Shown here piece after piece: positions 1 to 64,000 of a DNA stretch of 64,000 nucleotides. The number at the start of each line of letters is the position of its first letter. The first letter of the stretch is position 1. The position numbers and the translations under genes were made by a program. The notes beneath the pieces are model-generated. The model saw only the letters and a program-made list of their open reading frames with translations, was not told the DNA's origin and searched no databases. Source of the stretch: Desulfovibrio sp. (GTDB lineage Bacteria > Desulfobacterota > Desulfovibrionia > Desulfovibrionales > Desulfovibrionaceae); the NCBI RefSeq assembly GCF_034006445.1, contig NZ_JAVESS010000010.1, positions 28,933 to 92,932 on the forward strand, written 5' to 3'.

Positions 1-1
1 C

Positions 2-1546
2 GTGCCCTGGAGCCGCGTCGTGCCCGGCGAGCACACCTACTACAAGGGCGGCAAGCCTTTTCAGGCCACGGAAAAAAAGGAAAATGAGGGGCTTATCCAT
101 TCCCGCGCCTTTGGCGGCACCGCCAAGTGGCGTACCTGCTACACTTCGGACGGCACAGGCCATGCCGTGCTTTTCACCCTGGACAGCCGCCTGCTGCAAC
201 TGGGTGTGGATGTGCACGACCGCATGCAGGCCGAAGTGCTGGTGCACGATGGCCAGCGCTGCATGGGCTGCGTGGCCCGCGACCTGCGCACCGGTGAACT
301 GGTAGGGTACTTCGCCAAGGCAACGCTTATCGCCACCGGTGGATACGGCCGTATTTACCGGGCCACCACCAATGCCATCATCTGCGACGGCGGCGGCCAG
401 ATAGCGGCCCTTGAAACGGGCGTGGTGCCCCTGGGCAATATGGAGGCCGTGCAGTTTCACCCCACGGGCACGGTGCCCACGGACATTCTGGTCACAGAAG
501 GCTGCCGTGGCGACGGCGGAACCCTGCTGGACGTGAATGAATACCGCTTTATGCCGGATTATGAGCCGGACAAGGCCGAGCTTGCCTCGCGTGACGTGGT
601 GTCGCGCCGCATGACAGAGCATATGCGCAAGGGCTTTGGCGTGCCCAGTCCCTACGGCGAGCATCTCTGGCTGGACATCCGGCATCTGGGCGAAAAGCAC
701 ATCACCACAAACCTGCGCGAAGTGTATGACATCTCCACCCATTTCCTTGGCGTGAACCCCATACACCAGCTCATCCCCGTGCGGCCCACCCATCACTACA
801 GCATGGGCGGCGTGCGCATCAACAAGGATGGCCACGCCTACGGGCTTGAGGGGCTTTTCTCCGCCGGCGAGGCCGCCTGCTGGGATATGCACGGCTTCAA
901 CCGCCTGGGCGGCAACTCTCTTGCTGAAACCATCGTTTCCGGACGTATTGTGGGCAAAAAGCTGGTGGAATTCCTGCATGGCTACGAAACCGTGTTCTCC
1001 ACAGCCGAAATGAAGGCCGCCGCGCTCAAGGTCAAGGATCGCATCGCCGCGCTGCTGCGCGGCACGGGCGACGGCTGCTACACGCTGCGCAACGAGATGC
1101 AGGATGTCATGATGGAGCATGTCGGCATCTTCCGTAATGGCAAGGATCTGGAGGCAGGCGTCGTCAAGCTGCAAAACCTGCTGGAGCGCTGCAAAAACAT
1201 GCGCCTTGGCAGCGGCAACATCCCTGGCCCCAATGCGGAGCTTTCAATGGCCCTGCGGGTGCCCGGCATGCTCAAGCTGGCCCTGTGCACGGCCTACGGC
1301 GCGCTTATGCGCACTGAAAGCCGGGGCGCGCACGCGCGCGAGGACCACCCTGAACGCAACGACAAGGACTGGCTTGTGCGCACCCTGGCCTATTGGAACG
1401 AGGGCGACAGCCTCCCCACGCTCCGGTATGAGCCTGCCACGCCATTCTTCATTCTGCCTCCGGGCGACCGGGGCTATGGCGGCGGCAAGATCATCCAGGG
1501 CGACATCAGGGAAGACCAGATCGTTCCCTACCACGAGAAAGGTTAA
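2..1546 (+). CDS. frdA: Fumarate reductase flavoprotein subunit (5'-truncated by window edge)
   Basis: SdhA/FrdA motifs QFHPTG, HYSMGG, HGFNRLGGNSL, ESRGAH; directly upstream of an Fe-S subunit. Confidence 0.95.
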   Translation: MPWSRVVPGEHTYYKGGKPFQATEKKENEGLIHSRAFGGTAKWRTCYTSDGTGHAVLFTLDSRLLQLGVDVHDRMQAEVLVHDGQRCMGCVARDLRTGELVGYFAKATLIATGGYGRIYRATTNAIICDGGGQIAALETGVVPLGNMEAVQFHPTGTVPTDILVTEGCRGDGGTLLDVNEYRFMPDYEPDKAELASRDVVSRRMTEHMRKGFGVPSPYGEHLWLDIRHLGEKHITTNLREVYDISTHFLGVNPIHQLIPVRPTHHYSMGGVRINKDGHAYGLEGLFSAGEAACWDMHGFNRLGGNSLAETIVSGRIVGKKLVEFLHGYETVFSTAEMKAAALKVKDRIAALLRGTGDGCYTLRNEMQDVMMEHVGIFRNGKDLEAGVVKLQNLLERCKNMRLGSGNIPGPNAELSMALRVPGMLKLALCTAYGALMRTESRGAHAREDHPERNDKDWLVRTLAYWNEGDSLPTLRYEPATPFFILPPGDRGYGGGKIIQGDIREDQIVPYHEKG

Positions 1547-1560
1547 GGGAGGCAAGCTCA

Positions 1561-2352
1561 ATGGGACGCAATCTTACGTTCGAGATATTCCGCTATAATC
1601 CGCTGGATGCCGGGTCCTACCCGCACATGCAGAAATTCCAGCTTGAAGAGCATCCAAGCATGACGCTCTTTATCGCGCTGAATCTCATCCGCGAAAAGCA
1701 GGACCCCTCCTTGCAGTTTGATTTCTGCTGCCGCGCAGGCATCTGCGGCTCCTGCGGCATGGTGATCAACGGGCGGCCCGGCCTGGCCTGCCACACGCAA
1801 ACCTGTGACCTGCCGGACCACATAACCCTGCACCCCCTGCCAGTCTTCAAACTGCTGGGCGATCTCTCCGTGGATACGGGCACGTGGTTTCGCAATGTGG
1901 GCCAGAAGATCGAATCGTGGATACACACCAGCAAGGCCTTTGATCCGGCGGCGCAGGAAGAACGCATGGACAATGAGCTCGCCACCCAGATATTCGAACT
2001 GGACAGGTGCATCGAGTGCGGCTGCTGCGTGGCGGCCTGCGGCACGGCCCGCATGCGTGAAGACTTCATCGGGGCCACGGCCATCAACCGCATGGCGCGC
2101 TTCTATATTGATCCGAGAGACAACCGCACCCCGGCCGATTACTACGACCTCATCGGCGACGATACAGGGGTCTTCGGCTGCATGGGCCTGCTGGCCTGCG
2201 ACAGCGTGTGCCCCAAGCAACTGCCCCTGCACGACCAGTTGGGCATCATGCGGCGTATGGTGAGCATGGAATCCGTGAGGGGCATCCTGCCGGATTTCCT
2301 GCGTAAAAAAATGCAGGGCTGCGGCCATACGCATTGCAGCGGCAAGGACTAG
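1561..2352 (+). CDS. frdB: Fumarate reductase iron-sulfur subunit
   Basis: CCRAGICGSC, CIECGCCVAAC, CMGLLACDSVCP cluster motifs; RBS GGAGG. Confidence 0.95.
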   Translation: MGRNLTFEIFRYNPLDAGSYPHMQKFQLEEHPSMTLFIALNLIREKQDPSLQFDFCCRAGICGSCGMVINGRPGLACHTQTCDLPDHITLHPLPVFKLLGDLSVDTGTWFRNVGQKIESWIHTSKAFDPAAQEERMDNELATQIFELDRCIECGCCVAACGTARMREDFIGATAINRMARFYIDPRDNRTPADYYDLIGDDTGVFGCMGLLACDSVCPKQLPLHDQLGIMRRMVSMESVRGILPDFLRKKMQGCGHTHCSGKD

Positions 2353-2411
2353 GGCACGTTTACCTTGAAACGGCTCTGGCACCCGCGTGAGCGGTGCCCG
2401 CCGGGCAGGCA

Positions 2412-2568
2412 TGGGGAAACGCTGATTTATTTTGTTTAGCGGTGTTGCTTCACTTTTTTTGAAACAGTCGAGGACGGAAGAGTCCACTCCTGCTTCAAAA
2501 AAAGAGCGCGCCTTGCCAAACGAAATACCAGCGCGTTTCCAGGAAGCTCTTTAATCAATGCTTCCATA
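2412..2568. mobile_element. MITE-like element, family A copy 1 (157 bp)
   Basis: Near-identical to 6621-6775 (core GAGGACGGAAGAGTCCACTCCTGCTTCAAAAAA); imperfect terminal inverted repeats TGGGGAAACGCTGATT...AATCAATGCTTCCATA. Confidence 0.8.
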
Positions 2569-2721
2569 AGCACAGCCTGCACACTGTTACTGCCGTAACG
2601 GCCGTGCCGTACCCTTTGGGAGTGCATCCTAAAGGTGACCTGTTCTCACTGCGCGCCAACAGGAACGAATGGGCCTGTTGGCGCAACTACACAGAATGTC
2701 AGAAGATGCTAGGAGTAATTC

Positions 2722-3975
2722 ATGTCCCGTATAAAGAATCTGCGTGAAGATGCGCTGGCCATGCACAAGAATTTTCAGGGCAAGATTGAAGTGCGCGTAA
2801 AGGTTCCCGTTCGTGATGCCGATGATCTCACTCTTGCGTATTCGCCCGGCGTGGCGGAACCCTGCATGGAAATCAACCGTAATCCTGAAATGCTGGACGT
2901 GTACACCAACCACGGCAATTTTGTCTGCGTGGTGTCCAACGGCACAGCGGTGTTGGGCCTGGGCGACATTGGCCCCGGCGCCGCCATGCCGGTGATGGAA
3001 GGTAAAAGTCTGCTGTTCAAGACCTTTGGCGATGTGGATGCTTTTCCCATCTGCGTTGACACCAAGGACACAGCCAAGATCGTCGAGCTTGTGGAACTGA
3101 TGGCCCCCACCTTTGGCGGCGTGAACCTTGAAGACATCAAAGCACCGCAATGCTTTATCATTGAGGATGCCCTCAAGAAAAACGGCGTTTTCAAGGGCCC
3201 CATCTTCCACGACGACCAGCACGGCACCGCCGTGGTTACTCTGGCCGGGCTTATCAATGCTCTCAAGGTCGTCAACAAGAAGCTGGAAGACGTTACTGTG
3301 GTCACCAGCGGCGCGGGTGCGGCCGGTATTGCCATCATCAAACTGCTCATGGCCATGGGCCTCAAGAACGTCATCATGTGCGACACGCGCGGGGCCATCT
3401 ACGAAGGCCGCGCCGAAGGCATGAATCCGTATAAGGAAGAAATAGCCCGGCGCACCAATCCGCAGAAGGTCAAGGGCGGTCTGGCCGAGGCTATCAAGGG
3501 GGCGGACGTGTTTATCGGCGTTTCCGCACCCAACACCCTTACTGAAGACATGATCCGCAGCATGGCCAAGGACCCCATAGTCTTTGCCCAGGCCAACCCC
3601 ATCCCCGAAATCTGGCCTATCCAGCGCGCGCTGGACGCCGGTGCGCGGGTGGTGTCCACGGGGCGTTCGGACTGCCCCAACCAGATTAACAATGTGCTGG
3701 CCTTTCCCGGCATCTTCCGTGGCGCTCTGGACGTGGCCGCCACGGACATCAATGACGCCATGAAGATAGCCGCAGCCTACGCCATTGCAGAACTGGTCAC
3801 GGCTGACGAACTGCGGCCCGACTATATCATACCTTCAACCCTTAATCCCGATGTGGCCCCGGCCGTGGCTGCCGCCACTGCCCGCGCCGCCATAGAAAGC
3901 GGCATTGCCCGCAACCCTGTGGATCCGGCCATTGTGGGGAAAAACCTCAAGAACAGACTTGCTAACCGCAAGTAA
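2722..3975 (+). CDS. NAD(P)-dependent malic enzyme
   Basis: AYSPGVA, NGTAVLGLGDIG, NLEDIKAP, FHDDQHGT, PNQINNVLAFPGIFRG motifs; RBS AGGAG. Confidence 0.93.
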   Translation: MSRIKNLREDALAMHKNFQGKIEVRVKVPVRDADDLTLAYSPGVAEPCMEINRNPEMLDVYTNHGNFVCVVSNGTAVLGLGDIGPGAAMPVMEGKSLLFKTFGDVDAFPICVDTKDTAKIVELVELMAPTFGGVNLEDIKAPQCFIIEDALKKNGVFKGPIFHDDQHGTAVVTLAGLINALKVVNKKLEDVTVVTSGAGAAGIAIIKLLMAMGLKNVIMCDTRGAIYEGRAEGMNPYKEEIARRTNPQKVKGGLAEAIKGADVFIGVSAPNTLTEDMIRSMAKDPIVFAQANPIPEIWPIQRALDAGARVVSTGRSDCPNQINNVLAFPGIFRGALDVAATDINDAMKIAAAYAIAELVTADELRPDYIIPSTLNPDVAPAVAAATARAAIESGIARNPVDPAIVGKNLKNRLANRK

Positions 3976-4014
3976 AACCTTCAGGCGTGTAACAGGCGAA
4001 TAACGTTGTATCTT

Positions 4015-4048
4015 CTTCAGCCGCTGCCCCTGTGGGCAGCGGCTGAAG
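4015..4048 (+). terminator. Stem-loop after malic enzyme gene
   Basis: Perfect 15-bp stem CTTCAGCCGCTGCCC-ctgt-GGGCAGCGGCTGAAG; weak U-tract. Confidence 0.55.
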
Positions 4049-4562
4049 CCGTCTTTGCCCTTGGCGCAGTTCACTGTTTATCCCCATATCTCCTCGGTTT
4101 CTGGGAGGCCCCGCCATCAGCCCCGCCATATTTTGTCGGGGCTGATCTGTTTTCGGGAACAGGGCGTTTTTGCTGGCAAGCCTGCCGTGGCGGCGACTGG
4201 TTGCGGTTGCCCGGTTTCGGCGGCCCGGTTGTGGCCGGGCATGCCTTTGCGCACGGGCATATCACGGGCGCGCTGGGAAGACTGCAGGAGATCCTGCTGG
4301 TACTATTACGCTCCCTGTGAAAACTCTGGTATCTCACGTCTGTGTACTGATAAATGCATAGTTAATGACTATGTTTTTATCGGAAATTTCTTATGTTCAC
4401 GTTTTTAAAAATACCGATACCAAGTTGCGCATTGTACTCTCCATCTGTACTCAAGTACTACCAAAAATTTTATTTGATTGGAGATGTTCTGTTGAAGCGC
4501 ACTGTACACTGCCTGGGTGCTTACAGTGTTATATTTCTGTTATCTCAATAACCGGAGGGCAT

Positions 4563-6623
4563 ATGAAATGTAGGCGCGTGGTATCCCTGCTCGCTATTCT
4601 GCTGTTGCAGGCAAGTGGAGCATGGGCACAGGAGGAGGGGGCAACAGAGGTTTTGTTGACGCCACTTGAGATGACAGAGCCAAAAAACACCATTGACCAT
4701 ATCACCCAGACAGATATGGAAAGAAAGACGGCCACAAATCTGTGGGAAGCACTCAGGGGAGTGCAGGGCGTATATCTTCAGACAACAGGGGCCCGCAATG
4801 AGGGTACCATTGGTATACGTGGCTCAAACCGGTATCAGGTCGGCATGTATATTGACGATATTCCCATTGCCACTGCGTACCGCAATGAATGGGATTACAA
4901 TAATACCCTGACCTATGGCCTTGAGTCTGTAGACATCTCAAAAGGGTACAGTTCGCCCCTGCTTGCAAGCAACAACAACCTGGCTGGCGTGGTAAACCTG
5001 CGCACTGCAAAACCCAAAAAAGAATTTGAATTTTCAGCGAAATACATGAATTTTTTTGATCGCAGAATGCATGATCAGGGCCGCATGGCTGCCACCAGCA
5101 TAGGCACGCGGCAGGAGCTCTACTACCTGAAAGGCACCTTTGTGTATGACAACCAGGATTTTTTCACCCTGCCCGAAGGGTTTGACGCCGCACCCTACCA
5201 GGGCACGGGACGTCGCAAAAACTCCGACCACAGAAATCTGAGCGCCAACATCATTGGCGGCTGGACCCCCAGTGATGATGTGGACATCATGGTGGGCTAC
5301 ATGCGGCAAAGCTCCAGAAAAGGCCAACCCTTTGACGCAGCCGAGCTCCGTAAGGGGTCGGATCTTCCCTTTAAACGCTCGTGGTACTGGCCGGAATATG
5401 AAACCAGCCGTCTGTACACCAACGCCAATTTTAATCTGAGCAGGCAGGCCCACCTCAAGGCCGTGGTGTACTACGACTCGCATCAGGACAAGTCCGAAAG
5501 CTATACCGACATAGCCATGACCAAAAGGGACGGCGCTGATAAAAAGTATGATCAGTACACGCTCGGCGGGCAGTTGACTTTTGACTATGCCTTCAACGCG
5601 GCCAACAAGCTGGCGCTCTCTGCTGGCTACCGCATCCTTTCGCATAAAGAGTATAATGATTACGCTGTATTTGATGACACCGGACTGCCCGCCAAGCAAA
5701 AAAAGAAAAAGGCCGACGTCGGCGAGCAGCTGGATGAGCGCATTTCGGAAGGGTACTGGGATCTTGGCGCGGAATATACCCTCAAGCCCATTGAGCGCCT
5801 GACGCTTGTTTTTGGCACGAGCCTCAGCACCTTGACCCCCATGACGCTTGAAAGCCGTGACCATACTACAGATGCCATGAATTCTTATAAAAAAGGGCTG
5901 GACGATACCAAGACCCTGTTCAACTACCAGGTGGGCGCGTTCTACGACCTTACCGAAAAGCATGAAATTTTTGCCACCTTTGCCAAAAAATCCCGGTTCG
6001 CCACCATGCGCGAACGGTTCCTGAGAATTGGCGACGCTCCTGCCAATCCCGATTTGAACCCCGAACACGCTTATCATTACGAGCTTGGCTACAAGGGCCT
6101 TGTCAGCGACTGGCTCAAGCTCAACACCAGCGTGTACTACAGCGACGTCAGCGACATGATCACGTCCAAGGGGGTCAAGCCGAACATAACTTTTGAAAAC
6201 CTCGGCAGGGCCACATTCTATGGCTTTGAGGCAGGGGCTGAGGCTGTTGTCAATCAGTACTTCAGCGCGGGCGCTGTGTTCAACTACATGCGTTGGAATA
6301 ACTGCTCCAATGATGATAAGATTGCCCAATTGCCTGAAATAACAAGCACTCTTTATGGCGTGATCACTCCTCTGGAAGGGTTATCCATCATTCCCCAGCT
6401 CAACATCAGCAGCGGCTTTTACTGGAATACCTCCGCTGCTGACGTCCCGTACAGAAAGTCTCCCAACTTTGCCACTGCGGATATCAAAGCGGTGTATGAC
6501 ATCAACAAGAACTTCTCGGTGGAAGCTGGCGTGAAAAACCTGTTTGACCAGGAATATGCGTACAGCGCCTATTATCCGGAACCGGGCCGGAGCTATTTTG
6601 TGGGCGTGAGCGCCAATTTCTAG
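4563..6623 (+). CDS. TonB-dependent outer-membrane receptor 1
   Basis: Start moved to ATG 4563 (RBS GGAGGG, then signal peptide ending AWA-QE); plug motifs (IGIRG, VDISKG, GVVNL); C-terminal NLFD...YPEPGRSYFVGVSANF with terminal Phe. Confidence 0.9.
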   Translation: MKCRRVVSLLAILLLQASGAWAQEEGATEVLLTPLEMTEPKNTIDHITQTDMERKTATNLWEALRGVQGVYLQTTGARNEGTIGIRGSNRYQVGMYIDDIPIATAYRNEWDYNNTLTYGLESVDISKGYSSPLLASNNNLAGVVNLRTAKPKKEFEFSAKYMNFFDRRMHDQGRMAATSIGTRQELYYLKGTFVYDNQDFFTLPEGFDAAPYQGTGRRKNSDHRNLSANIIGGWTPSDDVDIMVGYMRQSSRKGQPFDAAELRKGSDLPFKRSWYWPEYETSRLYTNANFNLSRQAHLKAVVYYDSHQDKSESYTDIAMTKRDGADKKYDQYTLGGQLTFDYAFNAANKLALSAGYRILSHKEYNDYAVFDDTGLPAKQKKKKADVGEQLDERISEGYWDLGAEYTLKPIERLTLVFGTSLSTLTPMTLESRDHTTDAMNSYKKGLDDTKTLFNYQVGAFYDLTEKHEIFATFAKKSRFATMRERFLRIGDAPANPDLNPEHAYHYELGYKGLVSDWLKLNTSVYYSDVSDMITSKGVKPNITFENLGRATFYGFEAGAEAVVNQYFSAGAVFNYMRWNNCSNDDKIAQLPEITSTLYGVITPLEGLSIIPQLNISSGFYWNTSAADVPYRKSPNFATADIKAVYDINKNFSVEAGVKNLFDQEYAYSAYYPEPGRSYFVGVSANF

Positions 6624-6775
6624 GGAAACGCTGATTTATTCCATTTGGCGGACTTGCTTCACTTTTTTGAAACAATCGAGGACGGAAGAGTCCACTCCTG
6701 CTTCAAAAAAGATCGCGCCTTGCCAAAGGAAATACCAGCGCGTTTCCAGGAGGCTCTTTAATCAGTGCTCCCCTA
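6621..6775. mobile_element. MITE-like element, family A copy 2 (155 bp)
   Basis: TAGGGAAACGCTGATT...AATCAGTGCTCCCCTA; begins in the TAG stop codon of the receptor gene; last TA shared with the next element. Confidence 0.8.
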
Positions 6776-6901
6776 GAGCATTTAACACTTGAAATGCTCG
6801 CGTACGGCAGGCAAAAGCCCGCCTGCTCGCATTTCGTGGCAAGGATTTTTCAGAAAAATCCTTGCAGAGCATTTAACTCATTTCATTCGTAAACTGCTCT
6901 A
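6774..6901. mobile_element. MITE/ERIC-like element, family B copy 1 (128 bp)
   Basis: TAGAGCA...TGCTCTA termini; near-identical to 24388-24515 (inverted) and 32945-33071. Confidence 0.88.
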
Positions 6902-6941
6902 GCGCTGATTCAGATATGCTTGACGTACTGTGAACACTGCC

Positions 6942-6976
6942 GCTTCAGCCGTTGCCATGCGTGTAACGGCTGAAGC
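6942..6976 (+). other. Intergenic stem-loop between receptor and ABC genes
   Basis: GCTTCAGCCGTT-N11-AACGGCTGAAGC; shares the CTTCAGCCG stem with the hairpin at 4015. Confidence 0.5.
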
Positions 6977-7106
6977 GCATCCTGCGTTCATAGAGGTAGC
7001 CGTACCGTGAGCACAACGTCGACGTAACATCGGCGCAACGTAGGGCGCAAAGCGCCGGTCTGGCTCTCCCTTTGCCAGAAGACGGCCGGAGCGACATGCC
7101 GAAAGG

Positions 7107-8171
7107 ATGGTGACTGTGCAGATTCGATTACTTGCCTCAGGGCTGCTTGTGCTGTTTGTCATGCTTGCCATGCCTGTCATGCCGTGTCGCGCCGGAGCGG
7201 CGGCGAGTCCTGCTGCCGTGACTGAGAGTGGGCCAGAGGCAAAGGATGCGCGCAGCGTCTATTGCGCCACCCCGCCTTCCACATTCACGCTGTACGCCTT
7301 TGCGCCGGAACTGCTGGCTGGCTGGAATACGCCCCTCAGGGATTATGAAAAAAAATTCATTCCCGCCCGGTACCACAATCTGCCGGTGCTGGGCGGCTGG
7401 TACGGCCAGGGCTTCATACCCGACAGGGAAATGCTGCTGGCCAGCGGCATCAAAAAAGCCTTTTACCTGTCCATGGGCCCGCACGACCGCCTGCCCATTG
7501 AAAAGACCCTGACCAGCCTTGGCATGCAGGTAACCAGCGTGCCCGGCGCGAGCATGGCGGACATGGCCACCTGTTTTCTGGATATGGGCCGGGCCTTTGG
7601 CCGTGAGGAGCGTGGGGCGGCATTGGCCACCTATGCAGAGCAGACGCTTGAAAAAGTGTCCCACGCCATGCGGGATCTGCCCAGTGAAAAATGGACAAGG
7701 GTTTATGTGGCCCTTGAGGCTGACGGTCTGGCCTCCGTCTGCCGCAAGTCACAGCGAGCAGAGGTATTTGCCGCCGCCGGGGCCCTGAGCGTGCACGACT
7801 GTCCGCCCGGAACGGAAGAATCCTTTTTGCGCGTGACCTTTGAGCAACTGATGGCCTATGACCCTGAAGTCATACTGGTTTTCCATCCGGCGCTCATGCG
7901 CCGCATCCCCACAGACCCCAAATGGTCGTCCCTGCCCGCCGTGCGCCAGGGCAAGGTGTACTTTATCCCGCGCGGGCCGTTCAGCTGGCTGGAGCGTCCC
8001 GCCACCTACATGCGCCTGCTGGGCGTGCAGTGGCTGGCAAACAAACTGCACCCCGACCTCTACCCCGTGGACATCGCGGCGGAGAGCAGACATTTTATGA
8101 AACTTTTTTTCAACCTGGAGCTTGATGACGCCCAGGTGAACGATTTTTTTGATCCCTATGGCACATTCTAA
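7107..8171 (+). CDS. Periplasmic substrate-binding protein (Fe-siderophore/B12/metal class III)
   Basis: Signal peptide; LPVLGGW and C-terminal VYFIPRGPFSWLERP...LGVQWLANKLHPDLY pattern; precedes FecCD permease. Confidence 0.85.
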   Translation: MVTVQIRLLASGLLVLFVMLAMPVMPCRAGAAASPAAVTESGPEAKDARSVYCATPPSTFTLYAFAPELLAGWNTPLRDYEKKFIPARYHNLPVLGGWYGQGFIPDREMLLASGIKKAFYLSMGPHDRLPIEKTLTSLGMQVTSVPGASMADMATCFLDMGRAFGREERGAALATYAEQTLEKVSHAMRDLPSEKWTRVYVALEADGLASVCRKSQRAEVFAAAGALSVHDCPPGTEESFLRVTFEQLMAYDPEVILVFHPALMRRIPTDPKWSSLPAVRQGKVYFIPRGPFSWLERPATYMRLLGVQWLANKLHPDLYPVDIAAESRHFMKLFFNLELDDAQVNDFFDPYGTF

Positions 8172-9165
8172 AAAAACCCTGCTCATACTGAGCCTGCTTT
8201 TGCTGGCGGCCATCGTGTTTGCCCTGCCCATGGGCCGTTACCCGTTGGCCCTGGGCGATCTGTGCCGCAGCCTGCTGGACGCGTGGGCAGGGCGGCCCCT
8301 GAATGAAGAGCAGAGCCGCCAGCTTTTTTTGTTCTTTGACCTGCGGCTGCCGCGCATTGGCGCGGCCCTGGTGGTGGGAGCCTGTCTTTCCGCTTCGGGT
8401 ACGGTGTACCAGAACATGTTTCAAAATCCCCTCGTATCGCCGGGCATACTGGGCGTGCAGCACGGAGCCGCTTTTGGCGCGGCCATTGGTATAGTGTTTT
8501 TTTCTTCCTGGCCGCTCACGCAGGCTTTTTCCTTTACTGGCGGCGCGCTGGGCGTGGGGCTTTCGCTCTTTTTCGCCTGGCTTTATCCCAGAGCGCGCTT
8601 TCTGGCCCTTGTGGTGGGCGGCCTTGTGAGCAGTTCGTTTTTTGTGGCCCTGACGTCGCTTGTGCAGTATGTGGCCGACCCCAACCGCCAGCTGCCGGAA
8701 CTTGTGTACTGGCTTATGGGCACGCTGGCCCGCACGGAACCGCGCCAACTGGCCTGGAGCACCCCCCTCATGCTGGCCGGGCTGGCCTATATCTGCCTCA
8801 ATGGCAAGGCGGTGAACGCGCTTGCCATGGGGGATGACGAGGCCCGCGCCCTGGGCGTGCAGAGTATGGGCATGAAGCTGCGCCTTATCGGCGCGGCCAC
8901 CCTGATCTGTTCGCTTACCGTGGTGCTGGCCGGGGTCATCAACTGGGTGGGGCTGGTCATCCCGCATGTCATGCGTTTCATAATCGGGCCGGACAACAGG
9001 GTGGGCCTCACAGCGTCAGCCCTTGGCGGAGCGCTTTTTGTGCTGCTCACAGACACGCTCATACGTTCTGTCTGGACAGTGGAACTGCCGCTGGGCATTG
9101 CCACATCGCTCATCAGCATGCCGCTTTTTGCCTTCAGCCTGTGGTACGACTGGAAACGGCGATGA
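8158..9165 (+). CDS. FecCD/BtuC-family ABC permease
   Basis: LRLPRI, FQNPLVSPGILGV, G.INWVGLVIPH, ELPLG motifs; multiple TM helices. Confidence 0.92.
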   Translation: MAHSKKTLLILSLLLLAAIVFALPMGRYPLALGDLCRSLLDAWAGRPLNEEQSRQLFLFFDLRLPRIGAALVVGACLSASGTVYQNMFQNPLVSPGILGVQHGAAFGAAIGIVFFSSWPLTQAFSFTGGALGVGLSLFFAWLYPRARFLALVVGGLVSSSFFVALTSLVQYVADPNRQLPELVYWLMGTLARTEPRQLAWSTPLMLAGLAYICLNGKAVNALAMGDDEARALGVQSMGMKLRLIGAATLICSLTVVLAGVINWVGLVIPHVMRFIIGPDNRVGLTASALGGALFVLLTDTLIRSVWTVELPLGIATSLISMPLFAFSLWYDWKRR

Positions 9166-9920
9166 TAGAAATTCATAATCTTACCGTCAGCTATCACAGC
9201 GCCCCTCCGGTGCTGAAAAATATTTCCCTGCGCGTGGACAGGGGCGAGGTGGTCAATGTGCTTGGCCCCAACGGCTGCGGCAAAACGACGCTGCTCCGGG
9301 CGCTTCTTGGTCTTTTGCCCTCTCCGCCCGGCAGTATCTTGCTGGACGGCCGCCCTCTGGAAACAATCCCGCGGCGCAGTCTGGCCCGCAGCCTTGCCTA
9401 TGTGCCGCAACAGCATACCGGGGTTTTTGGCTTTCAGGTGCTGGATGTGGTGCTCATGGGCCGCACCGTGCGCAGTCCCTGGTTGCGTTTTTCCGCCGAG
9501 GATCGGCAACAGGCCATGGCCGCGCTGGAAAAAGTGCGCCTGACCCATCTGGCGCACAGGTCGTATCTGGAGCTTTCTGGCGGGCAACGCCAGATGGTGC
9601 TGATTGCGCGCGCCCTGGCTCAGGACTGCGGGGCACTTGTGATGGATGAACCTGTCACGGGACTGGATTATGGCAATCAGTTTCATCTGCTTGACCTTAT
9701 TGGCGAACTGGCCGCATCTGGGCCAGCCATCTTGCTCACCACGCACCATCCGGAGCAGGCCGTCTACCTTGGCGGGCGGGCCGTGCTGTTGAAAGACGGC
9801 ATCCTGGTGGCGGATGGCGCTGTGGCATCGACCATTACCGAAGATCAGGTGCGCAAGTTGTATGAACTGCCGCCCAGGGCTGAAGCGTGGATGCGCCTGA
9901 CCGGGACCAGTGCGCCATGA
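9162..9920 (+). CDS. ABC transporter ATP-binding protein (FepC/BtuD-like)
   Basis: Walker A GPNGCGKT, LSGGQRQ, Walker B LVMDEP; ATGA overlap with permease stop. Confidence 0.93.
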   Translation: MIEIHNLTVSYHSAPPVLKNISLRVDRGEVVNVLGPNGCGKTTLLRALLGLLPSPPGSILLDGRPLETIPRRSLARSLAYVPQQHTGVFGFQVLDVVLMGRTVRSPWLRFSAEDRQQAMAALEKVRLTHLAHRSYLELSGGQRQMVLIARALAQDCGALVMDEPVTGLDYGNQFHLLDLIGELAASGPAILLTTHHPEQAVYLGGRAVLLKDGILVADGAVASTITEDQVRKLYELPPRAEAWMRLTGTSAP

Positions 9921-10915
9921 GCCATACAGATGTTGCAGAAGCCGCCATTGGCATGCCCCAGGCTGCGCAGGAGCGCGGCAGGCCGGTAATTTTCGGCAAT
10001 GTGCTGGTCTTTCTGCTTTCTTTGACGCTCCATACGGCCGCGCTCGCCGCCTTGTGGTTTCTGGCTGTTCCCGCATCGGGCGCGGGACAGGGCGGGGGAA
10101 CGGACGGATATATCACGGTCAGCCTGCTGGGCGGGCTACCGGGCGATTCGGGCGGCGTTGGCTCCGGAGCCGTGCCGGCCAATGCCGCCGATGCCGCAGC
10201 CTCTTCCGCAAACGAATCAGAACCCTCAGATGCCAAGGCTCATGAGTCTCCTTCCGTCACGCCTGTTCAGGAGACTGTGCCTGCCGCTGATCACGTTACG
10301 CAGCATGCAGAGGCCGACCAGGCCAAGCCTTCTCTTCCAGTGACGGACGCGGCTATTCCTGTACGCACTGCAAAGCCCGTTCCCAAAGACAAGACCCCCA
10401 ACCCGCCCGCAAATCCCGCCGCCAACCCGCCCGCAAATTCCGCCGCCAAAAAATCCTCGCACGAGCAGGCGCGGCCAGCCAGCGCTGGCACGGCGCAGCA
10501 GGGTGAAAAGGCTTCAAGCCCCGGCCATGAAGGGGGCGGCATGGCAGCGGGCCGAGGCGGCCAAAGTAGCGGGCAGGCAGGACAAAAAGGCGGTGGAAGC
10601 GGCGGTGAAAACAGCGCTGCCGGACAGGGAGGTTCCGCCGGATATCTGAAAGGAAATTACGAGTACATCAAAAGACGTGTCAGGCAGTATCTGGTCTACA
10701 GTCCGCAGGCCAAGCGTATGGGAATTCAGGGTATGGTGACCGTGTCGTTTACCATCCAACAGGACGGCAGGGTCAGGGATGTTGCGGTCAGTAAAAGCAG
10801 CGGTTACCCTTTGCTGGACGAATCCGCCCTTGAAGCGGTGCGTAGTGCAGCCCCCTTCGCAGCGCCGCCGGAGTCGGCGCGCGTGATCATGCCCGTGCAG
10901 TTCAGCCTGAGGTAG
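9917..10915 (+). CDS. tonB: TonB energy transducer 1
   Basis: N-terminal TM with SLTLH, Pro/Ala/Gly-rich linker, C-terminal YSPQAKRMGIQGMVTVSFTI...SSGYPLLDESAL. Confidence 0.88.
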   Translation: MSHTDVAEAAIGMPQAAQERGRPVIFGNVLVFLLSLTLHTAALAALWFLAVPASGAGQGGGTDGYITVSLLGGLPGDSGGVGSGAVPANAADAAASSANESEPSDAKAHESPSVTPVQETVPAADHVTQHAEADQAKPSLPVTDAAIPVRTAKPVPKDKTPNPPANPAANPPANSAAKKSSHEQARPASAGTAQQGEKASSPGHEGGGMAAGRGGQSSGQAGQKGGGSGGENSAAGQGGSAGYLKGNYEYIKRRVRQYLVYSPQAKRMGIQGMVTVSFTIQQDGRVRDVAVSKSSGYPLLDESALEAVRSAAPFAAPPESARVIMPVQFSLR

Positions 10916-10925
10916 CGAGGTAGCT

Positions 10926-12512
10926 ATGGTTATTGCAAGAATTCTGCTTTCTCTTTTTCTGCTGGTTTGCTCCGCCGTTCCCGTTCTGGCGGATGTAAAA
11001 ATATTTGTTACCAATGATGTTCATGGCTACGTGGCCGACAATCCAGAAAAAAAGAACATCGGCTATGCCCGGCTCAAGGCCGTGGCCGATGGCGCGCGGG
11101 CCGAGGGCCATACGGTGTTTGTTCTGGATGCGGGTGACGCCTTCAGCGGCAGCGCCTTTGCGCAGATCGACCAGGGCCGCAGCGTGGCAAAGCTTATGGG
11201 ACAGGTGGGCTACCGCGTGCTCACGCCGGGCAACCACGCCTTTGATTACACCCTGTCTGAAGGCCCATTGTACTACGGCAATGAGTTGCTGCGCCTGGTG
11301 CGTGAAAACAGCCCCGGCAAGGTTGACGCCGTGGCCGAAAACCTCACGTACAAGGGGGCCGATCCTCCCGGCATGGTCACAAAGCCTGTGGTCATTTATG
11401 ATGAAACAGCGAAAAATCCACAGGGCATGCGCGTCATTGTCACTGGCGTTATTACGCCATATTCCGTGAAACCCAGCTTGCGTCAGGCGCTGGCGGACTA
11501 CGACTTCGACTTGAAGCCAACCCCCGAGGCCACCAAAAAAACCATTCTTGACCGGCTGACGCAGTCTCTTGCACCGTATGACAGGCCTCAGGATGTGGTC
11601 ATCGTGCTGAGCCACCTTGGCTATGCCGGGCCCAAAGGCGACAAGGACGGGCGTATCACCGGGCCTGATGTGGCCGCCGTGCCCAATGTGGATTTTGTGG
11701 CGGACGGGCACAGCCACAAGGCTGTGACCCCGAACCGTGACTACGGGGCAATGTACGCCAACGGCGGACGCTATCTTGAGCATTTCATGGTGATCACCCT
11801 TGATGGCAAAAAGGGCGACATGGCCCTTAAATCATACGCTGACGTGGCGGAAGTCGTGCCGGACAAGGCCATGACGGACAGCATCCGACAGCTTGATGCC
11901 GCACAGGGTCTTGAGGAAGTTATCTTCACCTCCCCTGACGACAGTGTTTTCAAGGACGGGCATTTACGCAAGGACAGCACGCCCCTGGGGCGCCTTATTT
12001 GCGAGAGCATGGCAAAGGCTGCCGGAGCCGCCATTGCCCTGCACACTCCCGGCGGCATACGCGCGGGGCTGCCCGGCGGGCCCGTGCACCGGCGTGACCT
12101 GCTTGATGTTTTGCCCTTTGACGACCGACTTGTTGCCGTAGACATGACAGGCAAGGAGATTGCCGGTGTGTTCACGCGCGGCATGGGGCACGGCGGGCGT
12201 GGCTTGCCGCAGTTTTTCGGGCTTGATGTATGGGCCTGGCGGGATGAAGACGACAGCCTGCACGTGGCCGGGTTGCGCCTCACGAACGGGGATTCGCTCC
12301 AGCCGGACAAACAGTACCGGGTGGCCCTGAACGGATTTATGGCCAGAAATATGAATCTGCCCACAAAGAAAGATCGTGGAAACCTCGTGGATGCTTTGGA
12401 AAAACAGTTGAAACAGGGTGTTGATGTGGAGGCCCTGCGGGCAGGCAGGAATTTGTTTGTTTTTGCGGACAAGGCAGCGGCGGAGGCGGCCTGGAAGGCC
12501 GGGAACCGTTAG
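10926..12512 (+). CDS. Periplasmic 5'-nucleotidase / calcineurin-like metallophosphoesterase
   Basis: Signal peptide; TNDVHG, DAGD, GNHAFD, LSHLG, GHSH motifs; C-terminal GGIRA domain. Confidence 0.88.
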   Translation: MVIARILLSLFLLVCSAVPVLADVKIFVTNDVHGYVADNPEKKNIGYARLKAVADGARAEGHTVFVLDAGDAFSGSAFAQIDQGRSVAKLMGQVGYRVLTPGNHAFDYTLSEGPLYYGNELLRLVRENSPGKVDAVAENLTYKGADPPGMVTKPVVIYDETAKNPQGMRVIVTGVITPYSVKPSLRQALADYDFDLKPTPEATKKTILDRLTQSLAPYDRPQDVVIVLSHLGYAGPKGDKDGRITGPDVAAVPNVDFVADGHSHKAVTPNRDYGAMYANGGRYLEHFMVITLDGKKGDMALKSYADVAEVVPDKAMTDSIRQLDAAQGLEEVIFTSPDDSVFKDGHLRKDSTPLGRLICESMAKAAGAAIALHTPGGIRAGLPGGPVHRRDLLDVLPFDDRLVAVDMTGKEIAGVFTRGMGHGGRGLPQFFGLDVWAWRDEDDSLHVAGLRLTNGDSLQPDKQYRVALNGFMARNMNLPTKKDRGNLVDALEKQLKQGVDVEALRAGRNLFVFADKAAAEAAWKAGNR

Positions 12513-12572
12513 TAGGGGTAGCCTGCGAGGGCGGTATTTTTAGTGGAAACTATCAGTCCGGCTGGTGTTATT

Positions 12573-12965
12573 TAGAGGCGGCGTTCAGGCAGCTATGGAT
12601 CGGTAGGAATTTTGGGGGCTGTTCTTAGTTTGAGTTTGGGCCGCCTGCGCGGCGGGCGGCAGAGGCGGTCGCAGACCGGGATTTGATCGCTGGGCTATTG
12701 TGCTGGCCGGGATTTTGTAGAGGCGGCGTTCAGGAAGGGTATAGGCCGGTAGTATTTTTTTGGGCTGCTCATTACTCTGGTTTGGGCCGCCTGCGCGGCG
12801 GGCGGCAGAGGGGGGCTGGCAGACCGGGTTTCGAACGCAGGGCTATTGTGCTGGCCGGGATTTTATATAGGTGGCGTTCAGTGCAGGGTATAGACCGAAC
12901 GTAATTTTTGGGGCTGTTCTTGGTTTGAGTTTGGGCCGCCTGCGCGGCGGGCGGCAGAGGGGGCC
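12573..12965. repeat. Three tandem degenerate ~147-bp repeats
   Basis: Units start at 12573, 12718, 12868 (TAG..GGCGTTCAG); each has invariant TTTGGGCCGCCTGCGCGGCGGGCGGCAGAGG. Confidence 0.85.
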
Positions 12966-13109
12966 TGTTAGGGGCTGTGCCCCTCCGAGGCCCCCTCTGC
13001 ACTCCCCCCGGACGACCCCCAAGGTTCTCAATTACCCTAACGTGGCGAGGGCTGCGCGGCTTTTGCTGCGGGAGCTTCCTCGCTCCGCTCGGCGATCTCC
13101 CTCCGCGCC

Positions 13110-13596
13110 GCGCAATGCCATCCACAAGTTTGGCTGTGGTTCAGCCAGGCAATCGCTTGCCATCAACGCGTTTGCTGTGGTTCAGCCAGGCATAGCTTGC
13201 CATCAACGCGTTTGCTGCGGTTCAGTTCGGGCAGGCACTTGCACTCGGCGCAATGCCATCCACAAGTTTGGCTGCGGTTCAGTAGGGGCGTCGCTTGCCA
13301 TCCACGCGTTTGGCTGCGGTTCAGTTCGTGTAGTCGCTAGTCCTCCACGAGATTGCTGCGGTTCAATTCGGGTAGTCGCGGAGTCATTCAGTGCAACGCC
13401 ATTGGTGGGGTTTGCTGCTGTTCAGAACAACGGTGAGCAAGCCATCCGGCGCAATGCCATCCACAAGTTTGGCTGCGGTTCAGCCAGGCAATAGCTTGCT
13501 ATTCACAAGTTTGGCTGCAGTTCAGCCAGGCAATCGCTTGCCATCCACGAGATTGCTGCGGTTCTGTTTGGACAGTCATTTGCACTCGGCGCAATG
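13110..13596. repeat. Tandem array of ~10 degenerate units (27-28-bp core, mostly 41-43-bp period)
   Basis: Core GCCATCCACAAGTTTGGCTGCGGTTCAG followed by short linkers that themselves recur (CCAGGCAATCGCTT). Confidence 0.85.
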
Positions 13597-13748
13597 CACC
13601 TGCAGGTGTAGCTACGGCCCAGACTGCGGGGCTGTAAATCATCCGGCGCGATGGCATAAAAGCAGTACTCCAGCCCCGATATCTGCGTTTACGCCTGTGC
13701 TGTGGCCGGATTTGTCACAGGCAGGGCTGACTTGTGGGCAGCTTGCGG

Positions 13749-14576
13749 CTATACGCTCCAGAACATGAGGGCGGCCTTTGCCTGCACACTTTCCCGCACC
13801 CGACCGTCACTGCTCAGTTCCGCCAGTTTACGGGTCAGGCCCTCCTTTTGCTGCGGGCTAAGCGGCCCCATGCTTTCAAAGAAGCGCAGATACATGAGTT
13901 CCGCCTCTTCAAGGCTGCAGTCGCTTTCCCACGCGCGGTCCATATATTCCACTTCGGGGTAGTATCCCATCAGCCAGAGCAGATTGAAGGCGCAATAAAA
14001 ACTGCGGCTTACGCGCTCCTTGTGCGCGTCCCAGTCCACCAGCGACTTGAGTTGGTCGCGCACCGAGTGGCAGGTATCAACCTGGCTGATGATGCAGCAG
14101 GAGCCGCAAGAGGCCGCGATCATTTTTTCCAGGGCAGCCTTGTCGTTGACTGCCGGAGTTCTGGAGGCAAGAACCAGGTGAAACCGGTTGCGCCATCCCA
14201 GGGCGTCCAGATCGGCAATGCTCCAGTCCAGCACCTGAAAATGCGCCTTGTCGCACCCGTCCCGCGCGGCGTTTTCCCTGGCGAGTTCTATCATGGCGGG
14301 GGCAATGTCAAAGCCCTCCACGCGACCCACCAGAGGAGCCATCTCAAGCGCGTGGCTGCCAGGGCCGCAGCCGATATCAAGTACAGACGCCGACGGGTCA
14401 AGCCCCGCCTTGCGGGCTATGTGCTCCACAAGCAGACGCCTGTGTTCGCGTGAGGCATCACCCCGGATGTGGTCGTTGAACGAAGGCGCGCGTTTGTTCC
14501 AAAAATCCGCCATGCCGGTTCGCTCTGGCTGGTAGTCCACCCAAAGCGCTTCAAAAGTACGCATGGTTAGTGGCAT
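13749..14576 (-). CDS. Class I SAM-dependent methyltransferase 1
   Basis: Motif I VLDIGCGPG, DIAPAMI; N-terminal FWNKRAPSF; overlaps DUF364 stop. Confidence 0.88.
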   Translation of the reverse strand: MPLTMRTFEALWVDYQPERTGMADFWNKRAPSFNDHIRGDASREHRRLLVEHIARKAGLDPSASVLDIGCGPGSHALEMAPLVGRVEGFDIAPAMIELARENAARDGCDKAHFQVLDWSIADLDALGWRNRFHLVLASRTPAVNDKAALEKMIAASCGSCCIISQVDTCHSVRDQLKSLVDWDAHKERVSRSFYCAFNLLWLMGYYPEVEYMDRAWESDCSLEEAELMYLRFFESMGPLSPQQKEGLTRKLAELSSDGRVRESVQAKAALMFWSV

Positions 14577-15340
14577 GATTCAGCCACCATATTTACCTTT
14601 TGCCCACCGTGCCCAAAAATGGCTTCACAGTTGTCGTTCTTGAGGGATGCGCTCATCTTTTCAGCGTCAACCACAACCAGACCCGAAAGGGAGCGCACCC
14701 CGTGCGAGAAAAGCAGAGGGTTCATGGGCGTGCTGGGGCCCACCATGTATACCTTGGCGTTGGCGCTCAGTTCCAGCAGCCTGGTGATGGTCTTATTGAT
14801 AAAGGTGGTGCCGGTAATAAAAACAAGATCTTGCTGTGGCAAAATATATTCCGCCGCAGTGTCCGGCAAATCCCCGGGTTGGGGCTGACGCTCAAGTATT
14901 GAAAGTTCACAGTGCTGGCGCAGCCGCCCAAGACCGGGAAAATGCCCGACAACGGTTACTTTTTTGCCCTTTGCCTCTGAAAGAAAAAAGTCAAAGGCAT
15001 CCCCGTGGCGATTGTCCAGCGCCGTACGCAGGGGGCTTGGCTCCACAAGAGCCAGGGTATTGTTGGCGGCGTTCAGGGCGGCAAGGCCGATGGAGGCGGC
15101 GTTGAAATCCCAGGACTTTATTTTTTCCGCTATCCGGCGCAGAGGCTGGCCCACCATGTCATGACAGGACTGGGCAGAGTCGGACGCACCCGGAGCAGGG
15201 GGGAAATACTGCGCCATCCCTATGCCGCCGCTGTCTGTCTCCACCATGAGCCAGTGTTTGCCGCAGGTGAAGGATTTGACCAGAGCAGTGTCGGGCACAG
15301 AGTCAAGCAGTGCGTCATACAAAAACCAGCGGTTACTCAT
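14567..15340 (-). CDS. DUF364/DUF4213 Rossmann-like (putative heavy-metal chelation) protein
   Basis: ASIGLAALNA, KKVTVVGHFP, LPQQDLVFITGTTFINKT, MVGPSTP; start MSNRW overlaps FmdE stop. Confidence 0.82.
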   Translation of the reverse strand: MSNRWFLYDALLDSVPDTALVKSFTCGKHWLMVETDSGGIGMAQYFPPAPGASDSAQSCHDMVGQPLRRIAEKIKSWDFNAASIGLAALNAANNTLALVEPSPLRTALDNRHGDAFDFFLSEAKGKKVTVVGHFPGLGRLRQHCELSILERQPQPGDLPDTAAEYILPQQDLVFITGTTFINKTITRLLELSANAKVYMVGPSTPMNPLLFSHGVRSLSGLVVVDAEKMSASLKNDNCEAIFGHGGQKVNMVAESCH

Positions 15341-15908
15341 GGCAGACCTCAAGTGGGCGATAGTAAGCGCCATCGGCGCAGGCGCGGCAGTATGTCTTGC
15401 CGTCCCGCAAGACTTCCTTGCAGTCCAGCACATCCTCACCACAGGCGGCGCAGGTGCATACGCGAACTGGCGGGCCGGGCAGTTCGCCTTCCGGCATGTC
15501 TATGTGTACTTCCTGCCATGCAAAGATGTCATCATCAGTGTACTTTTCCCAAAAGGCTATCTGCTCCTGTTTGGGAACATCGTGGGGAGGACGGTCGGAT
15601 GTGGTCACGTGTACCCTGACAGCCCGTCCGCTCTTAAGGTCAAGAAAAGACATGGCGGTTTTGCCATATCCATAGACCTTGACCCGCCTGCGGCCCAGAG
15701 TCACGCCTGTGACCACATGGGTGGCATCGGCCACGCATCTGTCAGTTTCCAGAAAAATAACAAGATCCCGCAGGTTGTCTTCGGGTTTGAGATCAAGCAG
15801 GCGCAAGGCCATAAGGGACATGCGGATGCCCAAGACCTGCCCGCTACAAATGTGACCGTGGTACTTTTCAGCCTTTTCAAGGAATGGTGTGATGTTTGTC
15901 ATGGCCAT
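15333..15908 (-). CDS. FmdE-family protein 1 with C-terminal C4 zinc finger
   Basis: YHGHICSGQVLG, ETDRCVADA, CAACGE...YCRAC. Confidence 0.88.
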   Translation of the reverse strand: MAMTNITPFLEKAEKYHGHICSGQVLGIRMSLMALRLLDLKPEDNLRDLVIFLETDRCVADATHVVTGVTLGRRRVKVYGYGKTAMSFLDLKSGRAVRVHVTTSDRPPHDVPKQEQIAFWEKYTDDDIFAWQEVHIDMPEGELPGPPVRVCTCAACGEDVLDCKEVLRDGKTYCRACADGAYYRPLEVCHE

Positions 15909-16047
15909 ACTGTAGTTGTGGTGTATGATATAGTTGCATAAACCTGACCTGTGACACGGAGCCTGTCAATGTATTATGGGGGGTAAGTGTGTACTCAGTA
16001 TTGTTATAACATTGCTTACGACATGTCACGTCTTTGTTAAATTTTAA

Positions 16048-16076
16048 TAGTCACGCTTTTTTAGTAACCGAGACTA
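16048..16076. promoter_or_regulatory. Candidate transcription-factor operator (imperfect palindrome)
   Basis: TAGTCACG-N13-CGAGACTA (7/8 symmetric) in AT-rich DNA upstream of fmdE1. Confidence 0.45.
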
Positions 16077-16363
16077 TTGTGTGGACGGATGACATAGTCA
16101 TTCCATTGGCTTTTTCAAAGGAGCGTGCGCTGCCCCTTGTGGGCTGGGGAAGATGTGCGTTGCAATGGCGTGCTGCCTGCAGGAAGGCTGTAGTTGGAGC
16201 CACTCAGCACAGACACATTTGGAGCGAAGTATGTTTTGGGGCGTGAATTCTCTACGTTCAAGGCATGCCCGTTACGGCGCTTGAACTCGCGGATAACCAG
16301 CGTTGACGCTATCCGGCGAACGCCAGCAGGGAACCGACGCTCTGCGCCATACTAAAATACAAG

Positions 16364-16422
16364 AAGAGTTTTCGGGGGGGAGTGTGGGGGAGGAGCTCTT
16401 TTGCAAAAGGCCCCCCCCGCAA
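16364..16422. repeat. REP-like GC-rich hairpin, family E copy 1
   Basis: AAGAGTTTT..GGGGG.GTGTGGGGGAGGAG..CTTTTGCAAAAGG..CCCC; second copy at 31351-31416. Confidence 0.7.
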
Positions 16423-16461
16423 GGCATTTCAGGCTATCTGCGGCATGACGCCATGGAGCGC

Positions 16462-17349
16462 TTACCGCAAACTGAAGATGAAGGGCAGTTCCACCAGGGT
16501 ATTCACTGGCTGACCCTTGAGTTTGCCGGGGACAAAACGCATGTTTTTTGCCGCCTTGAGCGCCGCTTCCTCGAAATACCCGTCCGGCGTCGCGTTGACA
16601 ACTTCACAGTTGCGGGGCTGGCCGGAGGCGTCCACCACAAGGCGCACCTTGACGGAACCCTGAATGTTCATGCGTTGGGCCCTGGCGGGGTATTCCGGTT
16701 CAACGCGCCGGGTAATGCTGGGGCGTTGATCCAGTACATCGCAGGCGTAGGCGTCAATCCCGCCCACGGTGCGCGGCTGCGGCCCTGCTGGTGCGGTTGC
16801 CCCTGCCTGAAGTGCCGGGCCAGCCGTGGTGCCTGTGGCGGCCGAGGCAACCGTAGTGGTCGGGACGGCAGGAGAAGGCTGTGCTGCCGGAAGGGAAGGC
16901 TGCTCAGGCGTGGCTGCTTCCTTGGGTATGGCTGTTTCGCTCTTTTTGGGGCTGATCTTTTTTGCTTCCGGCTTCGGTGGTACAGGTTTGGCGGGGCGGG
17001 CATCCGGCTTTGGCTGCGCCAGTTCCGGCGGAGGCGGCGGAGACGGCGCGGGCTTTTCCGCCACAGCGGGCGCGGCAAGCAAGGTGGGATCTGCAGACAC
17101 GGCAGGCGGCGATCCAGCGGCCGGAGCAAACTCGGCAAGCGTCACACGGTAGACCCTTACCGCTGTGGGTGGCGCTTCCCTGCCCAGCAGCAGCAAACCG
17201 CCCAGCAGCAGCGCGTGCATACCCAGGGAAAGGGCCAGGGCCACGCCACGTATGCCAGACAGTGTCGTCATGGGCGTCTTTCCTGGTATTTCTGCGTTGA
17301 ACTTCGTCCTGTATTCCGGACGAGTGCCATCAGAGTACACTCCCTGCAT
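16462..17349 (-). CDS. tonB: TonB energy transducer 2 (start uncertain: 17349 or 17271)
   Basis: TM SLGMHALL, Pro-rich linker, YPARAQRMNIQGSVKVRLVVDASG...FEEAALKAA. Confidence 0.87.
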   Translation of the reverse strand: MQGVYSDGTRPEYRTKFNAEIPGKTPMTTLSGIRGVALALSLGMHALLLGGLLLLGREAPPTAVRVYRVTLAEFAPAAGSPPAVSADPTLLAAPAVAEKPAPSPPPPPELAQPKPDARPAKPVPPKPEAKKISPKKSETAIPKEAATPEQPSLPAAQPSPAVPTTTVASAATGTTAGPALQAGATAPAGPQPRTVGGIDAYACDVLDQRPSITRRVEPEYPARAQRMNIQGSVKVRLVVDASGQPRNCEVVNATPDGYFEEAALKAAKNMRFVPGKLKGQPVNTLVELPFIFSLR

Positions 17350-17365
17350 AAAAAGCTCGTTTTCC

Positions 17366-18115
17366 TTAAAAAAGCACATGGGGCTGGCCGTCAATGGTCT
17401 GCAAACGGACTGCCATGCCGTATGCGCGGCCAAGGTCATGCTCGCTCAGTCCCGATGTCGGCCCCTGATATGCCGGGCGTCCCTGGTGCAGAAGCATGGC
17501 GTGCTGCGTGTAGCGCAGCGCATAGCTCAGGTGGTGCAGCACGATGCACACACAAATGCGGCGAGTTGTACTGATATCTGTAATTGTTTCAAGCAGTTCA
17601 ACCTGATTGCGTATGTCCAGGTGGTTGACGGGCTCATCCAGCAGAAGGACGGGAGCTTCCTGCGCAAGAGCGCGGGCTATAAGCACTTTTTGCAGCTCGC
17701 CGCCGCTGAGGCTGGTGACGCACTGTTTTTCCAGATGGGTGAGATGCAGTTCTTCAAGGGCGGCCTGTGTTTTCAGGCGATCTTCCTTGCCGGGCAGCCA
17801 GCCCATGTGCGCTCTGCGCCCCAAAAGCACGGCATCAAAAACGCTGCTCGGCACGGGCTGGGCAGTCTGCGACAGGTAGGCCACGGCTTGCGCGCGCTGG
17901 CGGCGGTTCAGGCCGAAAAGGCCGCTTCCTCCGTACAGCACGCGCCCGGATGTGGGGCGTTCAAGCCCGGCCACAATTCTGGCAAGGGTGCTTTTGCCCG
18001 CGCCGTTGGGGCCGATGAGGGCCATGCAGCGTCCCGGTTCAAGGCAAAAGGATATGCCCTCAAGGATGGTTTTGCCGGAGCGTGCCACAAGAGAGATGTT
18101 TTCGGCCTCAAGCAT
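17366..18115 (-). CDS. ABC transporter ATP-binding protein
   Basis: GPNGAGKS, LSGGELQ, LLLDEP; start overlaps permease stop. Confidence 0.92.
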   Translation of the reverse strand: MLEAENISLVARSGKTILEGISFCLEPGRCMALIGPNGAGKSTLARIVAGLERPTSGRVLYGGSGLFGLNRRQRAQAVAYLSQTAQPVPSSVFDAVLLGRRAHMGWLPGKEDRLKTQAALEELHLTHLEKQCVTSLSGGELQKVLIARALAQEAPVLLLDEPVNHLDIRNQVELLETITDISTTRRICVCIVLHHLSYALRYTQHAMLLHQGRPAYQGPTSGLSEHDLGRAYGMAVRLQTIDGQPHVLF

Positions 18116-19340
18116 GCGCCCTGGCCCCCCTGAAAAGAATGTACAGAAAAACCGGAACCCCGGTGAAGGCGCAGACAATGCCTACAGGCAACAGGGCGGG
18201 GTAGATGATGGACTGGGCCACGAGGTCGGCTGCCAGCAAAAAACACGCGCCAAACAGGGCGGAACCGCCTAGCAGAAAAAAATGTCCGGCGTGGGGAAAG
18301 ATGAGCCGCACCATGTGGGGCGCCACCAGGCCCACAAAGCCGATGACCCCGTAAAAGGCGGTGGCAAAGGCCGCCATAAGCGAGGCCATGAGCAGGGTAG
18401 TGCAGCGCAGCCGCAGCACTGACACGCCCAGAGCCGCCGCCTGGGCGTCGCCCCAGCGCAGGGTGTCATAGTCCAGGTTGCGGCGCAGGGAAAAGACGAG
18501 GCCCGTCAGCAGCACGAGGCCCACCAGCGCGACCTCGCGCCAGCTTCCCCTGCCCAGATCGCCGAAGCTCCAGAAAACGGTGGCGGCCACCTGGCTGTCA
18601 GAGGCGAAAAACTGCAAGGACATGGTGGCGGCCCCAAAGAGGGTGGACAGGGCCACCCCTGCGAGAATAAGCCCCTGCGGCCCCATGCCCCGCACCATGC
18701 TGAAGGCCAGTATGATCAGGGCCGCGCTGAGCGAACCGGCCAGCGCGCCCATGGCCACGGTGCTCAATCCCGCCAGTCCGCCAGCCATGGGCAGAATAAC
18801 CATGGAAAAGCTGGCTCCAAAGGCGGCCCCCTGTGAAAGCCCCAGGGTAAAGGACGAGGCCAGCGGGTTGTTGAGCACATTTTGCAGCATGGTTCCGGTG
18901 AGAGCCAGGGACGCGCCGACAGCCAGGGCGGCGCAGACCTTGGGCAAGCGCAGATGGAGGACAAAATAACGTAAGGATTCGTCGCCGGAAGCGCTGAACA
19001 GGGCGGCCCAGATGTCGGACCACGAGCGTGAAAGCGCACCCATCTTTAGGCCCGCCAGCCCCAGCAGCACGGTCACAACCAGCAGTGCCGCCATTGAGAA
19101 GACGCGCGCGCGGGGGCCATCCCACGGTTGGGAGCAGCAGTCCCCTTTTGGGGCCACAAAAAGCGGGGAGTGCTGGCTGCCGCAATAAGCCTGGCTGCCG
19201 CAGTGGGCGTGCGGGCTGTCGCAGTGGGCCTGGCTGCCGCAGTGGGCATGCGGGCTGTCGCAGTGGGCCTGGCTGCCGCAGTGGGCTTGGGGGTGCTGGG
19301 CCGTGTCACTCTGGCCGCCAGTGGGCACCTTACCGGGCAT
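18108..19340 (-). CDS. FecCD-family ABC permease with His/Cys-repeat N-terminal extension
   Basis: LRLPKV, NNPLAS, GVIGFVGLVAPH, LPVG; N-terminus HCGSQAHCDSPHA repeats; ATG overlaps the upstream stop (ATGCCCGGTAA). Confidence 0.9.
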   Translation of the reverse strand: MPGKVPTGGQSDTAQHPQAHCGSQAHCDSPHAHCGSQAHCDSPHAHCGSQAYCGSQHSPLFVAPKGDCCSQPWDGPRARVFSMAALLVVTVLLGLAGLKMGALSRSWSDIWAALFSASGDESLRYFVLHLRLPKVCAALAVGASLALTGTMLQNVLNNPLASSFTLGLSQGAAFGASFSMVILPMAGGLAGLSTVAMGALAGSLSAALIILAFSMVRGMGPQGLILAGVALSTLFGAATMSLQFFASDSQVAATVFWSFGDLGRGSWREVALVGLVLLTGLVFSLRRNLDYDTLRWGDAQAAALGVSVLRLRCTTLLMASLMAAFATAFYGVIGFVGLVAPHMVRLIFPHAGHFFLLGGSALFGACFLLAADLVAQSIIYPALLPVGIVCAFTGVPVFLYILFRGARAHA

Positions 19341-20409
19341 AGTCCAGCCCCTGTGCGGTCAGTTGCAGTCTGCCCGGCCTGCCGGTGACGCGCACCATGT
19401 CTTCATACAGGGGGAAGCCGTTGAAAAGAATGAATATTTCATCGGCCAGCGCCTCGGGATCAAGGCTGGAATATCTTTGGGGGTAGGCTGCCTTGGCCAT
19501 GAAAAAGGCATTGATATACAGCACTTCAGGATTGTTGAAATAGGCCGTGTGGGGCAGCAGCAGCCAGGTGTTGCCGCTTGTGAGGGCTGTGAGGCGTTCA
19601 TAATACCGCCGTTCGCTGTCCAGCGCCTGGCGTATGAGCGGCAGCCCGTTGCCGTCTATGAAGATCAGGGGCGGGTCGGCCGCCAGCAGAAATTCCCTGT
19701 TGATGAAAAAATGTCCTGATTGGCCCATACCATCGACCATGTTTTTTACGCCCGAAAGCGTGAAGGGCAGAAAGTCGGCGGCCGTGCTTTTGATGTCCTG
19801 GTTGCCCTTGTAGGAAAGCCCGCCCATGTAGGCCTGCACCATCGCTTGTTCAGCCGGGGCGGGCAGGCGTTTGGCCAGATCGCCAATGCCCGTGACCAGT
19901 TCCTGAGCGCGTTCTTCCCTGCCCAGAATGTTTCCGGCAAGGAGGATGGACTCAAAAAAAATCTCGCTGTCAAAGGCGGGCAGCCCCTGACTCAGGGCAA
20001 TGACCGGCACGCGCAGCTTGCGCTGGATCTGGTCAGGTTCTGACGGATCAGTGGAGATGATAAAGACCACATCCGGGTTGAGGGCCACAATACGTTCATA
20101 GTTGGGCACGCGCACGGCCCCGGCCTTGCCGACCACGGGCAGGTCTTTGAAGCGCTCGCGGTTGCAGAGCACATAGGGCTTGGCAATGACGGCCTTGTCG
20201 ATGTCCTCCACGCCCACGATCCTGTCCTGCGCGCCAAGGTAGGTCACAAAGGCCATGCTGCTGCCAAGGGCGATAACGCGCCGCACGTTTTGCGGCTCCG
20301 GCACTTCCACAAGGCGGCCCATGGCGTCGGTGACGGGGCGCGCCCCGGCAGGAGCCGCGCCCGACAGCAGCGCCAGAGCCAGCAGGAGCAGACTCAGCGC
20401 TTTTGCCAT
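19330..20409 (-). CDS. Periplasmic substrate-binding protein (class III)
   Basis: Signal peptide (APAGA-RP), VTDAMGRLVEVP, PNYERIVALNPDVVF, KAAYPQRY. Confidence 0.88.
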   Translation of the reverse strand: MAKALSLLLLALALLSGAAPAGARPVTDAMGRLVEVPEPQNVRRVIALGSSMAFVTYLGAQDRIVGVEDIDKAVIAKPYVLCNRERFKDLPVVGKAGAVRVPNYERIVALNPDVVFIISTDPSEPDQIQRKLRVPVIALSQGLPAFDSEIFFESILLAGNILGREERAQELVTGIGDLAKRLPAPAEQAMVQAYMGGLSYKGNQDIKSTAADFLPFTLSGVKNMVDGMGQSGHFFINREFLLAADPPLIFIDGNGLPLIRQALDSERRYYERLTALTSGNTWLLLPHTAYFNNPEVLYINAFFMAKAAYPQRYSSLDPEALADEIFILFNGFPLYEDMVRVTGRPGRLQLTAQGLDYAR

Positions 20410-21161
20410 ATGATCATCTCGATGACATAGTCCGTGCGTTCCACATACTGGCCTTGTTCATCCTTGAATGTCTCCACGTGCGCTTCCACAAAGCGCGGGT
20501 CGGGTTCCGCGCCGTATTCACGCAGGGTGGTGAGGCAGACGTCCACAAGATCCTCACGGCTTTTTGCCACCACCCACTGGCCCGTGACCGGGATGGCTGT
20601 GTAGGGCACGCCATTGCGGTCAAGCCAGGATCGCATATCCTGGGCATTGTTGAAAATTTTTGGGGCAATGCCGTAGTGCTCGTGCAGGCCCTGCATGACG
20701 TTGGAGAGCATGCGGTCTGAAAAGCCCATAAAAACCACCTTGTCGGCGGCATACTGCATGAGCTTTTCTCTACTTGCGTCGCTTTCAATGGCTGGCGTCA
20801 TTGAGGCAAAAACAACGTCAAAGCGTTCATGGGCAGAAAAGTCATCCCAGCCGGAGCATACGGTGGTAATGTTGGTGATGTGCATGGCCGCGGCGTCTTC
20901 GCGCAGCAGGCGCAGCATCTCGTCGGACACGTCCACCGCCGTGACGTGCTCGCCCATGCGCGCCAGACGCAGGGTGTACATGCCGCTGCCACAGCCCACA
21001 TCCAGAATGCGTTTATTGGTGAAATCCACTCCGTTTTCCATGGCGTGACGAAGCATCTTGGCCTCGTAGGTATGATCGCCTTCCTCAAAGCGCGGGAAGG
21101 TGCGCGAGCGGGCATTCCAGAATTCACGCTGCTTTTGCTGTTTTTCGTCTACAGTTCCCAT
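20394..21161 (-). CDS. Class I SAM-dependent methyltransferase 2
   Basis: ILDVGCGSG, AVDVSDEML; N-terminal FWNARSRTF; overlaps both neighbours. Confidence 0.88.
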   Translation of the reverse strand: MGTVDEKQQKQREFWNARSRTFPRFEEGDHTYEAKMLRHAMENGVDFTNKRILDVGCGSGMYTLRLARMGEHVTAVDVSDEMLRLLREDAAAMHITNITTVCSGWDDFSAHERFDVVFASMTPAIESDASREKLMQYAADKVVFMGFSDRMLSNVMQGLHEHYGIAPKIFNNAQDMRSWLDRNGVPYTAIPVTGQWVVAKSREDLVDVCLTTLREYGAEPDPRFVEAHVETFKDEQGQYVERTDYVIEMIIWQKR

Positions 21162-23359
21162 TTGATGCTGACCCCCGCGTTGATTCCCAGTGCCGGGTAT
21201 CCCCAGGCTTCTTCATACTGGGTGTTGGTTATGTTGTCCGCATAGGCTTCAAGAGTAAGGTGTTCGTCAACCCTGTAGCTGAGGCTTGCGCCAAGGGTGG
21301 CGTAGTCGTGCAGCGTGCCCTTACGCAACTGGGCCGTATTGACGTAGTAGTTGCGTTGCCCCACATAGGTCAGCACGGCGTCAAGGGTGAACTGTTCGTT
21401 GATTTTCCAGGTGGTTCCAAGGGTTCCCTTCCAGTCGGGGATGTATTCCAGCCTGTCCAGCACGCCGTTGGGGTCGGCAGGGTCATTGGTTTTTTTGCTG
21501 TCCTGCCTGGTGATGGCGGCGTTGACCGTCACAGTGTCCAGCAAATCATAGCTGCCGCTCAGGGTGGCCCCGTATATTTCGGCGTCGATATTGTAGGCGG
21601 CCCAGGCCTGGTAGCTCGGCGACCGGTTAACGTAGACAGGTTTGTGAACGATGTAGTCCTGAACGGTGTAGTAAAAGCCGGAAAGCTTGAGAAAACCCTT
21701 GCCCCCGAAGCTGTATTTATAGGCAGCGTCAATGCCGCGCGCGGTTTCGGGCTTTATGTCCTTGCCCACCAGATAGGGCACGTTGACCGTGGCGTCCCGC
21801 GATGATGCCTGCGAGTTCCAGTACAGTTCCGGGATGGTGGGGGTTCTGTAATTCTGGTACAGCGCAAGGGAGGCGGACTGGTGTTCGGTAAAGTCATACG
21901 TGAGCATGATCTTTGGGGAAAGCTGCGAGTTTAAAAGATGTTTGTCCTGACCTTCAGGGCTGTAGCTGAAACTGTCGTAGCGCAGGCCCATATCAAGACG
22001 CAGGCTGTCGGTGATGGAGAACTTGTCGGCCAGAAAGGCACCCGTGACCGTGGCGGGCCTGCCTGCTTCTGCGGAGTCCATCTTGCCCGTCCACTTGTTG
22101 GCCCCGGCCTTGTTGTAGTTTTCGTCCACATATTCAACGGTGATGGGGCCGGGGGTCAGCCTTTTGTATTCAACACCCGTCATGAGCTCGTGGCCATGAA
22201 CGGTGACGCCCGTTTTGAACTTGAAGCCGTAGGTATTGTCCACAATGACGTTACGGTCCAGTACGAGGTCGCCGTTTCTTGTTTGGGAGGGATTAAAGTC
22301 TCTGGGATTCGTTGTTTTTAACTGCATGCGGGCGTCAACGTCCGCATAGTTTTTTTCACGGCGGCTTTCGCTGTTCTTGAAACCGGAGACTTCAAAGTAG
22401 GCGGTTTCAAGAAACTCCTGCCGATAGGTGAAATCCATAAGGTGGCGGTACTTGGTCCAGTGCGCGCCGTCGCCGATAACCGTCATGGAAGGCGTGGGCG
22501 AACCACCGGCAAAGCTTTCGCCGCTGGCTGTTGGGTAGTTGGAGTCAATGGCGGAACTGAAGCCGGGCACATCCGGATTGGCGTCGCTGGCGGGGTTGCC
22601 GTCGTTTCTGTTGCTGCGGATAAGCCCGCGCCGGGTCTGGCTGTAGTTGTACCCCAGGGTGAGTTCTGCCCGCCAGGGCAGGTCGATGTAGAGCTTGGGG
22701 TTGAAGTGGAAGGAGTCGTAGTCGTTGTTGCGCAAAAAGGGGTCGGCGTGCTGATGGCTCAGGCCCACGCTGAGGCCGATGGCGTTGAACTTCTGGGCAT
22801 AGCTGCCGCGCACGTTGTGAAAATCGTAAAAGTCCTTCCAGCCGCCCATGGTGGCGTAAGCGCTGAAATGGGGCTGCTCCGTGGGCCGACGGGTATAGGC
22901 GTTGATGACCCCGCCAAGGGCGCTGTTGCCGTATTCAACCGAACTGCCGCCCTTGATGACCTCAATCTTCTCGATATTGTCCAGCGGGATGGTGCCAAAG
23001 TCGATATAGTTGCCGCCGGACATGCCCGTGGAACTGATATCACGCCCATCAAGGTTGAGCATGATTCTTTTGGATTCCATGCCCCGTATGGAAATGATGT
23101 CGCTGCTGTCTCCCATGGCGGCCTTGCGCTTGAAGGATATTTCAGGGTCGCGCACCAGGTAGTCGGCCACGTTGTTGCTGCGGTTTTTTTCCACAACAAT
23201 GGCGGTTGTTCTGTCCAGATTGTCTTCTTCCATACGTCCGGTAACCTTTATGGGATCCAGAACAAAGACATCCTGCATGAGGTTGTCGGAACCGGCCGCG
23301 ATCCCCGCTCGGGGAAAGGCCATAACTGCCAGCAAGCACAGACTGAGAACAAGTTTCAT
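21149..23359 (-). CDS. TonB-dependent outer-membrane receptor 2
   Basis: Start moved to MKLVLSL (GGAG 7 nt upstream); plug ISIRG, IEKIEVIKGGSSVEYGNSALGGVIN; C-terminal DNITN...GVSIKWEL. Confidence 0.9.
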   Translation of the reverse strand: MKLVLSLCLLAVMAFPRAGIAAGSDNLMQDVFVLDPIKVTGRMEEDNLDRTTAIVVEKNRSNNVADYLVRDPEISFKRKAAMGDSSDIISIRGMESKRIMLNLDGRDISSTGMSGGNYIDFGTIPLDNIEKIEVIKGGSSVEYGNSALGGVINAYTRRPTEQPHFSAYATMGGWKDFYDFHNVRGSYAQKFNAIGLSVGLSHQHADPFLRNNDYDSFHFNPKLYIDLPWRAELTLGYNYSQTRRGLIRSNRNDGNPASDANPDVPGFSSAIDSNYPTASGESFAGGSPTPSMTVIGDGAHWTKYRHLMDFTYRQEFLETAYFEVSGFKNSESRREKNYADVDARMQLKTTNPRDFNPSQTRNGDLVLDRNVIVDNTYGFKFKTGVTVHGHELMTGVEYKRLTPGPITVEYVDENYNKAGANKWTGKMDSAEAGRPATVTGAFLADKFSITDSLRLDMGLRYDSFSYSPEGQDKHLLNSQLSPKIMLTYDFTEHQSASLALYQNYRTPTIPELYWNSQASSRDATVNVPYLVGKDIKPETARGIDAAYKYSFGGKGFLKLSGFYYTVQDYIVHKPVYVNRSPSYQAWAAYNIDAEIYGATLSGSYDLLDTVTVNAAITRQDSKKTNDPADPNGVLDRLEYIPDWKGTLGTTWKINEQFTLDAVLTYVGQRNYYVNTAQLRKGTLHDYATLGASLSYRVDEHLTLEAYADNITNTQYEEAWGYPALGINAGVSIKWEL

Positions 23360-23483
23360 GCGTACTCCGGAGCGGCGCCTGTGCTGAAGGTTGGTGTCAG
23401 TCCTGCGCATGTGATGTTTTTTAAAAAAGTGCTACTGTCTGATGGAAAAAAGGCTGCTCGCGGCAGCCTTTTGCCTTTTTTTG

Positions 23484-24020
23484 TTACCAGCGCCGGTGGT
23501 ATGTATGCTGGCAGTCCAGGCAGACCTTTTTGCCGTCCTCAAGGCGCAGCATGGGTTCCGCCACGCCCTCGCCGCAGACTTCGCAGGCTATGGTGGAAAA
23601 AATGCGGGGAGCTTCAGGGATTGCATAGTCCGGGGCCGCCGCGCTGAATAGTTTTTCAAGCGGCATGTCCATAAGGGTTTGCTGCCATTCATCCCTGCTG
23701 GCCTGTTCGCTTTTATTGACCTGCAGGCACAGGCGCAAGGACGCGCCGCTTTCGCGGTCAAAAAAGGAATAGGCGTGTTTGCCGCGCGGGCGCGCCACAA
23801 GATTGCCCTTGCCAGCCGAACAGCCGAGCAGGCTTTGAATGGCGTCCACACCGCAGGCGTCGTTTTCTGTAACGCAAACAAGCTTGCCGTAGGCGGCCTG
23901 CCCAAGCACGGGGTGGGCCATCACAGCCTCCACGGCGCGCAAACCGATGACAAGGCCGGGGCAAAGATGCCCGTGAAAGGTTACGGCCCTGTTGAGCCTG
24001 TCCGAAGCTGATTGGTCCAT
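23484..24020 (-). CDS. FmdE-family protein 2 with C-terminal C4 zinc finger
   Basis: FHGHLCPGLVIG, ENDACGVDA, CSAGKGNL, CEVCGE...VCLDC; start moved to MDQSA. Confidence 0.88.
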   Translation of the reverse strand: MDQSASDRLNRAVTFHGHLCPGLVIGLRAVEAVMAHPVLGQAAYGKLVCVTENDACGVDAIQSLLGCSAGKGNLVARPRGKHAYSFFDRESGASLRLCLQVNKSEQASRDEWQQTLMDMPLEKLFSAAAPDYAIPEAPRIFSTIACEVCGEGVAEPMLRLEDGKKVCLDCQHTYHRRW

Positions 24021-24187
24021 GATGCCCCCCTGCATGCAGCCTGACTCTGCATGCCAGTTTCCGCATAGCTGTTTGCTTTTGCATGGCAGTTTGGCCACGC
24101 CTTCCCGTGCGCGGCCTACCCCGGTCATCCCTGCCCAGCGGCATTGTCGCCGTGTGGATACGACGGTACGGCTTTGGGCAATTCATA

Positions 24188-24214
24188 GTAACACAATTTG
24201 AATTATCGTAACAC
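24188..24214 (-). promoter_or_regulatory. NikR-type operator GTGTTAC-N13-GTGTTAC
   Basis: Minus strand gtgttacgataattcaaattgtgttac; half-site and spacing match the deltaproteobacterial NikR site as I recall it; overlaps the -10 box. Confidence 0.65.
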
Positions 24215-24233
24215 GTAAGGCTAAGCTTGGCAA
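24205..24233 (-). promoter_or_regulatory. Sigma70 promoter of the fmdE2-receptor 2 operon
   Basis: TTGCCA-N17-TACGAT on the minus strand. Confidence 0.7.
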
Positions 24234-24387
24234 GAAGTCTGCGCTTGTTTGCCATGCACGTTGGCGACGCACGCAGGCAGCAGGATTTGGCAGTGGCAGG
24301 GCAAGGGCCGTGTGTGTTGCAACGCTTTGTGGGGAGGGCGGGTTGTTCTGTCAGTAAAGAGCAGGGCGGGCAGCGGTGGACGTGCTG

Positions 24388-24515
24388 TAGAGCAGTTTAC
24401 GAATGAAATGAGTTAAATGCTCTGCAAGGATTTTTCTAAAAAATCCTTGCCACGAAATGCGAGCAGGCGGGCTTTTGCCTGCCGTACGCGAGCATTTCAA
24501 GTGTTAAATGCTCTA
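24388..24515. mobile_element. MITE/ERIC-like element, family B copy 2 (inverted)
   Basis: Reverse complement of 6774-6901; TAGAGCA...TGCTCTA. Confidence 0.88.
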
Positions 24516-24546
24516 GAATGGCAGGTGCGGCCTTGCGCAAAAGAAT

Positions 24547-24576
24547 GAAAAAAGCCCGGAGGGGGCCTCCGGGCTT
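24547..24576 (-). terminator. Rho-independent terminator of the TPR operon
   Basis: AAGCCCGGAGG-ggg-CCTCCGGGCTT stem followed by T6 on the minus strand. Confidence 0.8.
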
Positions 24577-24619
24577 GTGATTTGCGCGAAAAGAAGAATC
24601 AGCGTTTCCAACTGGCTCT

Positions 24620-25246
24620 TTAGCCGGCGTTTTCCTTGAGCTCTTGCATGAATCCTTCGGGCACTTCAAAGCCGAGCTTTTGGGCTGTTTCCGCCGCTTC
24701 TTTGGCCTTGGCATGCTCGCCCTGGTCAAAATAGGCCAGCGCAAGGTTGTTCCAGGCAGGGGCAAAGGCGGGTTCTTTTTTGATGATGGCCAGGCACTGT
24801 TCTTCGCAGGCCTTGTAGTTGCCCTTCATGAAATAGGCCGTGGCCAGGGCGTTTTGCGCCTGCACAAAGTTGGGGTCCCACTTGAGGGCCTTGTTCAGGG
24901 CGGTGATGGCCTTGTCGGGTTCGCCGCGCTGCAGGTGTACAAAGGCGATATTGCCCCACGGCACGGGGAACTTGGCGCGGCAGTTGGCGGCTTCTTCATT
25001 GTAGCGCAGGCAGCCGTCAAGGTCGCCGCGTTCAAGGCAGATGCCGCCAAGCTGCACGTAGGCCTCGGCCAGGTGCGGCGAATTGCGCACGGCCTCCAGA
25101 AAGGATTCTTCGGCGGCCACAAAGTCGCGCTTGCTCAAAAGGGCCAGGCCCAGATTATAGTGATGGTTGGCGCATTGCTCATTTCCGGCAATTTCCGCCT
25201 TGAGGTCTGCAATATACTCGTCCAGATCGTCGTAGCGAGCTTTCAT
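24620..25246 (-). CDS. Tetratricopeptide-repeat protein
   Basis: Repeated TPR patterns (HYNLGLAL, AYVQLGGI, AQNALATAY, AWNNLALAY). Confidence 0.88.
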   Translation of the reverse strand: MKARYDDLDEYIADLKAEIAGNEQCANHHYNLGLALLSKRDFVAAEESFLEAVRNSPHLAEAYVQLGGICLERGDLDGCLRYNEEAANCRAKFPVPWGNIAFVHLQRGEPDKAITALNKALKWDPNFVQAQNALATAYFMKGNYKACEEQCLAIIKKEPAFAPAWNNLALAYFDQGEHAKAKEAAETAQKLGFEVPEGFMQELKENAG

Positions 25247-25635
25247 TGGATGTGTCCTTCTTTTTTCAAAAGATCATGGTACCAGCGGCAAAAGTCGAAA
25301 ATGCCCATGTATTTTTCGTCTTTATTGATGACGCCCAAAGCGCATTCCATAGCGCCCTTGCTGTAAGCCTTGCCGTACGGCCCGTTCTTGGCCGTATCGC
25401 GCAGAAATTCGTTGATAAGCTGTTGCGTGGTGCGCTTTGAGATGTCCGTGCGCAAATCAAGAGGATCATTGGGTTTCTGGAAAGGATCCCAGTTTTCATA
25501 GCCCAGGCGGTCCACAAATTTGCGGCGACGCGGATTCATGCGGTCATAAATCTCGCGCTTGAGCTTTTCCTGCTCTTCGTTCAGTTCTTGCGGCGTGCCG
25601 TCCCGAAAGACGGTGGCGGGTATGCTGCCGTACAT
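25243..25635 (-). CDS. Conserved hypothetical protein
   Basis: Start MYGSIP after AAGGAG; ATGA overlap with the TPR gene. Confidence 0.7.
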   Translation of the reverse strand: MYGSIPATVFRDGTPQELNEEQEKLKREIYDRMNPRRRKFVDRLGYENWDPFQKPNDPLDLRTDISKRTTQQLINEFLRDTAKNGPYGKAYSKGAMECALGVINKDEKYMGIFDFCRWYHDLLKKEGHIQ

Positions 25636-25753
25636 GCCGTACTCCTTGCTGTGCGCCAAAAACGTCTGTGGGCGTGCCGTTCCGGTTTGTGCCGGATTCG
25701 CCGCAGCCACGCCCGCGCGCACGGCGGTTGCGGCTGATATTGCCAGCGGCGGC

Positions 25754-26428
25754 CTAATCTTCTTTCTTGGCGGGGCCTATGCCAAGGTACGCCTCGTCAT
25801 AGCGGGTCAGCAGCGCCATGGACAGCGGCACATAGACTTCATGCAGTTCCTTGAAGCGCGACTTGGCGGCAGTGGCAATTTCCTTGCTCAGATCTTCAAG
25901 CCTGGCCTGCATCTTGTCCATATGCACCGTGGGGTAGGAACGGCCCTTTTCAAAAGCCGAGAACCCGCATACGTGCCCCTGGCCGCCAATGGCCGTGGGC
26001 ACGCCGTAAAGCCGACAGGTGATGGGTCTGGCTTCATACAAAAGGCAGCGATCTTCATCGTCCAGCAGCGGACAGCGCATCTTGACTTTGGCGGCCACGG
26101 ACATGATGGCTTCGGGGCTTTCGCCGTCTTTCTCAGCGCGGTACAGTTCGCGCTTGAGGCGGGTGATGTGGCGATCCAGTTCAGAAGCGCGCTCCAGAAT
26201 GGCCGAGCGTTCGGGCCCGTAATTGAAAGCTTTTTCAAAGGCCCTGTGAATATACATGGCCTCCACCAGCGAAAGGTCGAACATGGCGTGGCAGCAGTCG
26301 CTACAGCCTTCTTTACAGGTCACGCACTGCGGACATGCCTCCCGTACCCGGTCAAAGAGGGTGTCGGCCTCAGCCCGCAGGTTTTCATAACGGGCGAAAA
26401 TGTCGGTCAGATCAGGGATCATGGTCAT
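25754..26428 (-). CDS. YkgJ-family cysteine-cluster (Zn/Fe-S) protein
   Basis: CKEGCSDCC, CPLLDDEDRCLLYEARPITCR motifs. Confidence 0.85.
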   Translation of the reverse strand: MTMIPDLTDIFARYENLRAEADTLFDRVREACPQCVTCKEGCSDCCHAMFDLSLVEAMYIHRAFEKAFNYGPERSAILERASELDRHITRLKRELYRAEKDGESPEAIMSVAAKVKMRCPLLDDEDRCLLYEARPITCRLYGVPTAIGGQGHVCGFSAFEKGRSYPTVHMDKMQARLEDLSKEIATAAKSRFKELHEVYVPLSMALLTRYDEAYLGIGPAKKED

Positions 26429-26728
26429 CCTGTGGCTGTGCGGAGGGCGCGTACGGCCGTCCGGCAAATGTGCGGCAGGGCGCAGGCGGAAGGTGTGAAC
26501 CTTGTTTTTGCGGGCGTTCTGGCCAGGCCTGAACACAAAGCCCACAAGGCGTATCCGGTCGCGCCCGGCGTAGTGTACGGGATTTCAAGGCTGGTTGTGA
26601 TCCGCAGGGAAAAACCCCGCGTTTCGCCTTGTATGTAAGTGCCGCCTGGCGCTCGTGCGTCGGGCGGCACAACACTCAGTCTGTGACTGGGTCAGCAATG
26701 GAATGCCAAACGGCCTTCCACCATTACC

Positions 26729-26917
26729 TTAGTTTTCTTCAATGGTAATGGCGCTGACTTCACAGACTTCGACACAGGATTCACAGCCGAGGCATTCTTC
26801 AGCGTTCACCGGTTCGGACTTACCGTCCTTGATTTCATAAACTTCAACGGGGCAAACATCCACGCATTCGCCACAGCCGATGCACTTGTCCACGTCAACA
26901 TTCACATTGTAACCCAT
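26729..26917 (-). CDS. Ferredoxin, 2x[4Fe-4S]-type
   Basis: CIGCGECVDVCP and CLGCESCVEVC; RBS GGAGG; 62 aa. Confidence 0.93.
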   Translation of the reverse strand: MGYNVNVDVDKCIGCGECVDVCPVEVYEIKDGKSEPVNAEECLGCESCVEVCEVSAITIEEN

Positions 26918-27140
26918 GATGTCCTCCCAATAGGTTGTCTTGCTTGATCTCACAAGCGGGTAAAATTAGCTTGTGCAATTGGATAGCTTTAGCCTACCCC
27001 CCTGTCAAGTGCCCTTTGTTCTGTGCCTGAAAAGCCTCGCCATGCGCTGGTTTTCAGGCGTATGGCCTGTGATGGGGTCAAAAAGGCAAAGCATTGCCGT
27101 ACCCCGCCGGAATCTGCCCGAAGGGGCGTAATCCGGCTGC

Positions 27141-28586
27141 TCAGGGCATTATTCTGGCGTAATAGCCCTTGCCGTTACGCATGACCTGCAAAAGCACCTG
27201 CCCGGCCATGCGTTCGCGCCGGAAGGCCTGCAACAGATCGTTCATCTCGCGTACAGGGTTGGCCCCCACAGCGGTGATTGCATCGCCCTTGCGCAAGAAA
27301 CTTGAAGCCCCCTGCTTGTTGACGCTGTTGACCACAACGCCGCCGGATGTCTGCACCGCGCTGAAACCCCAGCGTTTTTCCATGAGAGCGCGGGCGTTTT
27401 CATCCGTAAAGGGCGCGGGAACAACCTCGACCGTCACGGCCCGGCCGTCCCGCCGCAGGGCCAGGCGCAGCTTTGCGTCTGGCGTCTGGTTGCGCAAAAT
27501 ATCAAGATAGTCGCGTCGGTCGCGCACGGGCGTTGCATTGATGGTGTCCAGAATGTCGCCGGGGCGTATCTGGGCCTTGTCGGCAGGAGTGCCGGGAAAA
27601 ACCATATTGATCAGCACGCCGCGCGCGTTCTTGAGGCCCAGCGCCATGGCGGTTTGCACGTCCACATCCTGCACGTCAAGCCCGAGCCACAGGGGAGCGA
27701 CCTTGCCGCTGTCCACAAGGTCGGCCATAACCCGGCGGGCCTTGTTGACGGGGATGGCAAAGCCTATGCCCTCGGCCCTGGCGTCCACGGCAGTGTTGAT
27801 GCCGATAAGCACGCCCTCCAGATTGAGCAGGGGGCCGCCGCTGTTGCCGGGATTGATGGCCGCGTCGGTCTGTATGAGGTCGGTAAAGGCGCTGTTGCGG
27901 CTGCGTATGGTGCGCCCCAGGGCGGAAACCACACCCGTCGTGACCGTATGGCTGAAGCCGAAGGGGTTGCCTATGGCAATGACGGTCTCGCCCGGCATCA
28001 CGTCGTCAGAATCTCCAAGGCGCACTGCCGGAAGATTCTGCGGGGCCCTGATCTCCAGTACGGCTATGTCGAAATCAGGGTCGGCCCCCCGCACGATGGC
28101 GGGGAACTCACGCCCGTCAAGCAGGCGTACCATGACTTCGTCGCCGCCCGCGATAACGTGGGCGTTGGTGAGCACGAGTCCCTTTTTGCCGTCAACAATA
28201 ACGCCTGTTCCCAGGCTTTCGCGCTTCTGGTTGCGGGGGGAGGGGCCGCCGAAATCCGGGCTCAATCCAAAGCCCGGCCCAAAAAACTGTTCCAGAGGCG
28301 AAAGATATTGCCCCTGAATCATATGGGTGCTGGTGATGTTGACCACAGCCGGAGCAACGGCCTGCACGGCGCGAACCACAGGGGTCATGCGCGGGCTGTT
28401 TTCCTGAGGGGCCGCGCCTGCCTGCGCAGGGGCAAGGGTAAGCAGCCCGCCGGAAAGAAGCGTCAGCAAGGTCCAGTAGAGCGCCCAGGACAAGGTGCGG
28501 TGGACGCCGCAAAAATGCCGTTGCCCGCACAGGGAACGAACCCTGGAGGGAACCTGGGCATATATGGTTGTGAGAGTTTGGGTCAT
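27141..28586 (-). CDS. htrA: HtrA/DegP-family serine protease with PDZ domains
   Basis: LTNAHV, DIAVL, QTDAAINPGNSGGPL; PDZ domains; start uncertain. Confidence 0.92.
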   Translation of the reverse strand: MTQTLTTIYAQVPSRVRSLCGQRHFCGVHRTLSWALYWTLLTLLSGGLLTLAPAQAGAAPQENSPRMTPVVRAVQAVAPAVVNITSTHMIQGQYLSPLEQFFGPGFGLSPDFGGPSPRNQKRESLGTGVIVDGKKGLVLTNAHVIAGGDEVMVRLLDGREFPAIVRGADPDFDIAVLEIRAPQNLPAVRLGDSDDVMPGETVIAIGNPFGFSHTVTTGVVSALGRTIRSRNSAFTDLIQTDAAINPGNSGGPLLNLEGVLIGINTAVDARAEGIGFAIPVNKARRVMADLVDSGKVAPLWLGLDVQDVDVQTAMALGLKNARGVLINMVFPGTPADKAQIRPGDILDTINATPVRDRRDYLDILRNQTPDAKLRLALRRDGRAVTVEVVPAPFTDENARALMEKRWGFSAVQTSGGVVVNSVNKQGASSFLRKGDAITAVGANPVREMNDLLQAFRRERMAGQVLLQVMRNGKGYYARIMP

Positions 28587-28720
28587 TGGTGAGAATCCTC
28601 GGTTTCGTATACCCGTCATAATAAGCACCCTCAGGCGATGGTAAAGGGCGGGCTGGCATATTCTCTCTGTTTGCCGCGCCTGCCCTTGCGCACGGAAAGG
28701 GGAAAGGCTAGAGAAAAATT

Positions 28721-29845
28721 ATGAACGACACCACTTCACAGTTTTTTTCATCCCCAATGGCACTTGAAAGGATTTTTCCCGACCTGCATATCGAACCTTT
28801 GCGCCAGCAGGATCTGGATGCGGCCCAGGCGCATCTCGACGACCTCACCAAACCCAGAGGCAGCCTCGGCAGGCTTGAAGATCTGGCCCGCAGGCTCTAC
28901 GCCATGCGTAGGGGGCAGGTGCCCCTGCGGGTACAGCCTGCGCTCATGCTAACCGTTGCGGGCGATCACGGCGTGGCGGCTCAGGGGGTTTCGCCTTTTC
29001 CGCAGGCCGTGACGCGCCAGATGGTGCAGAATTTTTTTGGCGGCGGCGCGGCCATCAACGTGCTGTGCCGCAGCATGGGCATGGAACTGCGTGTTGTGGA
29101 CGCCGGTTGCGCTGGCGGCCCGTTTGCGCCGAACCCCATGCTGCTGGACTGCCGCCTCGGTGACGGCACGGCGGATATGACGCTTGGCCCGGCCATGAGT
29201 GTGGAAACCTGCCTCAAGGGGTTGCGTGCGGGCGTCAAACTGGCTCATGACGCCGCAGACAAAGGATATCAGTGTCTTGGCGTGGGGGAAATGGGCATTG
29301 CCAACTCCACTGCGGGTACGGCCCTTTACTGCGCGCTGCTGCACCTTGAACCTGAGGTCATGGCAGGGCCGGGGGCGGGAGCCGATGCGGCCATGGTGAA
29401 GCACAAGGCCCAGGTAGTGCGCAAGGCCCTGGCCGTTAACGAAAAAGCGGTGCGCAGCGGCGATCCCTTGAAAGTTCTGGCCGCTCTTGGCGGCTACGAG
29501 ATTGTGGTAATGAGCGGCATCATGCTGGGCGCGGCCTCGCGGCGCTTGCCCGTGCTGGTGGATGGCTTCATTTGCAGCGCGGCCTATGTGGCGGCCTTGC
29601 ACATATGCCCGGTTCTGGCCGAGTACGCTGTGCTGTCCCATGCCTCGGCAGAGCAGGGGCACGGTCGGGCGCTGGCCCGGCTGGAGGAGGCCACGCCCGA
29701 ACAGCGGCCCCTGCTGCACCTCGACATGCGGTTGGGCGAGGGCACCGGGGGGGCCGTGGCCTATGGCCTGCTACGCTGCGCCGCCGACATCTATAATGAT
29801 ATGGCCACATTCAGCGCTGCCGGTGTGGCGGAGCAAACATGCTGA
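28721..29845 (+). CDS. cobT: Nicotinate-nucleotide--dimethylbenzimidazole phosphoribosyltransferase
   Basis: LTKPRGSLGRLE, AGDHGV, GEMGIANST, LDMRLGEGTG. Confidence 0.95.
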   Translation: MNDTTSQFFSSPMALERIFPDLHIEPLRQQDLDAAQAHLDDLTKPRGSLGRLEDLARRLYAMRRGQVPLRVQPALMLTVAGDHGVAAQGVSPFPQAVTRQMVQNFFGGGAAINVLCRSMGMELRVVDAGCAGGPFAPNPMLLDCRLGDGTADMTLGPAMSVETCLKGLRAGVKLAHDAADKGYQCLGVGEMGIANSTAGTALYCALLHLEPEVMAGPGAGADAAMVKHKAQVVRKALAVNEKAVRSGDPLKVLAALGGYEIVVMSGIMLGAASRRLPVLVDGFICSAAYVAALHICPVLAEYAVLSHASAEQGHGRALARLEEATPEQRPLLHLDMRLGEGTGGAVAYGLLRCAADIYNDMATFSAAGVAEQTC

Positions 29846-31014
29846 CCATGACAGACGGTGCCAGGGGGGATTTGGATGCGCCTCGCGCGGACGGCGTGAC
29901 GATAACTCCCGCTACATGCCCTGCCGCAGACCCGGCAGTAGACCCGGCCGCAGGCCTTGCTGCTGATTCCGCCGCAGGCCTTGCCGCAGATTCTGCCACA
30001 GACCCTGCCGCAGGCCCGGCAGTATACCCGGCCGCAGGCCTTGCCGCAGACCCGGCAGTAGACCCGGCCGCAGCCCCTCTGCTTGAACTGCGCGAAGTTT
30101 CACGGCGTTTTGCCGTCAGGCGGGGTTTTTTTGCCGAGCAGCGCCTTCTTACGGCTGTGGACGCCGTGAGCCTTTGTCTTTATCCCGGTGAAAGTCTGGG
30201 GCTTGTGGGCGAATCGGGCTGCGGCAAATCGACTTTGGGGCGGCTTGCCTGCGGTCTGCTCGCACCCTCAGAGGGGCAGGCGCTGCTTGGCGGCAGGGAT
30301 TTGCCCCCGGCAGGGGCCAACAGCTGGGCCTCCGGGCAGATTCAGATGGTATTTCAGGACCCTTTTTCTTCACTCAACCCACGGCTTTCCGCCAGGGCCT
30401 CCATTGCCGAGCCTCTGGCTGCGCGCAACATTCCCCGGGGCGAACGCCTCAGGCTGGCTGACGAAATGCTTGCCACCGTGGGGCTTGAAGGCATGGGGGG
30501 AAGGTACCCTCACGAATTTTCGGGCGGCCAGCGTCAGCGCATAGCCGTGGCCCGCGCGCTTATCACCCGGCCTCAGGTGGTGGTATGCGATGAGCCCGTG
30601 TCCGCTCTGGACGCCTCGGTGCAGGCGCAGATACTGAACTTGCTGCGCGACGTGCAGGAACACTTTGGCCCGGCCTATCTTTTCATTTCGCACGACCTTT
30701 CCGTGGTGGGTTTTTTGTGCAGGCGCATTGTGGTCATGTATCTGGGGCAGGTGGTGGAAGAAGCCTCAGCGGAGCAGCTTTTTTCCGGCGCGGCCCACCC
30801 CTACACGCAGGCGCTCATGGCCGCCATGCCCACGGGCGAGGGCGGGGGCTATCTTGCCCCGCCGCTGGAAGGCGAACTGCCAAGCCCTCTGGACCCGCCG
30901 AACGGCTGCCGTTTTCATCCCCGTTGCCCCAAGGCGCAGGATATTTGCCGTCGTGAGGCTCCGGCCTGGAAGGAGCGCGCCCCGGACTGGCGGGCACGCT
31001 GCTGGTTTGCCTGA
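29839..31014 (+). CDS. Oligopeptide/dipeptide-type ABC ATP-binding protein with Ala/Asp/Pro repeat N-terminus
   Basis: GESGCGKS, QMVFQDP, FSGGQRQR, CDEP, HPYT, PPNGCRFHPRC. Confidence 0.9.
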   Translation: MLTMTDGARGDLDAPRADGVTITPATCPAADPAVDPAAGLAADSAAGLAADSATDPAAGPAVYPAAGLAADPAVDPAAAPLLELREVSRRFAVRRGFFAEQRLLTAVDAVSLCLYPGESLGLVGESGCGKSTLGRLACGLLAPSEGQALLGGRDLPPAGANSWASGQIQMVFQDPFSSLNPRLSARASIAEPLAARNIPRGERLRLADEMLATVGLEGMGGRYPHEFSGGQRQRIAVARALITRPQVVVCDEPVSALDASVQAQILNLLRDVQEHFGPAYLFISHDLSVVGFLCRRIVVMYLGQVVEEASAEQLFSGAAHPYTQALMAAMPTGEGGGYLAPPLEGELPSPLDPPNGCRFHPRCPKAQDICRREAPAWKERAPDWRARCWFA

Positions 31015-31081
31015 CGCGCACCGGGCAGGGCGCTCGAAGGGCGGGCCGAAAAACCGTTTTTCCTGTTCTTTTACCGAATGA

Positions 31082-31124
31082 AACGTCGGCTTTCAGGCAT
31101 GCCTGAAAGCCGACGTTATTTTTA
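31082..31124 (+). terminator. Rho-independent terminator
   Basis: 17-bp stem AACGTCGGCTTTCAGGC-at-GCCTGAAAGCCGACGTT then ATTTTTA. Confidence 0.75.
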
Positions 31125-31187
31125 CCGCGCCGGACTGGCCACGGGTTTTGAAACATCCCCACTTCAGATCAGAAAACCCTTTGTGCC

Positions 31188-31338
31188 TAGAGCAGATTAA
31201 CTTTGAAATGCTTCACATTTCAAAGTGTTCATTCAGCCGAAAAATGTGATTTTCAGCTGAATCCACGCCACGTTGTGGCGCGCTGCACTTTTGTGCAGCG
31301 TTAGAGCATTTACACTTTTTCAAAGTTAAAATGCTCTA
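31188..31338. mobile_element. MITE-like element, family C copy 1 (151 bp)
   Basis: TAGAGCAGATT...AAAATGCTCTA; matches 62790-62940 (inverted) and both arms of 39289-39640. Confidence 0.85.
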
Positions 31339-31350
31339 ATGAACCACAAC

Positions 31351-31416
31351 AAGAGTTTTAGGGGGAGGGGGTGTGGGGGAGGAGACCCTTTTGCAAAAGG
31401 GTCCCTCCCCCACAAA
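31351..31416. repeat. REP-like GC-rich hairpin, family E copy 2
   Basis: Similar to 16364-16422; followed by CCTAACCG 8-mer repeats at ~31437-31462. Confidence 0.7.
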
Positions 31417-31453
31417 GTATTTCACCATAACCTTAACCTAACCGCCTAACCGC

Positions 31454-32284
31454 CTAACCGCCCTTGCGTTCCATTTCCGCACCGCGGGCGTCAGCGGCCA
31501 GCACGGCGTCAACCAGAAGGCCGGTGAGGCCCGCGCGATCCAGCACGTTCACTCCGGCAATGGTCAGGCCGCCGGGCGAGCAGACGTTGTCCCGCAGCTG
31601 TCCGAGGGGTGAGGCGTCCTGCTCCGCCATGCGGGCCGATCCGGCAAAAAGGGCCGTGACCATCTGCCGTGACTGGGCGTGGGTGAAGCCCAGCGTCACT
31701 CCGGCCTGCACGAGTCCCTGCATCATGGCAAACACGTAGGCCGGGCCAGCGCCAATGAGCGCGGAAAAGGCCGTGAACTTTTCTTCAGCCAGTTCAACGC
31801 ACTGCCCCAGAGTGCCGAAAACCTGCAAAAGGTTTTGCTTGTGGCTTTGGGAGAGTTTGGGGTCTTCAAGGCACAGGGCAAACACGCCCATGCCCACCAG
31901 GGCGGGCGTATTGGGCATGCAGCGCACTACGGGGCAGGCGTTTTCGGCCCATTGGGCAAGGCTGTTGCTGGTGATGCCCGCAGCCACGGACACAAGAACC
32001 TTGTTTGCGTCAAGCGCGGGGCGCAGTTGCCCCACCACTTCCCGTATCTGGTAGGGCTTGACCGCCAGAATGATGATGTCCGCATTTTCGGCCACAGCGA
32101 GGGGGCTTGTCATGACCTGCACCCCTGCTTCTTCAAGGGGACGCATGCGCGAGGTTGTGCGGTTGTAGCCACACAAAGCGTAAGCGTCCGTCTGGCCCTG
32201 GGTATGGCCCGCACTGCGGGCCAGCCCGGCCAGAATGGCTCCACCCATATTGCCGCAACCTACACAGCCTATGCGCATTGTCAT
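31454..32284 (-). CDS. proC: Pyrroline-5-carboxylate reductase
   Basis: GCGNMG, ILAVKP, VRCMPNTP, GAGPAY, VCSPGGLT. Confidence 0.95.
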   Translation of the reverse strand: MTMRIGCVGCGNMGGAILAGLARSAGHTQGQTDAYALCGYNRTTSRMRPLEEAGVQVMTSPLAVAENADIIILAVKPYQIREVVGQLRPALDANKVLVSVAAGITSNSLAQWAENACPVVRCMPNTPALVGMGVFALCLEDPKLSQSHKQNLLQVFGTLGQCVELAEEKFTAFSALIGAGPAYVFAMMQGLVQAGVTLGFTHAQSRQMVTALFAGSARMAEQDASPLGQLRDNVCSPGGLTIAGVNVLDRAGLTGLLVDAVLAADARGAEMERKGG

Positions 32285-32287
32285 GAT

Positions 32288-32707
32288 TTACTCCGAAATT
32301 TCCAGGCCACTGAAGAAATAGCCAATTTCAAAGGCGGCGGTTTCCTGAGCGTCCGAGCCATGCACGGCATTGGCCTCAATGCTCTGGCCGTACTTGGCGC
32401 GGATGGTTCCGGATTCGGCCTGGGCAGGGTTGGTGGCGCCCATGAGAGCCCGCCAACGGGGCACAGCGTCTTCACCACGCAGCACCACGCAAACCAGGGG
32501 GCCGGAGGACATATAGTCCGTCAGGCTGTCGAAAAAGGGGCGTTCGCGATGGACGGCATAGAACCCGGCGGCCTGGGTCTTGGAAAGATGCAACCTTTTG
32601 AGGGCCACGATCTTGAGCCCGGACGCCTCCATAGCCGCCAGTATTTCACCGGTGAACTGGCTTGCAACGGCATCGGGTTTGATAATGGCAAAGGTGGATT
32701 GCATCAT
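32288..32707 (-). CDS. ndk: Nucleoside diphosphate kinase
   Basis: TFAIIKPDA, HRERPFF, GTIRA, NAVHGSD; start moved to MMQST (RBS GGAG). Confidence 0.96.
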   Translation of the reverse strand: MMQSTFAIIKPDAVASQFTGEILAAMEASGLKIVALKRLHLSKTQAAGFYAVHRERPFFDSLTDYMSSGPLVCVVLRGEDAVPRWRALMGATNPAQAESGTIRAKYGQSIEANAVHGSDAQETAAFEIGYFFSGLEISE

Positions 32708-32944
32708 GACACACTCCTTAATCTGATAGGAAAAAGACGGGACGCCGCATACGCCCCGGCGCGCCCCTTGCGGCGCACTGCCCGTCCGGTGCGGCTCCCC
32801 ATCGGAGCCACGGCGGGCAAAGTTGTTAACATGGCGCTTGGGGCATCGTCGTGGTGAGGATGCACTGCGACCGCGCGGGCAAAGGCCCGGCATGCGCTGC
32901 GCCTGATGTAGAAAAAATGTCCTGGCCTGTGGCGCGGCTACTTT

Positions 32945-33071
32945 TAGAGCATTTAACACTTGAAATGCTCGCGTACGGCAGGCAAAAGCCCGCCTACTCG
33001 CATTTCGTGGCAAGGATTTTCAGAAAAATCCTTGCAGAGCATTTAACTCATTTCATTCGTAAACTGCTCTA
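32945..33071. mobile_element. MITE/ERIC-like element, family B copy 3 (127 bp)
   Basis: Near-identical to 6774-6901. Confidence 0.88.
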
Positions 33072-33091
33072 GCACGGCCACTATGGCGTGG

Positions 33092-34717
33092 CTATCGTGC
33101 AGGTGTACGGGCCGTATCGGCAGCCTTTTCCTGCGCAAGGCGCCAGACCAGCCGCCGCAGGGGCACAAGGGCCACCTGCTCCTTGTCCTGCCAGGTTCGC
33201 AGGGCGCGCAGGGTTTCCTCATACGGGTGACCGATGGCCACTGCGTAGCCTCTGGCGCGGGCCTTTGCCGCCGCCTGATCCAGGGCGGACAGGATGTCGG
33301 GCGTCTGGCGGCGTGTATCAAGAAAAACGTCCCGCACGGCGCTTACCATGCCCAAGGCCCGCGCCTGCACTCCCAATTGTGAATCCGGGGTGGTGAGGCT
33401 GTCCAGCACAAAAAAGCCCATGCCCTCAAGCCAGGCGCACAGGTGGCGGCAGGAGGCCGCGCTGCCTGTGAAGGCCGAGCCCATATGGTTGTTCAGACCC
33501 ATGGCCGACGGCAGGGCAGAAAGATTGTCCGTAAGGGCAGCCCTGATCTGGCCGGGATCCATATCCGTACGCAAGGCTCCCGGCCCGGGCTGCGGGCGTT
33601 TGCCGTCTGCTCTGGCCAGCGGCTCCATGGGCACATGGGCCATGACGTCGAGCCGCCGCTGTGCGGCCACATCCGCCGTTGCACGCGCGTGCGGCGCGCG
33701 CGGCCAAATGGCCAGGGTTACAGGATAGGGCAGGGCGGCCAGCGCCTCCGCGGCACTCAGGCTTTGGCCCATATCGTCAATAACCAGTGCAAGGGCGGGC
33801 CGGGGCAGAGGTATTGCCAGATCAGCCAGTTGCGCCTCGCGTCCAGGAAAAAGAAAGCGGTGCGTGAGACGGCCATTATCGTATATGTCCAGACTTCCCG
33901 CATCTGTCCAGGCGAGGCGGATTGCGCCGTTGGCAAGGTCTGGGCCAAAACGGTCTGGGCCAGCACGGTCTGGATCAGGCAGGGCAACTTCACTGTGGGG
34001 CAGGGCCGCGCCGCCTTTGGCATTGGGGCCGTTTTCACCACGCAGGCCGCCGGGGGCGGCCTCTTCAGCCGCGAGCTTTGTTCTTTCCGCCAGAACAGTG
34101 GCGTCTGGCCGGGCCAGCTTGTCCAGCAGCCCCAGGCCGAGGCGCAGCGGAGCGCAGGGGCCTGTCACTGTATAGACGCGGACCGCAGGAGCCTGGCTGG
34201 CGGCAGCGGGAAACTCGGCTGCCTGCCCCGACGCTCCGGAGGGTGCGCCAGAGGCTGCGCCGGAAGAGTCGCTGTTGCCGCGCTGCGCGTTTTTCGCCAT
34301 GCCCTTGGGGTCAGCCGTGCCGCCAGGGTAGCCGCCATATCCGCTGTCTGGGCCGCCACCGATAGGGGGAGAAGCCAGTTCCCGCCGCCAGCGGGCGGTG
34401 GGCAGCGTTTGCGGCAAAACTTCTTCCACCATCTTGTCCAGCGCATCCAGTCTGGCCTGCGGATCGGCGGCGTCCCTGCCTTTTTGCGGCCTCTGGCCCG
34501 GAAGGGCAAACAGGGGGGCGCTGGCGGCATCCGTCACTGCCGGGGACTGGTTTTCAGCAAAGGGGGCGGGCGCGTCACGTCCCACCCACAGGGCAAAGGC
34601 CAGACTGGCCGCCAGCCAGAGCCCCCCGGCGAGGGCCATGCGTACAGACGCGGAAAGCCTCCCGCCCGACCACAAAGGGCCAGTCTGGAGGCTTTCCGTA
34701 TCATTTTTATGAAGCAT
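33092..34717 (-). CDS. Divergent polysaccharide deacetylase (YibQ-like)
   Basis: LVIDDMG, AHVPMEP, GLNNHMGS, FVLDSLT, RDVFLD, AIGHP; long low-complexity N-terminal half. Confidence 0.88.
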   Translation of the reverse strand: MLHKNDTESLQTGPLWSGGRLSASVRMALAGGLWLAASLAFALWVGRDAPAPFAENQSPAVTDAASAPLFALPGQRPQKGRDAADPQARLDALDKMVEEVLPQTLPTARWRRELASPPIGGGPDSGYGGYPGGTADPKGMAKNAQRGNSDSSGAASGAPSGASGQAAEFPAAASQAPAVRVYTVTGPCAPLRLGLGLLDKLARPDATVLAERTKLAAEEAAPGGLRGENGPNAKGGAALPHSEVALPDPDRAGPDRFGPDLANGAIRLAWTDAGSLDIYDNGRLTHRFLFPGREAQLADLAIPLPRPALALVIDDMGQSLSAAEALAALPYPVTLAIWPRAPHARATADVAAQRRLDVMAHVPMEPLARADGKRPQPGPGALRTDMDPGQIRAALTDNLSALPSAMGLNNHMGSAFTGSAASCRHLCAWLEGMGFFVLDSLTTPDSQLGVQARALGMVSAVRDVFLDTRRQTPDILSALDQAAAKARARGYAVAIGHPYEETLRALRTWQDKEQVALVPLRRLVWRLAQEKAADTARTPAR

Positions 34718-34740
34718 GTGCTGTCAGGTGACGCCCGGCG

Positions 34741-36108
34741 TCAATCGGCCTTGATTTCACGCATCTTGGGCAGGCTCTTGACCATCTGCAGGCCCATGCG
34801 CAGCTGATTGTCACGCGCAAGCTGTTCCTGCGCGTCATTGGCCGAATTTTTGCCCTTGGCCGCCTTCTTGTCCGGTTTGGTTTCAAGGTGGCGGTTCAGG
34901 TCCTGCTCGCGCAGCATCATGCGCGGGTTGTCCTTGTCATCGTTGCGGGGCGCTTCAAAGGGGATTTCCAGATCAGGCACAATGCCTTCGGCCTGAATGG
35001 AGCTGCCGTTGGGCGTGTAGTACAGGGCCACCGTGAGCTTGAGGCCGGAGCCGTCAGCCAGGGGAATGATGTTCTGCACAGAGCCCTTGCCAAAGGAGCG
35101 TTCGCCCACAATGAGGGCGCGCTTCTGGTCACGCAGAGCGCCAGCCACAATTTCAGAGGCAGAGGCGGAACCCGCGTTGATGAGAACCACCATGGGAACG
35201 CGCACGTCGTCGCCCTGCTTTTTGGCCGTGTACACACGCTCGGTGTTCTCGCGGCGGCCCTTGATGGAAACGATGGTTCCCTTGTCAAGGAAGGCGTCAG
35301 ACACGCTTACGGCCTGATCCAGCAGCCCGCCGGGGTTGTTGCGCAGGTCGAGCACGATGCCCTTGATGCCGCCAGTGGCCTTGCTTTCTTTTTCAGCGGC
35401 CTTGAGGGCCTCTTTCAGTTCGTCAGTGGTGCGTTCGGAGAAGCGCGTGAGCCGCAGCCAGTAGTAGCCGTCTTCCAGCTTTTTGGACTTGACGCTGATG
35501 AGGGGGATGGCGTCACGCGTGATCCGCACGGTTTGCGGGTTTTTGGATTCGTGGTGCAGAATGACCAACTCAACTTCCGAACCCTTGGGGCCACGGATGC
35601 GCGACACCACTTCCTGGAGGGACAGTTCCTGGGTTGGCTGGCCGTTGATGGACAGAATGATGTCGCCCGGTTGCAGGCCAGCACGGAAGGCCGGGGTGTC
35701 CTCAATGGGAGTGACCACGGTAATCTGGCCGTTTTCCTGTGATATTTCTATGCCCACGCCAAAGAACTCGCCGGAGGTGGTCTCCTGCATTTCTTTGTAT
35801 TCATCGGTGTTCATGAAGGTGGAGTGGGGGTCAAGCCCTTGCAGCATACCCTTGACAGCACCGTTGATCAGGTCACCTTGCGAAACATCGCGAACATAAT
35901 AACGCTCCACCAGATCAAGTACCTGGCTGAAGCGCTTGAGGGCATCGAATTTATTGGGAGCATCCTTGGTCTGCTCTTTGGCCGGATCCTTGGCCGATTC
36001 CTTGGCCGGTTCCTTGGCTTCGGCGCTGTGCACCATGCCCCCGCACGCCAGAGCGACACCGAGGAGCAGTGTAAAACTAAGTACAAATGAACGGAAAAGA
36101 AGACGCAT
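34741..36108 (-). CDS. ctpA: Carboxyl-terminal processing protease (S41)
   Basis: LDPHS, GVGIEI PDZ, LDLRNNPGG, SASASEIVAGAL, SFGKGSVQ; start moved to MRLLF. Confidence 0.92.
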   Translation of the reverse strand: MRLLFRSFVLSFTLLLGVALACGGMVHSAEAKEPAKESAKDPAKEQTKDAPNKFDALKRFSQVLDLVERYYVRDVSQGDLINGAVKGMLQGLDPHSTFMNTDEYKEMQETTSGEFFGVGIEISQENGQITVVTPIEDTPAFRAGLQPGDIILSINGQPTQELSLQEVVSRIRGPKGSEVELVILHHESKNPQTVRITRDAIPLISVKSKKLEDGYYWLRLTRFSERTTDELKEALKAAEKESKATGGIKGIVLDLRNNPGGLLDQAVSVSDAFLDKGTIVSIKGRRENTERVYTAKKQGDDVRVPMVVLINAGSASASEIVAGALRDQKRALIVGERSFGKGSVQNIIPLADGSGLKLTVALYYTPNGSSIQAEGIVPDLEIPFEAPRNDDKDNPRMMLREQDLNRHLETKPDKKAAKGKNSANDAQEQLARDNQLRMGLQMVKSLPKMREIKAD

Positions 36109-36773
36109 ATTGACGTTCTCCACACAGACTGAATGGACGTAAGGGGCACCGCAACATGGCGGTCCACGGCGCTGAAAAATGGGCGCGCGCCCCATGACGC
36201 CAGAGCAGGACACTTATGCCCAAACCAGCGTGCATCAGTCCATACTGAACTTTTTTGATTAAAAAGGCAAACCAAAAGGCGGCCATTACCGCATGGCAAG
36301 CCTGCTGCGCCAGAATTGACAGGGGTGGAAGATCCGCGCGTCCAAAACGCGCTGTCTGGAAAAGCTGCGGCAACAGCAGGAACAATTCCCGTATGGCTCA
36401 AACACTTCTGTGAGACCCCGCCCGCAGCATGCGCCGTGAAGTGGATTCTGCTGAAAATGACATGTGGCTGTGGAACGACCCATTGAACTGTGGGACATTT
36501 CAATGGGCATTTGCACCCATGACGCCGTCGCGCACGGTCACAGGGCCAGATTGAAAGAGGGCCGCTGGCATCTGCCAGCAGCCCCCGCCCCCTTTGAGAC
36601 TCTTGAACACATCGGATTTATTCGTGGCGGTCAGCGGGCGCATGGCCCGGCTTTTCGCCTGAAATCTTGTGTGGTTGCTCCCTCTCTGCCAAGCGCCGCT
36701 TACGTGGATTGGCCCGCATGGGCGCGTCCTTTGTCAGCGTATGGATGCCTGGAGCAAATCCTGTTTGAATGTC

Positions 36774-37277
36774 TTACTTGCAGCATTCGCTGGCGTTGAA
36801 AAAGGCAGCCGTGCCAGCGCCGCACACGGGACAGGCGTCACAGGGGCCTTCGTGGGTGTAGCCGCAGACCTTACAGATGTAGTAGTCGGTCGCGGGCAGA
36901 CCAGCGGGGTTTTCAAGGGCCTTTTTATACAGGGTGGCGTGCACTTCTTCGACGGTGTTCACAAAGTCGAAATATTTGGCGATGGCGGTCTTGCCTTCTT
37001 CCTGGGCGTCCTTGATCATTTCGGGATACATCTTGGTGAATTCGTAGGTTTCACCTTCAATGGCCGCCTTGAGGTTGGCCACAGTGTCGCCGATTTTGCC
37101 AGCGTTGCGCAGATGCGCGTGGGCATGGATGGTTTCGGCGGCAGCAGCAGCGCGGAACAGCTTGGCAACCTGGGGCATGCCTTCTTTGTCGGCAGCCTGG
37201 GCAAAGGCAAGATATTTACGGTTGGCCTGGGATTCACCAGCAAAAGCCGTCATGAGATTTTCTTGAGTCTTGCTCAT
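36774..37277 (-). CDS. rbr: Rubrerythrin
   Basis: AFAGESQANRKY, EETIH-like ETIH and EEVH diiron ligands, C-terminal CKVCG...CPVC rubredoxin domain. Confidence 0.92.
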   Translation of the reverse strand: MSKTQENLMTAFAGESQANRKYLAFAQAADKEGMPQVAKLFRAAAAAETIHAHAHLRNAGKIGDTVANLKAAIEGETYEFTKMYPEMIKDAQEEGKTAIAKYFDFVNTVEEVHATLYKKALENPAGLPATDYYICKVCGYTHEGPCDACPVCGAGTAAFFNASECCK

Positions 37278-37317
37278 TTTTCACTCCTTACAGTGTAAAA
37301 ATTTTGTTGTTTGATTT

Positions 37318-37336
37318 ATCGAGAACGATTCCTATT
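37318..37336 (-). promoter_or_regulatory. PerR-like box upstream of rubrerythrin
   Basis: Minus strand AATAGGAATCGTTCTCGAT, an imperfect 19-bp palindrome 41 bp upstream of the start; resembles the Desulfovibrio PerR consensus as recalled. Confidence 0.6.
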
Positions 37337-37445
37337 TAACCAATAGCCCTGTGCTTGTAAAGCCTTTTTGTAATAATTTTACGTGTGCTGGGTGCAACTA
37401 CTGATATCTATATAAAATAATTATTTATTAATGGCAATTTTACGT

Positions 37446-37570
37446 TAGGCAGTTTGTGAATGAAATGAGTAAATTACTCTACAAGAATTTTCATGAAATC
37501 CTTGCCACGAACAGCGATCAGGCGGTTTTGCGCCTGCCGTGAGCGAGAATTTCAAGTGTTCATTGCGCTA
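37446..37570. mobile_element. Degenerate family B element, copy 4
   Basis: TAGGCAGTTTGTGAATGAAATGAG...CAAGTGTTCATTGCGCTA is colinear with 24388-24515 with many substitutions. Confidence 0.72.
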
Positions 37571-37758
37571 AGGGCACTCCGTCATTGTGGCAGGGCGCGC
37601 ATTTGTCTGTCATATCCTCAAGCCTGTGCCATATAAGTATGCGCCATGCGGTGACGTGACATTTGCTCCGCACCGGCTGCCGTGCGGCAGACCTGCGCCA
37701 GCCACAGCGAGAGCGTGCCGCCGTTGCCTAAGCTTCCGGCTGCGGTTACACTGCCCGC

Positions 37759-38481
37759 ATGGACGCCAGTAATATTATTGAAAAGCTTGCTCTCGTCCCC
37801 CATCCAGAAGGGGGATATTACCGCCGTACCTATCAGTGCGGGCAGGTGCTGACGCCCAGGGGCATGCCTTGCGGGTTCGAGCAGCCCCGGCCCGTATCGA
37901 CAGCCATACTTTTTCTGCTGCGGGCAGGGCAATATTCGCGCCTGCACCGCATACGCCAGGACGAGTTGTGGCACTTTCACCTTGGCGGGCCGTTGCGGCT
38001 GGTCTGGATAGACAAAGTGGGCCGCGCCCGCGAGGTCATTTTGGGGCCGGATATTTTCAACGGGCAGGCCTTGCAGTTTGCCGTGCCCGGCGGCCAGTGG
38101 TTCGGGGCCACGCCAGCGCCCGGTTCCGGGTTTTCACTGGTGGGGTGTACGGTTGCTCCAGGTTTTGACTTTACCGATCTGCAGCTGGCCCGGCGTCACG
38201 AACTGGAGCGGCGTTTTCCTCTGGCGCTCGATTGTGTCCGCGAATTCTGCCCGCCAGACGGCCCGCCTGAAATTTTGCCAGAGATTTTGCCAAATCCTTC
38301 GCCAAATGCTTTGGCAAACGCGTTGCCAAACACTTTGCCAAACACTCTGGCAGCCGCCCCGCAAAGCACCCCATCAGCTGTTCCCATAAATGCCCCGGCT
38401 CTGGATTTGCCGCAGCATGCGCAAGGTGAGGCACGCTGCCATGAAGACGATCCTCTGTGGCACTGCAAGGGGCGGGCATGA
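37759..38481 (+). CDS. Cupin-superfamily protein (DUF985/YML079W-like)
   Basis: LVPHPEGGYY, TAILFLL, HRIRQDELWHFHLG, FSLVGCTVAPGFDF; repetitive tail EILPEILPN... Confidence 0.85.
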   Translation: MDASNIIEKLALVPHPEGGYYRRTYQCGQVLTPRGMPCGFEQPRPVSTAILFLLRAGQYSRLHRIRQDELWHFHLGGPLRLVWIDKVGRAREVILGPDIFNGQALQFAVPGGQWFGATPAPGSGFSLVGCTVAPGFDFTDLQLARRHELERRFPLALDCVREFCPPDGPPEILPEILPNPSPNALANALPNTLPNTLAAAPQSTPSAVPINAPALDLPQHAQGEARCHEDDPLWHCKGRA

Positions 38482-39110
38482 GCCGTTACGCCGTGCCTGC
38501 CGCCGCCCCGGATCAGCCGCACTGCACAGAAATGATCATCCGCCGCAGCCGCTTTCTTGCCCTTTGCGCCCACACGCCTGGGCCCGTTGCCGCCCGCGCT
38601 TTTGTGGAAGAAATACGCAGGCGTCACGCGGATGCCACCCATAACTGCTGGGCGTACGCGGCGGGAGCGCCGGGGCATACGGCCCAGATCGGCTCCTCCG
38701 ACGATGGCGAGCCTCACGGCACGGCTGGCCGGCCCATGTTGCAGGTAATGCTGCACAGCGGCGTGGGCGAGTTGTGCGTGGTGGTGAGTCGCTGGTTCGG
38801 CGGGGTCAAGCTCGGCACTGGCGGCCTTGTGCGCGCCTATCAGGACAGCGTGCGCGAAAATCTGTCTTCCCTTCCTCTGGTGGAGCGCGTGCCGAAGGCC
38901 CGCCTGGCCCTTACGGTGGAATACGCCCATGTGGACGCCCTGCGCCGTTTGCTGCCGACTTTTGAGGCGCAGACAGCGACCGAAGATTATGCGGCCCAGG
39001 CGCATTTTACGCTGCTGCTGCCCGAAGAGCATCTGGCGCAGTTCGAACTGGCCCTGGCAGGACTGAGCAATGGCTCGGCCCTTTGCCAGCGCGTTGAAGA
39101 AGACGTCTGA
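38478..39110 (+). CDS. yigZ: YigZ/IMPACT-family protein
   Basis: SRFLA, ATHNCWAY, DDGEPHGTAGRPML, RWFGGVKLGTGGLVRAY; ATGA overlap. Confidence 0.92.
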   Translation: MSRYAVPAAAPDQPHCTEMIIRRSRFLALCAHTPGPVAARAFVEEIRRRHADATHNCWAYAAGAPGHTAQIGSSDDGEPHGTAGRPMLQVMLHSGVGELCVVVSRWFGGVKLGTGGLVRAYQDSVRENLSSLPLVERVPKARLALTVEYAHVDALRRLLPTFEAQTATEDYAAQAHFTLLLPEEHLAQFELALAGLSNGSALCQRVEEDV

Positions 39111-39288
39111 ATCGCATTGGCGACAAGGTTCAGCGATACTACGCTGGGCAATGCGCCGAGACAGAACGCCGCGCGTGGGTGTTCTGTCTGCTGTTCCCCA
39201 CAACTTGGCATGCGCGAAAGGAAGATGCTTTTTCCTCCAGCAGTGGCAATGCATCTGCTGTTCACGTGCGCCTTGCCGGTACTTCCTC

Positions 39289-39640
39289 TAGAGCAGATCA
39301 ACTTTGAAATGCTTCTCATTTCAAAGTTTTCATTCAGCCGAAAAATGCGATTTGCGTCACCCACCAGCAGGCTGCACGTTCTATTAACCAATTGCTGTCT
39401 TTGCGGCAGTCGTTGGCGAGTCTACGAGCCTTACGAATGGCGACAGCGATTGCACAGAACAAAATGGATAGTTACTCATGCTGTCTTCAAGCGTAGTTTC
39501 CTGCGTCACAACGCTTTAAGCGTCCGTAGCTTCCTTCGTCGCAACGGCCAAAGCTCGGCTGAATCCACGCCACGTTGTGGCGCGCTGCACTTTCGTGCAG
39601 CGTTAGAGCATTTACATTTTTTCAAAGTTAAAATGCTCTA
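39289..39640. mobile_element. Long family C element (352 bp) with a ~201-bp internal segment
   Basis: Left arm to 39353 and right arm from 39555 match copy 31188-31338; 39354-39554 is extra. Confidence 0.82.
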
Positions 39641-40052
39641 ACATGTCTGATTTTTTGTTCCCCCTCGTTTCACTCTACTGTGTGTATAAGAATAGCCGGG
39701 TCTGGTGCCCCACGCTGCAATTGCCGCTGCAAGTGCTGCACACCGCGAGCCAGGGGTGCCCTTGGGTACAATGGACTGCTCCCTGGCAATCTCTTTTGAC
39801 GCGCATTACTCGCAGGTTTCTGTTAAAATAGTATAATACTAAAAAATAATTGTATGTTTTTATTGTGCTGAATGCATTTTATGTCTGGCTGTCTTGCTGC
39901 ACAAACCATGCTGAAATTTTCAGTTAAATAAAAGGGTGTGAAATTGTACTGTTGATTTATACCTAAACACATTGTATAAAAAAATGCATAATTATAATGA
40001 ATATGGTGTCAATAGACAGAGATAAATAAAACGCCAATGGGGGTAGACGTCT

Positions 40053-40757
40053 ATGTGTCGCACATTTCACGCCGTAACGCTGTGTATTAGTTTAGGATGC
40101 ATATTTTTTGTGATGTTGTTTTGCAAACCTGCTTTCAGTGCTGAGGATGCGTCAAATGTCCAGGCTCGCGCTGGTGCATTGCAGACATGGCGTGAACAAT
40201 GTGCCGACCCAGACCCGGACCTGCGCCTTGCATATATTGAAAGTGCAATTGCCAGCAATGATACCAGTATTCAGCGTATTTGCATACGGCTGGCTCTGCA
40301 GAGTGATAATGCTGACGTTCGCAACCTTGGTCTGCGTGCTGCGCTTGTATCTGTTCCGCAAATTACGTTTGTGACAACCATGCCCAGAAGTTTTGAAAAT
40401 GACCTTAGACACGCAGCTGGAGATGATAAAAAACTCAGTAACATAAAGAATAGTCCAGGGTATCGTCTGTATGAAGGTGTGAGGGGCGGATTAATCATGT
40501 GCAGTGAAAAAGTTGAATTTGAAAAAAATAATTTTATCTGGAATTCTCTGGCTTCAAATTCTGAAGTAAGAAGCGACTTCACCGGAAAGGCAGTAATCAT
40601 AGGGTCACGAATTAATTGGACAGGAAGAGTGTTCGGAATTGCTGGAACTGGGTATAATTGTACAATAAATGTGGCGCTTACAAGTGATGCAAAGCTGAGG
40701 GGTGTTCTTGATTGTCGCGATGCGGCTCCGATAGATATTATTGCGGATCTTTTATAG
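40053..40757 (+). CDS. Hypothetical exported protein (cassette gene 1)
   Basis: Signal peptide ending PAFSA; helical repeat-like segment DPDLRLAY...NADVRNLGLRA; lower GC. Confidence 0.75.
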   Translation: MCRTFHAVTLCISLGCIFFVMLFCKPAFSAEDASNVQARAGALQTWREQCADPDPDLRLAYIESAIASNDTSIQRICIRLALQSDNADVRNLGLRAALVSVPQITFVTTMPRSFENDLRHAAGDDKKLSNIKNSPGYRLYEGVRGGLIMCSEKVEFEKNNFIWNSLASNSEVRSDFTGKAVIIGSRINWTGRVFGIAGTGYNCTINVALTSDAKLRGVLDCRDAAPIDIIADLL

Positions 40758-40773
40758 AAATCAGAGGCATAAA

Positions 40774-41514
40774 ATGCGGATAGCTTTTTTTGCTTTATGC
40801 TGCTTCATGACAATGGCGTTGCCCGGTACGCTACCATCAAGCGCATTTTCAGCCGAGTCCTTGCCAGTGATTGAAGCTGACGCGGCATCGTTCAAAGAAA
40901 GTTTCGACCAGGCAGTACCAGTTTCAGGCAATATTATTGCGGGGCTCCGGTTTGGCGACGGGGCGAAAAAAATCTCCGCCAACGGCACATTTCTTGCGCC
41001 ACCGCAGGGGCGAGATGTTTGTGTGCGCGTTGTGACGAGGGATGGCCGGTTTTCGGCCAGCAACATCTATCGCTTGGCCAATGACGAACAGCTTTCTCAG
41101 GCCAATGCCGCAGGGAGGGTGCATTTGTCGCCCATAACCCACAGTTATGCTGAAAAACTCGTCAATTACGTCGTTGACGACCTGGCTGTCAGTGCCTTTA
41201 TGGCGAGTGAAGGGGGGTGCGCAGCGGGCAAAACGCCCTACGTGCCGCAAATTGTCAGTCAAGGTACCGAGAAGGTCTTTACTGTTCTTGTAAACTCAGG
41301 TGGCCGTTCCTGCCGTCTCACGCTTCAGCCGAACAGGAAAAGCGTTCAGTGCGCGCGTTTTTCAAACGGAGCGCGCATCGCCTATGATCAGGAATGCGTC
41401 ATGGATGTTTCGCACCTTACACCGGGCATCAATAACTTCGTACTGGTTCTGGACGATGGCTTTAATGAAGAACGCAGCAGCTTTCAGGTGATTGTTCCCA
41501 GCAACCTGCCGTAG
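40774..41514 (+). CDS. Hypothetical exported protein (cassette gene 2)
   Basis: Start moved to MRIAFF (GAGG upstream); signal peptide ending SAFSA; several Cys. Confidence 0.75.
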   Translation: MRIAFFALCCFMTMALPGTLPSSAFSAESLPVIEADAASFKESFDQAVPVSGNIIAGLRFGDGAKKISANGTFLAPPQGRDVCVRVVTRDGRFSASNIYRLANDEQLSQANAAGRVHLSPITHSYAEKLVNYVVDDLAVSAFMASEGGCAAGKTPYVPQIVSQGTEKVFTVLVNSGGRSCRLTLQPNRKSVQCARFSNGARIAYDQECVMDVSHLTPGINNFVLVLDDGFNEERSSFQVIVPSNLP

Positions 41515-41521
41515 GTGAAGC

Positions 41522-42562
41522 ATGCAATTTGCCGTTCCAAATCGTCGCCATTTTGTGCGCACCCTCAATGCCCATGTGCAAAGAAAGCCCCGGCGGTTTT
41601 TTATTGGTGCCAGTTTTTTTCTAGCGCTATTGCTGGTTATCGTCCTTTACCTGCTGGTAAAAAAGGAACCCTACGTCGTTGTTGACGCTCTTACAGAGTC
41701 CGTCATCTATCGCGTTCGACGTCCACAACTTGCTGCAGTTCCGCTTGAAAATGCACTTGTACGGGGCCACGTAGAAAATTGTTCACTATTTTCCGCTGCA
41801 GACGAGTCGTCAAATTTTACCGGAATTGTCACGCCTTCTGTTGGAAGTATCGTTACTTATCGGTTTACACCCTCAAAGGTGTCTATCGAAATTAATGGCG
41901 GAGATTATAGCGGTGGCAATTTGACCAGTGATGATGGCGTTATCTGCGCTTTGCCACAGAGTATCAGTTTTGTTGCGGACATCAATAACTTCGTCAGGCG
42001 TCCTCTGCCTCTCGTGGGACCCGCTGACATCGGGCGGGAAATGTCGGTGCCAGAATCAACCGCTGTACTGCAACGTTCCGGCAGAGATTTTATGTTTGGC
42101 GGAACGGTACAGGTGTTTGGACGGGCAGTGGCGCCGCCTTTTCGGGGAGATTTGTACCCTTCGTCCAGTAATTCTTTTCCCCTCCCCGCAGGGGGCAGAG
42201 TCTCGTCAGGTGATAGTCTCAGCGCTAAACAAAAAGATAGTGGCGCGCCGGCTTTTTACGGTGTGGTCAGCGTTGACTCCCAGTCCTTCAAAGTTTCTGC
42301 GTCTACTGTTTCCAAAAAACTCAAGCTCTATCGCTCGGGCATGAGCGGCGAAAAAGAAGTTTTTGGATTGGGCATGCTTGCATTGGTTTTTTCCGACCCA
42401 AGCGTGATATTTATCACTGTTTTTATCGCCAGTTTTTCCTTTTCGATGCAATTGCTGAAGACGTTGCACGACATAGCCAAAAAGAACTTCGAAAATTCAG
42501 AACCCGGTGATTCAGGCGAAATGGCCCAACCCGTGAAGGATGTTCCCCCCAATGAGCATTAG
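41522..42562 (+). CDS. Hypothetical membrane protein with two TM regions flanking a large loop (cassette gene 3)
   Basis: Hydrophobic FFIGASFFLALLLVIVLYLLV and GMLALVFSDPSVIFITVFIASFSF. Confidence 0.75.
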   Translation: MQFAVPNRRHFVRTLNAHVQRKPRRFFIGASFFLALLLVIVLYLLVKKEPYVVVDALTESVIYRVRRPQLAAVPLENALVRGHVENCSLFSAADESSNFTGIVTPSVGSIVTYRFTPSKVSIEINGGDYSGGNLTSDDGVICALPQSISFVADINNFVRRPLPLVGPADIGREMSVPESTAVLQRSGRDFMFGGTVQVFGRAVAPPFRGDLYPSSSNSFPLPAGGRVSSGDSLSAKQKDSGAPAFYGVVSVDSQSFKVSASTVSKKLKLYRSGMSGEKEVFGLGMLALVFSDPSVIFITVFIASFSFSMQLLKTLHDIAKKNFENSEPGDSGEMAQPVKDVPPNEH

Positions 42563-42619
42563 CTGGATGCGCATCCCTGAGCGTGAAAAAAAACTGCAGT
42601 CAGGCGGGGTGAGCAGGAT

Positions 42620-43735
42620 ATGAAAATAAGCCTGTTCGTCTTCATATTGCTGATCGAGGTAGTTTGCCTTCCGGCTGCATGGGCTGAAACTGTTCATATT
42701 CAGGCACGGAGCGGGGAAGTGGGGCATGGGTGGCTGTTTGGATCCATGATTGATGGTGCGTGCTGGATAGTTACCCCGGCCCACGTGGTCGCGTCGCCGG
42801 AAACGGGAGAGCTTGAGCCATTCTACTTTTATGACGGGACCGAGGCTACGGGACAAAGTGCCAAACCATTTCGGCTTGTGACTGGAAAAGCAGTGACTGC
42901 AAAAGCAGAAAAAGAAGCAGATGATCTGGCTTTTGCCCGTGTACAAACAGGCCGAACTGACGGAGCGTGCACTTCTCGCCTTGGGCTTCAAGATTATGCT
43001 TACAAAAACCTGCTTCAGCGACAAAGTGGCTTTTACATTGCCAATATGTTCAAAACGAGTTCTGGCACGTTTAACGTCACCTTATCCCGTAAGGGAGTGG
43101 ACGCTTATGGCGGTGCTTTGCTCGAATTTTTTTCTGACGACCCGCGATCTGAACCATTCATGCACCAGGGATTGAGCGGTGCAACAGTTATGGCTGATTT
43201 TGGAAATAAAATTCAGCCTGTTGCCATGGTGGTAAGTATCAGCGCTGATAAAAAAAGAATCACAGCCTTGCGCTACGATTTTATCAAGAAACGCTTTGAG
43301 AAAGGCCCTCTACCAGAGGACGTCTCTGTCAGAAAAGATGCTGACGATGGGGATTTTGACTTTAAAATCATTGAGGCAAAGTATATGCCCATGCCCGGCG
43401 ACAAAGGCCCGGACAGTTTACGAGGGAAAAACGGATGCTGGAAAGCAGCGGCCAAGGGCGGGCAACGCACTGTTGAGTTGATTTTTGCAGTTAAAAATTC
43501 CAATGCCACAGTCTCAAGCATTGAGGTATTTCAATCCAACGATTGCCAGACTGCCCCGGCAAAGTTCTGGATTGATCAACGTTCTCCCGGTGCGGAAGAA
43601 TGGCAGTTTGTTGCTGCGGGTTCCAGCACGAGTGAAGGTGTAAAGTGTACTGTCAACAGCAAGGGAGTTCGAGAATTTCGCCTGAAATTTATGGCGGACA
43701 AACCCGTGGGCGTGGCCAGATTGCGCCTGCGTTAA
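42620..43735 (+). CDS. Exported divergent trypsin-like serine peptidase with C-terminal beta domain (cassette gene 4)
   Basis: Signal peptide (AAWA-E); triad-like motifs IVTPAHVV, DDLAFARV, QGLSGATV in the right order. Confidence 0.65.
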   Translation: MKISLFVFILLIEVVCLPAAWAETVHIQARSGEVGHGWLFGSMIDGACWIVTPAHVVASPETGELEPFYFYDGTEATGQSAKPFRLVTGKAVTAKAEKEADDLAFARVQTGRTDGACTSRLGLQDYAYKNLLQRQSGFYIANMFKTSSGTFNVTLSRKGVDAYGGALLEFFSDDPRSEPFMHQGLSGATVMADFGNKIQPVAMVVSISADKKRITALRYDFIKKRFEKGPLPEDVSVRKDADDGDFDFKIIEAKYMPMPGDKGPDSLRGKNGCWKAAAKGGQRTVELIFAVKNSNATVSSIEVFQSNDCQTAPAKFWIDQRSPGAEEWQFVAAGSSTSEGVKCTVNSKGVREFRLKFMADKPVGVARLRLR

Positions 43736-44010
43736 TGACTTTTTATGCTGTATTGCAGCGGCGGCCCTATGCGAAGCCGCCCGCCATGAGCTTGCCGCGC
43801 CCTTTCAGCCTTTGCCGCAGGTGCGGCGTATGCCTTGAATCATGCGACAAAAAATGAGCGAACTAATCAGTATCTATACTGATGCGGCCCTTTTCACGCA
43901 ATGCCAGTCGCCATGCAAAGATCGCAAATTTGCCACAATCGCATAACGTATGCACTGCTAGATAGTTGCGTGCAACTGCCGTGAAAGAAAGCATTGCTGC
44001 GAATAGCTGC

Positions 44011-44088
44011 GCGCAACGGGCCGCAAGGGCCAGCGTCGTCGAGAATTCCGCGCAACAGGTCGCAAGGGCCAGCGCCGTCGAGAACTGC
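44011..44088. repeat. Two 39-bp tandem repeats
   Basis: GCGCAAC.GG.CGCAAGGGCCAGCG.CGTCGAGAA at 44011 and 44050. Confidence 0.75.
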
Positions 44089-44195
44089 GCACAATAGGCT
44101 GCAACGGTCAGCGTCGCAACAGGCAGCGTCGCACCGGGCGTACTGCGGGAGTGGCGGCAGCCTGATGGCAAAGGCCGTCCGCGCGGGTTTGGCGG

Positions 44196-45362
44196 TTATT
44201 CCACCACTTTCACAGGCAGGCCAGGGGCAAGGCGCACCTGGCCGTCAACGACCACCAGTTCGCCTTCCGCCAATGTCCCTTCCACAACGGTGACGCCCTT
44301 GTGCTCAAACAGGGCCTTCACTGTGCGGTAAGCGGCGCGGTTGTCCTTGTCCACAACATACACATAGGATTCATCCCGGCCGGACTGCACCGCGCGCGCG
44401 GGCACGGTGAGCACCTGTTCCCCCATGCCAAGGGGCAGTTCCACCTGCACGAACTGGCCTGGCCACAGGTGGCGGTCGGCGTTTTCAAAGGTGGCCCGCA
44501 GGCGGATGGTGCCGGTGCGCGTGTCCACGGTATTGTCGACGAGGGTCAGCAGCCCGTGTTCCGGTTGCGCGCCTGTGGGCGTGGCAGTAACGAGGACGCT
44601 TTCAGTGGCCATGCGGTCAAGTATGACGGGCAGATGGGCCTCAGGAACGGAAAAGCCCACATAGATGGGCGAAAGGGTGTCGATACTCACAATGGGCGTT
44701 GCGTCAGTGGACTTTATCATGTTGCCCTTATCCACATTGAGCGCTCCAACCCGTCCGCTTATGGGGGCCACCACTGTGCAGTAGGCAAGGTCAAGGGCCG
44801 CGCTTTCCTCGGCAGCCTTGTCAGACTGCACCGTGGCGCGCAGCGCTGCGGCCTGGGTGGCGGTCTGTTCGTAGGCTTCACGGCTCACATAGCCGCCGCC
44901 CACCAGTTTTCCGTAGCGCGCCATGTCATCCAGGGCCTTGTTGAGTTGGGCCTGCGATTTGGCCAGCATGCCGCGCTTTTCACGCAGGATAGCCTCGAAA
45001 GGGCGGGGGTCGATGGTGACAAGGGGTTGCCCTTCCCGCACATCCTGCCCTTCTGTAAAGTGGACCTGCTGTATTTCGCCCGCCACGCGAGGTCTGACGC
45101 CCACAGAGGCCGATGCCCGCACGTTGCCCACCACGTGCAGCAGGCGCGGCACATCGGCACGGGCCACAGCGGCCGTGCGCACAGGCGCCGCAGGCGGGCC
45201 GGACGTTTTCTGGTCGTCGCCAAAGCAGCCGTTCAGGGCTGGAAGCAACGCAAGGCTCAGGGCCAGCAGCAGTGCCCGTGGGAAGGGGGCGCGCCGCAGC
45301 TGCCCCGCAAGGCTGGTACAGGAAAAAAATGGCGTCGCCGGGCGGTTGTCAAAGGGCGTCAT
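44196..45362 (-). CDS. RND efflux membrane-fusion protein (MdtA-like)
   Basis: Lipobox-like ALNGC, VRPRVAG, LVTIDPRP, APISGRVG, DTRTGT, LWPGQF. Confidence 0.9.
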   Translation of the reverse strand: MTPFDNRPATPFFSCTSLAGQLRRAPFPRALLLALSLALLPALNGCFGDDQKTSGPPAAPVRTAAVARADVPRLLHVVGNVRASASVGVRPRVAGEIQQVHFTEGQDVREGQPLVTIDPRPFEAILREKRGMLAKSQAQLNKALDDMARYGKLVGGGYVSREAYEQTATQAAALRATVQSDKAAEESAALDLAYCTVVAPISGRVGALNVDKGNMIKSTDATPIVSIDTLSPIYVGFSVPEAHLPVILDRMATESVLVTATPTGAQPEHGLLTLVDNTVDTRTGTIRLRATFENADRHLWPGQFVQVELPLGMGEQVLTVPARAVQSGRDESYVYVVDKDNRAAYRTVKALFEHKGVTVVEGTLAEGELVVVDGQVRLAPGLPVKVVE

Positions 45363-45536
45363 GGATATATCCTTAAAAGAAGCATGGCAGCGAATATACG
45401 GACAGCGCAACGCAGGGCCTCACTGGGCGGCCTGAACCAAGAGCGGGTATGACCATGCGGACAGGGTGAAGCAAGGGCCGCCCGGCGTCAAGCGAATAGA
45501 GGCATTTGGGGGCCTATTTGGGGCTGTTTGCCAACA

Positions 45537-45564
45537 TTGACTTTCACCCCCTTCCCGGCATAAT
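45537..45564 (+). promoter_or_regulatory. Sigma70 promoter of speA
   Basis: TTGACT-N16-CATAAT. Confidence 0.6.
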
Positions 45565-45627
45565 TACGCCTCTTTTTTTGCAGCAGGATTTTAACCCTCG
45601 CCCGTAGGGCGATACAAGGAGTGCGAG

Positions 45628-47544
45628 TTGGCAAAAAACCGCGCATTGCAGCAGTGGCGGGTGGAGGATTCCATCGAACTGTACGGTATCCGCAATTGGG
45701 GTGCCGGATATTTTGACGTTTCCGATGCGGGCGAAGTGGTTATTTGTCCGCAGGGCCCCAAGGGCCCGCAGGTTTCAATACCGGAGATCATCTCCGGCCT
45801 GCGGGACAGGGGCCACGACATGCCCGTGCTTTTGCGCGTGGAAAATATTTTGGACTCGCGCATAGCGAATATTCACGAGAGTTTTCGCAAGGCCATCAAG
45901 AATCTCAGCTATACCGGGGCCTATCGCGGCGTTTTTCCCATCAAGGTAAACCAGCAGCAGCAGGTGGTTGAAAAAATCGCCCAGTTCGGGGCGCAGTACC
46001 ATCACGGGCTTGAGGTCGGCTCCAAGGCCGAACTCATCGCCGCCGTGTCGCTGATGCTGGACCGCGAGGCCTGCATTATCTGCAACGGCTACAAGGACGA
46101 GGAATTCATGGATCTGGGGCTTCAGGCTCTGCGCCTGGGCTTCAACGTCTTTTTCGTGCTTGAAATGCCCAGTGAACTTGGCGTGCTGCTTGAGCGCAGC
46201 AAGGTTCTTGGCGTGCGGCCCAACATTGGCGTGCGCGCCAAGCTGGCTGTAAAGGCTGGCGGGCACTGGACGGATTCCGGCGGAGAGCGTTCGACCTTCG
46301 GCCTTTCCCCCGCCCAGATCGTGGACGTGGTGGATACGCTCAAGGCTCATGACATGCTTGATTGCTTCAAGCTGCTGCACTACCACCTGGGTTCGCAGGT
46401 TTCCAACATCCGTGACATCCGTACAGGCGTCATGGAAGGCACGCGCCTTTACGCGGGCCTTGTGGAAGAGGGCGCGCCCATGGGCTACCTTGACCTTGGC
46501 GGCGGCCTTGCCGTTGACTATGACGGCTCGCATACCAACTACATTTCTTCGCGCAACTACAGTCTGGACGAATACTGCACAGACGTGGTGGAAGCCATCA
46601 TGAGCACCCTGGATGAGGCCAATGTGCCCCATCCGCATATTATCACCGAATCGGGGCGCGCCACCGTGGCCTACTATTCGGTGCTGCTGTTCAACGTGCT
46701 GGACGTGAGCATTATTGAAGAGGTGCAGCTGCCCGACGTTCTGGCCGAAGGCACGCCGGAACCCGTGCAAAACCTGCGCGAAACGCTGGCCAACATCAGC
46801 CTGCGCAACTTGCAGGAATGTTATAACGACGCCATCTACTACCGTGACGAGATGCGGCAGCTTTTTTCAATGGGCCGCGCGAACCTGCGCCAGCGGACGT
46901 TGGCCGAGCGTTTTTTCTGGGCCATCATGATGCGTATCGCTCAGGAAAAAACCCGACTCAAGAACGTGCCCCGCGATCTGGCCGATATTGATGTGAGCCT
47001 GGCCGACATCTATTACGGCAACTTCAGCGTGTTTCAGTCCTTGCCGGACACCTGGGCCATTGACCAGCTTTTCCCGGTCATGCCCATCCACAGGCTCAAG
47101 GAGTTTCCGGCGCGGCACGCCATTATTTCGGACATTACCTGCGATTCGGACGGCCGCATCGACCAGTTCATTGACCCGCAGGGCATGAAGCCCACGCTGG
47201 AGCTGCATCCCCTGCGTGACGGCGAAGAATATTATCTTGGCGTGTTCCTTGTGGGCGCATATCAGGAAACCCTTGGCGACCTGCATAACCTCATGGGGGA
47301 CACCAACGTCGTGTCCATCCGCGTGGGCGAGGACGGAAGATATGAGTATGTGCGCGAAATTCGCGGCGACTCTGTGGCGGACATTCTGAGCTATGTGGAA
47401 TATGACCCGCGCCGCATACTTGAAGACCTGCGCGACACTGCCGAGCAGGCCGTGCGCCAGGGCCGCATTTCGCCCAGCGACAGGTTCTCCATCATGCAGG
47501 CATTTGAAGACGGTTTGCGCGGCTATACCTATTTTGAAAGGTAG
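45628..47544 (+). CDS. speA: Biosynthetic arginine decarboxylase
   Basis: WGAGYF, VFPIKVNQ, GLEVGSKAEL, HYHLGSQ, DLGGGLAVDYDG, TCDSDG, GAYQETLG; TTG start after AAGGAG. Confidence 0.95.
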   Translation: MAKNRALQQWRVEDSIELYGIRNWGAGYFDVSDAGEVVICPQGPKGPQVSIPEIISGLRDRGHDMPVLLRVENILDSRIANIHESFRKAIKNLSYTGAYRGVFPIKVNQQQQVVEKIAQFGAQYHHGLEVGSKAELIAAVSLMLDREACIICNGYKDEEFMDLGLQALRLGFNVFFVLEMPSELGVLLERSKVLGVRPNIGVRAKLAVKAGGHWTDSGGERSTFGLSPAQIVDVVDTLKAHDMLDCFKLLHYHLGSQVSNIRDIRTGVMEGTRLYAGLVEEGAPMGYLDLGGGLAVDYDGSHTNYISSRNYSLDEYCTDVVEAIMSTLDEANVPHPHIITESGRATVAYYSVLLFNVLDVSIIEEVQLPDVLAEGTPEPVQNLRETLANISLRNLQECYNDAIYYRDEMRQLFSMGRANLRQRTLAERFFWAIMMRIAQEKTRLKNVPRDLADIDVSLADIYYGNFSVFQSLPDTWAIDQLFPVMPIHRLKEFPARHAIISDITCDSDGRIDQFIDPQGMKPTLELHPLRDGEEYYLGVFLVGAYQETLGDLHNLMGDTNVVSIRVGEDGRYEYVREIRGDSVADILSYVEYDPRRILEDLRDTAEQAVRQGRISPSDRFSIMQAFEDGLRGYTYFER

Positions 47545-47655
47545 GCCGTTGCAAAAAAGGCGTTTCAGTAGAGCGGAGCGCCTTTGAGAATGGACACTCC
47601 CCCAATAAGGTACGCCCGTTACATGACGTAACAGGGCAAATACGCTTACAGCGAA

Positions 47656-47730
47656 CCAAAACAGGCGACGGGCATCGGCCCGCCGCCTGTTTTGGCGTGT
47701 TTTGGCGTATTTTGGCGTGTTTTGGCGCGT
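47656..47730. terminator. Hairpin between convergent speA and DGC genes plus 10-bp tandem repeat
   Basis: CCAAAACAGGCG...CGCCTGTTTTGG stem; TTTGGCGTGT x4 at 47691-47730. Confidence 0.55.
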
Positions 47731-47766
47731 TGTACCGTGCTGATGTGCCCTGTCCTGCGGCGTCAG

Positions 47767-49152
47767 TCAGGCCTGCTGCCCACGGGGTGCGTTGCGCACG
47801 CTGCCGTGTGACTGCTTGTCCCTGTACATGGCCTGGTCAGCCCGCGAAAGCAGCACGTCCAGATCCGTGCCGTGGTCGGGGTATGTAGCCATGCCCACGC
47901 TGAATGTGATGGCGACGGGAATGCCCTCGGCAGGCAATCCATTGGCTAATTCACGCCGCGCATTTTCCAGGGCCTCCTGTGTTCGGGCCACGTCATTTTC
48001 ACCTGGCAGTATGAGAATGAACTCGTCACCGCCTATGCGGGCAAGGGCGTGGGGTTTGGGAGCGTATTTGTGCATGATGGCCGCAAAGTGCTGCAGCACC
48101 CTGTCTCCAGCCTTGTGCCCGTAATCATCGTTAATGGGCTTGAATTTGTTCAGGTCAAGATAGTACAGGCTGAATTTTTTTTCAGGGTTGGTTTCTATTC
48201 GCTGGCCAAGATCGTTAAAGAGCCCGCGCCTGTTCAGACAGCCTGTCAGGGCGTCGATATACACAATCTCTTCCAGGCGGCGATGCGCCAGAGCCATGTC
48301 GTACCTGCGCTGGGCCAGCATGGAAACCAGCAGGCTGAGCAAAACGCTGGAGCCAACGTAAAGCCATGTTTCCGTGAGCTGGTACCATGCCCTCTTTGCA
48401 GAGAGTTTGAAAAACCACTTGCCATTGAGTATGTGCACAGGCATTTCCACGTAGGGAGCGCCCCGGGATTCAGGACTGGCGCCCTTGGCGAGTATCTGAC
48501 GGGTGCCGCCGTAAGGGCTTTCGCGCCAGATTTCATAGGGCAGGCCCAGTTCGTCAAGCAGCCGCAATTCCGCGCCCTTCAGCACTTCAGGAAAATTGAG
48601 AGCAATGGAAACAATGCCCCAAAACTGCCTGGGCTTGTTCTTGGCGTCTGTATAGATCGACAATCGGCCTATGAGGGCCGTGCCGCCTGTCATGATGGGC
48701 ACGGGCCCCGCCATGACTATAGGGCTGCTGTGCCTGGCCTGCCGTATGCTCTCCCAACTGCCAAAAGAGTAAGTCAGTATGTCCTTGCCCAGCAGTATTT
48801 CGTTGCCCGGTATGGGATACGCATGGCTCACAATGCCCTTGGGCGCCATGATGATGCCTTGAATGCAGGGGTCGTCAAGCAGCGCGGCTGCCACTTGCTC
48901 AAAATTTTCAACCTTACCGCTGGCCGTAATGGTTATTGCAGCAAGTGTCTGTATTTTATAGAAATATTTTGTCAGTGAGCTTGTCAGTTTATCTATTTGC
49001 AGCGTAATGACGCTTTGGAGTTCAGCTATGCGCATCTGCGCGTTGCGCTGCACAAGAAAATCTGCTCCCAGCAAGGTCAGTGACAGTGAAATTGCAAGCG
49101 CCACGAAAAAATGCCGACAGTCTTTCAAACATCTGCGCATGCAAGCCTCCAT
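47767..49152 (-). CDS. CHASE-sensor diguanylate cyclase
   Basis: N-terminal TM, CHASE-like region (GIVSHAYP...AGPVP...FWGIVS), second TM, DALTGCLNRR, DLNKFKPINDDYGH, RIGGDEF. Confidence 0.9.
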   Translation of the reverse strand: MEACMRRCLKDCRHFFVALAISLSLTLLGADFLVQRNAQMRIAELQSVITLQIDKLTSSLTKYFYKIQTLAAITITASGKVENFEQVAAALLDDPCIQGIIMAPKGIVSHAYPIPGNEILLGKDILTYSFGSWESIRQARHSSPIVMAGPVPIMTGGTALIGRLSIYTDAKNKPRQFWGIVSIALNFPEVLKGAELRLLDELGLPYEIWRESPYGGTRQILAKGASPESRGAPYVEMPVHILNGKWFFKLSAKRAWYQLTETWLYVGSSVLLSLLVSMLAQRRYDMALAHRRLEEIVYIDALTGCLNRRGLFNDLGQRIETNPEKKFSLYYLDLNKFKPINDDYGHKAGDRVLQHFAAIMHKYAPKPHALARIGGDEFILILPGENDVARTQEALENARRELANGLPAEGIPVAITFSVGMATYPDHGTDLDVLLSRADQAMYRDKQSHGSVRNAPRGQQA

Positions 49153-50212
49153 ATGCTGCCGGAAGTGACTTCACGTTGCCCCTCATGCAATCTTTGCCAA
49201 AGCTACTCTTTGACAGTAGAGGGTCGCTGTCGTGGTGATTGTGCCATGTGAGAGGCCTCAGTTCTCAGTCGGATATGGCGGCCTTTCGCAGCGCTGCTTT
49301 TGCTGGTGCATACTGGCAGCGTGCAGGTGATGACAGGGGCGCGTATGCTGCTGGTCAGCATGGACGCGTTGCGGCTGCCCGAATCACGGGCGCGGCAATG
49401 TATGGGTAAAAAATCGTATCCGTACGGGTTGCCCGTCACGCCGTAGGGGGTGGGGGCACGGCCTGTGGTGCGTTCAGACGGTTGCGTGTTGGCGACAAGT
49501 CTTTGTTGCGCCGTCGTCCCTCTGACTGATCCACCTTCCCTGCCTGGTGGCAAGGCTGGCGAAAATCTGATTGTCTGGCGCGGTTTTTATTCCATTAAAG
49601 CAAAAATCTTATGATGTTCACAGCAATTGATATGAACAATTTGTGTAAAGAAGGTCAGAGTTGCTGTTGTGTAGTGGAAACAGCCATTGTTAATTGATAT
49701 AATACTACACAGTGGAGTTTTAAAATGTGCAGTACGCAAATTTTACCAGCACCTGTTGCAGAATATTATATATAAAGTATGTATTATGTGTTGCTATGCG
49801 CCATAAAAAACTATTACCCATTTGAGTTAAGGATGGCATGTGCAATAAAAATTGAAACAAAATGGCATTGAAAACTATTTCGGCGTACAAACAAAAATTA
49901 TAAAATACAAAAAATTTTATAAAAAGTGTACAGCTTCGCACAGTAACGTAGCGATTTTGCGTAGTTGTTTTTTATTAGTAGTAAAACATATTGCATGGTT
50001 CTTCAATAATAAAATAATGCCTGCGTTAAAGGTATGTTACGAATGCACCTCCATCCGCAAAGGCAAAAAGACAAATCGGTTCACTGGCATGGCTCAGGTC
50101 AGGTTGGAACAGGGCGGCGGGTAAAATGCGAAAGATTCTCTCGTAAAGGCAGCTTGGTTTGTGGGGGTATTATCCCCCCCCCAAAAAAAGTTGCCCAAAT
50201 TCTGTTGGACAC

Positions 50213-50247
50213 AGAAAAAGCCCTTACGATTTTCATCGTAAGGGCTT
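50213..50247 (-). terminator. Rho-independent terminator after tRNA-Arg
   Basis: AAGCCCTTACGAT-tttc-ATCGTAAGGGCTT with a T-run on the minus strand. Confidence 0.78.
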
Positions 50248-50257
50248 GATTCTTTAG

Positions 50258-50334
50258 TGGTGCGCCCGAAGAGATTCGAACTCCTGACCTACAGGTTCGT
50301 AGCCTGTTGCTCTATCCAGCTGAGCTACGAGCGC
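50258..50334 (-). tRNA. tRNA-Arg (anticodon ACG)
   Basis: GCGCTCGTAGCTCAGCTGGATAGAGC...CT-ACG-AA...GTTCGAATC...CGGGCGCACCA; 77 nt; encoded CCA. Confidence 0.97.
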
Positions 50335-50519
50335 GCAACGAAGGGGAATCTATATTAAGTCGCAGTGGCCGTCAAGCTTTTTTCCAAAATATTTTTTGAA
50401 AATCTGCGAACTTAGTTGAAATTTTCAAAAAGCGCACACGCCATTGCGTGCACCGTCAGCGCGCGAGCACTGTCAAAAACACAATAAACCGTCGGCAGAA
50501 AAATCTGCCCTCAAAGGCA

Positions 50520-50786
50520 CTAGGCTTCGATGCCGTTAACGGCGCGAGCCAGGCGCGAAATCTTGCGCGCGGCCTTCTTCCAGTGCATGGCGCCCTTGCT
50601 GGCAGCCTTGGAAAGCACGGAAGTGGCGGCCACCAGAGCTTCATTGGCCTGAGCCTTGTCGGTGGTCGTGATGGCGGAACGCACCTGTTTGATGGCGTTC
50701 TTCACGCGGGTACGGGCGGCGCGGTTACGACCGGCCCTCTGCAAGCTCTGCCTGTGACGCTTGATGGCTGACTTATGGTTGGCCAC
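50520..50786 (-). CDS. rpsT: 30S ribosomal protein S20
   Basis: [10 protein letters not shown]...[12 protein letters not shown]; GTG start after GGAGG. Confidence 0.96.
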
Positions 50787-51002
50787 GGTATCCTCCACTA
50801 TGTTGGGCTTGCGCTGGCAAGCCATGAGTCCGAATTCTGATGCGCTATCGCGAAGACGGGTTGTTAGCACAGCCCCGTATGGCTGTCAAGCTTTGCGCCG
50901 GAATTCCGGCGGCATTCTTTCTTTTTGTCAACCATTCCGGTTGTTCCTCTCCCACCGACGGGCAGGCAGGAACAACCGGAATGGGAACATACTCGCACAG
51001 GA

Positions 51003-53087
51003 CTATATTTGCAAGGCCGCAAAATCGGCCAGACGGGCAAAACGCCCACCCAGGGCCTGCAGCATGGCCAGGCGGTTGCGCCGCAGGGCCGTGTCATCGC
51101 ACATGACCATGACGCCGTCAAAAAAAGCGTCCACGGCAGGGCGCACTTCGCTGAGGCAGGCCAGTGCGCCAGCGTGATCCTGCGCTGTCCACATCTGGTC
51201 AAGCTTCGGCAGCAGTTGATCCAGCGTGGCGGCCAGGGCCTTTTCCGCATCTTCCTGCAGAAGATCCGCTGCCCACAGGGCAGGAATTTCCTCGGCCTGG
51301 CCCTGCTTGCGCAGGATGTTGGCCACGCGCTTGAAAGTCTGCGCAGCCTCGGCAAAGCCAGCCTCACGGCTGAAGGTCGCCAGGGCGGCCAGACGTGCGC
51401 CGCATTCTTTTACCTGTGCGGAACCTGCGCCAAGCACTGCGTCAACCAGCAGGGTATCCTGTCCCTGACTCATGAAATAGTTGCGCAGCCGGGCGGCGAA
51501 AAATTCCATCAGCTTGTCGAGCGCTTCGGCAGGGGGCAATTTCCACTGCCTGTCGCCGTACAGTTCCTGCGCTTTGGCGAAAACCTGGCGCATGTCCAGC
51601 GGCAGGCCGAAATCCAGCACAATGCGTATGATGCCCAAGGCGCAACGGCGAAGGCCGTTGGGGTCTGCAGCGCCGGTGGGTATCATGCCAAGGCCGAAGC
51701 AGCCCGCGAGGGTGTCGGCCTTGTCGGCCAGTGACAAAAGCGCTCCGGCCATGCTGTGCGGCAGGGGAGAATCCGGCCCGGCAGGCAGGTACTGCTCGGC
51801 AACGGCCTGGGCCACAGTGGCGTTTTCGCCTTTGCGCCCGGCGTAGATGCCGCCCATGATGCCCTGAAGCGTATCAAATTCGCCCACAAGCCCGCTGACG
51901 AGGTCAGCCTTGGAAAGCCGCCCGGCGCGCGCGGCGTCGGAAGCGAGGTCAGGTGCGCATTTTTCAGCCAGCCATTGACACAGCGCTTCAAGACGGCGTG
52001 TCTTGTCGCCCATGCTGCCAAGGCCACCGATAAAGATGACCGTATCAAGCTTTTGCAGCCAGTGGTCAAAGGTTTCGCGCAGGTCGGCGCGCCAGAAGAA
52101 ACGGGCATCGTCGAGGCGGGCGCGCAGCACCCGTTCCCACCCGCGTTTGACAATATCCATGTCCTCGGGGGTGATGTTGAGAACCGTCAGAAAATGCGGC
52201 AGCAGCTGGCCCTGGGCGTCTTCAATGCCAAAGCTTTTCTGGTGGCTTTCCATACTGGTCAGCAGCACCTCGCGCGGGACCTCAAGGTAGGCCGGATCAA
52301 AATCCGCCAGCAGGGGCACGGGATGCTCGGAAAGCCCCTGCACCTCGTCAAGGAGGCTGTCTTTCCACAGTACCTTGCCCTTGGCGGCCACGGCCTGGGC
52401 ATTGCCGCCCTCGATGATGATCTTGCGGCGCTCCGCCGGATCAAGGGTAATGGCGCACGGCCCGGCCAGGATTTTCAGAAAATCGTCGGCATGGGCCACA
52501 GCAAAGGGGCCGGGGCCGTGGATGCGGTGGCCGCAGGTTTCGCGCCCGGAGGTCATGGGGCCAACCTCAAAGGGGATGACCTCATTGTCCAACAGGGCCA
52601 GTATCCAGCGCAGGGGCCGGGCGTAGGCAAACGAGTAATCGCCCCACCGCATGCGCTTGGCAAAGGGCAGGGCCGTGATGACGGCCGGGCATATGGCCGC
52701 CAGCAGGCCGTTGGCGTTCGCGCCGCCGGTGTGCTTGCGCACGGCGACATAGACGCCTTTTTCGGTTTCCTGCTGAAAAACGTCGTCCAGGGTGCAGCCA
52801 TTGGTGCGCACAAAGCCTTCAAGGGCCTTGGTGGCCTTGCCTTCGGCGTCGTATGCCACGCGAACGGGCGGCCCGGCCACGATATCCTCGCGTTCAACCT
52901 GCACGGGATTGAGATTTTCAATCATGACCACGGCGCGACGCGGCGTGCTCATGACACGCAGACCGCCATATTCCAGACCGGCTTCATCAAGGGCCGCGGC
53001 AAATCTTGCGGAGAGTTCCGCCTCTTCGGGAGCCAGAAAACGGGAGGGCAGTTCTTCGCTGCCAATTTCAAGCACAAAGGTGGCCAC
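51003..53087 (-). CDS. glyS: Glycine--tRNA ligase beta subunit
   Basis: FVLEIGSEELP, TPRR, MRWG, KADLVSGLVGEF..LQG, DPNGLRR, LRRNRL; GTG start. Confidence 0.96.
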   Translation of the reverse strand: MATFVLEIGSEELPSRFLAPEEAELSARFAAALDEAGLEYGGLRVMSTPRRAVVMIENLNPVQVEREDIVAGPPVRVAYDAEGKATKALEGFVRTNGCTLDDVFQQETEKGVYVAVRKHTGGANANGLLAAICPAVITALPFAKRMRWGDYSFAYARPLRWILALLDNEVIPFEVGPMTSGRETCGHRIHGPGPFAVAHADDFLKILAGPCAITLDPAERRKIIIEGGNAQAVAAKGKVLWKDSLLDEVQGLSEHPVPLLADFDPAYLEVPREVLLTSMESHQKSFGIEDAQGQLLPHFLTVLNITPEDMDIVKRGWERVLRARLDDARFFWRADLRETFDHWLQKLDTVIFIGGLGSMGDKTRRLEALCQWLAEKCAPDLASDAARAGRLSKADLVSGLVGEFDTLQGIMGGIYAGRKGENATVAQAVAEQYLPAGPDSPLPHSMAGALLSLADKADTLAGCFGLGMIPTGAADPNGLRRCALGIIRIVLDFGLPLDMRQVFAKAQELYGDRQWKLPPAEALDKLMEFFAARLRNYFMSQGQDTLLVDAVLGAGSAQVKECGARLAALATFSREAGFAEAAQTFKRVANILRKQGQAEEIPALWAADLLQEDAEKALAATLDQLLPKLDQMWTAQDHAGALACLSEVRPAVDAFFDGVMVMCDDTALRRNRLAMLQALGGRFARLADFAALQI

Positions 53088-53091
53088 GGCT

Positions 53092-53970
53092 TTACCTCGC
53101 ATCCTTTTTGAGCATGGGATAGCCCAGTTCTTCGCGCTGAGCTGCGTACAGGCGGGCCACGCCCGCCGCCAGGGCCCGCACCCGGCCGATGTAGCCTGTG
53201 CGTTCAGTGATGGATATGGCCCCGCGCGCGTCCAGCAGGTTGAAGGTATGCGAACACTTCAGGCAGTAATCATAGGCGGGCCAGGGCAGCCCCAGCTCCA
53301 GCATGGCCTTGCACTGGCCTTCGAAATCGCTGAAATGGCGCAGCAGCATTTGCGCGTCGCTGACTTCAAAGTTGTGGCGTGACTGTTCCACTTCGTTCTG
53401 GTGGTAGATGTGGCCATAGGTCACATCCTTGTTCCAGGCCAGATCGTAAACGGATTCCACACCCTGAAGATACATGGTCAGGCGTTCAAGGCCGTAGGTC
53501 AGTTCAACGCTCACGGGCGAAAGGTCAATGCCGCCCACCTGCTGAAAGTAGGTGAACTGGCTTACTTCCATGCCGTTGAGCCATACTTCCCAGCCGAGTC
53601 CCCAGGCGCCGAGGGTGGGGGATTCCCAGTCGTCTTCCACAAAGCGTATGTCGTGCTGGGCGGGATTGATGCCCAGGGCATTGAGGCTTTGCAGATAGAG
53701 GTCCTGCACATTGTCCGGCGAGGGCTTCATGATGACCTGAAACTGGAAGTAGCGCTGCAGGCGATTGGGATTTTCGCCGTAGCGCCCGTCAGTGGGACGC
53801 CGTGAAGGCTCCACGTAGGCCACGCTCCAGGGTTCGGGACCGATAACCCGCAAAAAGGTATGGGGGTTGAAGGTGCCTGCCCCGCATTCCACACCGGAGG
53901 GCTGCTCGATGACACAGCCCTGCCTCGCCCAGTAATCTTGTAGGGTGAGTATCACGTCCTGAAAATACAT
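53092..53970 (-). CDS. glyQ: Glycine--tRNA ligase alpha subunit
   Basis: [46 protein letters not shown]. Confidence 0.97.
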
Positions 53971-53981
53971 GTGCTGTCCTT

Positions 53982-54131
53982 TATAGCAGATTAACGTTGA
54001 GAATGTAGATTCTTAACGTTTAAAATTCGCTCGCTTCGGTGCTTGATAGCGCAAGTAAATAGCGCTGACACCTTTGCGGCGGGCGTCTGCTTACGCAGCC
54101 GCCAGAGCAGCTTCAAAGTGAAGTTGCCCCA
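53982..54131. mobile_element. MITE-like element, family D copy 1 (degenerate, 150 bp)
   Basis: TATAGCAGATTAAC.TTGAGAAT...GCGGGCGTCTGCTT...CCGCCAGAGCA..TTCAAAGTGAA.TTGC; colinear with 54205-54354. Confidence 0.72.
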
Positions 54132-54204
54132 GGAACGCTGATGAAACGGATGACGACTCGTTGCCATGACAGGGCGCACAGTGCGCGCACCCCCCCCGAA
54201 ACCC

Positions 54205-54354
54205 TTGAGCAGATTAACTTTGAGAATATACATTCTCAAAGTTTAAGGCACACTCACCTCGGCGTTTAACCGCGCAGATAAACTGTGCTTACGCCTCAGT
54301 AGCGGGCGTCTGCTTCCGCATCCGCCAGAGCAATTTCAAAGTGAAATTGCTCTA
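54205..54354. mobile_element. MITE-like element, family D copy 2 (150 bp)
   Basis: TTGAGCAGATTAACTTTGAG...GAAATTGCTCTA; ends resemble those of family C. Confidence 0.75.
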
Positions 54355-54506
54355 ATAGTCTGCCACTGTGCGCAGGGCAGCGGCATTGAAGGCAAAAAGC
54401 CGCCAGTCAATGGTTCCCTGTTATGCAGTGCCCCCGTGGTCTGGCAAAAAAAATCCCTGAACCAGACCCAAAAACCGTAAACCACAAGCCCGGCGAACCG
54501 TTCCTG

Positions 54507-55259
54507 TCATACGCGGCGAAAAAAGCCCCCTTCCCACGCCAGCCCCAGGTGGTATTGCACAAAGCCGTCAATAACCCGCGAGCAGGCCCGCCGGTCCGCT
54601 GGAGGCAGTTCCTCCGCGTGCCAGGCGGATGGCAATTCTTGCTGCACATGGCGCAAAAGGTCAAGTCCGTCGGCGCTCAGTTCCACGCCATAGCGCACTG
54701 GCCCGGCCTCGGCACGGCAGGATGGGCAGCGCACGTGCCCTTCGTCCACCACAAACTGTCCGGGGCCGTTGAGTTCACAGCCGCAGTGACCGCACACGTC
54801 AAGGCTTGGCGCAAAACCCAGAGCACCCGCCAGGCGCAAGCGGAAGAAAAGGGGAAAAAGCGCGGGCAGCGCTGCGGCTTCCTCAAGGGTTCGCCGCATG
54901 TCTTCCACCAGCTCAAAGGCTTCGTCCGCCCCTTCGTCTCCCACCCCGAGAGCCTCCACAAAGCGCAGGCAATTGGCGGCAAGGCCCATACGCCGCCAGT
55001 CGCGCCGAAGCGCCTGGGGGCCGTTCAGCAGCACGGCTTCTTCCAGGTTGAGAAATCCGCCGCGCGGCGAGGTTTTCACCCGGCAGTGCAGGCTGTTGAG
55101 CACGTCAAGGCAGCCGCAAAAGCGACGCCTGCTTCTGCTGCCGCCAAAGGCGAACAGCGTCAGCAGGCCGTGCTTGCGACAAAGGGTCTTCAGCCAGAGG
55201 TCCGACTCACGAAAGTGCCCCATGCGCAGCACAAGCGCGTGATCGGCCCATTCCGTCAT
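54507..55259 (-). CDS. recO: DNA repair protein RecO
   Basis: FRESDLW, AFGGSRSRRRF, Zn-finger CGHCG...CPSC. Confidence 0.92.
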   Translation of the reverse strand: MTEWADHALVLRMGHFRESDLWLKTLCRKHGLLTLFAFGGSRSRRRFCGCLDVLNSLHCRVKTSPRGGFLNLEEAVLLNGPQALRRDWRRMGLAANCLRFVEALGVGDEGADEAFELVEDMRRTLEEAAALPALFPLFFRLRLAGALGFAPSLDVCGHCGCELNGPGQFVVDEGHVRCPSCRAEAGPVRYGVELSADGLDLLRHVQQELPSAWHAEELPPADRRACSRVIDGFVQYHLGLAWEGGFFRRV

Positions 55260-56227
55260 GGGAGTGCCGGAGGGAAGGTCAGCGTGCGTACCTGACCGGT
55301 TGCGCCCACGGGGGGGAGTTCCTCGCCATCATAGCGCAGGCGCACTCCGCCCGCATTGCCGAGCTTGAGTTCCAGACTCTTGGTGAACGTAAGGGCAAAG
55401 GTGTCGCCCTTGCGCAGGGAAAACTGCCTCGTATCGGTATGGTCGGCATTGGAATGCACCCAGCATTCTTCCGTGGCCGTAATGATGACCTTGTGGGGGC
55501 CAGTCACAGGCGTCTGCGGAGATGTGGGGGCCGATGTGGCGGCTGACGCTGCGGCTGGGCCAGTGGTTGCGGCAGTGCCCGGCGTTGTGGCGGGCGCAGC
55601 CGGTGCGGAGGCCTGCGCGCCAGCGGTTTCGCCACGCTGCGCGCCGGAAGCGGCGGGCGCTGCGGAGCGGCCAGCCTGCGGCCCGCTGTCTGTGGCGGCT
55701 GCGGCGGGTTGCCCGGCAGTGCCACTCTGGCGTGCCTCACGGCCAAGGTTGCGGGCCTCTGTTCCCACAGGCGGCGTTTCCGCAGTGTCCGGGCTTTGCA
55801 TGGGTGCGGGCTGCGCCTGGCGGCGCGTCTGGCTGGTCAAAACATCCAGTGCGCCGTGCTGCCAGACCAGGTAAACGCCAATACCCAGCAGCAGAACGAC
55901 AAAGACGGACAAAAAGGGTTTGAAATTGCGCCTTGGGGCCAGAGTGACGTCCGGCAGGGGCGTCTGCTGTATCAAAGCTTCTTCGTTTTCAGCCTCCAGA
56001 GCGGACAGGGCCGCGCTGATTTCTTCGGCTGAAAGCCCCACATATGCGGAGTACGAACGAATGAAACCCTTGGTATATGCCAGATGGGGCAAAGAAGCGG
56101 AGTCACCGGCTTCGAGCGCGCGCAAAAGGCGTGCGCCTATCTTCAGGTGGTTGGCCGCATCTTCAATGCTGAGGCCCCTTTTTTCGCGCTCCGCGCGAAG
56201 GACCGCGCCCAGTTCCTCTAAGGTCAT
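55256..56227 (-). CDS. rodZ: RodZ-like HTH / DUF4115 membrane protein
   Basis: LGAVLRAEREKRGLS, YTKGFIRSYSAYVGL, single TM, CWV...LKLGNAGGV. Confidence 0.85.
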   Translation of the reverse strand: MTLEELGAVLRAEREKRGLSIEDAANHLKIGARLLRALEAGDSASLPHLAYTKGFIRSYSAYVGLSAEEISAALSALEAENEEALIQQTPLPDVTLAPRRNFKPFLSVFVVLLLGIGVYLVWQHGALDVLTSQTRRQAQPAPMQSPDTAETPPVGTEARNLGREARQSGTAGQPAAAATDSGPQAGRSAAPAASGAQRGETAGAQASAPAAPATTPGTAATTGPAAASAATSAPTSPQTPVTGPHKVIITATEECWVHSNADHTDTRQFSLRKGDTFALTFTKSLELKLGNAGGVRLRYDGEELPPVGATGQVRTLTFPPALP

Positions 56228-56363
56228 GCAAAGCCTCGATAAAGGTCTTTGCCGCCCCGTGGGCGGCTGTTGCCGGTGGCTGTCCCGGCCTGAGGCCAAG
56301 GACGGTACGCCGCCGGAATGGCGCGGCGCGGCCGGGGGCCACGCGCACGCCTGAACGGTTATG

Positions 56364-57302
56364 CTACAACCGAATATCGATTACCGCTTTTTTGCGCAAT
56401 TGTCCCGTATAATCGTCAAAGCGTTCCATGGCCTTTGGCTGACGCAGGATGGCGTCGATCTGCGGCTTGGCCTCTTCAAGCGTGAGTATTTTCAGCTCAC
56501 TGCCGCCGCCAGGACGGAAAAGATGCACCTGCGCCTTGTGCCCCTGAAGGTCAAAGACTTCGGTCACATCGCCGGGCTTCATCTTGGTGAGCCGTCCTTC
56601 CCATTCGGGGTTCAGGCGATCCCATTCCACCGGCCCCATATCGCCGCCCTTTTCCTTGTTGGGCGCGATGGAATACTTCAGCGCGGCTTCTTCAAAGGTC
56701 AGCGCCCCGGAGCGTATCTGAGCGGCAATGGAGGCGGCGTTGACCTTGGGCGAATAGACCAGAACCCCCATGTGCAGACCGCTGCGGTCGTACATGGTGG
56801 ATTTGTGGGCCTCATAGTATGCCTTAATTTCCTCTGGCGTGACCACAACCTTGCGGCCCACTTCCATACTCATGATCTTCTGGCGCAACAGCGACTTTTC
56901 GATGTTGCCGCGCAATTCGGCCACGCTGCTCTTCTGGCGCGTGAGCTGCTCCTCAAACTGCTGCTTGGTCATGTTGCGGCCCTGCATCAGTTTGGCGATC
57001 TCATTGTCGATTTCCGAAGGAGAAATGCTGACTTTCAGTCTTTTGGCTTCCTGGGCGATGAGAATATCCATAATCATCAGATCCAGAACCTTGCGAAAAA
57101 CCGTGTCCACCTGCTTGGCGTTGGCCGGATTTTCGGGGTTAAGCCCGGACCGGATAATGTCAGGCAACGCATTTTTTTGCAGGTCAAACATGGTAATGAC
57201 TTGTCCGTTGACAACAGCAGCCACCTTATTAAGCTGTGCGGCCTGCACGCCGCATGCGGTTGTAAGCATGATCGCCAGCAGCAAAACAAGTATTTTCCTC
57301 AC
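56364..57302 (-). CDS. surA: SurA-like periplasmic chaperone/PPIase
   Basis: VAAVVNGQVIT, parvulin-like FEEAALKYS...KGGDMG; GTG start. Confidence 0.8.
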   Translation of the reverse strand: MRKILVLLLAIMLTTACGVQAAQLNKVAAVVNGQVITMFDLQKNALPDIIRSGLNPENPANAKQVDTVFRKVLDLMIMDILIAQEAKRLKVSISPSEIDNEIAKLMQGRNMTKQQFEEQLTRQKSSVAELRGNIEKSLLRQKIMSMEVGRKVVVTPEEIKAYYEAHKSTMYDRSGLHMGVLVYSPKVNAASIAAQIRSGALTFEEAALKYSIAPNKEKGGDMGPVEWDRLNPEWEGRLTKMKPGDVTEVFDLQGHKAQVHLFRPGGGSELKILTLEEAKPQIDAILRQPKAMERFDDYTGQLRKKAVIDIRL

Positions 57303-57436
57303 AGAGATTCTCCCTCGTGCAAAGCGCGGTGCGCCTGTTTATCTTTCGATTTTTAGCCCAAAACAGCATGACATGCAATGACCGCCTGGCGGGCTTACAG
57401 ACCCTGCCGGTCACGCCTGTCGGACGCCCCCGTTTT

Positions 57437-58660
57437 TTATGGCCCGTCTGTTCCGCCGCCTCCCTCGGGGGCGTTCAATCCATCTCCGCCGTCCGCCGGA
57501 GCGGAGCCGACATCGTCGGAACCGTTGACGCCGCCGCGCACGGCCGGGCCTGCGGCGTCGCCGGGAGTGTCATCGCCCATGGCCGATCTGGCGGAGGGCG
57601 GCGTTAGCAGGCCGGCCATGAGATCCGGATTCACGCGAACCTTCGCCCGGCCCAGCGCCGTGGTCAGCCAGCTTTCAAAGGCGGCATCCTTGCGCTGCTG
57701 TTGCAAAATGTTTTCAATGAGCGGGTAGGCGTCGGCCATGCCCATGGTATGGGCGGCGTTGCGCTCCTTCAGGGCAAGACCGTACCAGCGTCCGTCTTCC
57801 TGAACAGGGGCGGCGCACTGGCCGGGCGCGAGTTTTTCAGCTTTTTTCAGCCAGGCAGGCGGCAACTGGGCCGCGCTGATTTCCTGGCACTGCACCATGA
57901 GGTTTGCGGGTGGCTCTTTTTCAACAGGATGGCCAGAGGTGAAGGCGCTGCAAAATGCCTGAACAGGTTGGGATTCTAGGGAGGAAATCAGGCAAACGTC
58001 CAGAATTTCGGGCAAGGCGAACTCTGCTTCGTGTTCCTTGTAATAGGAGCGCACATCGCTCAGAGAAATGCGGATGCCGGGCAAAAGGATGCGCTTTTCA
58101 AAGCTCTGCATGGCCAGAAGGTCGCGCATGAGCACGCGCCATTCATTTTCATCCAGTGATTCGTCGGCCAGAAAACGCGCCAGCCCTTCCTCGCCGCCGT
58201 AGTCCTCCCTGACAGTCGCCACGGCGGCTTTAAGGGCGGCGTCCGTCACGGGAATCTGCAAGTCACGCAAATCCTGGCGCACCAGAGTGTAAATGATCAG
58301 CGTGCCCAGCGCGTCGCCGTACTGACGCTTCATGTTTTCGAGGGAAGGCCGCTGCAGGGTGCCCAGAGCGGTGGAGCGGCTGTCCAGCAGGGCCTGCACC
58401 GTGCGCAGGTAGATGGGTTCTCCGTTGACAGTGGCCACCACGCCTTCAGGCAGGCGGGCCTCAAAGCAGGCGCACAGCAGAAGGCAGCATGCCACGAGCG
58501 CCAGACGTGCCGCCAGAAATACGCCCTTGCGTCCCGGCCCTGCGGCAAAAGCCGCCCCGTGCCCCGGACGCGCCGACGCCACCGGGGCGCAGCCGGAAAC
58601 CGGGAGCGGCAGCATGTCATGCTGACCGGGCGTGGCAGAAATGATCAGGGGCATGGGCAT
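57437..58660 (-). CDS. SurA N-terminal domain / peptidyl-prolyl isomerase-like lipoprotein
   Basis: LLLCAC lipobox-like, VATVNGEPI, VRSYYKEH; start uncertain. Confidence 0.72.
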   Translation of the reverse strand: MPMPLIISATPGQHDMLPLPVSGCAPVASARPGHGAAFAAGPGRKGVFLAARLALVACCLLLCACFEARLPEGVVATVNGEPIYLRTVQALLDSRSTALGTLQRPSLENMKRQYGDALGTLIIYTLVRQDLRDLQIPVTDAALKAAVATVREDYGGEEGLARFLADESLDENEWRVLMRDLLAMQSFEKRILLPGIRISLSDVRSYYKEHEAEFALPEILDVCLISSLESQPVQAFCSAFTSGHPVEKEPPANLMVQCQEISAAQLPPAWLKKAEKLAPGQCAAPVQEDGRWYGLALKERNAAHTMGMADAYPLIENILQQQRKDAAFESWLTTALGRAKVRVNPDLMAGLLTPPSARSAMGDDTPGDAAGPAVRGGVNGSDDVGSAPADGGDGLNAPEGGGGTDGP

Positions 58661-58751
58661 CCTCTTTTGACGTCGGCCGGAGCAAAATGCAGCCGGAACG
58701 AAACGCAGCCGGAGCGAAATGCAGCCGGAACGGCCTGGGCTTTGGCCCAGG

Positions 58752-61700
58752 TCAGGCCGAAACCTTTGCCGCAACTGGTATGCGTATGTCTTCCAGTGCC
58801 TGACGCAATCTGTCAAGCCCCTGCGCAAGGGGAACGTCTTTTTCCAGCGTCAGCGCAAGGCCCGCCGGGGGGTGGACGCGCGCGCCCGGCAGGGACGCGG
58901 CAAGAGCCACAATGCGCTCCGGCTGCACGGCCGTCTGGCCGTCCGGCCAGGTCAGGCGCACGGATTCGCGGCGCACCTCGGCCTTCTGCACCTGAAGTTC
59001 CGTAAGAAACTGCTTGAAGTCCAGCACGGCCAGGAAGTTTGCCAGCTCTTCGGGGAATGGCCCGAAACGGTCGCGGATGGACAGGGCCGTTTCTTCACGC
59101 GCGGCCCCGCCGGAAGCCGAGGTAAGGGCCTTGTAGCAGCGCAGCCGTTCGCGTCCGTCGTCAATGTACGACGCGGGAATATGCGCCGGAAGGCCCAGCG
59201 TCAGTTCCGTTTCTGTCACAATGCTTTCGGGCATGCCCTTGAGGCGGCCCACGGCTTCCTCCAGCATTTCAAGGTACAGGTCAAGGCCCACGCGGCACAT
59301 GTGCCCGGACTGTACTTCGCCCAGAATATTGCCCGCGCCGCGCAGGCGCAGGTCTTCCATGGCCACCTGAAAGCCCGCGCCCAGGTAGTCCATGTCCATA
59401 ATGATGCGCAGGCGCTCCTCGGCCACGGCAGTGAGGCGCTCGGCGTCGGGCACCACAAAAAAGGCGTATGCCTGCCTGTCGCTGCGGCCCACGCGGCCGC
59501 GCAGCTGGTACAGTTGCCCCAGGCCGAACATCTGGGCCTGATCCACCACCAGGGTGTTGGCGCGGGGAAAGTCCAGGCCGGATTCCACTATGGACGTGCA
59601 TACCAGCACATCCAGTTCGCCATGCCAGAACTTGTGCATGGTGTCTTCAAGCTCGGTTTCGGACATCTGGCCGTGGGCCATGCCCACACGGGCCGCAGGA
59701 ACAAGCCCGCGCACGTATTCCGCCACGCGCTCCAGCCCCTGCACACGGTTGTAGACCCAGAATATCTGGCCTTCACGCTCCATTTCGCGTTCCATCACCT
59801 TGCGCAGCACGTTGTCGTCCCTGCGCAGCACGGCGCTGGCCACGGGTTTGCGGTCCTGCGGCGCTGTTTCGATGATGGAAAGCTCGCGGATGCCCGACAT
59901 GGAAAGCTGCAGGGTACGCGGAATGGGCGTGGCCGTGAGCGTCAGCACATCCACGTTTTTTTTGAGGGCCTTGAGCTTTTCTTTATGGCGCACGCCAAAC
60001 CGCTGTTCTTCATCAAGAATGAGCAGGGTCAGATTGGGCAGCTTCACGTCGGTGGACAAAATGCGGTGGGTACCGATGAGGATGTCCACCTGCCCGGCGG
60101 CAGCGGCCTTGAGCACTTCTTTTTGTTTGGGGCGCGTCACAAAACGGCTGAGCAGGCCCACATTGACGGGAAAGCCCGCCAGGCGCGCCCTGAAAGTCTG
60201 GTAATGCTGTTCGGCCAGCACGGTGGTGGGGCAGAGCATGGCCACCTGCCGCCCCTCTGAGGCGGCGCGGAAGGCGGCTCGCAGGGCCACCTCTGTTTTG
60301 CCGAAGCCCACGTCGCCGCACACAAGACGATCCATGGGGCTTGACTTGTCCATATCGTCCAGCACGTCCTGGATGGCCTTGGCCTGATCCGGGGTTTCCT
60401 CAAAGCCGAAGGTGGCCTCGAATTCGTGATACAGCTCGCCGGGCGGGTCGTAGCGGAAGCCCTTGGTGACCTTGCGGTAGGCGTACATCTCCACCAGGTC
60501 GGCGGCGATTTTTTCAATGGCCTTGCGGGCTTTTTCCTTGCCGACCACCCAGGCGGCGCCGCCCAGGCGGTCAAGGGCTGGCTCCACGCCTTCCGTGCCC
60601 TTGAAGCGCTGGATAAGCCCCAGCCTGTCCGCAGGCACGTAGAGCTTGTCCTTGCCGGAATACTCCACCAGCAGAAAATCGTTGGCCGCCGCGTTGAGAT
60701 CCAGATGGTGCAGGCCCGCAAAACGCCCGATGCCGTAATCGCGGTGTACCAGAAGATCGCCGGGCTTGAGGTCGTCAAAAGTGTCCAGACCCTTGAATAC
60801 GCGGGAAGAAACCCGGGGCGTTTTTTCGGCCTTGGGGTAGAGGATGTCCTCGCCGAGCACCAGGGTGCCGTCCCAGACAAGGTCTGCGCCCGACCTGAAG
60901 GGTGAAACAAGGGCAAAAAGTCCCTTCTGTTCCGGCGCGTAGCGCAGGGCGGGCACAATGCCGTCCTGCTCGGCCAGTTTCAGAAACTTTGCCCGGCTTC
61001 TGCCTGACGAAAAACTGAGAACCACCTGGCGGCGGCTGTTGCGCCACTCCTTGAGAGCCGTGGAGAGGTGCTGCCAGGGGCGGTCTTGCGCGCCCGGCAG
61101 GGGAAAGAGGTCAGTAAAGGAGTGCAGGGGACGTTCGGCCAGGTCAAGGCCGCGCTCTTCGACGCCCATGACCAGAGGTTCGGCGTAGATACGCTGAAAG
61201 CCGTTCCAGGGCGCGGGCTGCGAGCTTTTGCGCAAGGTGAGCGTAGCGGGTTGCGGCAGGGGGGAGTCCGGGGCCTCCAGCCTTTCCTTGAGGCTCAGGC
61301 GGCCGTCGCGCAGGGCGTCGGCGCTGTCGGCCTCGCCGGGCAAGAGCCACAGACTGTCCTTGGGCAGCCAGTCTTCAATGAAACTTGTGGTTTCAAGCAC
61401 GCTGCCGGGCAAAAGTCCCAGGCCGCCGCTGTCCAGCGATTTTTTGAAGGAATAGCACTCGTTTTCGCCAATGCGGCCTTCGGCGAACATGCGGTCGCAA
61501 CGATCGCGCGCCGTTGCCAGGGCTTTGGCGTCAAGCGCCAGCGGGCTGGCGGGAAGGAGCGTCAGTTCGTCGCAGCCCTGCAGGGAGCGCTGGCTTTCAG
61601 CGTCAAAAACGCGCATCTCATCCAGGGTGTCGCCAAAAAACTCCAGGCGCACGGGCTTGGCGTAGCCAGCGGGAAAAATATCGAGGATATCACCCCGGCG

Positions 61701-62207
61701 CGCCATTTCTCCGGGCCGGGTGACCATGGTCACGCGCTCGTAGCCCCATTCCACGGCCTGATCCAGCAGCAGTTCGGGCGCGTAATCGCTGCCCTTGCGC
61801 AGGTCAAGGTTGCGTGAGGCGAAGAAATTCAGGGGCACATGACGCAGCAAAAGACTTTCAACACTGCACACGAGACAACGCGGCTGCCCGAGACCAAGGC
61901 CATACAGGGCGGCCAGGCGCGCTGCCCACGAGGCTCTGTCCTGCCGCTGGTTCAAGGCGGGCAGGGCCAGGCACGGGCTGCGCCACAGGGGTTCGGACAG
62001 GGGCTTTTCGCCCAGGGAAAGTTCCGGGGTAAAGAGCGTCAGCAGTGCGCGGGCAAGCGTATACTCTTCACGTTCGCGCGCCACCAGAACAACCGTGCGC
62101 CCACGGGTCATGGCCTCAACGGCGAGACGACAGCGCGTGGCCATACCGCTGCGCTCGATATATATCTGATTTTCCTGACTTGCCAGTACTGCGTTAAAAA
62201 TGTCCAT
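58752..62207 (-). CDS. mfd: Transcription-repair coupling factor
   Basis: RGDILDIF, VHRDYGIG, FEETPDQ, CGDVGFGKT, DEEQRFGV, LYQLRGRVGR, DLRLRGAGNILG; start 62207 or 62249. Confidence 0.96.
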   Translation of the reverse strand: MDIFNAVLASQENQIYIERSGMATRCRLAVEAMTRGRTVVLVAREREEYTLARALLTLFTPELSLGEKPLSEPLWRSPCLALPALNQRQDRASWAARLAALYGLGLGQPRCLVCSVESLLLRHVPLNFFASRNLDLRKGSDYAPELLLDQAVEWGYERVTMVTRPGEMARRGDILDIFPAGYAKPVRLEFFGDTLDEMRVFDAESQRSLQGCDELTLLPASPLALDAKALATARDRCDRMFAEGRIGENECYSFKKSLDSGGLGLLPGSVLETTSFIEDWLPKDSLWLLPGEADSADALRDGRLSLKERLEAPDSPLPQPATLTLRKSSQPAPWNGFQRIYAEPLVMGVEERGLDLAERPLHSFTDLFPLPGAQDRPWQHLSTALKEWRNSRRQVVLSFSSGRSRAKFLKLAEQDGIVPALRYAPEQKGLFALVSPFRSGADLVWDGTLVLGEDILYPKAEKTPRVSSRVFKGLDTFDDLKPGDLLVHRDYGIGRFAGLHHLDLNAAANDFLLVEYSGKDKLYVPADRLGLIQRFKGTEGVEPALDRLGGAAWVVGKEKARKAIEKIAADLVEMYAYRKVTKGFRYDPPGELYHEFEATFGFEETPDQAKAIQDVLDDMDKSSPMDRLVCGDVGFGKTEVALRAAFRAASEGRQVAMLCPTTVLAEQHYQTFRARLAGFPVNVGLLSRFVTRPKQKEVLKAAAAGQVDILIGTHRILSTDVKLPNLTLLILDEEQRFGVRHKEKLKALKKNVDVLTLTATPIPRTLQLSMSGIRELSIIETAPQDRKPVASAVLRRDDNVLRKVMEREMEREGQIFWVYNRVQGLERVAEYVRGLVPAARVGMAHGQMSETELEDTMHKFWHGELDVLVCTSIVESGLDFPRANTLVVDQAQMFGLGQLYQLRGRVGRSDRQAYAFFVVPDAERLTAVAEERLRIIMDMDYLGAGFQVAMEDLRLRGAGNILGEVQSGHMCRVGLDLYLEMLEEAVGRLKGMPESIVTETELTLGLPAHIPASYIDDGRERLRCYKALTSASGGAAREETALSIRDRFGPFPEELANFLAVLDFKQFLTELQVQKAEVRRESVRLTWPDGQTAVQPERIVALAASLPGARVHPPAGLALTLEKDVPLAQGLDRLRQALEDIRIPVAAKVSA

Positions 62208-62377
62208 TAACCCGTTCCATTGACCTGGCTGTTCTTCTTGCACGGCCATGACGCGCGCGAACGATCTGCACAAAGTTTTAAATGACGTGTTGTTATGAAG
62301 CCCTAAAAAAAGGCTGCCGTAAAGTGACAAGGGGGCGGCCCTAAAGCCGCCCCCGGTCAACCGTATCTGTCGTTTTT

Positions 62378-62698
62378 CTAGTTGGTGCCGCAGCCGCCGC
62401 CGCAGCCGGAGCAACCGCCCTCGCTCTGAGGCAGGGGCACGTTGGGCTCCACCATAAAGCCCATAGGGGTGAGGTCGATTTTCACGCCTTCAACCTGGGC
62501 CAGCAGGTCCTTGTTGATGCAGAAGGTGAAGCCGCCCTGTTCATCGCTCTGGTCCTCATCTGTGGCGGCGTCGAGGGCCAGCGCAAGGCGCGGGCCGCTG
62601 CAACCGCCGGGGGCAAGGTATATGCGGATGTCGCTTTTGTCCTTGCCTTCAAAGTAGGCTGCCAGTTCTTTTTGAGCGCTTTCGGTAAGTTCGAGCAT
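62378..62698 (-). CDS. IscA/HesB-like protein, Cys form
   Basis: IRIYLAPGGCSGPRLALALD; C-terminal CSGCGGGC. Confidence 0.88.
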   Translation of the reverse strand: MLELTESAQKELAAYFEGKDKSDIRIYLAPGGCSGPRLALALDAATDEDQSDEQGGFTFCINKDLLAQVEGVKIDLTPMGFMVEPNVPLPQSEGGCSGCGGGCGTN

Positions 62699-62789
62699 GG
62701 TTCCTCCATGATTTTTTCGGGTATTTATATATTCCGAAAAACAGGCTGAGATGCTTCATCGGCTGACGGGGAACCAGGCCCGTTTCGAT

Positions 62790-62940
62790 TGGAGCATTTA
62801 ACCTTTGAAAAAAGGTAAGTGCTCCAACGCTGCACGAAAGTGCAGCGCGCCACAGCGTGGCGTGGATTCTGCCGAAAATCGCAGTTTTCGGCAGAATGAC
62901 AACTTTGAAATGCTTCACATTTCAAAGTTGATCTGGCCTA
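62790..62940. mobile_element. MITE-like element, family C copy 3 (inverted, 151 bp)
   Basis: Reverse complement of 31188-31338 with substitutions; end TA lies in the stop codon of the selenoprotein gene. Confidence 0.82.
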
Positions 62941-63252
62941 GTGGCTTCCGCAGCTTGAGCAGCTGCTGCAACCATCGCCTTCTGAAGCAAAGGGCACGTC
63001 TGGTATGAGCGTGAACCCCATGTAAGTTAAATCAACGGAAACTCCCTTCACTTCATCAAGCAAAGACTTGTTCATGCAGAAGGTGTATCCAGCCTGTTCC
63101 TCGGTTGTATCCTGGTCATTCGGCTCGTCCAGAGCCAGAGCGAGGCGCGGGCCGCCTCAACCAGCCGAGAGGTAAATCCGAATCGGATCCTTTTTCTTGT
63201 CCGCAAAGAAGGTATCAAGCTCCTTGCGGGCAGTGTCGGTCAATTGAATCAT
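62938..63252 (-). CDS. HesB-like selenoprotein (104 aa, UGA at codon 32); absent from the ORF track
   Basis: MIQLTDTARKELDTFFADKKKDPIRIYLSAG-U-GGPRLALALDEP...GCSSCSSCGSH; TGA at 63157-63159 aligns with Cys of the adjacent paralog; RBS GGAGG; hairpin after the UGA. Confidence 0.9.
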
Positions 63253-63379
63253 GGTGTCCTCCATATTTCTGGTGCCATAGTAACTAAGGCCATGCTTCTG
63301 GCTTGTCAATTGCCGGGGGCCTTTTCTTCAATCACAAAAAGCGGTAGGGTTTTGCCAGGCAGATGCCACGGGAGGAAAC

Positions 63380-63919
63380 ATGAACACAACCCTGCTGCTT
63401 GAGCAGCACGAAATGGCACGTATGCTGGAACGCCTGGCGTCCCAGATTATGGAGCGCCACGCCAAGTGCGACCATGTCATGCTGGTCGGTATTGAACGCC
63501 GCGGCGCTGATCTCGCCCGCCGCCTGTCCGCCCTGCTTGAGGATCGCCTTGGGCATCCCGTGCTGCTGGGCACGCTGGACATAAACCTCTACCGCGACGA
63601 CTGGACAAGCCTTGAAGGCAAACCCCACATCGGGCAGTCGCGTATACCGGCCAGCGTTGACGGGCGCGTCATCATTCTTGTTGATGACGTGCTGTACACT
63701 GGGCGCACCATACGTGCCGCCCTGGAGGCCCTGTTGGACTACGGACGCCCCATGGCGGTGGAATTGCTGGCCCTCATTGACAGAGGGCGCCGCGAGCTGC
63801 CCATCCACGCGGATTATGTGGGCCGCACGGTCAATACCAGCCGCCATGAACGCGTTGACGTGCTGCTGGCTGAACGGGACGGACAGGACGCCGTACACCT
63901 GACGGCAAGTCCCGTATAG
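63380..63919 (+). CDS. pyrR: Bifunctional pyr operon regulator / uracil phosphoribosyltransferase
   Basis: LDINLYRDD, ILVDDVLYTGRTIRAAL, DRGRRELPIHADYVG. Confidence 0.95.
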   Translation: MNTTLLLEQHEMARMLERLASQIMERHAKCDHVMLVGIERRGADLARRLSALLEDRLGHPVLLGTLDINLYRDDWTSLEGKPHIGQSRIPASVDGRVIILVDDVLYTGRTIRAALEALLDYGRPMAVELLALIDRGRRELPIHADYVGRTVNTSRHERVDVLLAERDGQDAVHLTASPV

Positions 63920-64000
63920 TATATAGTGTGCAATGGCGGCAGGCGGCTTGGCAAAAATGCCGCCCGTCTGCATGAATCATCCGGCCGTTACGTGCGGCCC

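Follow-up and report, generated by a model that had tools for sequence, protein, structure and literature searches.

The window that we analysed, 64,000 nucleotides from the genome of a gut-type Desulfovibrio sp., contains a stretch of 20 kb whose gene content amounts to two separate outer-membrane-to-cytoplasm uptake systems, here called A and B (Table 1). A sequence-only reading of this DNA had listed TonB-dependent receptors, FecCD-type ABC transporters, FmdE and DUF364 proteins and methyltransferases, joined by overlapping stop and start codons. All of these parts were matched by Pfam at the positions and in the order given there, and overlaps of 4–16 nt connect most adjacent genes in the open reading frame table. 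Its proposal of a single dedicated pathway has to be replaced by one of two systems with distinct operators, ModE-like in one case and NikR-type in the other. Each of the two import operons supplies the permease, the ATPase and the Peripla_BP_2 protein that together define a type II (FecCD/BtuCD-class) ABC importer. A third, Fur-boxed copy is located elsewhere in the genome, outside this stretch.

Table 1. Genes and sequence elements of the two uptake systems (positions in the window).
Feature	Position	Strand	Remarks
Operator-like site, receptor 1 promoter	4396..4420		TTCACG-N13-CGATAC (reverse complement GTATCG-N13-CGTGAA); inside a conserved 35-bp block (six Desulfovibrio loci)
TonB-dependent receptor 1	4563..6623	+	686 aa; signal peptide; plug and beta-barrel domains
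MITE-like repeats	6624..7106		Fill the 484 bp that separate receptor 1 from SBP1; 217 blastn matches genome-wide
Periplasmic binding protein SBP1 (cluster A)	7107..8171	+	Peripla_BP_2
FecCD permease 1	8149..9165	+	PF01032, E 8e-72
ABC ATPase 1	9141..9920	+	PF00005
TonB 1	9887..10915	+	TonB_C
Exported UshA-like phosphoesterase/5'-nucleotidase	10926..12512	+	Metallophos and 5_nucleotid_C; N-terminal signal peptide
Class I SAM methyltransferase MT1	13749..14576	-	Pfam methyltransferase domains
DUF4213/DUF364 protein	14567..15340	-	PF13938 and PF04016
FmdE1	15333..15908	-	PF02663 and zf-dskA_traR (C-terminal zinc ribbon)
Operator-like site 5' of fmdE1	16050..16074		AGTCTCG-N13-CGTGACT on gene strand; ModE-type resemblance
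TonB 2	16462..17439	-	TonB_C
ABC ATPase 2	17366..18115	-	PF00005
FecCD permease 2	18108..19340	-	PF01032; N-terminal His/Cys-rich tandem repeat (about 19169-19295)
Periplasmic binding protein SBP2	19330..20409	-	Peripla_BP_2
Class I SAM methyltransferase MT2	20394..21161	-	Pfam; embedded between receptor and SBP genes
TonB-dependent receptor 2	21149..23359	-	Plug and barrel domains
FmdE2	23484..24020	-	PF02663 and zf-dskA_traR (zinc ribbon)
Promoter TTGCCA-N17-TACGAT	24188..24233	-	-10 box overlaps the NikR-type operator
NikR-type operator GTGTTAC-N13-GTGTTAC	24188-24214	-	Exact half-sites, direct repeat

The start codon of the receptor 1 gene, an ATG, is preceded at a distance of 4 nt by GGAGG. 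Its product does not reach the cut-off of any NCBIfam receptor subfamily, and the best NCBIfam models for receptor 2 likewise stay far under theirs. The closest solved relative of SBP1 is 4PAG (E 2.3e-51), with MolA (HI_1472) ranking third (3.3e-8) and the CeuE structures 4INO and 4LS3 as weak matches; the oxyanion-binding residues of MolA are not kept in the alignment, where K221 is replaced by Ser and R264 falls into a gap. SBP2 is most similar to 2ETV (TM0189; E 3.5e-66), followed by MolA (9.4e-12). The UshA-like phosphoesterase occupies the same position in seven loci of the Desulfovibrionaceae. The tandem repeat of permease 2 reads AHCGSQAHCDSPH... and is shorter in Desulfovibrio sp. MES5 and at locus L123, and absent both at locus L122 and in the Fur-boxed paralog; on the basis of a BtuC-type topology, we take this His/Cys-rich tail to be placed in the cytoplasm.

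Both FmdE1 and FmdE2 are members of the FmdE family (PF02663 scores of 94 and 103 bits) that possess a treble-clef zinc ribbon and have kept the HxHxC...C signature; the metal-site motifs of the two copies, compared with FmdE structures, are YHGHIC...DRC and FHGHLC...DAC, and FmdE2 matches 3D00 with an E value of 5.7e-9. In crystal structures, the His2Cys2 site of FmdE proteins bound Zn or Ni (PMC2954224). Such a tetrahedral site is better suited to Zn, Ni or Co than to the oxyanions of Mo or W, a point that counts against the latter two metals. The DUF364 protein, present as a single copy in the genome, belongs to its family with scores of 129 and 65.5 bits for the two domains and an E value of 6.8e-47 against 3L5O; the first DUF364 enzyme to be characterised (2026) is a cyclase of a SAM derivative, not a chelatase (PMC12930334). 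Orthologs of MT1 come after DUF364 in 9–10 loci from Desulfovibrionaceae, Adiutrix and termite-gut Deltaproteobacteria, and the MT2 family occurs in Desulfovibrionales only. The AlphaFold model of MT2 (pLDDT 92) superimposes with TM scores of 0.62–0.68 on 3CCF, TmtA/GtmA and OxaG; the folds nearest to this predicted structure are small-molecule methyltransferases, and the Pfam matches and the model together place MT2 in class I of these enzymes, which is marked by a Rossmann core that binds SAM and a lid over the substrate. The parts that pair up between systems A and B are old paralogs rather than recent duplicates, at identities of 23–36%; MT1 and MT2 share 29% over 145 aa.

To assess how widely this gene arrangement is distributed, we relied on 80 species loci from several phyla that were collected by a DUF364 profile search. 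A FecCD permease is found no more than 10 kb from DUF364 in 48 of these loci, and in 36 of the 43 with at least 5 kb of sequence on both flanks; an SBP1-type binding protein adjoins DUF364 in 46 of 48 cases. FmdE directly adjoins DUF364 in 30 of the 80 loci, and FmdE-DUF364 fusion proteins exist as well. The core of FmdE-DUF364 and an SBP1-type ABC system is present in Bacillota, Acidobacteriota, Spirochaetes and others, while D. falkowii and other Desulfovibrio carry the FmdE-DUF364-MT1 unit facing a nucleotidase-TonB-ABC-SBP-receptor unit, and the complete arrangement of three units recurs in Desulfovibrio sp. MES5 (locus L009). Class I methyltransferases have been recruited to such loci repeatedly and non-orthologously. 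The sequence-only reading had stated that it would fail if these families did not occur together in other genomes; because the FmdE, DUF364 and importer families co-occur widely, this objection falls away. Its remark that no biochemical description of such a system was known also stands, since none was found for an FmdE/DUF364/methyltransferase-importer system in the literature searched.

One common 25-bp operator-like element is present in both system A promoters. The two sites and the modA box found in the same genome (ATCACG-N14-CGTGAT, located between an integrase-TOBE gene and modABC) have in common the right half-site CGTGA(C/A) and an A/T-rich spacer. The ModE-type consensus is CGGTCACG-N14-CGTGACCG (PMC545781); the system A operator departs from the canonical form in its left half, GT(C/A)TCG instead of (G/A)TCACG, and in a spacer of N13 instead of N14. 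At the fmdE1 promoter, the half-sites are kept with a variable spacer in six other Desulfovibrio loci, and the operator was not found 5' of the more distant orthologs (L015, Adiutrix and termite-gut MAGs); its conservation is confined to Desulfovibrio. Genes recurring as neighbours among the 80 DUF364 loci encode XdhC (12), a cysteine-desulfurase-like Aminotran_5 protein (7), MoeA (6), HTH_17-PBP_like regulators (5), ModA (3) and ModB (3); nickel, cobalt or iron genes are not recurrent among the neighbours in this set. A third FmdE of the genome forms a fusion with MoCF_biosynth, encoded 0.5 kb 3' of a MobA-like gene. FmdE is present in 124 of 151 Desulfovibrionaceae genomes, and frames of about 550–600 aa, the size of this fusion, are the commonest among the matches listed, as read from the table rather than counted. 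In Methanococcus maripaludis, a DUF364 gene is situated inside a modABC operon, and this operon is cofit with nif (bioRxiv 2024.03.05.583561). MolBC-A, a type II importer that carries molybdate/tungstate (PMC4031551), offers a precedent for such a role, and MolA is matched by both SBPs; the absence of its oxyanion-binding residues from SBP1 speaks against this role. From the operators and the gene context, we propose with moderate confidence that system A supplies molybdenum or tungsten.

The operator of system B is the sole zero-mismatch NikR-type site, in any orientation, in the 3.5 Mb genome, which also possesses a nikR gene (NikR_C match of 116 bits, contig C26). The published NikR consensus of the delta-proteobacterial type is an inverted repeat, GTGTTAC-N13/14-GTAACAC (PMC545781), whereas the site found here is a direct repeat, with perfect half-sites and an N13 spacer. 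This direct repeat is also kept at L009 and, with an unrelated spacer, in the L123 ortholog; the more distant ortholog L122 carries the canonical inverted form, tgGTTAC-N13-GTAACAC, upstream. On balance, membership in the NikR regulon is favoured by these sequence matches, and we are fairly confident in predicting that system B serves nickel uptake.

A third unit, composed of receptor, methyltransferase, SBP, FecCD permease and ATPase and furnished with Fur boxes, resides on contig C25. Pairs of FmdE and a FecCD ABC system also occur elsewhere: in Dehalococcoides, one lies close to a cbiZ fragment, and in a Bacillota genome, one is accompanied by an ArsR-type regulator, feoAB and ZIP. As such pairs are found in these other contexts, FmdE itself is therefore not metal-specific.

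The explanation that we prefer, at roughly even probability, is that the region encodes two independent TonB-dependent type II importers, each with an FmdE protein and a SAM methyltransferase, of which A handles Mo/W and B handles Ni. Gene content, paralogy, conservation of the module, the operators with their conservation, and the domain fusions are observations; the metals, the nature of the cargo (free ion or chelate) and all the chemistry that follows import we infer. System A would consist of receptor 1, SBP1, FecCD permease 1, ATPase 1, TonB 1 and the phosphoesterase together with fmdE1-DUF364-MT1, would deliver Mo/W to molybdopterin-cofactor synthesis, and would be controlled by a ModE/TunR-type regulator through the operator shared by both promoters. 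System B (fmdE2, receptor 2, MT2, SBP2, FecCD permease 2 with its His/Cys tail, ATPase 2 and TonB 2) would form a nickel operon repressed by NikR. In either system, a scarce metal species would cross the outer membrane via the receptor, powered by its own TonB, and the binding protein would pass the metal to the FecCD/ATPase importer. Cytoplasmic FmdE may then take the metal at its His2Cys2 site, and the methyltransferase (along with DUF364 in system A) may modify the carrier ligand or the cargo so that the metal is freed and passed on. Methylation or unloading of the cargo, as envisaged by the sequence-only reading, is purely conjectural.

Plain import of ions or oxyanions is an alternative that we regard as unlikely but deserving of weight; FmdE, DUF364 and the methyltransferases would then help to mature cofactors or to route metals within the cell, and the receptors would just raise the affinity at the outer membrane. 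MolBC-A shows that a type II importer can carry a small substrate, the neighbours include XdhC, MoeA and the cysteine-desulfurase-like protein, and the His/Cys tail of permease 2 fits free Ni being released on the cytoplasmic side of the membrane; however, SBP1 is devoid of the MolA binding residues, and of the copies of the methyltransferase-containing unit, one is wired to Ni and another to Fe, a pattern more in keeping with an enzyme for a common type of ligand than with a step in the making of one cofactor. It is quite improbable, in our view, that fmdE1-DUF364-MT1 synthesises a SAM-derived metallophore, with DUF364 cleaving SAM as Orf5 does and MT1 methylating, and that the chelator, once loaded, returns through both receptor/ABC systems. 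The moiety of SAM involved is also the building block of nicotianamine-type metallophores. The only characterised DUF364 enzyme turns a SAM derivative into a methyl-azetidine carboxylate (PMC12930334), a pocket of the SAM/SAH type is part of the DUF364 fold (PMC2954201), and SAM-using partners, namely class I methyltransferases and TrmO_N-FmdE fusions, are recurrent. Yet domains of an exporter, a nicotianamine synthase or an opine dehydrogenase are absent from the window genes scanned, as are the corresponding genes from the neighbour families seen in at least 3 of the 80 loci; moreover, the unit consists of FmdE-DUF364 and an importer alone in most genomes, and system B and the Fur-boxed copy carry a methyltransferase without DUF364.

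Uptake of a tetrapyrrole (corrinoid, haem or an F430-like compound) that is remodelled by the methyltransferases and DUF364 appears very improbable to us, even though BtuFCD and haem importers belong to the FecCD systems, DUF364 has been likened to the CbiT fold, the methyltransferases match the CpaM and CbiT models weakly, and the cbiZ fragment adjoins the Dehalococcoides FmdE-ABC operon. A search with Rfam (E up to 5) revealed neither a cobalamin nor any other riboswitch, the receptors score far under the BtuB and haem-receptor cut-offs (TIGR01779, 85 and 97 bits vs 599.7), the best solved relatives of the SBPs are neither BtuF nor haem binders, and the neighbour families present in at least 3 of the 80 loci comprise no corrin or haem biosynthesis gene. 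We give hardly any credence to both systems being ordinary ferric-siderophore importers. Their parts (receptor, Peripla_BP_2, FecCD, ATPase and TonB) are generic, and public records name relatives as iron(III) ABC transporter proteins, but the operators found are NikR-type and ModE-like, and the four upstream regions of the window contain no Fur-like box even when 4 mismatches are allowed, unlike the feoAB promoter and the C25 operon, which served as positive controls and contain several boxes, including sites with 2 mismatches.

Among known systems, MolBC-A of Haemophilus influenzae (HI1470/HI1471/HI1472), a type II importer for molybdate/tungstate (PMC4031551), resembles those described here in its FecCD-class permease, ABC ATPase and cluster A binding protein; MolA is within the top three solved relatives of both SBPs, and system A lies in a Mo/W gene context. 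It differs from systems A and B in having no TonB-dependent receptor, dedicated TonB, FmdE, DUF364 or methyltransferase; SBP1, unlike MolA, lacks K221/R264, and the SBP-MolA matches span one lobe only. Dhaf4260 (PDB 3L5O) and the JCSG structures of FmdE (2GLZ, 2GVI and 3D00) represent the same families as the DUF364 and FmdE proteins studied here. The papers that described them in 2010 noted adjacent metal and ABC transporter genes, so that FmdE and DUF364 had been connected with metal transporters before (PMC2954201; PMC2954224), but they gave no function, regulator, TonB coupling or methyltransferase partner; new here are the coupling to TonB, the embedding of methyltransferases and the wiring to specific metals. 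Orf5 from the bonnevillamide cluster converts 4''-methyl-SAM into methyl-azetidine carboxylate (PMC12930334), thereby using a substrate derived from SAM, and belongs, like the system A protein, to the DUF364 family. Unlike system A, it is encoded next to a radical SAM partner in a cluster for secondary metabolism and without a transporter or FmdE. A Cnt-type nicotianamine/staphylopine cluster was rejected as a counterpart, as the required synthase-like enzyme, opine dehydrogenase and exporter are absent from the window genes scanned. Helicobacter takes up nickel by NikR-controlled, TonB-dependent systems, through FrpB4 and ExbBD-TonB in H. pylori and through NikH and CeuE/FecDE in H. mustelae, with a FecCD-class ABC transporter whose cluster A protein captures nickel as a complex. 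As judged from its genes, system B would resemble these in its outer-membrane receptor and TonB, its FecCD-class ABC transporter and its NikR link, and it differs from them in being a single operon with an embedded methyltransferase, FmdE, a His/Cys-tailed permease and, within its clade, a direct-repeat operator.

Pfam scans bore out the parts, order and strands that the sequence-only reading had assigned to the locus. The source genome (3.5 Mb) is essentially complete, and the proteins of the window are nearest to those of Desulfovibrio; the DUF364 protein shares 92% identity with its MES5 (Desulfovibrio sp.) counterpart and about 80% with that of D. falkowii. Signal peptides are present in the translations of both receptors, both periplasmic binding proteins (SBPs) and the phosphoesterase, and none is found in those of the two methyltransferases, MT1 and MT2. 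Most neighbouring genes overlap by 4-16 nt. System A, comprising the receptor 1 unit and the opposite-strand fmdE1-DUF364-MT1 unit, and system B, the fmdE2-receptor 2-MT2-SBP-permease-ATPase-TonB operon, are only distantly alike: receptors share 23% identity, SBPs 25%, FecCD permeases 32%, ATPases 36%, FmdE proteins 30%, and methyltransferases 29% over the SAM-binding half. Judged by their sequences, the paired parts are old paralogs.

Positions of features in the window (single numbers) and elsewhere in the source genome or compared loci
Feature	Position	Remark
Window	C27:28933-92932
Operator-like site, receptor 1	4396-4420
Receptor-1 leader	4441-4566
Leader block CCATCTGTACTC	4441-4452
Leader hairpin	4502-4526
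Ribosome-binding site and start codon, receptor 1	4555-4566
MITE-like repeats, receptor 1-SBP1 gap	6624-7106	217 blastn matches; abundant in source genome
Repeats, nucleotidase-MT1 gap	12513-13748	Internal repeats about 145 bp apart; copies on contig C40
Operator-like site, fmdE1	16050-16074
His/Cys repeat tail, permease 2	19169-19295
Receptor 2	21149-23359
NikR-type site, fmdE2	24188-24214
MITE-like repeats, part of fmdE2 upstream gap	24388-24518	Abundant in source genome
tRNA-Arg (ACG)	50258-50334	Minus strand; sole Rfam or ARAGORN match in the window
nikK-type (DUF4198) promoter	C8:233890-233970	L006 3985-4070
Third FmdE gene	C19:3199-4893	L007
Third receptor-methyltransferase operon	C25 about 41300-47150	L111 6751-12549
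Other ModE-type sites	C24:8524; C17:6392	TOBE protein adjoins C17 site
TrmO_N-domain protein loci	L035, L050, L052, L059, L064, L067, L073, L074, L076, L079

Several smaller features accompany these genes. One 130-bp MITE-like unit from the intergenic gaps has near-identical copies on many contigs. The leader of receptor 1 is kept in six Desulfovibrio loci; its first block can pair with the ribosome-binding site and start codon, and the hairpin between them carries one compensatory change. This leader, which has no Rfam match, could serve in translational control; the two arms of the long pairing hardly vary, which leaves too little variation to judge covariation. An Rfam search for riboswitches, covering the whole window at the gathering score and 3500-26000 at E values up to 5, returned only the tRNA and chance-level matches. 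For receptor 2 the highest-ranking NCBIfam models are U-motif receptor families (PUIUD, CU, PCPU and FCYXU types), all far below their cut-offs; the U in these names we take to be selenocysteine. Receptor 2 itself lacks cysteine beyond its signal peptide.

The gene families of the locus travel together in other genomes. A DUF364 profile search of one-genome-per-species contigs gave 504 encoding stretches, the best 80 of which were analyzed as loci. A FecCD permease lies within 10 kb of DUF364 in 48 of these 80, and in 36 of the 43 loci flanked by 5 kb or more on each side; an FmdE gene directly adjoins DUF364 in 30 of the 80. In 46 of 48 cases the accompanying SBP resembles SBP1, and the FmdE found there is always FmdE1-like. 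Such loci come, among others, from Desulfovibrionaceae, Adiutrix, termite-gut Deltaproteobacteria, Moorella, Syntrophomonas, Pelotomaculum, Desulfotruncus, Clostridium ragsdalei, Acidobacteriota and Spirochaetes. Fusions of FmdE with DUF364 also occur, one of which closes a receptor-SBP-FecCD-ATPase-ExbBD-TonB operon, and the complete three-unit arrangement is present in MES5. The cultivable strain D. falkowii 13CB8C carries system A. Among 151 sampled Desulfovibrionaceae genomes, DUF364 was found in 49 and FmdE in 124. The sequence-only reading had named a lack of such co-occurrence as one way in which its 20-kb metal/metallocofactor island would be refuted, and on this point it therefore stands. 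A protein of about 280 aa with a TrmO_N domain, often joined by a class V aminotransferase, sits beside the DUF364/ABC module in Acidobacteriota, Spirochaetes and others; its C-terminal half lacks a Pfam match and looks FmdE-core-like by eye. Fusions of TrmO_N to the FmdE core are on record in the 2010 paper (PMC2954224).

System B is probably under nickel control. The fmdE2 promoter reads TTGCCA-N17-TACGAT, and GTGTTAC-GATAATTCAAATT-GTGTTAC overlaps its -10 box; in delta-proteobacteria the NikR operator follows the consensus GTGTTAC-N13/14-GTAACAC, of which everted variants also exist (PMC545781). A scan in all four orientations identified the fmdE2 site as the sole exact NikR-type site of the 3.5-Mb genome, where about 0.1 would be expected by chance on a back-of-envelope estimate, and a nikR gene is present. 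What speaks most strongly for nickel control is the recurrence of operon and site together: the whole FmdE-receptor-MT-SBP-FecCD-ATPase-(ExbBD)-TonB operon is found in two more divergent contigs. In L123, whose FmdE is 80% identical, the site reads GTGTTAC-TTTATTAAAATAA-GTGTTAC, with half-sites, spacing and orientation as in the window and an unrelated spacer; in L122 (FmdE 64% identical) it takes the canonical inverted form, tgGTTAC-N13-GTAACAC. The nikK-type promoter of the source genome carries two tandem weaker NikR-like sites, an everted GTAACAC-N13-GTGTTTT and a direct-type GTAGCAT-N13-GTAACAC. The N-terminal His/Cys tail of permease 2, presumably cytoplasmic given BtuC-type topology, counts about four units in the window, one in MES5, a short His-containing stretch in L123 and none in L122; the repeat seems to have expanded in tandem recently.

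A further copy of this architecture exists in the source genome. The third receptor-MT2-like-SBP2-like-FecCD-ATPase operon, on contig C25, is preceded by several Fur-like boxes, the best with 2 mismatches and as good as those of feoAB, which suggests an iron-regulated copy of the unit; no Fur-like boxes were found in the promoters of the window. MT2 relatives form 85 clusters confined to the Desulfovibrionales and annotated only as class I methyltransferases, in several genomes within the five-gene unit receptor-MT-SBP-FecCD-ATPase. In Bacillota, FmdE-DUF364-FecCD-ATPase-SBP operons end in an unrelated class I methyltransferase, and a Romboutsia operon starts MT-FmdE-SBP-FecCD-ATPase. These importers have thus gained a methyltransferase repeatedly, whatever the metal regulator, a pattern that suits an enzyme working on the chemistry of the carrier or cargo better than one tied to a single metal. 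As to its substrate, sequence and fold searches returned generic small-molecule methyltransferases only: the best full-length matches of the MT2 model (pLDDT 92) include the thiol S-methyltransferases TmtA/GtmA, and lower-listed ones trans-aconitate and malonyl-ACP carboxyl methyltransferases, a similarity at fold level only. By analogy with the sole characterized member of its family, which makes an azetidine amino acid from a SAM derivative (PMC12930334), DUF364 is probably a SAM-utilizing enzyme.

For system A, a role in molybdenum/tungsten supply stands at close to an even chance, and four concordant lines speak for it: neighbours, a fusion, an operator and a precedent. All other neighbours of the 80 DUF364 loci were clustered and representatives scanned; leaving out the second SBP, a Desulfovibrio-only SDF transporter and unannotated or spurious ORFs, the families recurring in at least three loci were XdhC (12), the TrmO_N protein (10), another class I methyltransferase (9), class V aminotransferase (7), MoeA (6), HTH_17-PBP_like regulators (5), ModA (3) and ModB (3). 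Nickel, cobalt, haem or corrin genes did not recur among these neighbours. The third FmdE of the source genome is a 564-aa fusion of FmdE, a treble-clef zinc ribbon and a MoCF_biosynth domain of the molybdopterin-binding type, encoded 0.5 kb downstream of a MobA-like gene; most of the Desulfovibrionaceae FmdE matches listed have frames of this fusion size (about 550-600 aa), as read off the table and not counted. Both promoters of system A carry one common site in the same reading, GTATCG-GTATTTTTAAAAA-CGTGAA at receptor 1, within a conserved 35-bp block, and GTCTCG-GTTACTAAAAAAG-CGTGAC at fmdE1, where six other Desulfovibrio loci keep the half-sites and vary the spacer. The modA box of the source genome, between an integrase-TOBE gene and modABC, reads ATCACG-GTTTTTGCAAAAAA-CGTGAT; the system A sites share its right half and A/T-rich spacer; their left half is deviant, and the sites as a whole are one base shorter. 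TunR regulators are tungstate-responsive. Two further source-genome sites have TCACGGTTTTT...CGTGA in common. The Desulfovibrio ModE-type consensus is CGGTCACG-N14-CGTGACCG (PMC545781); a genome-wide scan for the canonical GTCACG-N14-CGTGAC found no exact site, one-mismatch sites being numerous in GC-rich coding DNA, and became informative only once modA had been located. Precedent comes from MolBC-A, a type II importer for molybdate/tungstate (PMC4031551), whose binding protein MolA is within the top three solved relatives of SBP1 and of SBP2, and from a Methanococcus DUF364 gene inside a modABC operon cofit with nif (bioRxiv 2024.03.05.583561).

Three observations weaken the molybdenum/tungsten reading. 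A MolA-type oxyanion site in SBP1 finds no support, as the MolA residues K221 and R264 are not conserved there. A ModE-like operator was not found upstream of the distant system A orthologs L015, L016, L018, L022 and L024, which limits the regulatory argument to the Desulfovibrio clade. The crystallographic metal site of FmdE, a tetrahedral His2Cys2, bound Zn and Ni (PMC2954224).

Beyond genes and operators, the mechanism that we infer would run as follows. Each receptor, with its operon-encoded TonB, would carry a scarce form of the metal through the outer membrane; from the cluster A binding protein it would pass to the FecCD/ATPase importer; FmdE would accept the metal at its His2Cys2 site; and the SAM enzymes would alter the carrier such that the metal is released and handed on, in system A toward molybdopterin. 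In its boldest form, which we consider rather unlikely, the scheme would have system A bring in Mo/W by TonB-dependent uptake, the first such case, in a form other than the free oxyanion, and the metal would be freed by SAM-dependent chemistry. The cargo might be a thiometalate or a metal-organic complex, or else a fragment of a pterin-type cofactor that the exported phosphoesterase has trimmed. DUF364 would serve as SAM lyase or alkyl transferase, donor atoms on the carrier would be capped by the methyltransferase, FmdE would hand the metal to molybdopterin, and the same methylate-to-release logic would serve nickel in system B and iron in the C25 copy.

Other explanations have to be set beside this one. 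Import of a plain ion, with the helper proteins serving cofactor maturation, seems rather unlikely to us. That fmdE1-DUF364-MT1 synthesizes a SAM-derived metallophore is decidedly unlikely; such a pathway is at odds with our finding no exporter. Uptake of a tetrapyrrole, for which neither a riboswitch nor supporting neighbours were found, is very improbable, and so is ordinary ferric-siderophore uptake, no Fur boxes having been found in the promoters of the window.

Knowledge of FmdE goes back to the molybdenum formylmethanofuran dehydrogenase operons. The locus is real, conserved and biochemically undescribed, and well suited to experiment; as a single genome apparently couples one architecture to three metal regulators, roles for FmdE and DUF364, both of which are widespread, could be assigned here in a compact and genetically tractable setting. 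If these assignments are correct, sulfate reducers in sulfidic habitats poor in metals, the gut among them, would import Mo/W and Ni, which their formate dehydrogenases and hydrogenases contain, through energized uptake at the outer membrane, and a SAM-dependent step would operate within metal import, for which there is no described precedent. The gene association itself is already known and not new: the structure of DUF364 has been solved since 2010 (PMC2954201), and the placement of DUF364 and FmdE genes beside metal or ABC transporters was remarked upon in general terms in the structural-genomics papers of that year (PMC2954201; PMC2954224). Our literature search found no paper joining FmdE with TonB. 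The closest described system for system A is MolBC-A, and for system B the NikR-controlled, TonB-dependent nickel uptake of Helicobacter; unlike the systems described here, neither is known to have FmdE, DUF364 or an embedded methyltransferase.

Follow-up and report, generated by a model that had tools for sequence, protein, structure and literature searches.

What is a histidine- and cysteine-rich tandem repeat doing at the N-terminus of an ABC importer permease, and is it translated at all? The question is raised by a FecCD/BtuC-type permease gene of a Desulfovibrio strain, located in a DNA stretch of 64,000 nucleotides that is referred to here as the window. The gene belongs to an operon with the order FmdE plus zinc finger, TonB-dependent receptor, SAM methyltransferase, substrate-binding protein (SBP), permease, ATPase and TonB, after which comes a second unit with FmdE, DUF4213/DUF364 and methyltransferase genes. 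The gene order is the same in relatives.

23484-24128, reverse strand: first operon gene, an FmdE plus zinc-finger protein with an HGHLC motif (Pfam FmdE, 1.6e-29; zf-dskA_traR)
21149-23410, reverse strand: TonB-dependent outer-membrane receptor (Pfam Plug and TonB_dep_Rec_b-barrel)
20394-21161, reverse strand: SAM-dependent methyltransferase, between the receptor and SBP genes (Pfam)
19330-20409, reverse strand: periplasmic SBP (Peripla_BP_2, class III), translationally coupled to the permease (Pfam; nearest PDB entry 2etv, 3.5e-66)
18108-19340, reverse strand: FecCD/BtuC-type permease gene, 410 aa, including an 82-residue N-terminal tail (Pfam FecCD, 5.6e-76)
17366-18115 (or 18178), reverse strand: ABC ATPase, likely start ATG 18115 overlapping the permease stop (Pfam ABC_tran; 249 aa in relatives)
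16462-17439, reverse strand: TonB-family protein (Pfam TonB_C)
15333-15908, reverse strand: second FmdE plus zinc-finger protein, YHGHIC...C, in the downstream unit (Pfam; 2gvi alignment)
14567-15442, reverse strand: DUF4213/DUF364 protein, "putative heavy-metal chelation" (Pfam; PMC2954201)

The Pfam FecCD profile (PF01032) matches permease residues 90-404 over profile positions 2-311 of 311, with a score of 256 bits against a cut-off of 26.5. By this match, the core of the permease is that of an ordinary FecCD-family protein, part of a type II ABC importer. The operon partners fit such an importer, as they include a class III SBP and an ATPase whose stop and start codons overlap those of their neighbours.

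The tail precedes this core. The initial annotation had described an in-frame 39-bp repeat with nine histidines and six cysteines, followed by GDCC, and Tandem Repeats Finder (TRF), the codon listing and a composition count agree with that description. TRF places the 39-bp repeat at 19166-19293 (3.3 copies, 89% matches, score 193), with an 18-bp period nested within it.

19170-19286, reverse strand: three 39-bp (13-aa) tandem units (TRF, codon listing, coordinates)

In the permease frame the units run from 19286 to 19248, 19247 to 19209 and 19208 to 19170, and encode AHCGSQAHCDSPH, AHCGSQAHCDSPH and AHCGSQAYCGSQH, respectively; one synonymous base (CAT/CAC) is all that separates the first two. 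Each 39-bp unit is composed of an 18-bp and a 21-bp subunit, and the array thus encodes six x-(H/Y)-C-(G/D)-S-(Q/P) candidate metal-ligand motifs. GDCC occupies residues 66-69, after the repeat. Residues 1-82 contain 9 His and 8 Cys in total and end in KGDCCSQPWDGPRARVFS, immediately ahead of the first membrane helix. When a degenerate DNA pattern for two adjacent units, HC(G/D)SQA(H/Y)C, was searched in 401 species genomes of the order, only one genome contained it, with all three matches in the permease gene; the reversed pattern, used as a control, gave no match, which speaks against a chance occurrence.

Whether these residues are made depends on where translation starts, for which four features are relevant.

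19330-19352, reverse strand: translation start region, with AGGGG at 19352-19348, a 7-nt spacer, ATG at 19340-19338 and the SBP stop TAA at 19332-19330
19113-19142, reverse strand: membrane-proximal motif DCCSQPWDGP (consensus HCCSxPWDxP), adjoining the first transmembrane helix (TM1), in all orthologs
19044-19115, reverse strand: TM1 (residues 76-99 by the AlphaFold2 helix and the HmuU alignment), with Arg77 and Arg79 ahead of it
19092-19094, reverse strand: internal in-frame ATG (Met83) inside TM1, not a start codon (not conserved, no SD-like sequence)

As annotated at the outset, the ATG at 19340 overlaps the SBP stop, and the two genes share 11 nt (ATGCCCGGTAA). The arrangement ATG-CCC-(GGT/CAT)-AA overlapping the SBP stop is kept in all 13 orthologous DNA sequences from Desulfovibrio (12 loci plus L035). 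The check for alternative starts took in 12 orthologs, ten of which have no in-frame ATG, GTG or TTG between codon 1 and the HCCSxPWD motif, and gene callers call the long form of the permease in public assemblies. The conserved codons of HCCSxPWD change almost solely at third positions (TGC/TGT, TCC/TCT/TCG, GAC/GAT, CCC/CCT/CCA), with a single non-synonymous exception. Such a pattern is what selection acting on the protein sequence leaves behind. The start-codon census and the third-position pattern bear out the earlier suggestion that the tail is translated, and we regard it as nearly certain that translation begins at 19340 and passes through the repeat.

A different account would leave the repeat untranslated in the window strain, as an intercistronic spacer ahead of a start at GTG codon 62 or ATG codon 83, both of which are in frame in the window permease. 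GTG62, however, is a strain-specific Ala to Val change (GCG in relatives) and is not preceded by an SD-like sequence. Met83 lies within TM1, and seven orthologs (L031, L035, L022, L024, L026, L027 and L023) have Ala, Leu or Thr at this position, the residue being Leu in the 9-unit relative P0124. A start at Met83 would drop Arg77 and Arg79, and the codon-constrained HCCSxPWD motif lies upstream of it. The initial annotation had put this ATG near 19098 and noted that it has no ribosome-binding site; the position is corrected here by four bases, to 19094-19092, whereas the remark itself holds, as the preceding sequence (GCGCGCGTCTTCTCA) has no purine-rich stretch. The scarcity of alternative starts among the orthologs counts against the spacer account as well, and so does the repeat-region RNA, which has no special structure. 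We also note that this RNA folds worse than shuffled sequences (z = +1.85), by which an RNA-structure explanation of the repeat region was ruled out. We consider an untranslated repeat to be extremely improbable.

The translated tail is predicted to be largely without fixed structure. An AlphaFold2 model built from an alignment of 31 sequences has pLDDT values under 50 over residues 1-68, which are predicted to be disordered, about 81 at residues 71-80 and 95 in TM1, so that the ordered chain begins at about residue 71. By its low pLDDT the array is predicted to form a flexible arm, with the PWDxP part capping the first helix. The nearest solved structure is the haem permease HmuU (4g1u), which aligns from permease residue 83; the solved homologs likewise align from residue 83 or later, with the sole exception of 5b57, which aligns from residue 28. 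The HmuU alignment and the AlphaFold2 helix layout agree in placing the repeat ahead of the first transmembrane helix, as had been proposed. In BtuC/HmuU-type permeases the N-terminus is cytoplasmic, and the presence of Arg77 and Arg79 is consistent with the positive-inside rule. By homology to HmuU and BtuC, we infer that the tail is cytoplasmic, in line with the side of the membrane originally assigned to it.

The initial annotation had stated that FecCD permeases do not normally carry such a tail, and the survey of homologs upholds this. The 121 nearest FecCD homologs have a median of 13 aa ahead of TM1, and at least four His plus Cys precede TM1 in only 13 of these proteins, all of them members of the window clade. 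A search with the tail alone against 5.8 billion proteins retrieved just the three nearest orthologs; the tail occurred in no further family. The second FecCD permease within the window has no tail, nor does the permease, 74% identical, of a paralogous receptor-methyltransferase-SBP-permease-ATPase system on another contig of the same genome. A six-frame scan of the genome for His- plus Cys-dense segments was too noisy at 58% GC for a clean rank; it surfaced a His-rich FeoB tail.

The orthologs from the whole-protein search form a tight clade of 74-90% identity, all from Desulfovibrio genomes or metagenomes. Their alignment reveals a His/Cys-rich segment at the same place, with one to nine units. 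In the deeper orthologs (for example Desulfovibrio sp. MES5, D. falkowii and several MAGs) the tail is 33-35 aa long and consists of one HxHCG-like unit and HCCSxPWD, while in L023, P0013 and P0014 the first unit has decayed and most of its His and Cys residues are gone. By this comparison, the ancestral tail is one of about 34 aa with one HxHCG unit plus HCCSxPWD. In the gene-body tree, expansion to 2-9 copies is limited to one young subclade, with the following counts.

Window: 6 units
L035 / P0124: 9 units (430 aa; 98.4% nucleotide identity to the window in the gene body)
L029: 4 units
L030: 2 units (97.8% identical to L029)
L031 and L032: 2-3 units, Cys to Ser units included; the labels in the gene-body tree (2 and 1) leave these units out

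A single protein cluster of at least 90% identity contains forms of 378, 384, 410 and 430 aa with 1-9 units. The window and L035 arrays have the terminal A-Y-C unit in common, which indicates that both derive from one array whose length was altered afterwards. In our reading, the first unit was multiplied within this subclade by slipped-strand or unequal recombination of 18-, 21- and 39-bp units. All observed length variants (378, 384, 397, 410 and 430 aa) are in frame. An on/off phase-variable contingency locus was considered and ruled out, because every unit length is divisible by 3.

The tail sequence also bears traces of selection. Outside the repeat, the tail flanks have a dN/dS of ~0.57, compared with 0.10-0.14 for the gene body (membrane domain). 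Judged by these ratios, purifying selection on the flanks is weak but real, typical of a disordered segment with embedded motifs. The occurrence of 1-9 units within one cluster of at least 90% identity, together with this weak selection, suggests that the exact copy number is not strongly constrained. The initial annotation had allowed for a neutral slippage expansion. That caveat stands for the expansion, which is recent and variable (1-9 units) with weakly selected flanks, so that the large copy number of the window may be nearly neutral; it does not extend to the basic tail, which is conserved.

For the expansion itself, near-neutral slippage is a serious rival to a functional reading. It would hold that the short tail or the HCCSxPWD cap is functional and that the 6-unit array is a tolerated slippage product with no role in capacity or regulation. 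Slippage of 18, 21 or 39 bp, all multiples of 3, never breaks the frame; the one-base difference between units 1 and 2 indicates a very recent duplication, and copy number differs among sequences that are 97.8-98.4% identical in the gene body. The flank dN/dS of the tail points the same way, as does a second in-frame micro-repeat within the permease gene, (GGLA)n, which is also variable. Against this, 25 of 33 units have His in front of Cys, although its codon has alternated between CAC (15 times) and CAT (10 times), and C-(G/D)-S is retained in the diverged units of the 9-unit relative; Ser at +2 is kept in 26 of the 33 units. Moreover, it is precisely the ligand-bearing unit that was multiplied, within a metal-related operon. 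We consider the near-neutral account possible, if on the whole doubtful.

Which metal the tail might bind is indicated chiefly by the operon promoter.

24188-24214, reverse strand: NikR-like operator GTGTTAC-N13-GTGTTAC, overlapping a promoter-like -10 (promoter scan)

It is the only such site in the window, where none is expected by chance; with up to one mismatch allowed, the 3.5-Mb genome contains just one other. Four close loci (L021, L031 and L035 among them) share the 27-mer without any difference. In L027 it is degenerate, and it was not found in three deeper orthologous loci, L022, L024 and L026. The delta-proteobacterial NikR consensus is an inverted repeat, GTGTTAC-N13/14-GTAACAC (PMC545781). 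In the window operator both GTGTTAC half-sites are perfect and the spacing is N13, but the orientation is direct rather than inverted as published. The genome contains a nikR gene (PF08753 match, 116 bits, G000:C26:15569-15793). Nickel regulation of the operon is therefore plausible, not established: the half-sites match and nikR is present, but the orientation differs and the site is missing from the deeper loci.

Several further searches bear on the substrate. None of the NCBIfam models passes its curated cut-off on the operon proteins, an Rfam scan of 10-30 kb gave no riboswitch and thus no cobalamin or other RNA-based clue, and the window contains no ModE-type operator. The nearest structure to the SBP is an uncharacterised Thermotoga "iron" SBP, and there is weak similarity to the molybdate/tungstate binder MolA.

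A candidate partner for the tail is encoded in the same operon. The N-terminal domain of FmdE has a solvent-exposed site formed by His15, His17, Cys19 and Cys55, with mixed Zn/Ni in the crystal, and metal transporters neighbour most FmdE genes (PMC2954224). HGH(I/L)C is present in both FmdE proteins of the window, and the alignment of the downstream one (15333-15908) to 2gvi shows that H-x-H-x-C and the second Cys are both kept. The H-x-H-x-C pattern of FmdE looks like the tail unit H-A-H-C.

We propose that the importer, a type II (BtuCD-like) ABC system dependent on TonB, has a permease with a disordered N-terminal arm in the cytoplasm, and that the repeat is part of this arm. In the cytoplasm of an anaerobe the eight tail cysteines would be present as reduced thiolates, and the His and Cys ligands might bind a soft or borderline metal on its exit from the transporter. 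Ni(II) would be the most likely metal, because the operon promoter carries the NikR-like operator, a single imperfect site. The arm could thereby capture and relay (buffer) the metal locally, with the co-encoded FmdE proteins and their His2Cys2 site as probable recipients, and the unit copy number would set the capacity. The initial annotation had suggested metal binding by the tail, with buffer, sensor or FmdE hand-off as its role; these suggestions would fit the NikR-like operator, the conserved His2Cys2 ligands of FmdE and the Cys-Cys motif of the tail. The specific reading, in which a flexible arm with many binding sites captures metal at the cytoplasmic exit and relays it, with nickel as the most likely metal and FmdE as a likely acceptor, seems to us about evenly poised between right and wrong. 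A bolder form, which we think unlikely, would have the tail be a built-in metallochaperone of the importer: at the BtuCD-like cytoplasmic mouth it would strip Ni (or Co) from the imported metal chelate and pass it by ligand exchange to FmdE (H-x-H-x-C...C), with the 39-bp array as an evolvable dial of metal capacity between strains.

The same arm could instead report on metal. As a trans-inhibition sensor, the metal-loaded tail would dock at the permease-ATPase interface and close the importer once cytoplasmic metal is sufficient. The tail is tethered to TM1 at what would be the cytoplasmic face and has a conserved, ordered PWDxP cap, which would suit such a role, and the ATPase (~249-270 aa) consists of the ABC_tran domain alone, with no extra C-terminal regulatory domain of its own. 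Furthermore, Ni is toxic in excess, and metal seems to repress the operon. A sensor would, however, be expected to have a defined site rather than a copy number of 1-9, and the trans-inhibition domains known so far reside on the ATPase subunit. In its logic the sensor would be akin to those domains in MetNI and ModBC, or to the metal-binding N-terminal domains that regulate P1B-ATPases; we consider such a role conceivable but quite unlikely.

The cysteines could also serve a purpose apart from the transported metal, by ligating an Fe-S cluster or by sensing sulfide or the thiol redox state. The strictly anaerobic lifestyle of the organism would suit this, as would the density of 8 Cys in 82 tail residues, with a Cys-Cys pair among them. 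The tail spacings, C-x5-C and C-x6-C, nevertheless match no common Fe-S motif to our knowledge, the segment is predicted to be disordered, and within the units His is conserved as much as Cys. We hold this explanation to be very improbable and retain the capture and relay arm as the working model.

The locus is moderately interesting, chiefly for the natural gradation from 1 to 9 units among almost identical transporters. The forms with 1, 2, 4, 6 and 9 units in near-identical proteins of gut and environmental Desulfovibrio constitute a natural variant series on ligand copy number. Should the imported metal be bound by the arm, this would illustrate how toxic Ni or Co can be kept from escaping in free form where a high-affinity importer delivers it. 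It would also tie that exit physically to the FmdE, DUF364 and methyltransferase genes found with such transporters in anaerobes and methanogens, which are poorly understood. Under the metallochaperone reading, if true, metal handling would have a "quantitative contingency locus" in the array, and FmdE/DUF364/methyltransferase transporter islands would gain their first mechanistic handle. Metal exporters, P-type pumps and chaperones are known to bear His/Cys-rich appendages in the cytoplasm; none was found described for the membrane subunit of a BtuCD/FecCD-type importer, and searches of the literature for His-rich tails on FecCD or ABC permeases yielded no papers.

The window permease shares the FecCD fold, over the whole profile, with the type II importer permeases BtuC, HmuU (4g1u), MolB/HI1471 and BhuU, and its operon likewise encodes a class III SBP, an ATPase, a TonB-dependent receptor and TonB. 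It differs from them in the N-terminal arm, which is absent from all 108 non-clade homologs inspected. For the arm itself, parallels are found in the His/Cys-rich extensions of the HspA/Hpn/SlyD type, to which it conforms with 9 His and 8 Cys in 82 residues, the low pLDDT of residues 1-68 and a conserved HCC. The His/Cys-rich extensions and Cys-Cys motifs of Helicobacter pylori HspA and Hpn bind Ni, and the Cys-Cys motif is a reported metal anchor (PMC3856676). As with HspA (a GroES with a C-terminal extension) and Hpn, a disordered His/Cys-rich extension is attached to an otherwise ordinary protein. HspA and Hpn are tied to NikR-controlled nickel physiology (PMC3856676). They are, however, soluble storage or chaperone proteins with a different extension sequence, whereas the window tail belongs to a membrane importer and has variable 13-aa tandem units.

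Among transporters, the Ni/Co efflux protein RcnA has a cytoplasmic His-rich loop that is expanded in cable bacteria and whose role in transport versus chelation is debated (PMC11247825). RcnA resembles the window tail in being a nickel-related transporter with a cytoplasmic ligand-rich segment that has undergone lineage-specific expansion. It is an exporter, however, and its segment is an internal loop with His only, in contrast to the N-terminal tail of an ABC importer. P1B-type ATPases carry N-terminal metal-binding domains and His-rich stretches, and CDF and ZIP transporters have His-rich loops, which feed or regulate the transport site. These are likewise cytosolic, metal-ligand-rich appendages on metal transporters; they belong to other transporter superfamilies, and many are folded CxxC ferredoxin-like domains rather than a disordered tandem repeat. 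In MetNI and ModBC, folded C-terminal trans-inhibition domains on the ATPase sense the transported substrate from the cytoplasmic side. The window ATPase has no such domain, and on the sensor reading the likeness would be that of cytoplasmic sensing at an ABC importer.

The FeoB-like GTPase/transporter frame encoded elsewhere in the source genome (G000) is a further metal importer of this genome that has a ligand-rich cytoplasmic N-terminal tail. A NikR-like site and a paralogous operon were also located on other contigs, C20 and C25, of the same genome:

G000:C20:143675-145996 (outside the window), FeoB-like GTPase/transporter frame, 773 aa
G000:C20:142636-142662 (outside the window), NikR-like site GTAACAG-N13-GTGTTAC, in reversed orientation
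G000:C25:41350-47148 (outside the window), paralogous receptor-methyltransferase-SBP-permease-ATPase operon, L018

In the FeoB-like frame, the His-rich N-terminal stretch (...GAGAHGQHEHHGQHAQHGHHGH...) is situated just ahead of the G1 motif. Besides the site in the window, only the site on C20 matches the NikR-like pattern in the genome at ≤1 mismatch; it is intergenic, 3' of a trpA-like gene, with the His-rich FeoB-like gene ~1 kb downstream. The same genome search, at ≤1 mismatch, found no NikR-like site at the L018 operon. The L018 permease shares 74% identity with the His/Cys-tailed permease of the window, and its N-terminus is short and ordinary (MQPLDQASPPASCRYIYVAR...).

Two further repeat features are present in the window itself:

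18762-18785 (-), second in-frame micro-repeat of the tailed permease, (GGLA)n, in the loop following “ILPMA”
12573-13564, intergenic region filled with tandem repeats, from the nucleotidase gene to the methyltransferase gene

The (GGLA)n segment differs among close relatives, reading AGGLAGLS in the window, AGGLAGGLAGLS in P0142 and AGGRAGGLAGGLAGLS in P0137. In the intergenic region, one array repeats a 149-bp unit 2.7 times, and in three other blocks units of 40-42 bp recur 2.6-3.0 times.

The top NCBIfam matches of the TonB-dependent receptor (21149-23410, -) are “PUIUD”, “CU” and “PCPU” motif-type receptors, all far below cut-off; the names of these models indicate selenocysteine-containing motifs. 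Among solved structures, the SBP (19330-20409, -) is closest to 2etv (3.5e-66), an uncharacterised SBP from Thermotoga maritima. The N-terminal part of the SBP is also weakly similar to MolA/HI_1472, a molybdate/tungstate binder, so that the substrate may conceivably be an oxyanion or thiometallate.

Follow-up and report, generated by a model that had tools for sequence, protein, structure and literature searches.

Which signal governs the fmdE2 gene of this Desulfovibrio sp., and does the same signal reach the transport genes that lie behind it? The gene stands first in a row that continues with a TonB-dependent receptor, a methyltransferase, a FecCD-type ABC importer and a TonB-family protein, and a repeated heptamer lies across its promoter. 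The reading that explains the data best, and which we regard as reasonably probable, is that GTGTTAC-N13-GTGTTAC is the operator of the organism's own NikR, with a TonB/FecCD-type nickel import system downstream that is probably co-regulated. The stretch of DNA analysed, referred to here as the window, comprises 64 kb (C27:28933-92932) of a 3.5-Mb genome that has 58% G+C and is assembled in 44 contigs; the genes were called from ORF lists. The nearest named relatives by locus are Desulfovibrio sp. MES5, whose receptor is 96% identical, and D. falkowii.

Promoter and direct repeat upstream of fmdE2

The minus strand of the promoter region reads cTTGCCAagcttagccttacGTGTTACgataattcaaattGTGTTACtatgaatt. 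The first-pass annotation had placed there a TTGCCA-N17-TACGAT promoter whose −10 box overlaps a perfect direct repeat. The promoter was confirmed from the sequence and by a consensus scan, in which it was the sole sigma-70-like promoter in positions 23200-24700, with 9/12 matches and an additional TG. The −35 hexamer TTGCCA lies at 24228..24233 and the −10 hexamer TACGAT, preceded by the TG of an extended −10 element and separated from the −35 by 17 nt, at 24205..24210, both on the minus strand. The direct repeat (24214-24188, minus strand) is present as described and covers the predicted transcription start as well. It consists of half-site 1, GTGTTAC, overlapping the −10 (24208..24214), an A/T-rich spacer of 13 nt, GATAATTCAAATT (24195..24207), and half-site 2, again GTGTTAC, over the predicted start (24188..24194). 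The heptamer occurs only twice in the window, both times in this pair. Among its 103 copies in the whole genome, the pair at the fmdE2 promoter is the only one within 60 bp. About 0.0015 same-strand pairs would be expected at the exact offset (103 x 103 / 7.0e6) and one was observed, a rarity per genome from which we conclude that the observation is real and not a product of chance.

Orthologs of the receptor are confined to a subclade of Desulfovibrio. The footprint was derived from 8 aligned loci, and 3 further orthologs were found via FmdE2, which gives 11 orthologous operons; in every one of these, fmdE2 stands in synteny with the receptor operon. The columns that are invariant in the 8 aligned loci cluster in the −35 region (CTTG-C), in half-site 1 (7/7 positions) and in the xTxxTAC of half-site 2. 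The flanks diverge, and the 5' leader of fmdE2 (24021..24187, minus strand, about 170-180 nt) is poorly conserved in the alignment and differs between subclades. The −35 hexamer is TTGCC(A/T) in 7/8 aligned orthologs and TTGTCA in L016, and the −10 hexamer appears as TACGAT, TACGTT or TACCTT. The spacer is A/T-rich in all the orthologs and its length of 13 nt is kept in 11/11 operons, just as in the nikK1 boxes of the genus described below. The boxes of two genomes (G188 and G131) are identical to that of the window, and G048, with the same operon and 70% FmdE identity, carries GTGCTAC-N13-ATAATAC. A search across 200 genomes of the order found the combination of FmdE and a NikR box in close orthologs only. 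A distant case, GTATTAC-N13-GTGTTCC in G034, has an unrelated genomic context and was left out of account.

A conserved block in this position could reflect promoter architecture alone, and this is the main residual rival, although we consider it improbable. The element GTGTTACGAT would then be an extended −10, the A/T-rich stretch would be where the DNA melts and transcription begins, and the other GTGTTAC would be due to chance or to a small local duplication, with no repressor involved. The sequence TG-N-TACGAT does fit an extended −10; since GTGTTACGAT can be read in this way (TGnTACGAT), promoter function may account for part of the conservation of half-site 1. Half-site 2 is, moreover, far less conserved than half-site 1, as it is GTGTTAC in 3 of the 8 aligned loci, ATACTAC in 4 and GTACTAC in 1. 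Against this stand the rarity of the heptamer (103 copies in 7.0 Mb of strand), with the second exact copy at NikR spacing expected at the low frequency given above, and the invariance of N13 and xTxxTAC downstream of the −10, neither of which is needed for promoter function. L016 has diverged furthest among the close orthologs and its flanks are unrelated, yet it retains a perfect GTGTTAC-N13-GTGTTAC.

NikR and the boxes of the nik genes

The NikR signal of the delta-proteobacteria is an inverted repeat, GTGTTAC-[N13/14]-GTAACAC (Rodionov et al. 2004, Genome Biol 5:R90, PMC545781). It occurs in this form in Geobacter, Desulfuromonas, D. vulgaris and D. desulfuricans G20, while D. psychrophila and the nikK gene of D. 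vulgaris have it in everted form, GTAACAC-N13-GTGTTAC; the operators were predicted upstream of nikMNQO, nikKMLQO or nikK (PMC545781). Both half-sites at fmdE2 are exact GTGTTAC and their spacing of N13 is within the 13-14 bp of the published signal. The likeness extends to the location at an uptake-operon promoter and to the presence of a nikR ortholog. The first-pass annotation had named half-sites of this type 13 bp apart for Geobacter NikR: the heptamer and the spacing agree with the published signal (PMC545781), but the canonical arrangement is inverted, not direct. The fmdE2 pair thus lacks dyad symmetry and matches the inverted or the everted consensus in 11/14 positions.

No nikR gene lies in the window, as had been stated. 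A search of the genome, which had been proposed as a check, found a full-length copy on a different contig (C26:15540-15956), where it adjoins folE2 and encodes a protein of 138 aa with RHH_1 and NikR_C domains. The gene was also found in 6/7 other genomes bearing the operon and in 26/29 congeneric genomes, the 3 misses being fragmentary MAGs. Since nikR is thus nearly universal in the genus, no nikR-less control is available that would link the motif to the regulator, and the correlation is uninformative.

The nik genes themselves, upstream of which a scan for the motif had likewise been proposed, do have related boxes. A complete nikKMLQO operon is located on C41, and TTGCTAC-TTTTTATTTTTTT-GTGCTAC, a direct pair with N13 and a T-rich spacer, lies directly upstream of its nikK (nikK1). 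C8 carries a second nikK (nikK2, DUF4198), and upstream of it lie GTGTTAC-N13-ATGCTAC and AAAACAC-N13-GTGTTAC. When nikK1 orthologs were fetched from 30 congeners and their upstream regions compared, the element (T/G)TGCTA(C/T)-N13(A/T-rich)-GTG(C/T)TAC was present in 27-28/30, mostly in direct orientation. At the orthologous position, some congeners have the variants TTGACAC-N13-GTGYTAC, GTAGCAC-N13-GTGTTAC (everted) or GTGTTAC-N13-GTAGCAC (inverted). As the boxes are mostly direct and inverted and everted variants occur beside them, the orientation of the half-sites appears to be flexible in this genus, and it is only this genus-level evidence from nikK1 that justifies reading the direct arrangement at fmdE2 as a NikR site. 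The nikK1 boxes bear on the promoter-only explanation in two ways. The box in the genome under study coincides with a probable −35/−10 (TTGCTA-N18-TACATA), as would be expected if promoter elements were being conserved; on the other hand, nikK1 boxes that lose the −35-like TTG retain NikR-type half-sites (GTAGCAC-N13-GTGTTAC and GTGTTAC-N13-GTAGCAC).

A 27-column weight matrix was trained solely on the nikK1 sites of other genomes. Among 7.0 million positions of this genome, it gave the top score to nikK1 (41.1 bits), and the fmdE2 site came 9th with 17.5 bits. The same scan also recovered both nikK2 sites, a weaker box in front of the receptor gene (box 2, see below) and a box before a paralogous receptor on C25, though the matrix is noisy because its A/T-rich spacer scores well in any A/T-rich stretch of a genome with 58% G+C. 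A degenerate half-site model gave 10 matches in the genome against 2-8 in locally shuffled genomes, and its three zero-mismatch matches were nikK1, fmdE2 and one A/T-rich intergenic site. The NikR patterns at the fmdE2 promoter exceeded those in all of 300 random genome segments. Within the window, no NikR-type pair was found upstream of receptor operon 1 or of the fmdE-DUF364 unit. An orphan NikR-like triple half-site at C20:142615-142680 was considered as a NikR-regulated small RNA and rejected: it is unconserved, and only the flanking repeat elements recur.

A different regulator could occupy the same element, for instance an AraC-type protein or a response regulator that recognizes direct repeats spaced by two helical turns, and answer to a signal such as iron, cobalt/corrinoid or Mo/W. 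Direct repeats are typical for such regulators and atypical for NikR, and the transporter is built from parts of the generic Fe-siderophore/B12 type. The binding protein, in addition, partly matches the molybdate/tungstate-binding protein MolA/HI_1472, and FmdE and DUF364 have been tied by genome context to Mo/W/Fe transport (PMC2954201). We nevertheless consider this explanation quite unlikely, the least probable of those weighed here. The heptamer and its spacing are exactly those of the NikR signal and are met again at the nikK genes, and no regulator gene adjoins the operon. The Desulfovibrio consensus sequences of Fur, Zur, ModE and PerR (PMC545781) match the promoter at chance level only: their best matches were 10/18, 8/14, 7/14 and 8/14, respectively, and each of these values is reached by 41%-99% of random segments. 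A riboswitch in the fmdE2 leader, the cobalamin type included, was also considered and rejected; for positions 23340-24300, Rfam gave no match, either at the gathering threshold or with E<=1, and the leader is not conserved.

NikR control of the fmdE2 promoter is the assignment we favour, and we predict it as probable from these comparisons. The 27-bp element would be the operator for the NikR encoded in this genome, a nickel-responsive ribbon-helix-helix repressor. The half-sites lie on the same side of the helix, with 20 bp from centre to centre, and each would be occupied by one of the two DNA-binding dimers of a NikR tetramer; Ni-NikR would cover approximately −16 to +11 of the promoter. 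Because half-site 1 sits on the extended −10 and half-site 2 on the predicted start, the bound repressor would occlude RNA polymerase; the promoter would be off when nickel is sufficient and would fire when it is scarce. The direct arrangement may be tolerated because the half-site, GT-NNN-AC, is near-palindromic and would be read by a ribbon-helix-helix dimer with two-fold symmetry, so that just the inner positions would tell a 'forward' from a 'reverse' half-site.

Transcription units and the substrate of the transporter

All the genes of the row are on the minus strand. The fmdE2 gene (23484..24020) encodes an FmdE domain with a C-terminal zinc ribbon of the DksA/TraR type and the metal-site motif FHGHLCPG...DACG, as judged from Pfam, the translation and an alignment to solved FmdE proteins. 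It is followed by the gene for a TonB-dependent receptor with plug and barrel according to Pfam (21149..23362); judged from the N-terminus, its translation probably begins at the Met preceding the signal peptide MKLVLSLCLLAV. A class I SAM-dependent methyltransferase gene (20394..21161) overlaps both the receptor gene and that for the periplasmic binding protein (19330..20409). The latter protein belongs to Peripla_BP_2 (cluster A/type II ABC), and its nearest solved relative is 2ETV, an uncharacterised binding protein from Thermotoga. Next come a permease of the FecCD type (18108..19340), which carries a tail of His/Cys-rich repeats (AHCGSQ/AHCDSPH) at its N-terminus, an ABC ATPase (17366..18178) and a TonB-family protein with a TonB_C domain (16462..17439). 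Pfam recognizes plug, TonB_dep_Rec barrel and TonB_C domains, and the cluster thus has an outer-membrane receptor with a TonB of its own. Past a gap follows a second unit of fmdE, DUF364/DUF4213 and methyltransferase genes.

The first-pass annotation had treated the genes from fmdE2 to tonB as one operon repressed by Ni-NikR. The NikR part of that view is supported by the conserved box at the fmdE2 promoter, but a single operon is not established, as a hairpin lies 3' of fmdE2 and the receptor gene has a weaker box of its own. The hairpin (23448..23472, minus strand) directly follows fmdE2 and consists of a palindromic stem, GGCTGC-loop-GCAGCC, with a T run. A sub-threshold isrK match in the Rfam search falls on this terminator-like element. 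Among the orthologs the stem is invariant and the loop varies, a pattern typical of functional terminators or attenuators, and such a function is predicted here. Box 2, GTAGCAC-TTTTTTAAAAAAC-ATCACAT (23409..23435, minus strand), is situated between the hairpin and the receptor gene, 47-73 nt upstream of the probable start, and is present in 8/8 orthologs. It combines one good half-site with an A/T-rich N13 spacer. The nikK1 matrix gives it 14.4 bits, a rank of about 26 among 7.0M positions, but it agrees with the strict consensus in just 10/14 positions (null fraction 0.027). With this hairpin and box 2 intervening, control of the transporter genes by the fmdE2 promoter is not assured.

NikR might accordingly control fmdE2 alone, that is, a cytoplasmic metal-binding Zn-ribbon protein, and the receptor and ABC genes would then form a separate unit under other control or without nickel control and with a non-nickel cargo. 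The terminator-like hairpin with its invariant stem and variable loop, found 3' of fmdE2 in all orthologs, and the poor fit of box 2 to the strict consensus are in line with this. So is a paralogous operon on C25 (receptor, methyltransferase, binding protein, FecCD permease and ATPase), which is without fmdE and whose upstream region is A/T-rich and resembles a Fur box. On the opposite side are the synteny of fmdE2 with the receptor operon in every orthologous locus, the conservation of box 2 with its spacer and high matrix rank, and the His/Cys-rich tail of the permease. The C25 operon itself has a similar box, GTAACAC-N13-TTGCGAC, at the equivalent place, which the matrix ranked 5th. A restriction of NikR to fmdE2 seems improbable to us, marginally more so than a pure promoter effect. 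As a predicted operator, the strong box most securely controls fmdE2, and the receptor and ABC genes may be under NikR control via box 2, by read-through from fmdE2, or not at all. In the mechanism we favour, the genes for the receptor, methyltransferase, binding protein, permease, ATPase and TonB would probably be co-regulated with fmdE2 by read-through of the hairpin, by box 2, or by both, and together they would provide a TonB-dependent, FecCD-type import of nickel, most likely as a chelate.

That this transporter imports nickel or a nickel chelate is a more tentative proposal than the assignment of NikR, and we put it somewhat below even chances. The ligand cannot be read from homology because the relatives of the receptor and of the binding protein in NCBIfam and PDB are generic or uncharacterised. 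For the receptor, there was no specific NCBIfam equivalog and both resources gave generic TonB-receptor matches only; assigning a ligand by homology was consequently given up. The TonB-dependent nickel(-chelate) route proposed in the first-pass annotation hence draws no support from these homologs, and what speaks for it are the permease tail, the FmdE metal site and the gene content of one other genome, all three of which are compatible with nickel. The tail consists of about six His/Cys-rich repeats and is shorter in ortholog L013 (HAHCGS...GHC...HCCS); in a comparison with the permeases of the C25 paralog and of operon 1, it was absent from both. FmdE2 keeps the FHGH-C...C (His/His/Cys/Cys) metal site according to the alignment to solved FmdE proteins, and this site held mixed Zn/Ni in an FmdE crystal structure (PMC2954224). 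Finally, genome G008 (99% completeness; the same as G062) has nikR and the orthologous operon and is without NikM/CbiM. NikM is present in 6/7 other operon-bearing genomes, so the system would be a second route and not a replacement, nor is it needed there as the sole one. An anticorrelation between the operon and NikM was accordingly rejected: just 1/7 of the other operon-bearing genomes, namely G008, is without NikM, and there is no general displacement.

Relation to known NikR-controlled uptake systems

The genes behind the box at fmdE2 differ from those behind the published delta-proteobacterial operators, since they encode an FmdE protein and probably a TonB receptor with a FecCD-type ABC importer, not the ECF-type NikMQO; in addition, the pair is direct and the published ones are inverted or everted (PMC545781). 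Nickel uptake through TonB-dependent transporters repressed by NikR is nonetheless known from Helicobacter, where the systems cited in PMC11247825 include FrpB4 and FecA3 of H. pylori and NikH with CeuE/FecDE of H. mustelae. The regulatory logic, Ni-NikR repressing a TonB-dependent outer-membrane transporter, would be shared, although in Desulfovibrio it is predicted from sequence. The Helicobacter NikR box is an A/T-rich palindrome, and FmdE, the methyltransferase and a His/Cys-tailed permease are not known to occur there; the two are likened by their logic and not by orthology of the receptors. H. mustelae acquires Ni and Co in part through an ABC importer of the FecCD/CeuE type.

Other proteobacteria also have TonB-dependent transporters predicted to be NikR-regulated, among which PMC11247825 names Bll6948, Daro_3944 and Rgel01002199. 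As presented in that source, nickel was likewise assigned to these receptors from the NikR site alone, but the lineages and the types of box differ from ours. Enterobacterial NikR offers a further comparison, its consensus being quoted in PMC545781 as well. In E. coli there are two half-sites about two helical turns apart over a promoter, as in the fmdE2 box, and a Ni-dependent repression of an importer, which is what we propose here. In contrast to the fmdE2 box, the E. coli half-site has a different sequence, its dyad symmetry is strict and the transporter, NikABCDE, is a peptide-type ABC system. The E. coli operator of nikABCDE is GTATGA-N16-TCATAC.

Judged against these systems, the fmdE2 box is probably a NikR binding site, and the importer behind it is a candidate new member of the class of TonB-dependent uptake systems under NikR control, an extension of a known theme. 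NikR-repressed TonB-dependent nickel uptake as a concept was already established in Helicobacter. Mildly new are the apparently orientation-free half-sites and the gene content, which combines FmdE, a methyltransferase and the His/Cys tail. The broadest form of the proposal is that NikR in this Desulfovibrio subclade reads half-sites in any orientation and controls nickel-chelate import by a TonB/FecCD system with a His/Cys tail, FmdE and a methyltransferase; taken as a whole, we hold it to be rather doubtful.

Sulfate reducers need nickel for [NiFe]-hydrogenases and CO dehydrogenase. To our knowledge, the only nickel importer assigned to them is the ECF-type NikMQO with NikK/L. The NikR box nominates, as a prediction, a second nickel route that is energised at the outer membrane. 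Since the NikR boxes of the genus mostly lack dyad symmetry, regulon searches restricted to inverted repeats would miss them. The box also suggests a testable function for three poorly understood components found next to FecCD transporters in anaerobes, namely FmdE-like Zn-ribbon proteins, the methyltransferases of transport operons and His/Cys-tailed permeases. If the proposal in its broadest form is true, the widespread association of FmdE with FecCD importers would gain its first physiological role, in the handling of nickel, for example its release from a chelate or its chaperoning, and the neighbouring FmdE-DUF364-methyltransferase unit would be linked to the making or processing of a metallophore derived from SAM.

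NikR-like boxes at operon 2 and in a relative

In the junction between fmdE2 and the receptor gene of operon 2 (window positions 23409-23472), a terminator-like hairpin lies directly downstream of fmdE2 and is followed by a 27-nt NikR-like box, GTAGCAC-N13-ATCACAT, both elements being conserved. Since the listed receptor ATG (23410) falls within this box, the true start of the receptor gene is probably 23362. The relative G008 (also G062; Desulfovibrio MAG SRP294416_co3_779) possesses both nikR and the fmdE-receptor-ABC operon, the box of which is GTGTTAC-N13-GTACTAC. No CbiM/NikM homolog was found in this 99%-complete genome.

A family of MITE-like repeats, comprising GGGGAGGGACCCTTTTGTAAAAGGGTCTCC... 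and a further unit, was found at window positions ~16380-16440 and ~24320-24345 and at positions 6510-6600 and 6760-6840 of locus L002. The source genome and G008 each contain at least 25 matches to it. Within the metal-uptake island its copies are present between genes at several places, one of them just upstream of the fmdE2 promoter.

Candidate sites on other contigs

The box upstream of nikK1, the first gene of nikKMLQO, coincides with a probable promoter TTGCTA-N18-TACATA (C41:346600-346640; L006 3601-3639). The nikKMLQO mRNA may be leaderless, because the nikK1 ATG is located only ~7 nt downstream of the −10 element and no Shine-Dalgarno sequence is visible before it.

A paralogous operon without fmdE (C25:41351-47230; L011 ~3351-9230) encodes a receptor with 66% identity to that of operon 2, a methyltransferase, an SBP, a FecCD permease and an ATPase. 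The receptor start is preceded, at a distance of ~60 nt, by the motif GTAACAC-N13-TTGCGAC; a very A/T-rich region resembling Fur boxes lies farther upstream. Both Ni and Fe may regulate this operon.

The 550 nt that separate trpA from a DUF2325-feoB unit contain three half-sites in an orphan array, GTACCAC-N14-GTAACAG-N13-GTGTTAC (C20:142615-142680; L002 6616-6680), with repeat elements on its flanks. The central part was not found in 30 relatives.

His/Cys-rich tail of the operon 2 permease

The FecCD permease (18108-19340, minus strand) opens with approximately six His/Cys-rich repeats (AHCGSQ/AHCDSPH ... GDCCSQPW; 19169-19340), N-terminal to the first TM helix. Its ortholog in locus L013 has a shorter tail (HAHCGS...GHC...HCCS); the repeats are absent from the permeases of the C25 paralog and operon 1.

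The fmdE-DUF364-methyltransferase unit

Upstream of the fmdE-DUF364/DUF4213-methyltransferase unit (window 13749-15908), two direct CGTGAC motifs 25 nt apart occur in an A/T-rich stretch (16025-16055, minus strand). GTGAC is similar to the half-site in the ModE consensus of Desulfovibrio (cGTGACCg), and the metal regulator of this unit may therefore differ from that of operon 2. Among DUF364 enzymes, the first to be characterised forms an azetidine carboxylate by cyclising a methylated SAM (PMC12930334), a chemistry related to nicotianamine-type metallophore synthesis. By this analogy it is conceivable, as pure speculation, that the unit makes or processes a SAM-derived chelator.

What the first reader, a model, noticed from the sequence alone, without database searches (positions are those of the whole stretch)
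39820..43735. Foreign-looking four-gene cassette of exported proteins ending in a trypsin-like protease
Seen: a very AT-rich upstream region (39820-40050), then four tightly packed same-strand ORFs with visibly lower GC than the flanks. Two are signal-peptide proteins with Cys pairs, one has two TM regions with a large loop, and one is a signal-peptide protease-like protein. A long MITE lies on the left and repeats plus an orphan efflux gene on the right. I recognise no family for genes 1-3. Inference: a horizontally acquired envelope module such as a protease-triggered sensing, defence or antagonism system. This is the best candidate here for a system with wholly unknown components.
Basis: partly seen in the sequence, partly recalled or inferred. 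Interest (0 to 1): 0.75.

Follow-up and report, generated by a model that had tools for sequence, protein, structure and literature searches.

The report
Mobile four-gene periplasmic protease module
A 5-kb piece of foreign DNA in a Desulfovibrio-like genome carries four genes that always travel together in rare, scattered bacteria and encode a membrane-tethered protease working outside the cytoplasm with three partner proteins of unknown family; what it does is still unknown.

Summary
Four tightly packed + strand genes (40053-43735) lie in a 5.1-kb insertion. It is low in GC (GC3 0.36-0.57 against 0.63-0.74 in the flanks). In the two closest relatives the flanking genes are only 55-220 bp apart.

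- g1 and g2 are Sec-exported proteins with conserved cysteines.
- g3 is a two-TM inner-membrane protein. Its periplasmic beta domain is modelled confidently (pLDDT 89) but matches no PDB or BFVD fold.
- g4 is an exported chymotrypsin-fold serine protease with an invariant His/Asp/Ser triad and a C-terminal F5/8-type-C/CBM32-like domain.

None of the four matches any Pfam, NCBIfam, PADLOC or PHROG family.

The same four genes co-occur in about 20 other loci from Desulfovibrionaceae, Alphaproteobacteria and metagenomes, in two layouts and in unrelated flanks. Fewer than 1% of related genomes carry them. Natural g3-g4 fusions exist. In two variant loci a secreted caspase-like peptidase sits beside a g1-like or g3-like gene where the S1 protease would be.

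Best reading: a self-contained, horizontally mobile, membrane-docked periplasmic protease complex with accessory proteins.

The parts
39111..44195 (.). About 5.1 kb inserted between the convergent UPF0029/YigZ-type gene (38457-39110, +) and the HlyD-family membrane-fusion gene (44196-45410, -). No integrase, tRNA, Rfam hit or target-site duplication was detected.
   Evidence: In G019 and G008 the two flanking genes are about 55 and 220 bp apart. The insert has GC 0.494 against 0.583 for the window. Searches were negative for mobility signatures.
39289..39640 (.). Long copy of a MITE family with 21-nt terminal inverted repeats. It lies inside the insertion, left of the cassette, and is probably unrelated to the cassette's function.
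   Evidence: Inverted repeat I4. There are 92 BLAST pieces in the own genome, mostly a short form of about 155 nt.
39820..40052 (+). AT-rich (GC 0.29) leader and putative promoter region of the operon.
   Evidence: There are two sigma-70-like consensus matches, at 39823-39850 and 39964-39992 (pattern matches only).
40053..40757 (+). g1: Sec-exported 234-aa protein. Its N-terminal helical-repeat-like segment (residues 36-100) is extremely conserved. The C-terminal part is more variable, with 4 conserved Cys.
   Evidence: 59 homologue clusters. Alignment A3 has invariant R39, W46, C50, D56, Y61, E63, R75, C77, G93-L94-R95 and others. Mean pairwise identity is 71% over residues 36-100 and 33-37% elsewhere. 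No Pfam or PDB sequence hit. Signal peptide.
40774..41514 (+). g2: Sec-exported 246-aa protein with conserved Cys and the motifs VTRDGRFSANNIY and LDDGF.EE. An alternative TTG start lies at 40741.
   Evidence: Present in every full cassette.
41522..42562 (+). g3: inner-membrane protein. It has a short basic N-terminus, TM1, an all-beta periplasmic domain of about 240 residues, TM2 and a short variable tail. Proposed membrane dock for the protease.
   Evidence: AF2 model with pLDDT 89.1 and pTM 0.82. No fold match in PDB or BFVD. 137 clusters at 50% identity. No Pfam hit in 68 members. Natural fusions to g4 exist.
42620..43735 (+). g4: Sec-exported serine protease. Residues 23-228 form a chymotrypsin-fold domain (H55, D102, S186). 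Residues 249-371 form an F5/8-type-C/CBM32-like beta-sandwich.
   Evidence: AF2 model with pLDDT 81.8. Foldseek hits include VesC 6bqm (E=4e-7), AL20, thrombin, HtrA1, CBM32 4a42_B and F5/8-C 2kd7. The triad is invariant in 15 + 12 homologues. Trypsin_2 is below its threshold.
44010..44087 (.). Two copies of a 39-nt GC-rich tandem repeat in the spacer between g4 and the efflux gene. Meaning unknown.
   Evidence: family D1 (87% identity).

Best explanation
The region is a horizontally acquired, self-contained operon for a four-component proteolytic machine that works outside the cytoplasm.

Shown:
- All four products are exported or membrane-inserted.
- g4 is a chymotrypsin-fold serine protease with an intact His-Asp-Ser triad and a lectin-like C-terminal beta-sandwich.
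- g3 is a two-TM inner-membrane protein with a large periplasmic beta domain that matches no known fold.
- g1 and g2 are soluble periplasmic proteins with conserved cysteines.
- The four genes are inherited as a unit across two phyla.
- g3 and g4 are fused into one polypeptide in some bacteria.

Inferred mechanism:
- After Sec export, g4 docks on the periplasmic domain of g3, which holds the protease at the outer face of the inner membrane.
- The lectin-like domain of g4, together with g2, selects an envelope-located or incoming target.
- g1 binds the protease as an adaptor or gatekeeper. Its N-terminal helical segment is the most constrained part of the system, and a g1-family gene also pairs with a secreted caspase-like peptidase elsewhere.
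- Cleavage of the target then remodels or protects the envelope.

The substrate and the physiological role are unknown.
For: Anatomy:
- ORFs and short gaps.
- Signal peptides and TM segments.
- g4 fold and triad.
- g3 confident model without a fold match.

Functional linkage:
- All four families are present in 20 further loci with unrelated flanks. There are two layouts: g1>g2>g3>g4, and g2>g3>g4 with g1 convergent.
- Of six g1-seeded metagenome loci with enough flank, five carry all four genes.
- Distance matrices of the four proteins correlate at r = 0.70-0.93, Mantel p about 5e-4.
- g3::g4 fusions P0103 and P0132 keep g2 upstream and g1 convergent.
- The protease is swappable. A signal-peptide Peptidase_C14 lies next to a g3 relative in L015 and next to a g1 relative in L043.
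- g1 residues 36-100 average 71% identity across 42 homologues.

Horizontal origin:
- Empty site in the nearest relatives.
- GC3 difference.
- Rarity.
- One copy sits on a conjugative-element backbone (ArdC, DUF3363, DUF736).
Against: - No experiment, expression data or complex model supports the docking or the adaptor roles.
- g1 and g2 have no structure and no family, so 'adaptor' and 'substrate selector' are guesses. g1's HEAT-like character rests on one UniRef name and motif resemblance; no Pfam HEAT model hits any of 42 members.
- The fusions keep a signal-peptidase-like A-x-A|E site, so the fused protein may be cut apart again.
- The mirror-tree correlation is expected for any co-inherited genes and does not prove contact.
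- The protease-swap idea rests on only two loci.
Confidence: 0.55

Rival explanations
1. Envelope-level defence or conflict system. The module senses or destroys something that enters the periplasm, such as phage injection machinery, bacteriocins, T6SS effectors or predatory bacteria. The protease either degrades the invader or triggers self-damage.
For: - Distribution is rare, patchy and cross-phylum, with a low-GC insertion.
- It sits next to an Mrr-type restriction gene (L004/L006).
- It sits next to a GASH/DO-GTPase/EAD1/caspase conflict system and a transposase (L012).
- It occurs on a conjugative-element backbone (L016).
- A variant locus lies beside a colicin/pyocin DNase-type gene (L015).
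- Swapping of the protease (S1 for caspase-like) is typical of conflict systems (the generalisation is my own knowledge).
Against: - None of the four proteins hits PADLOC or PHROGs.
- Only 2 of 9 loci have true defence neighbours; the other PADLOC hits among 67 neighbours are generic domains.
- Most flanks are housekeeping genes.
- It was not found on any of 72,556 plasmids, 50,697 phage records or 2.9 million viral contigs.
- Fully periplasmic defence systems are unusual.
Confidence: 0.25
2. Proteolytic signalling cascade of the DegS-RseA-RseB or SpoIVB-SpoIVFA kind. g3 is the membrane substrate or transducer. g4 cleaves its periplasmic domain when its C-terminal domain binds a cue. g1 and g2 protect the site until then.
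For: - The part list is analogous: a periplasmic S1-fold protease with an extra ligand-binding domain, a membrane protein with a large periplasmic domain, and soluble periplasmic partners.
- A sigma factor gene lies nearby in two loci: RpoH-type in L011 and ECF-type in L017.
Against: - g3 has no anti-sigma or other cytoplasmic domain. Its cytoplasmic ends are short and the least conserved parts, at 16-17% identity.
- No regulator, site-2 protease or sigma factor is consistently linked.
- g4 has no PDZ domain.
Confidence: 0.1
3. Pro-toxin or antagonism module. g1 or g2 is a secreted toxin or adhesin precursor that g4 matures. This resembles trypsin-plus-lectin subunits in umbrella toxin particles.
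For: - The trypsin-plus-lectin architecture of g4 is similar. The Umb1 particle chain 8w20_G is among the fold hits (rank 23).
- g1 and g2 are conserved, exported and cysteine-rich.
Against: - No outer-membrane secretion system, immunity gene or recognisable toxin domain is linked.
- The Umb match is no better than matches to generic trypsins.
- The triad is intact, whereas a purely scaffolding role would tolerate its loss.
- g1's strong conservation is unlike fast-evolving toxins.
Confidence: 0.05
4. Ordinary housekeeping envelope protease operon for protein quality control or cell-wall turnover, analogous to Prc-NlpI. It merely looks foreign.
For: The pairing of a periplasmic protease with a helical-repeat partner resembles Prc-NlpI and CtpA-LbcA (my own knowledge). 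In most loci the neighbours are housekeeping genes.
Against: - It is absent from over 99% of related genomes and from the identical site in the closest relatives, so it cannot be housekeeping.
- Its composition is foreign.
Confidence: 0.04

Closest known systems
Secreted S1/PA-clan serine proteases with a C-terminal beta-sandwich, such as Vibrio cholerae VesC (PDB 6bqm)
   Same: A chymotrypsin-type double beta-barrel is followed by an extra beta-sandwich domain. The protein is Sec-exported. The His-Asp-Ser order and spacing are almost those of chymotrypsin (H55/D102/S186 against H57/D102/S195).
   Different: Sequence identity is only 9-15%. There is no PDB sequence hit even with a profile, and Trypsin_2 is below its Pfam threshold. 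This protease is embedded in an obligatory four-gene set with a membrane partner.
DegS-RseA-RseB envelope-stress proteolysis
   Same: A periplasmic S1-fold protease at the inner membrane, with an added ligand-binding domain, a membrane protein partner and soluble periplasmic partners.
   Different: There is no PDZ domain, no anti-sigma domain, and no linked sigma factor or site-2 protease. g4 is tethered through g3 rather than through its own anchor, except in the fusions.
Prc-NlpI and CtpA-LbcA (periplasmic protease plus helical-repeat adaptor)
   Same: The concept of a helical-repeat periplasmic protein that delivers substrates to, or gates, a serine protease. This is proposed here for g1.
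   Different: Those proteases are S41 with TPR lipoprotein adaptors. Here the protease is S1-fold and g1 is not a lipoprotein, matches no TPR or HEAT model, and has an added beta domain. The resemblance is functional analogy only.
UmbA subunits of Streptomyces umbrella toxin particles (PDB 8w20)
   Same: A trypsin-like domain joined to a lectin-type domain that works with a helical-repeat partner. It is among the fold hits (rank 23).
   Different: No toxin stalk protein is linked. The hosts are diderm, the components are periplasmic and the catalytic triad is intact. The match is no stronger than to any trypsin.
Secreted bacterial caspase-like (Peptidase_C14) modules with DUF4384 and OmpA partners
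   Same: In L015 and L043 a signal-peptide C14 peptidase sits beside a g3-family or g1-family gene, in the place of the S1 protease.
   Different: The window's cassette has no C14, DUF4384 or OmpA component. Those loci lack g2 and g4.

Membership tests
PA clan / peptidase family S1 (chymotrypsin fold) | Double beta-barrel chymotrypsin fold | tested here: met
   The AF2 model (pLDDT 81.8) gives 174 PDB matches at E<=1e-3, dominated by S1 proteases with TM(target) 0.5-0.6.
PA clan / peptidase family S1 (chymotrypsin fold) | Catalytic His, Asp, Ser in that order, conserved | tested here: met
   H55, D102 and S186 are invariant in 15 homologues and in 12 further ones, including fusions and alphaproteobacterial copies. 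Their spatial arrangement was not inspected because no coordinates were available.
Pfam Trypsin_2 (PF13365) | Score at or above the gathering threshold (27.6 bits) | tested here: not met
   The window protein scores 14.2 bits (E=0.074). Eight of 15 family members match weakly, best E=7.6e-5.
HtrA/DegP/DegS | C-terminal PDZ domain(s) | tested here: not met
   No PDZ hit. The C-terminal domain matches F5/8-type-C and CBM32 folds instead.
F5/8 type C / CBM32 (galactose-binding-like) domain | Beta-sandwich fold of this type | tested here: met
   Foldseek hits 4a42_B (CBM32; TMt 0.67, E=1.4e-5) and 2kd7 (F5/8-C; TMt 0.61).
F5/8 type C / CBM32 (galactose-binding-like) domain | Sequence match to the Pfam model; carbohydrate binding | tested here: not met
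   No Pfam hit in any of 15 members. Ligand binding cannot be tested with these tools.
HEAT/ARM-type helical repeats (g1 N-terminus) | Match to a HEAT-family model, or a helical-repeat structure | tested here: not met
   No HEAT model hits any of 42 members at E<=0.1. There is no PDB profile hit. The only support is one source name, 'HEAT repeat domain-containing'.
Known anti-phage defence systems (PADLOC-DB 2.0) | Any component matching a defence-system model | tested here: not met
   No hits for the four proteins at E<=1.
Defence island resident | Recurrent neighbourhood of known defence genes | tested here: inconclusive
   Two of 9 loci have true defence or conflict neighbours (Mrr; GTPase/caspase system). 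The other PADLOC hits among 67 neighbours are generic domains.
Sigma/anti-sigma regulated proteolysis (RseA-type) | Membrane partner with a cytoplasmic anti-sigma domain and a linked sigma factor | tested here: not met
   No domain was found in 68 g3 members. The cytoplasmic ends are short and variable. Sigma genes are nearby in only 2 loci.
Classical genomic island / integrative element | Integrase, tRNA target, or direct repeats at the borders | tested here: not met
   No integrase ORF, no tRNA and no border repeats. An empty site in relatives does show that it is an insertion.

The most novel reading that the evidence does not exclude
The cassette is the founding example of a previously unrecognised class of fully periplasmic, protease-centred surveillance systems. 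A membrane sensor with a new fold (g3) and a highly conserved gatekeeper (g1) control an interchangeable executioner protease (S1-type or caspase-like). That protease acts on invaders, or on the cell's own envelope, before anything reaches the cytoplasm.
Probability: 0.2. Interest if true: 0.85.

Novelty: new variant of a known kind. Interest (0 to 1): 0.62.

Why it matters
Three of the four proteins define families absent from Pfam, NCBIfam, PADLOC and PHROGs. One of them has a confident predicted structure with no counterpart among solved or viral structures. The strict co-inheritance across two phyla, the natural fusion of membrane protein and protease, and the replacement of the protease by a caspase-like enzyme in variants together give a clear and testable picture of a new envelope machine.

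If the module guards the periplasm, it would extend bacterial immunity to a compartment where few systems are known. If it remodels the envelope, it is a portable trait that moves between sulfate reducers, rhizobia and marine bacteria. Either way it yields four new protein families and a defined operon for experiments.

Tried and rejected
- Family searches (Pfam, NCBIfam, PADLOC, PHROGs) on the four proteins found nothing except a sub-threshold Trypsin_2 hit.
- A Pfam scan of 68 g3, 42 g1 and 15 g4 homologues found no shared domain.
- Profile searches of PDB sequences with A1-A4 found nothing meaningful.
- Fold searches of g3 against PDB and BFVD gave a best E of about 0.01 and TM<=0.17.
- Profile-profile comparison among g1, g2 and g3 showed no hidden paralogy.
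- Remote g1 or g2 relatives in the L015 variant were not detected.
- Plasmid, phage and viral-contig searches had no hit.
- Rfam and tRNA scans of the insertion found nothing.
- There is no sigma-54 promoter motif upstream, and no shared AT-richness of leaders in other loci (GC 0.34-0.70).
- The genome-contig scan with the broad g3 alignment failed for lack of a conserved block, so the g4 alignment was used instead.
- Three literature searches found no description of this gene set.
- I considered that the HlyD-family efflux gene had lost its pump through the insertion and rejected it. The same lone arrangement exists in relatives without the cassette.

Full report
**What is there**

The window carries four co-directional ORFs with gaps of 16, 7 and 57 nt and a plausible ribosome-binding site before each.
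- g1: 40053-40757.
- g2: 40774-41514, with an alternative TTG start at 40741.
- g3: 41522-42562.
- g4: 42620-43735.

They follow a 230-bp leader of GC 0.29. Cassette GC3 is 0.36-0.57, against 0.63-0.74 for the neighbouring genes. Those neighbours are rubrerythrin, a Cupin_5 gene, a UPF0029/YigZ-type gene, a HlyD-family membrane-fusion gene and arginine decarboxylase.

Hydropathy shows a single N-terminal signal segment followed by A-x-A|E in g1, g2 and g4, and two TM segments in g3.

**It is an insertion**

The closest orthologues of the membrane-fusion gene lie in two same-genus genomes, G019 (87% identity) and G008 (82%). In both, that gene is the convergent neighbour of the YigZ-type gene, about 55 and 220 bp away. 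All surrounding genes are collinear with the window.

In the window, 5085 bp (39111-44195) separate the two genes. That stretch holds a MITE (39289-39640), the AT-rich leader, the four genes and a spacer with a 39-nt tandem repeat. The MITE family has dozens of copies in this genome. No integrase, tRNA, Rfam family or target duplication marks the borders.

The 'orphan' efflux gene is therefore ancestral and unrelated to the cassette.

**The proteins**

No protein reaches a threshold in Pfam, NCBIfam, PADLOC or PHROGs.

g4:
- It folds with pLDDT 81.8 into an N-terminal chymotrypsin-type double barrel and a C-terminal beta-sandwich.
- Foldseek finds S1 proteases (VesC, AL20, thrombin, HtrA1, FAM111A) for the first domain, and CBM32 and F5/8-type-C domains for the second.
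- His55, Asp102 and Ser186 are invariant in all 27 homologues examined. Their spacing is nearly that of chymotrypsin.

g3:
- It folds with pLDDT 89.1 as TM helix, all-beta periplasmic domain (residues 51-282), TM helix.
- Nothing in PDB or BFVD resembles it.
- Its cytoplasmic ends are short and poorly conserved.

g1 and g2:
- They have conserved cysteines and strong motifs but no detectable relatives of known structure or family.
- Residues 36-100 of g1 average 71% identity across 42 homologues from two phyla. This is the most constrained segment of the system.
- Its HEAT-like nature is unconfirmed.

**The four genes are one unit**

Family sizes differ. g4 homologues number only 16 clusters among 5.8 billion proteins in a word-seeded search. 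g1 has 59 clusters, g2 has 11, and g3 has 137 clusters at 50% identity in an exhaustive search.

I scored every fetched locus with profiles of all four families. Twenty further loci carry all four, and four short contigs are consistent up to their ends. A few of the 20 may be the same species sampled twice.

There are two layouts:
- g1>g2>g3>g4 in Desulfovibrionaceae, including Nitratidesulfovibrio oxamicus and a Megalodesulfovibrio paquesii-like contig.
- g2>g3>g4 with a convergent g1 in Neorhizobium galegae, Devosia nitrariae, a Tropicibacter-like contig, and marine and compost metagenomes.

The flanks differ in every locus.

Pairwise distance matrices of the four proteins correlate at r = 0.70-0.93.

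Two proteins of about 700 residues are natural fusions of g3 and g4. They retain the triad, an A-E-x-V motif after the third hydrophobic segment, g2 upstream and g1 convergent. This is the strongest evidence that the membrane protein and the protease work together.

**Variants**

A distant g3 relative (L015) lies downstream of a signal-peptide Peptidase_C14, with DUF4384 and OmpA genes nearby. A g1 relative (L043) lies immediately downstream of another secreted Peptidase_C14 and has no g2, g3 or g4.

So g1 and g3 each behave as protease-associated parts, and the protease itself can be exchanged. This rests on two loci only.

**Distribution**

- The cassette is absent from 24 same-genus genomes.
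- It is present in 3 of 401 genomes of the order, in three genera.
- It is present in 1 of 301 genomes of the family containing the Neorhizobium locus.
- Among 185,579 species representatives, the g4 pattern scan confirmed three loci, all Desulfovibrionaceae. That scan used one short peptide pattern and will have missed divergent copies.
- It is absent from the plasmid, phage and viral-contig collections.
- One copy sits on a conjugative-element backbone.

**Function**

The evidence supports a membrane-docked periplasmic protease complex with accessory proteins. It does not identify the substrate.

A defence or conflict role fits the rarity, the mobility, some neighbours (Mrr; a GTPase/caspase conflict system; a colicin-type DNase) and the protease swapping. 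But only 2 of 9 loci have true defence neighbours, and most flanks are housekeeping genes.

A DegS/RseA-type signalling role is unlikely, because g3 has no cytoplasmic domain and no regulator is consistently linked. A toxin-maturation role lacks a secretion route, an immunity gene and a toxin domain. A housekeeping role is excluded by the distribution.

**Limits**

- Model coordinates could not be inspected.
- No paper describing this gene set was found.
This agrees with what was found here.

**Verdict**

The horizontal origin and the envelope location are established. The system is a real, conserved and uncharacterised four-component module built around a known enzyme fold. Its biological role remains open.

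Noticed in passing
window 39289-39640; also about 31187-31340: A MITE family with 21-nt terminal inverted repeats (TAGAGCAGATCAACTTTGAAA...). The genome has a few long copies (260-360 nt), a mid-size form (about 235 nt) and some 35-40 short copies (about 155 nt) made of the two ends. A second copy in the window coincides with a GC dip near 31000-31500.
   Followed up: partly
window 44010-44087: Two tandem copies of a 39-nt GC-rich unit (87% identical), plus related 15-nt pieces up to 44130, lie between g4 and the efflux gene. The empty site in G008 also holds GC-rich tandem repeats (CTGACGCTGCTGCGCGGGGGGG).
   Followed up: no
window 44196-45410 (-): A lone HlyD-family membrane-fusion gene has no adjacent pump or outer-membrane gene. 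The same lone arrangement between the YigZ-type gene and speA is conserved in relatives, so it is an ancestral oddity and not a result of the insertion.
   Followed up: partly
window 37759-38481 (+): The Cupin_5 (DUF985) protein carries a C-terminal low-complexity tail with short peptide repeats (PEILPEILPNPSPNALANALPNTLPNTL).
   Followed up: no
L012 1-6446: A complete GASH / DO-GTPase2 / DO-GTPase1 / GAP1-N1-EAD1 / Peptidase_C14 conflict system lies directly upstream of the cassette's g1 gene in a Tropicibacter-like contig. A DDE transposase lies downstream.
   Followed up: no
L003 10379-17119; L016 9902-13137: Other extracytoplasmic sensor and protease gene sets sit close to the cassette in two unrelated loci. 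L003 has a CHASE2-guanylate cyclase, a FecR-TPR giant protein and an S8 peptidase. L016 has a CHASE2 protein and a 710-aa M48 peptidase. This may be coincidence or a shared niche.
   Followed up: no
L015 1-7797: This variant locus holds an OmpA-family gene, a DUF4384 gene, an NMT1_3 periplasmic binding protein, a secreted Peptidase_C14, a 267-aa secreted protein and a g3-family membrane protein. Next to them are a colicin/pyocin-type DNase gene and a coupling-protein-like gene.
   Followed up: partly
L017 6948-8003: The g4 homologue in this locus is called as a 266-aa product that lacks the first 100 or so residues, including the catalytic His. The open frame extends further upstream, so this may be a mis-called start or a decaying copy.
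   Followed up: no
window 49500-50250 and 37000-37750: Two further sharp GC troughs (0.35-0.45) lie in the window outside the finding.
   Followed up: no
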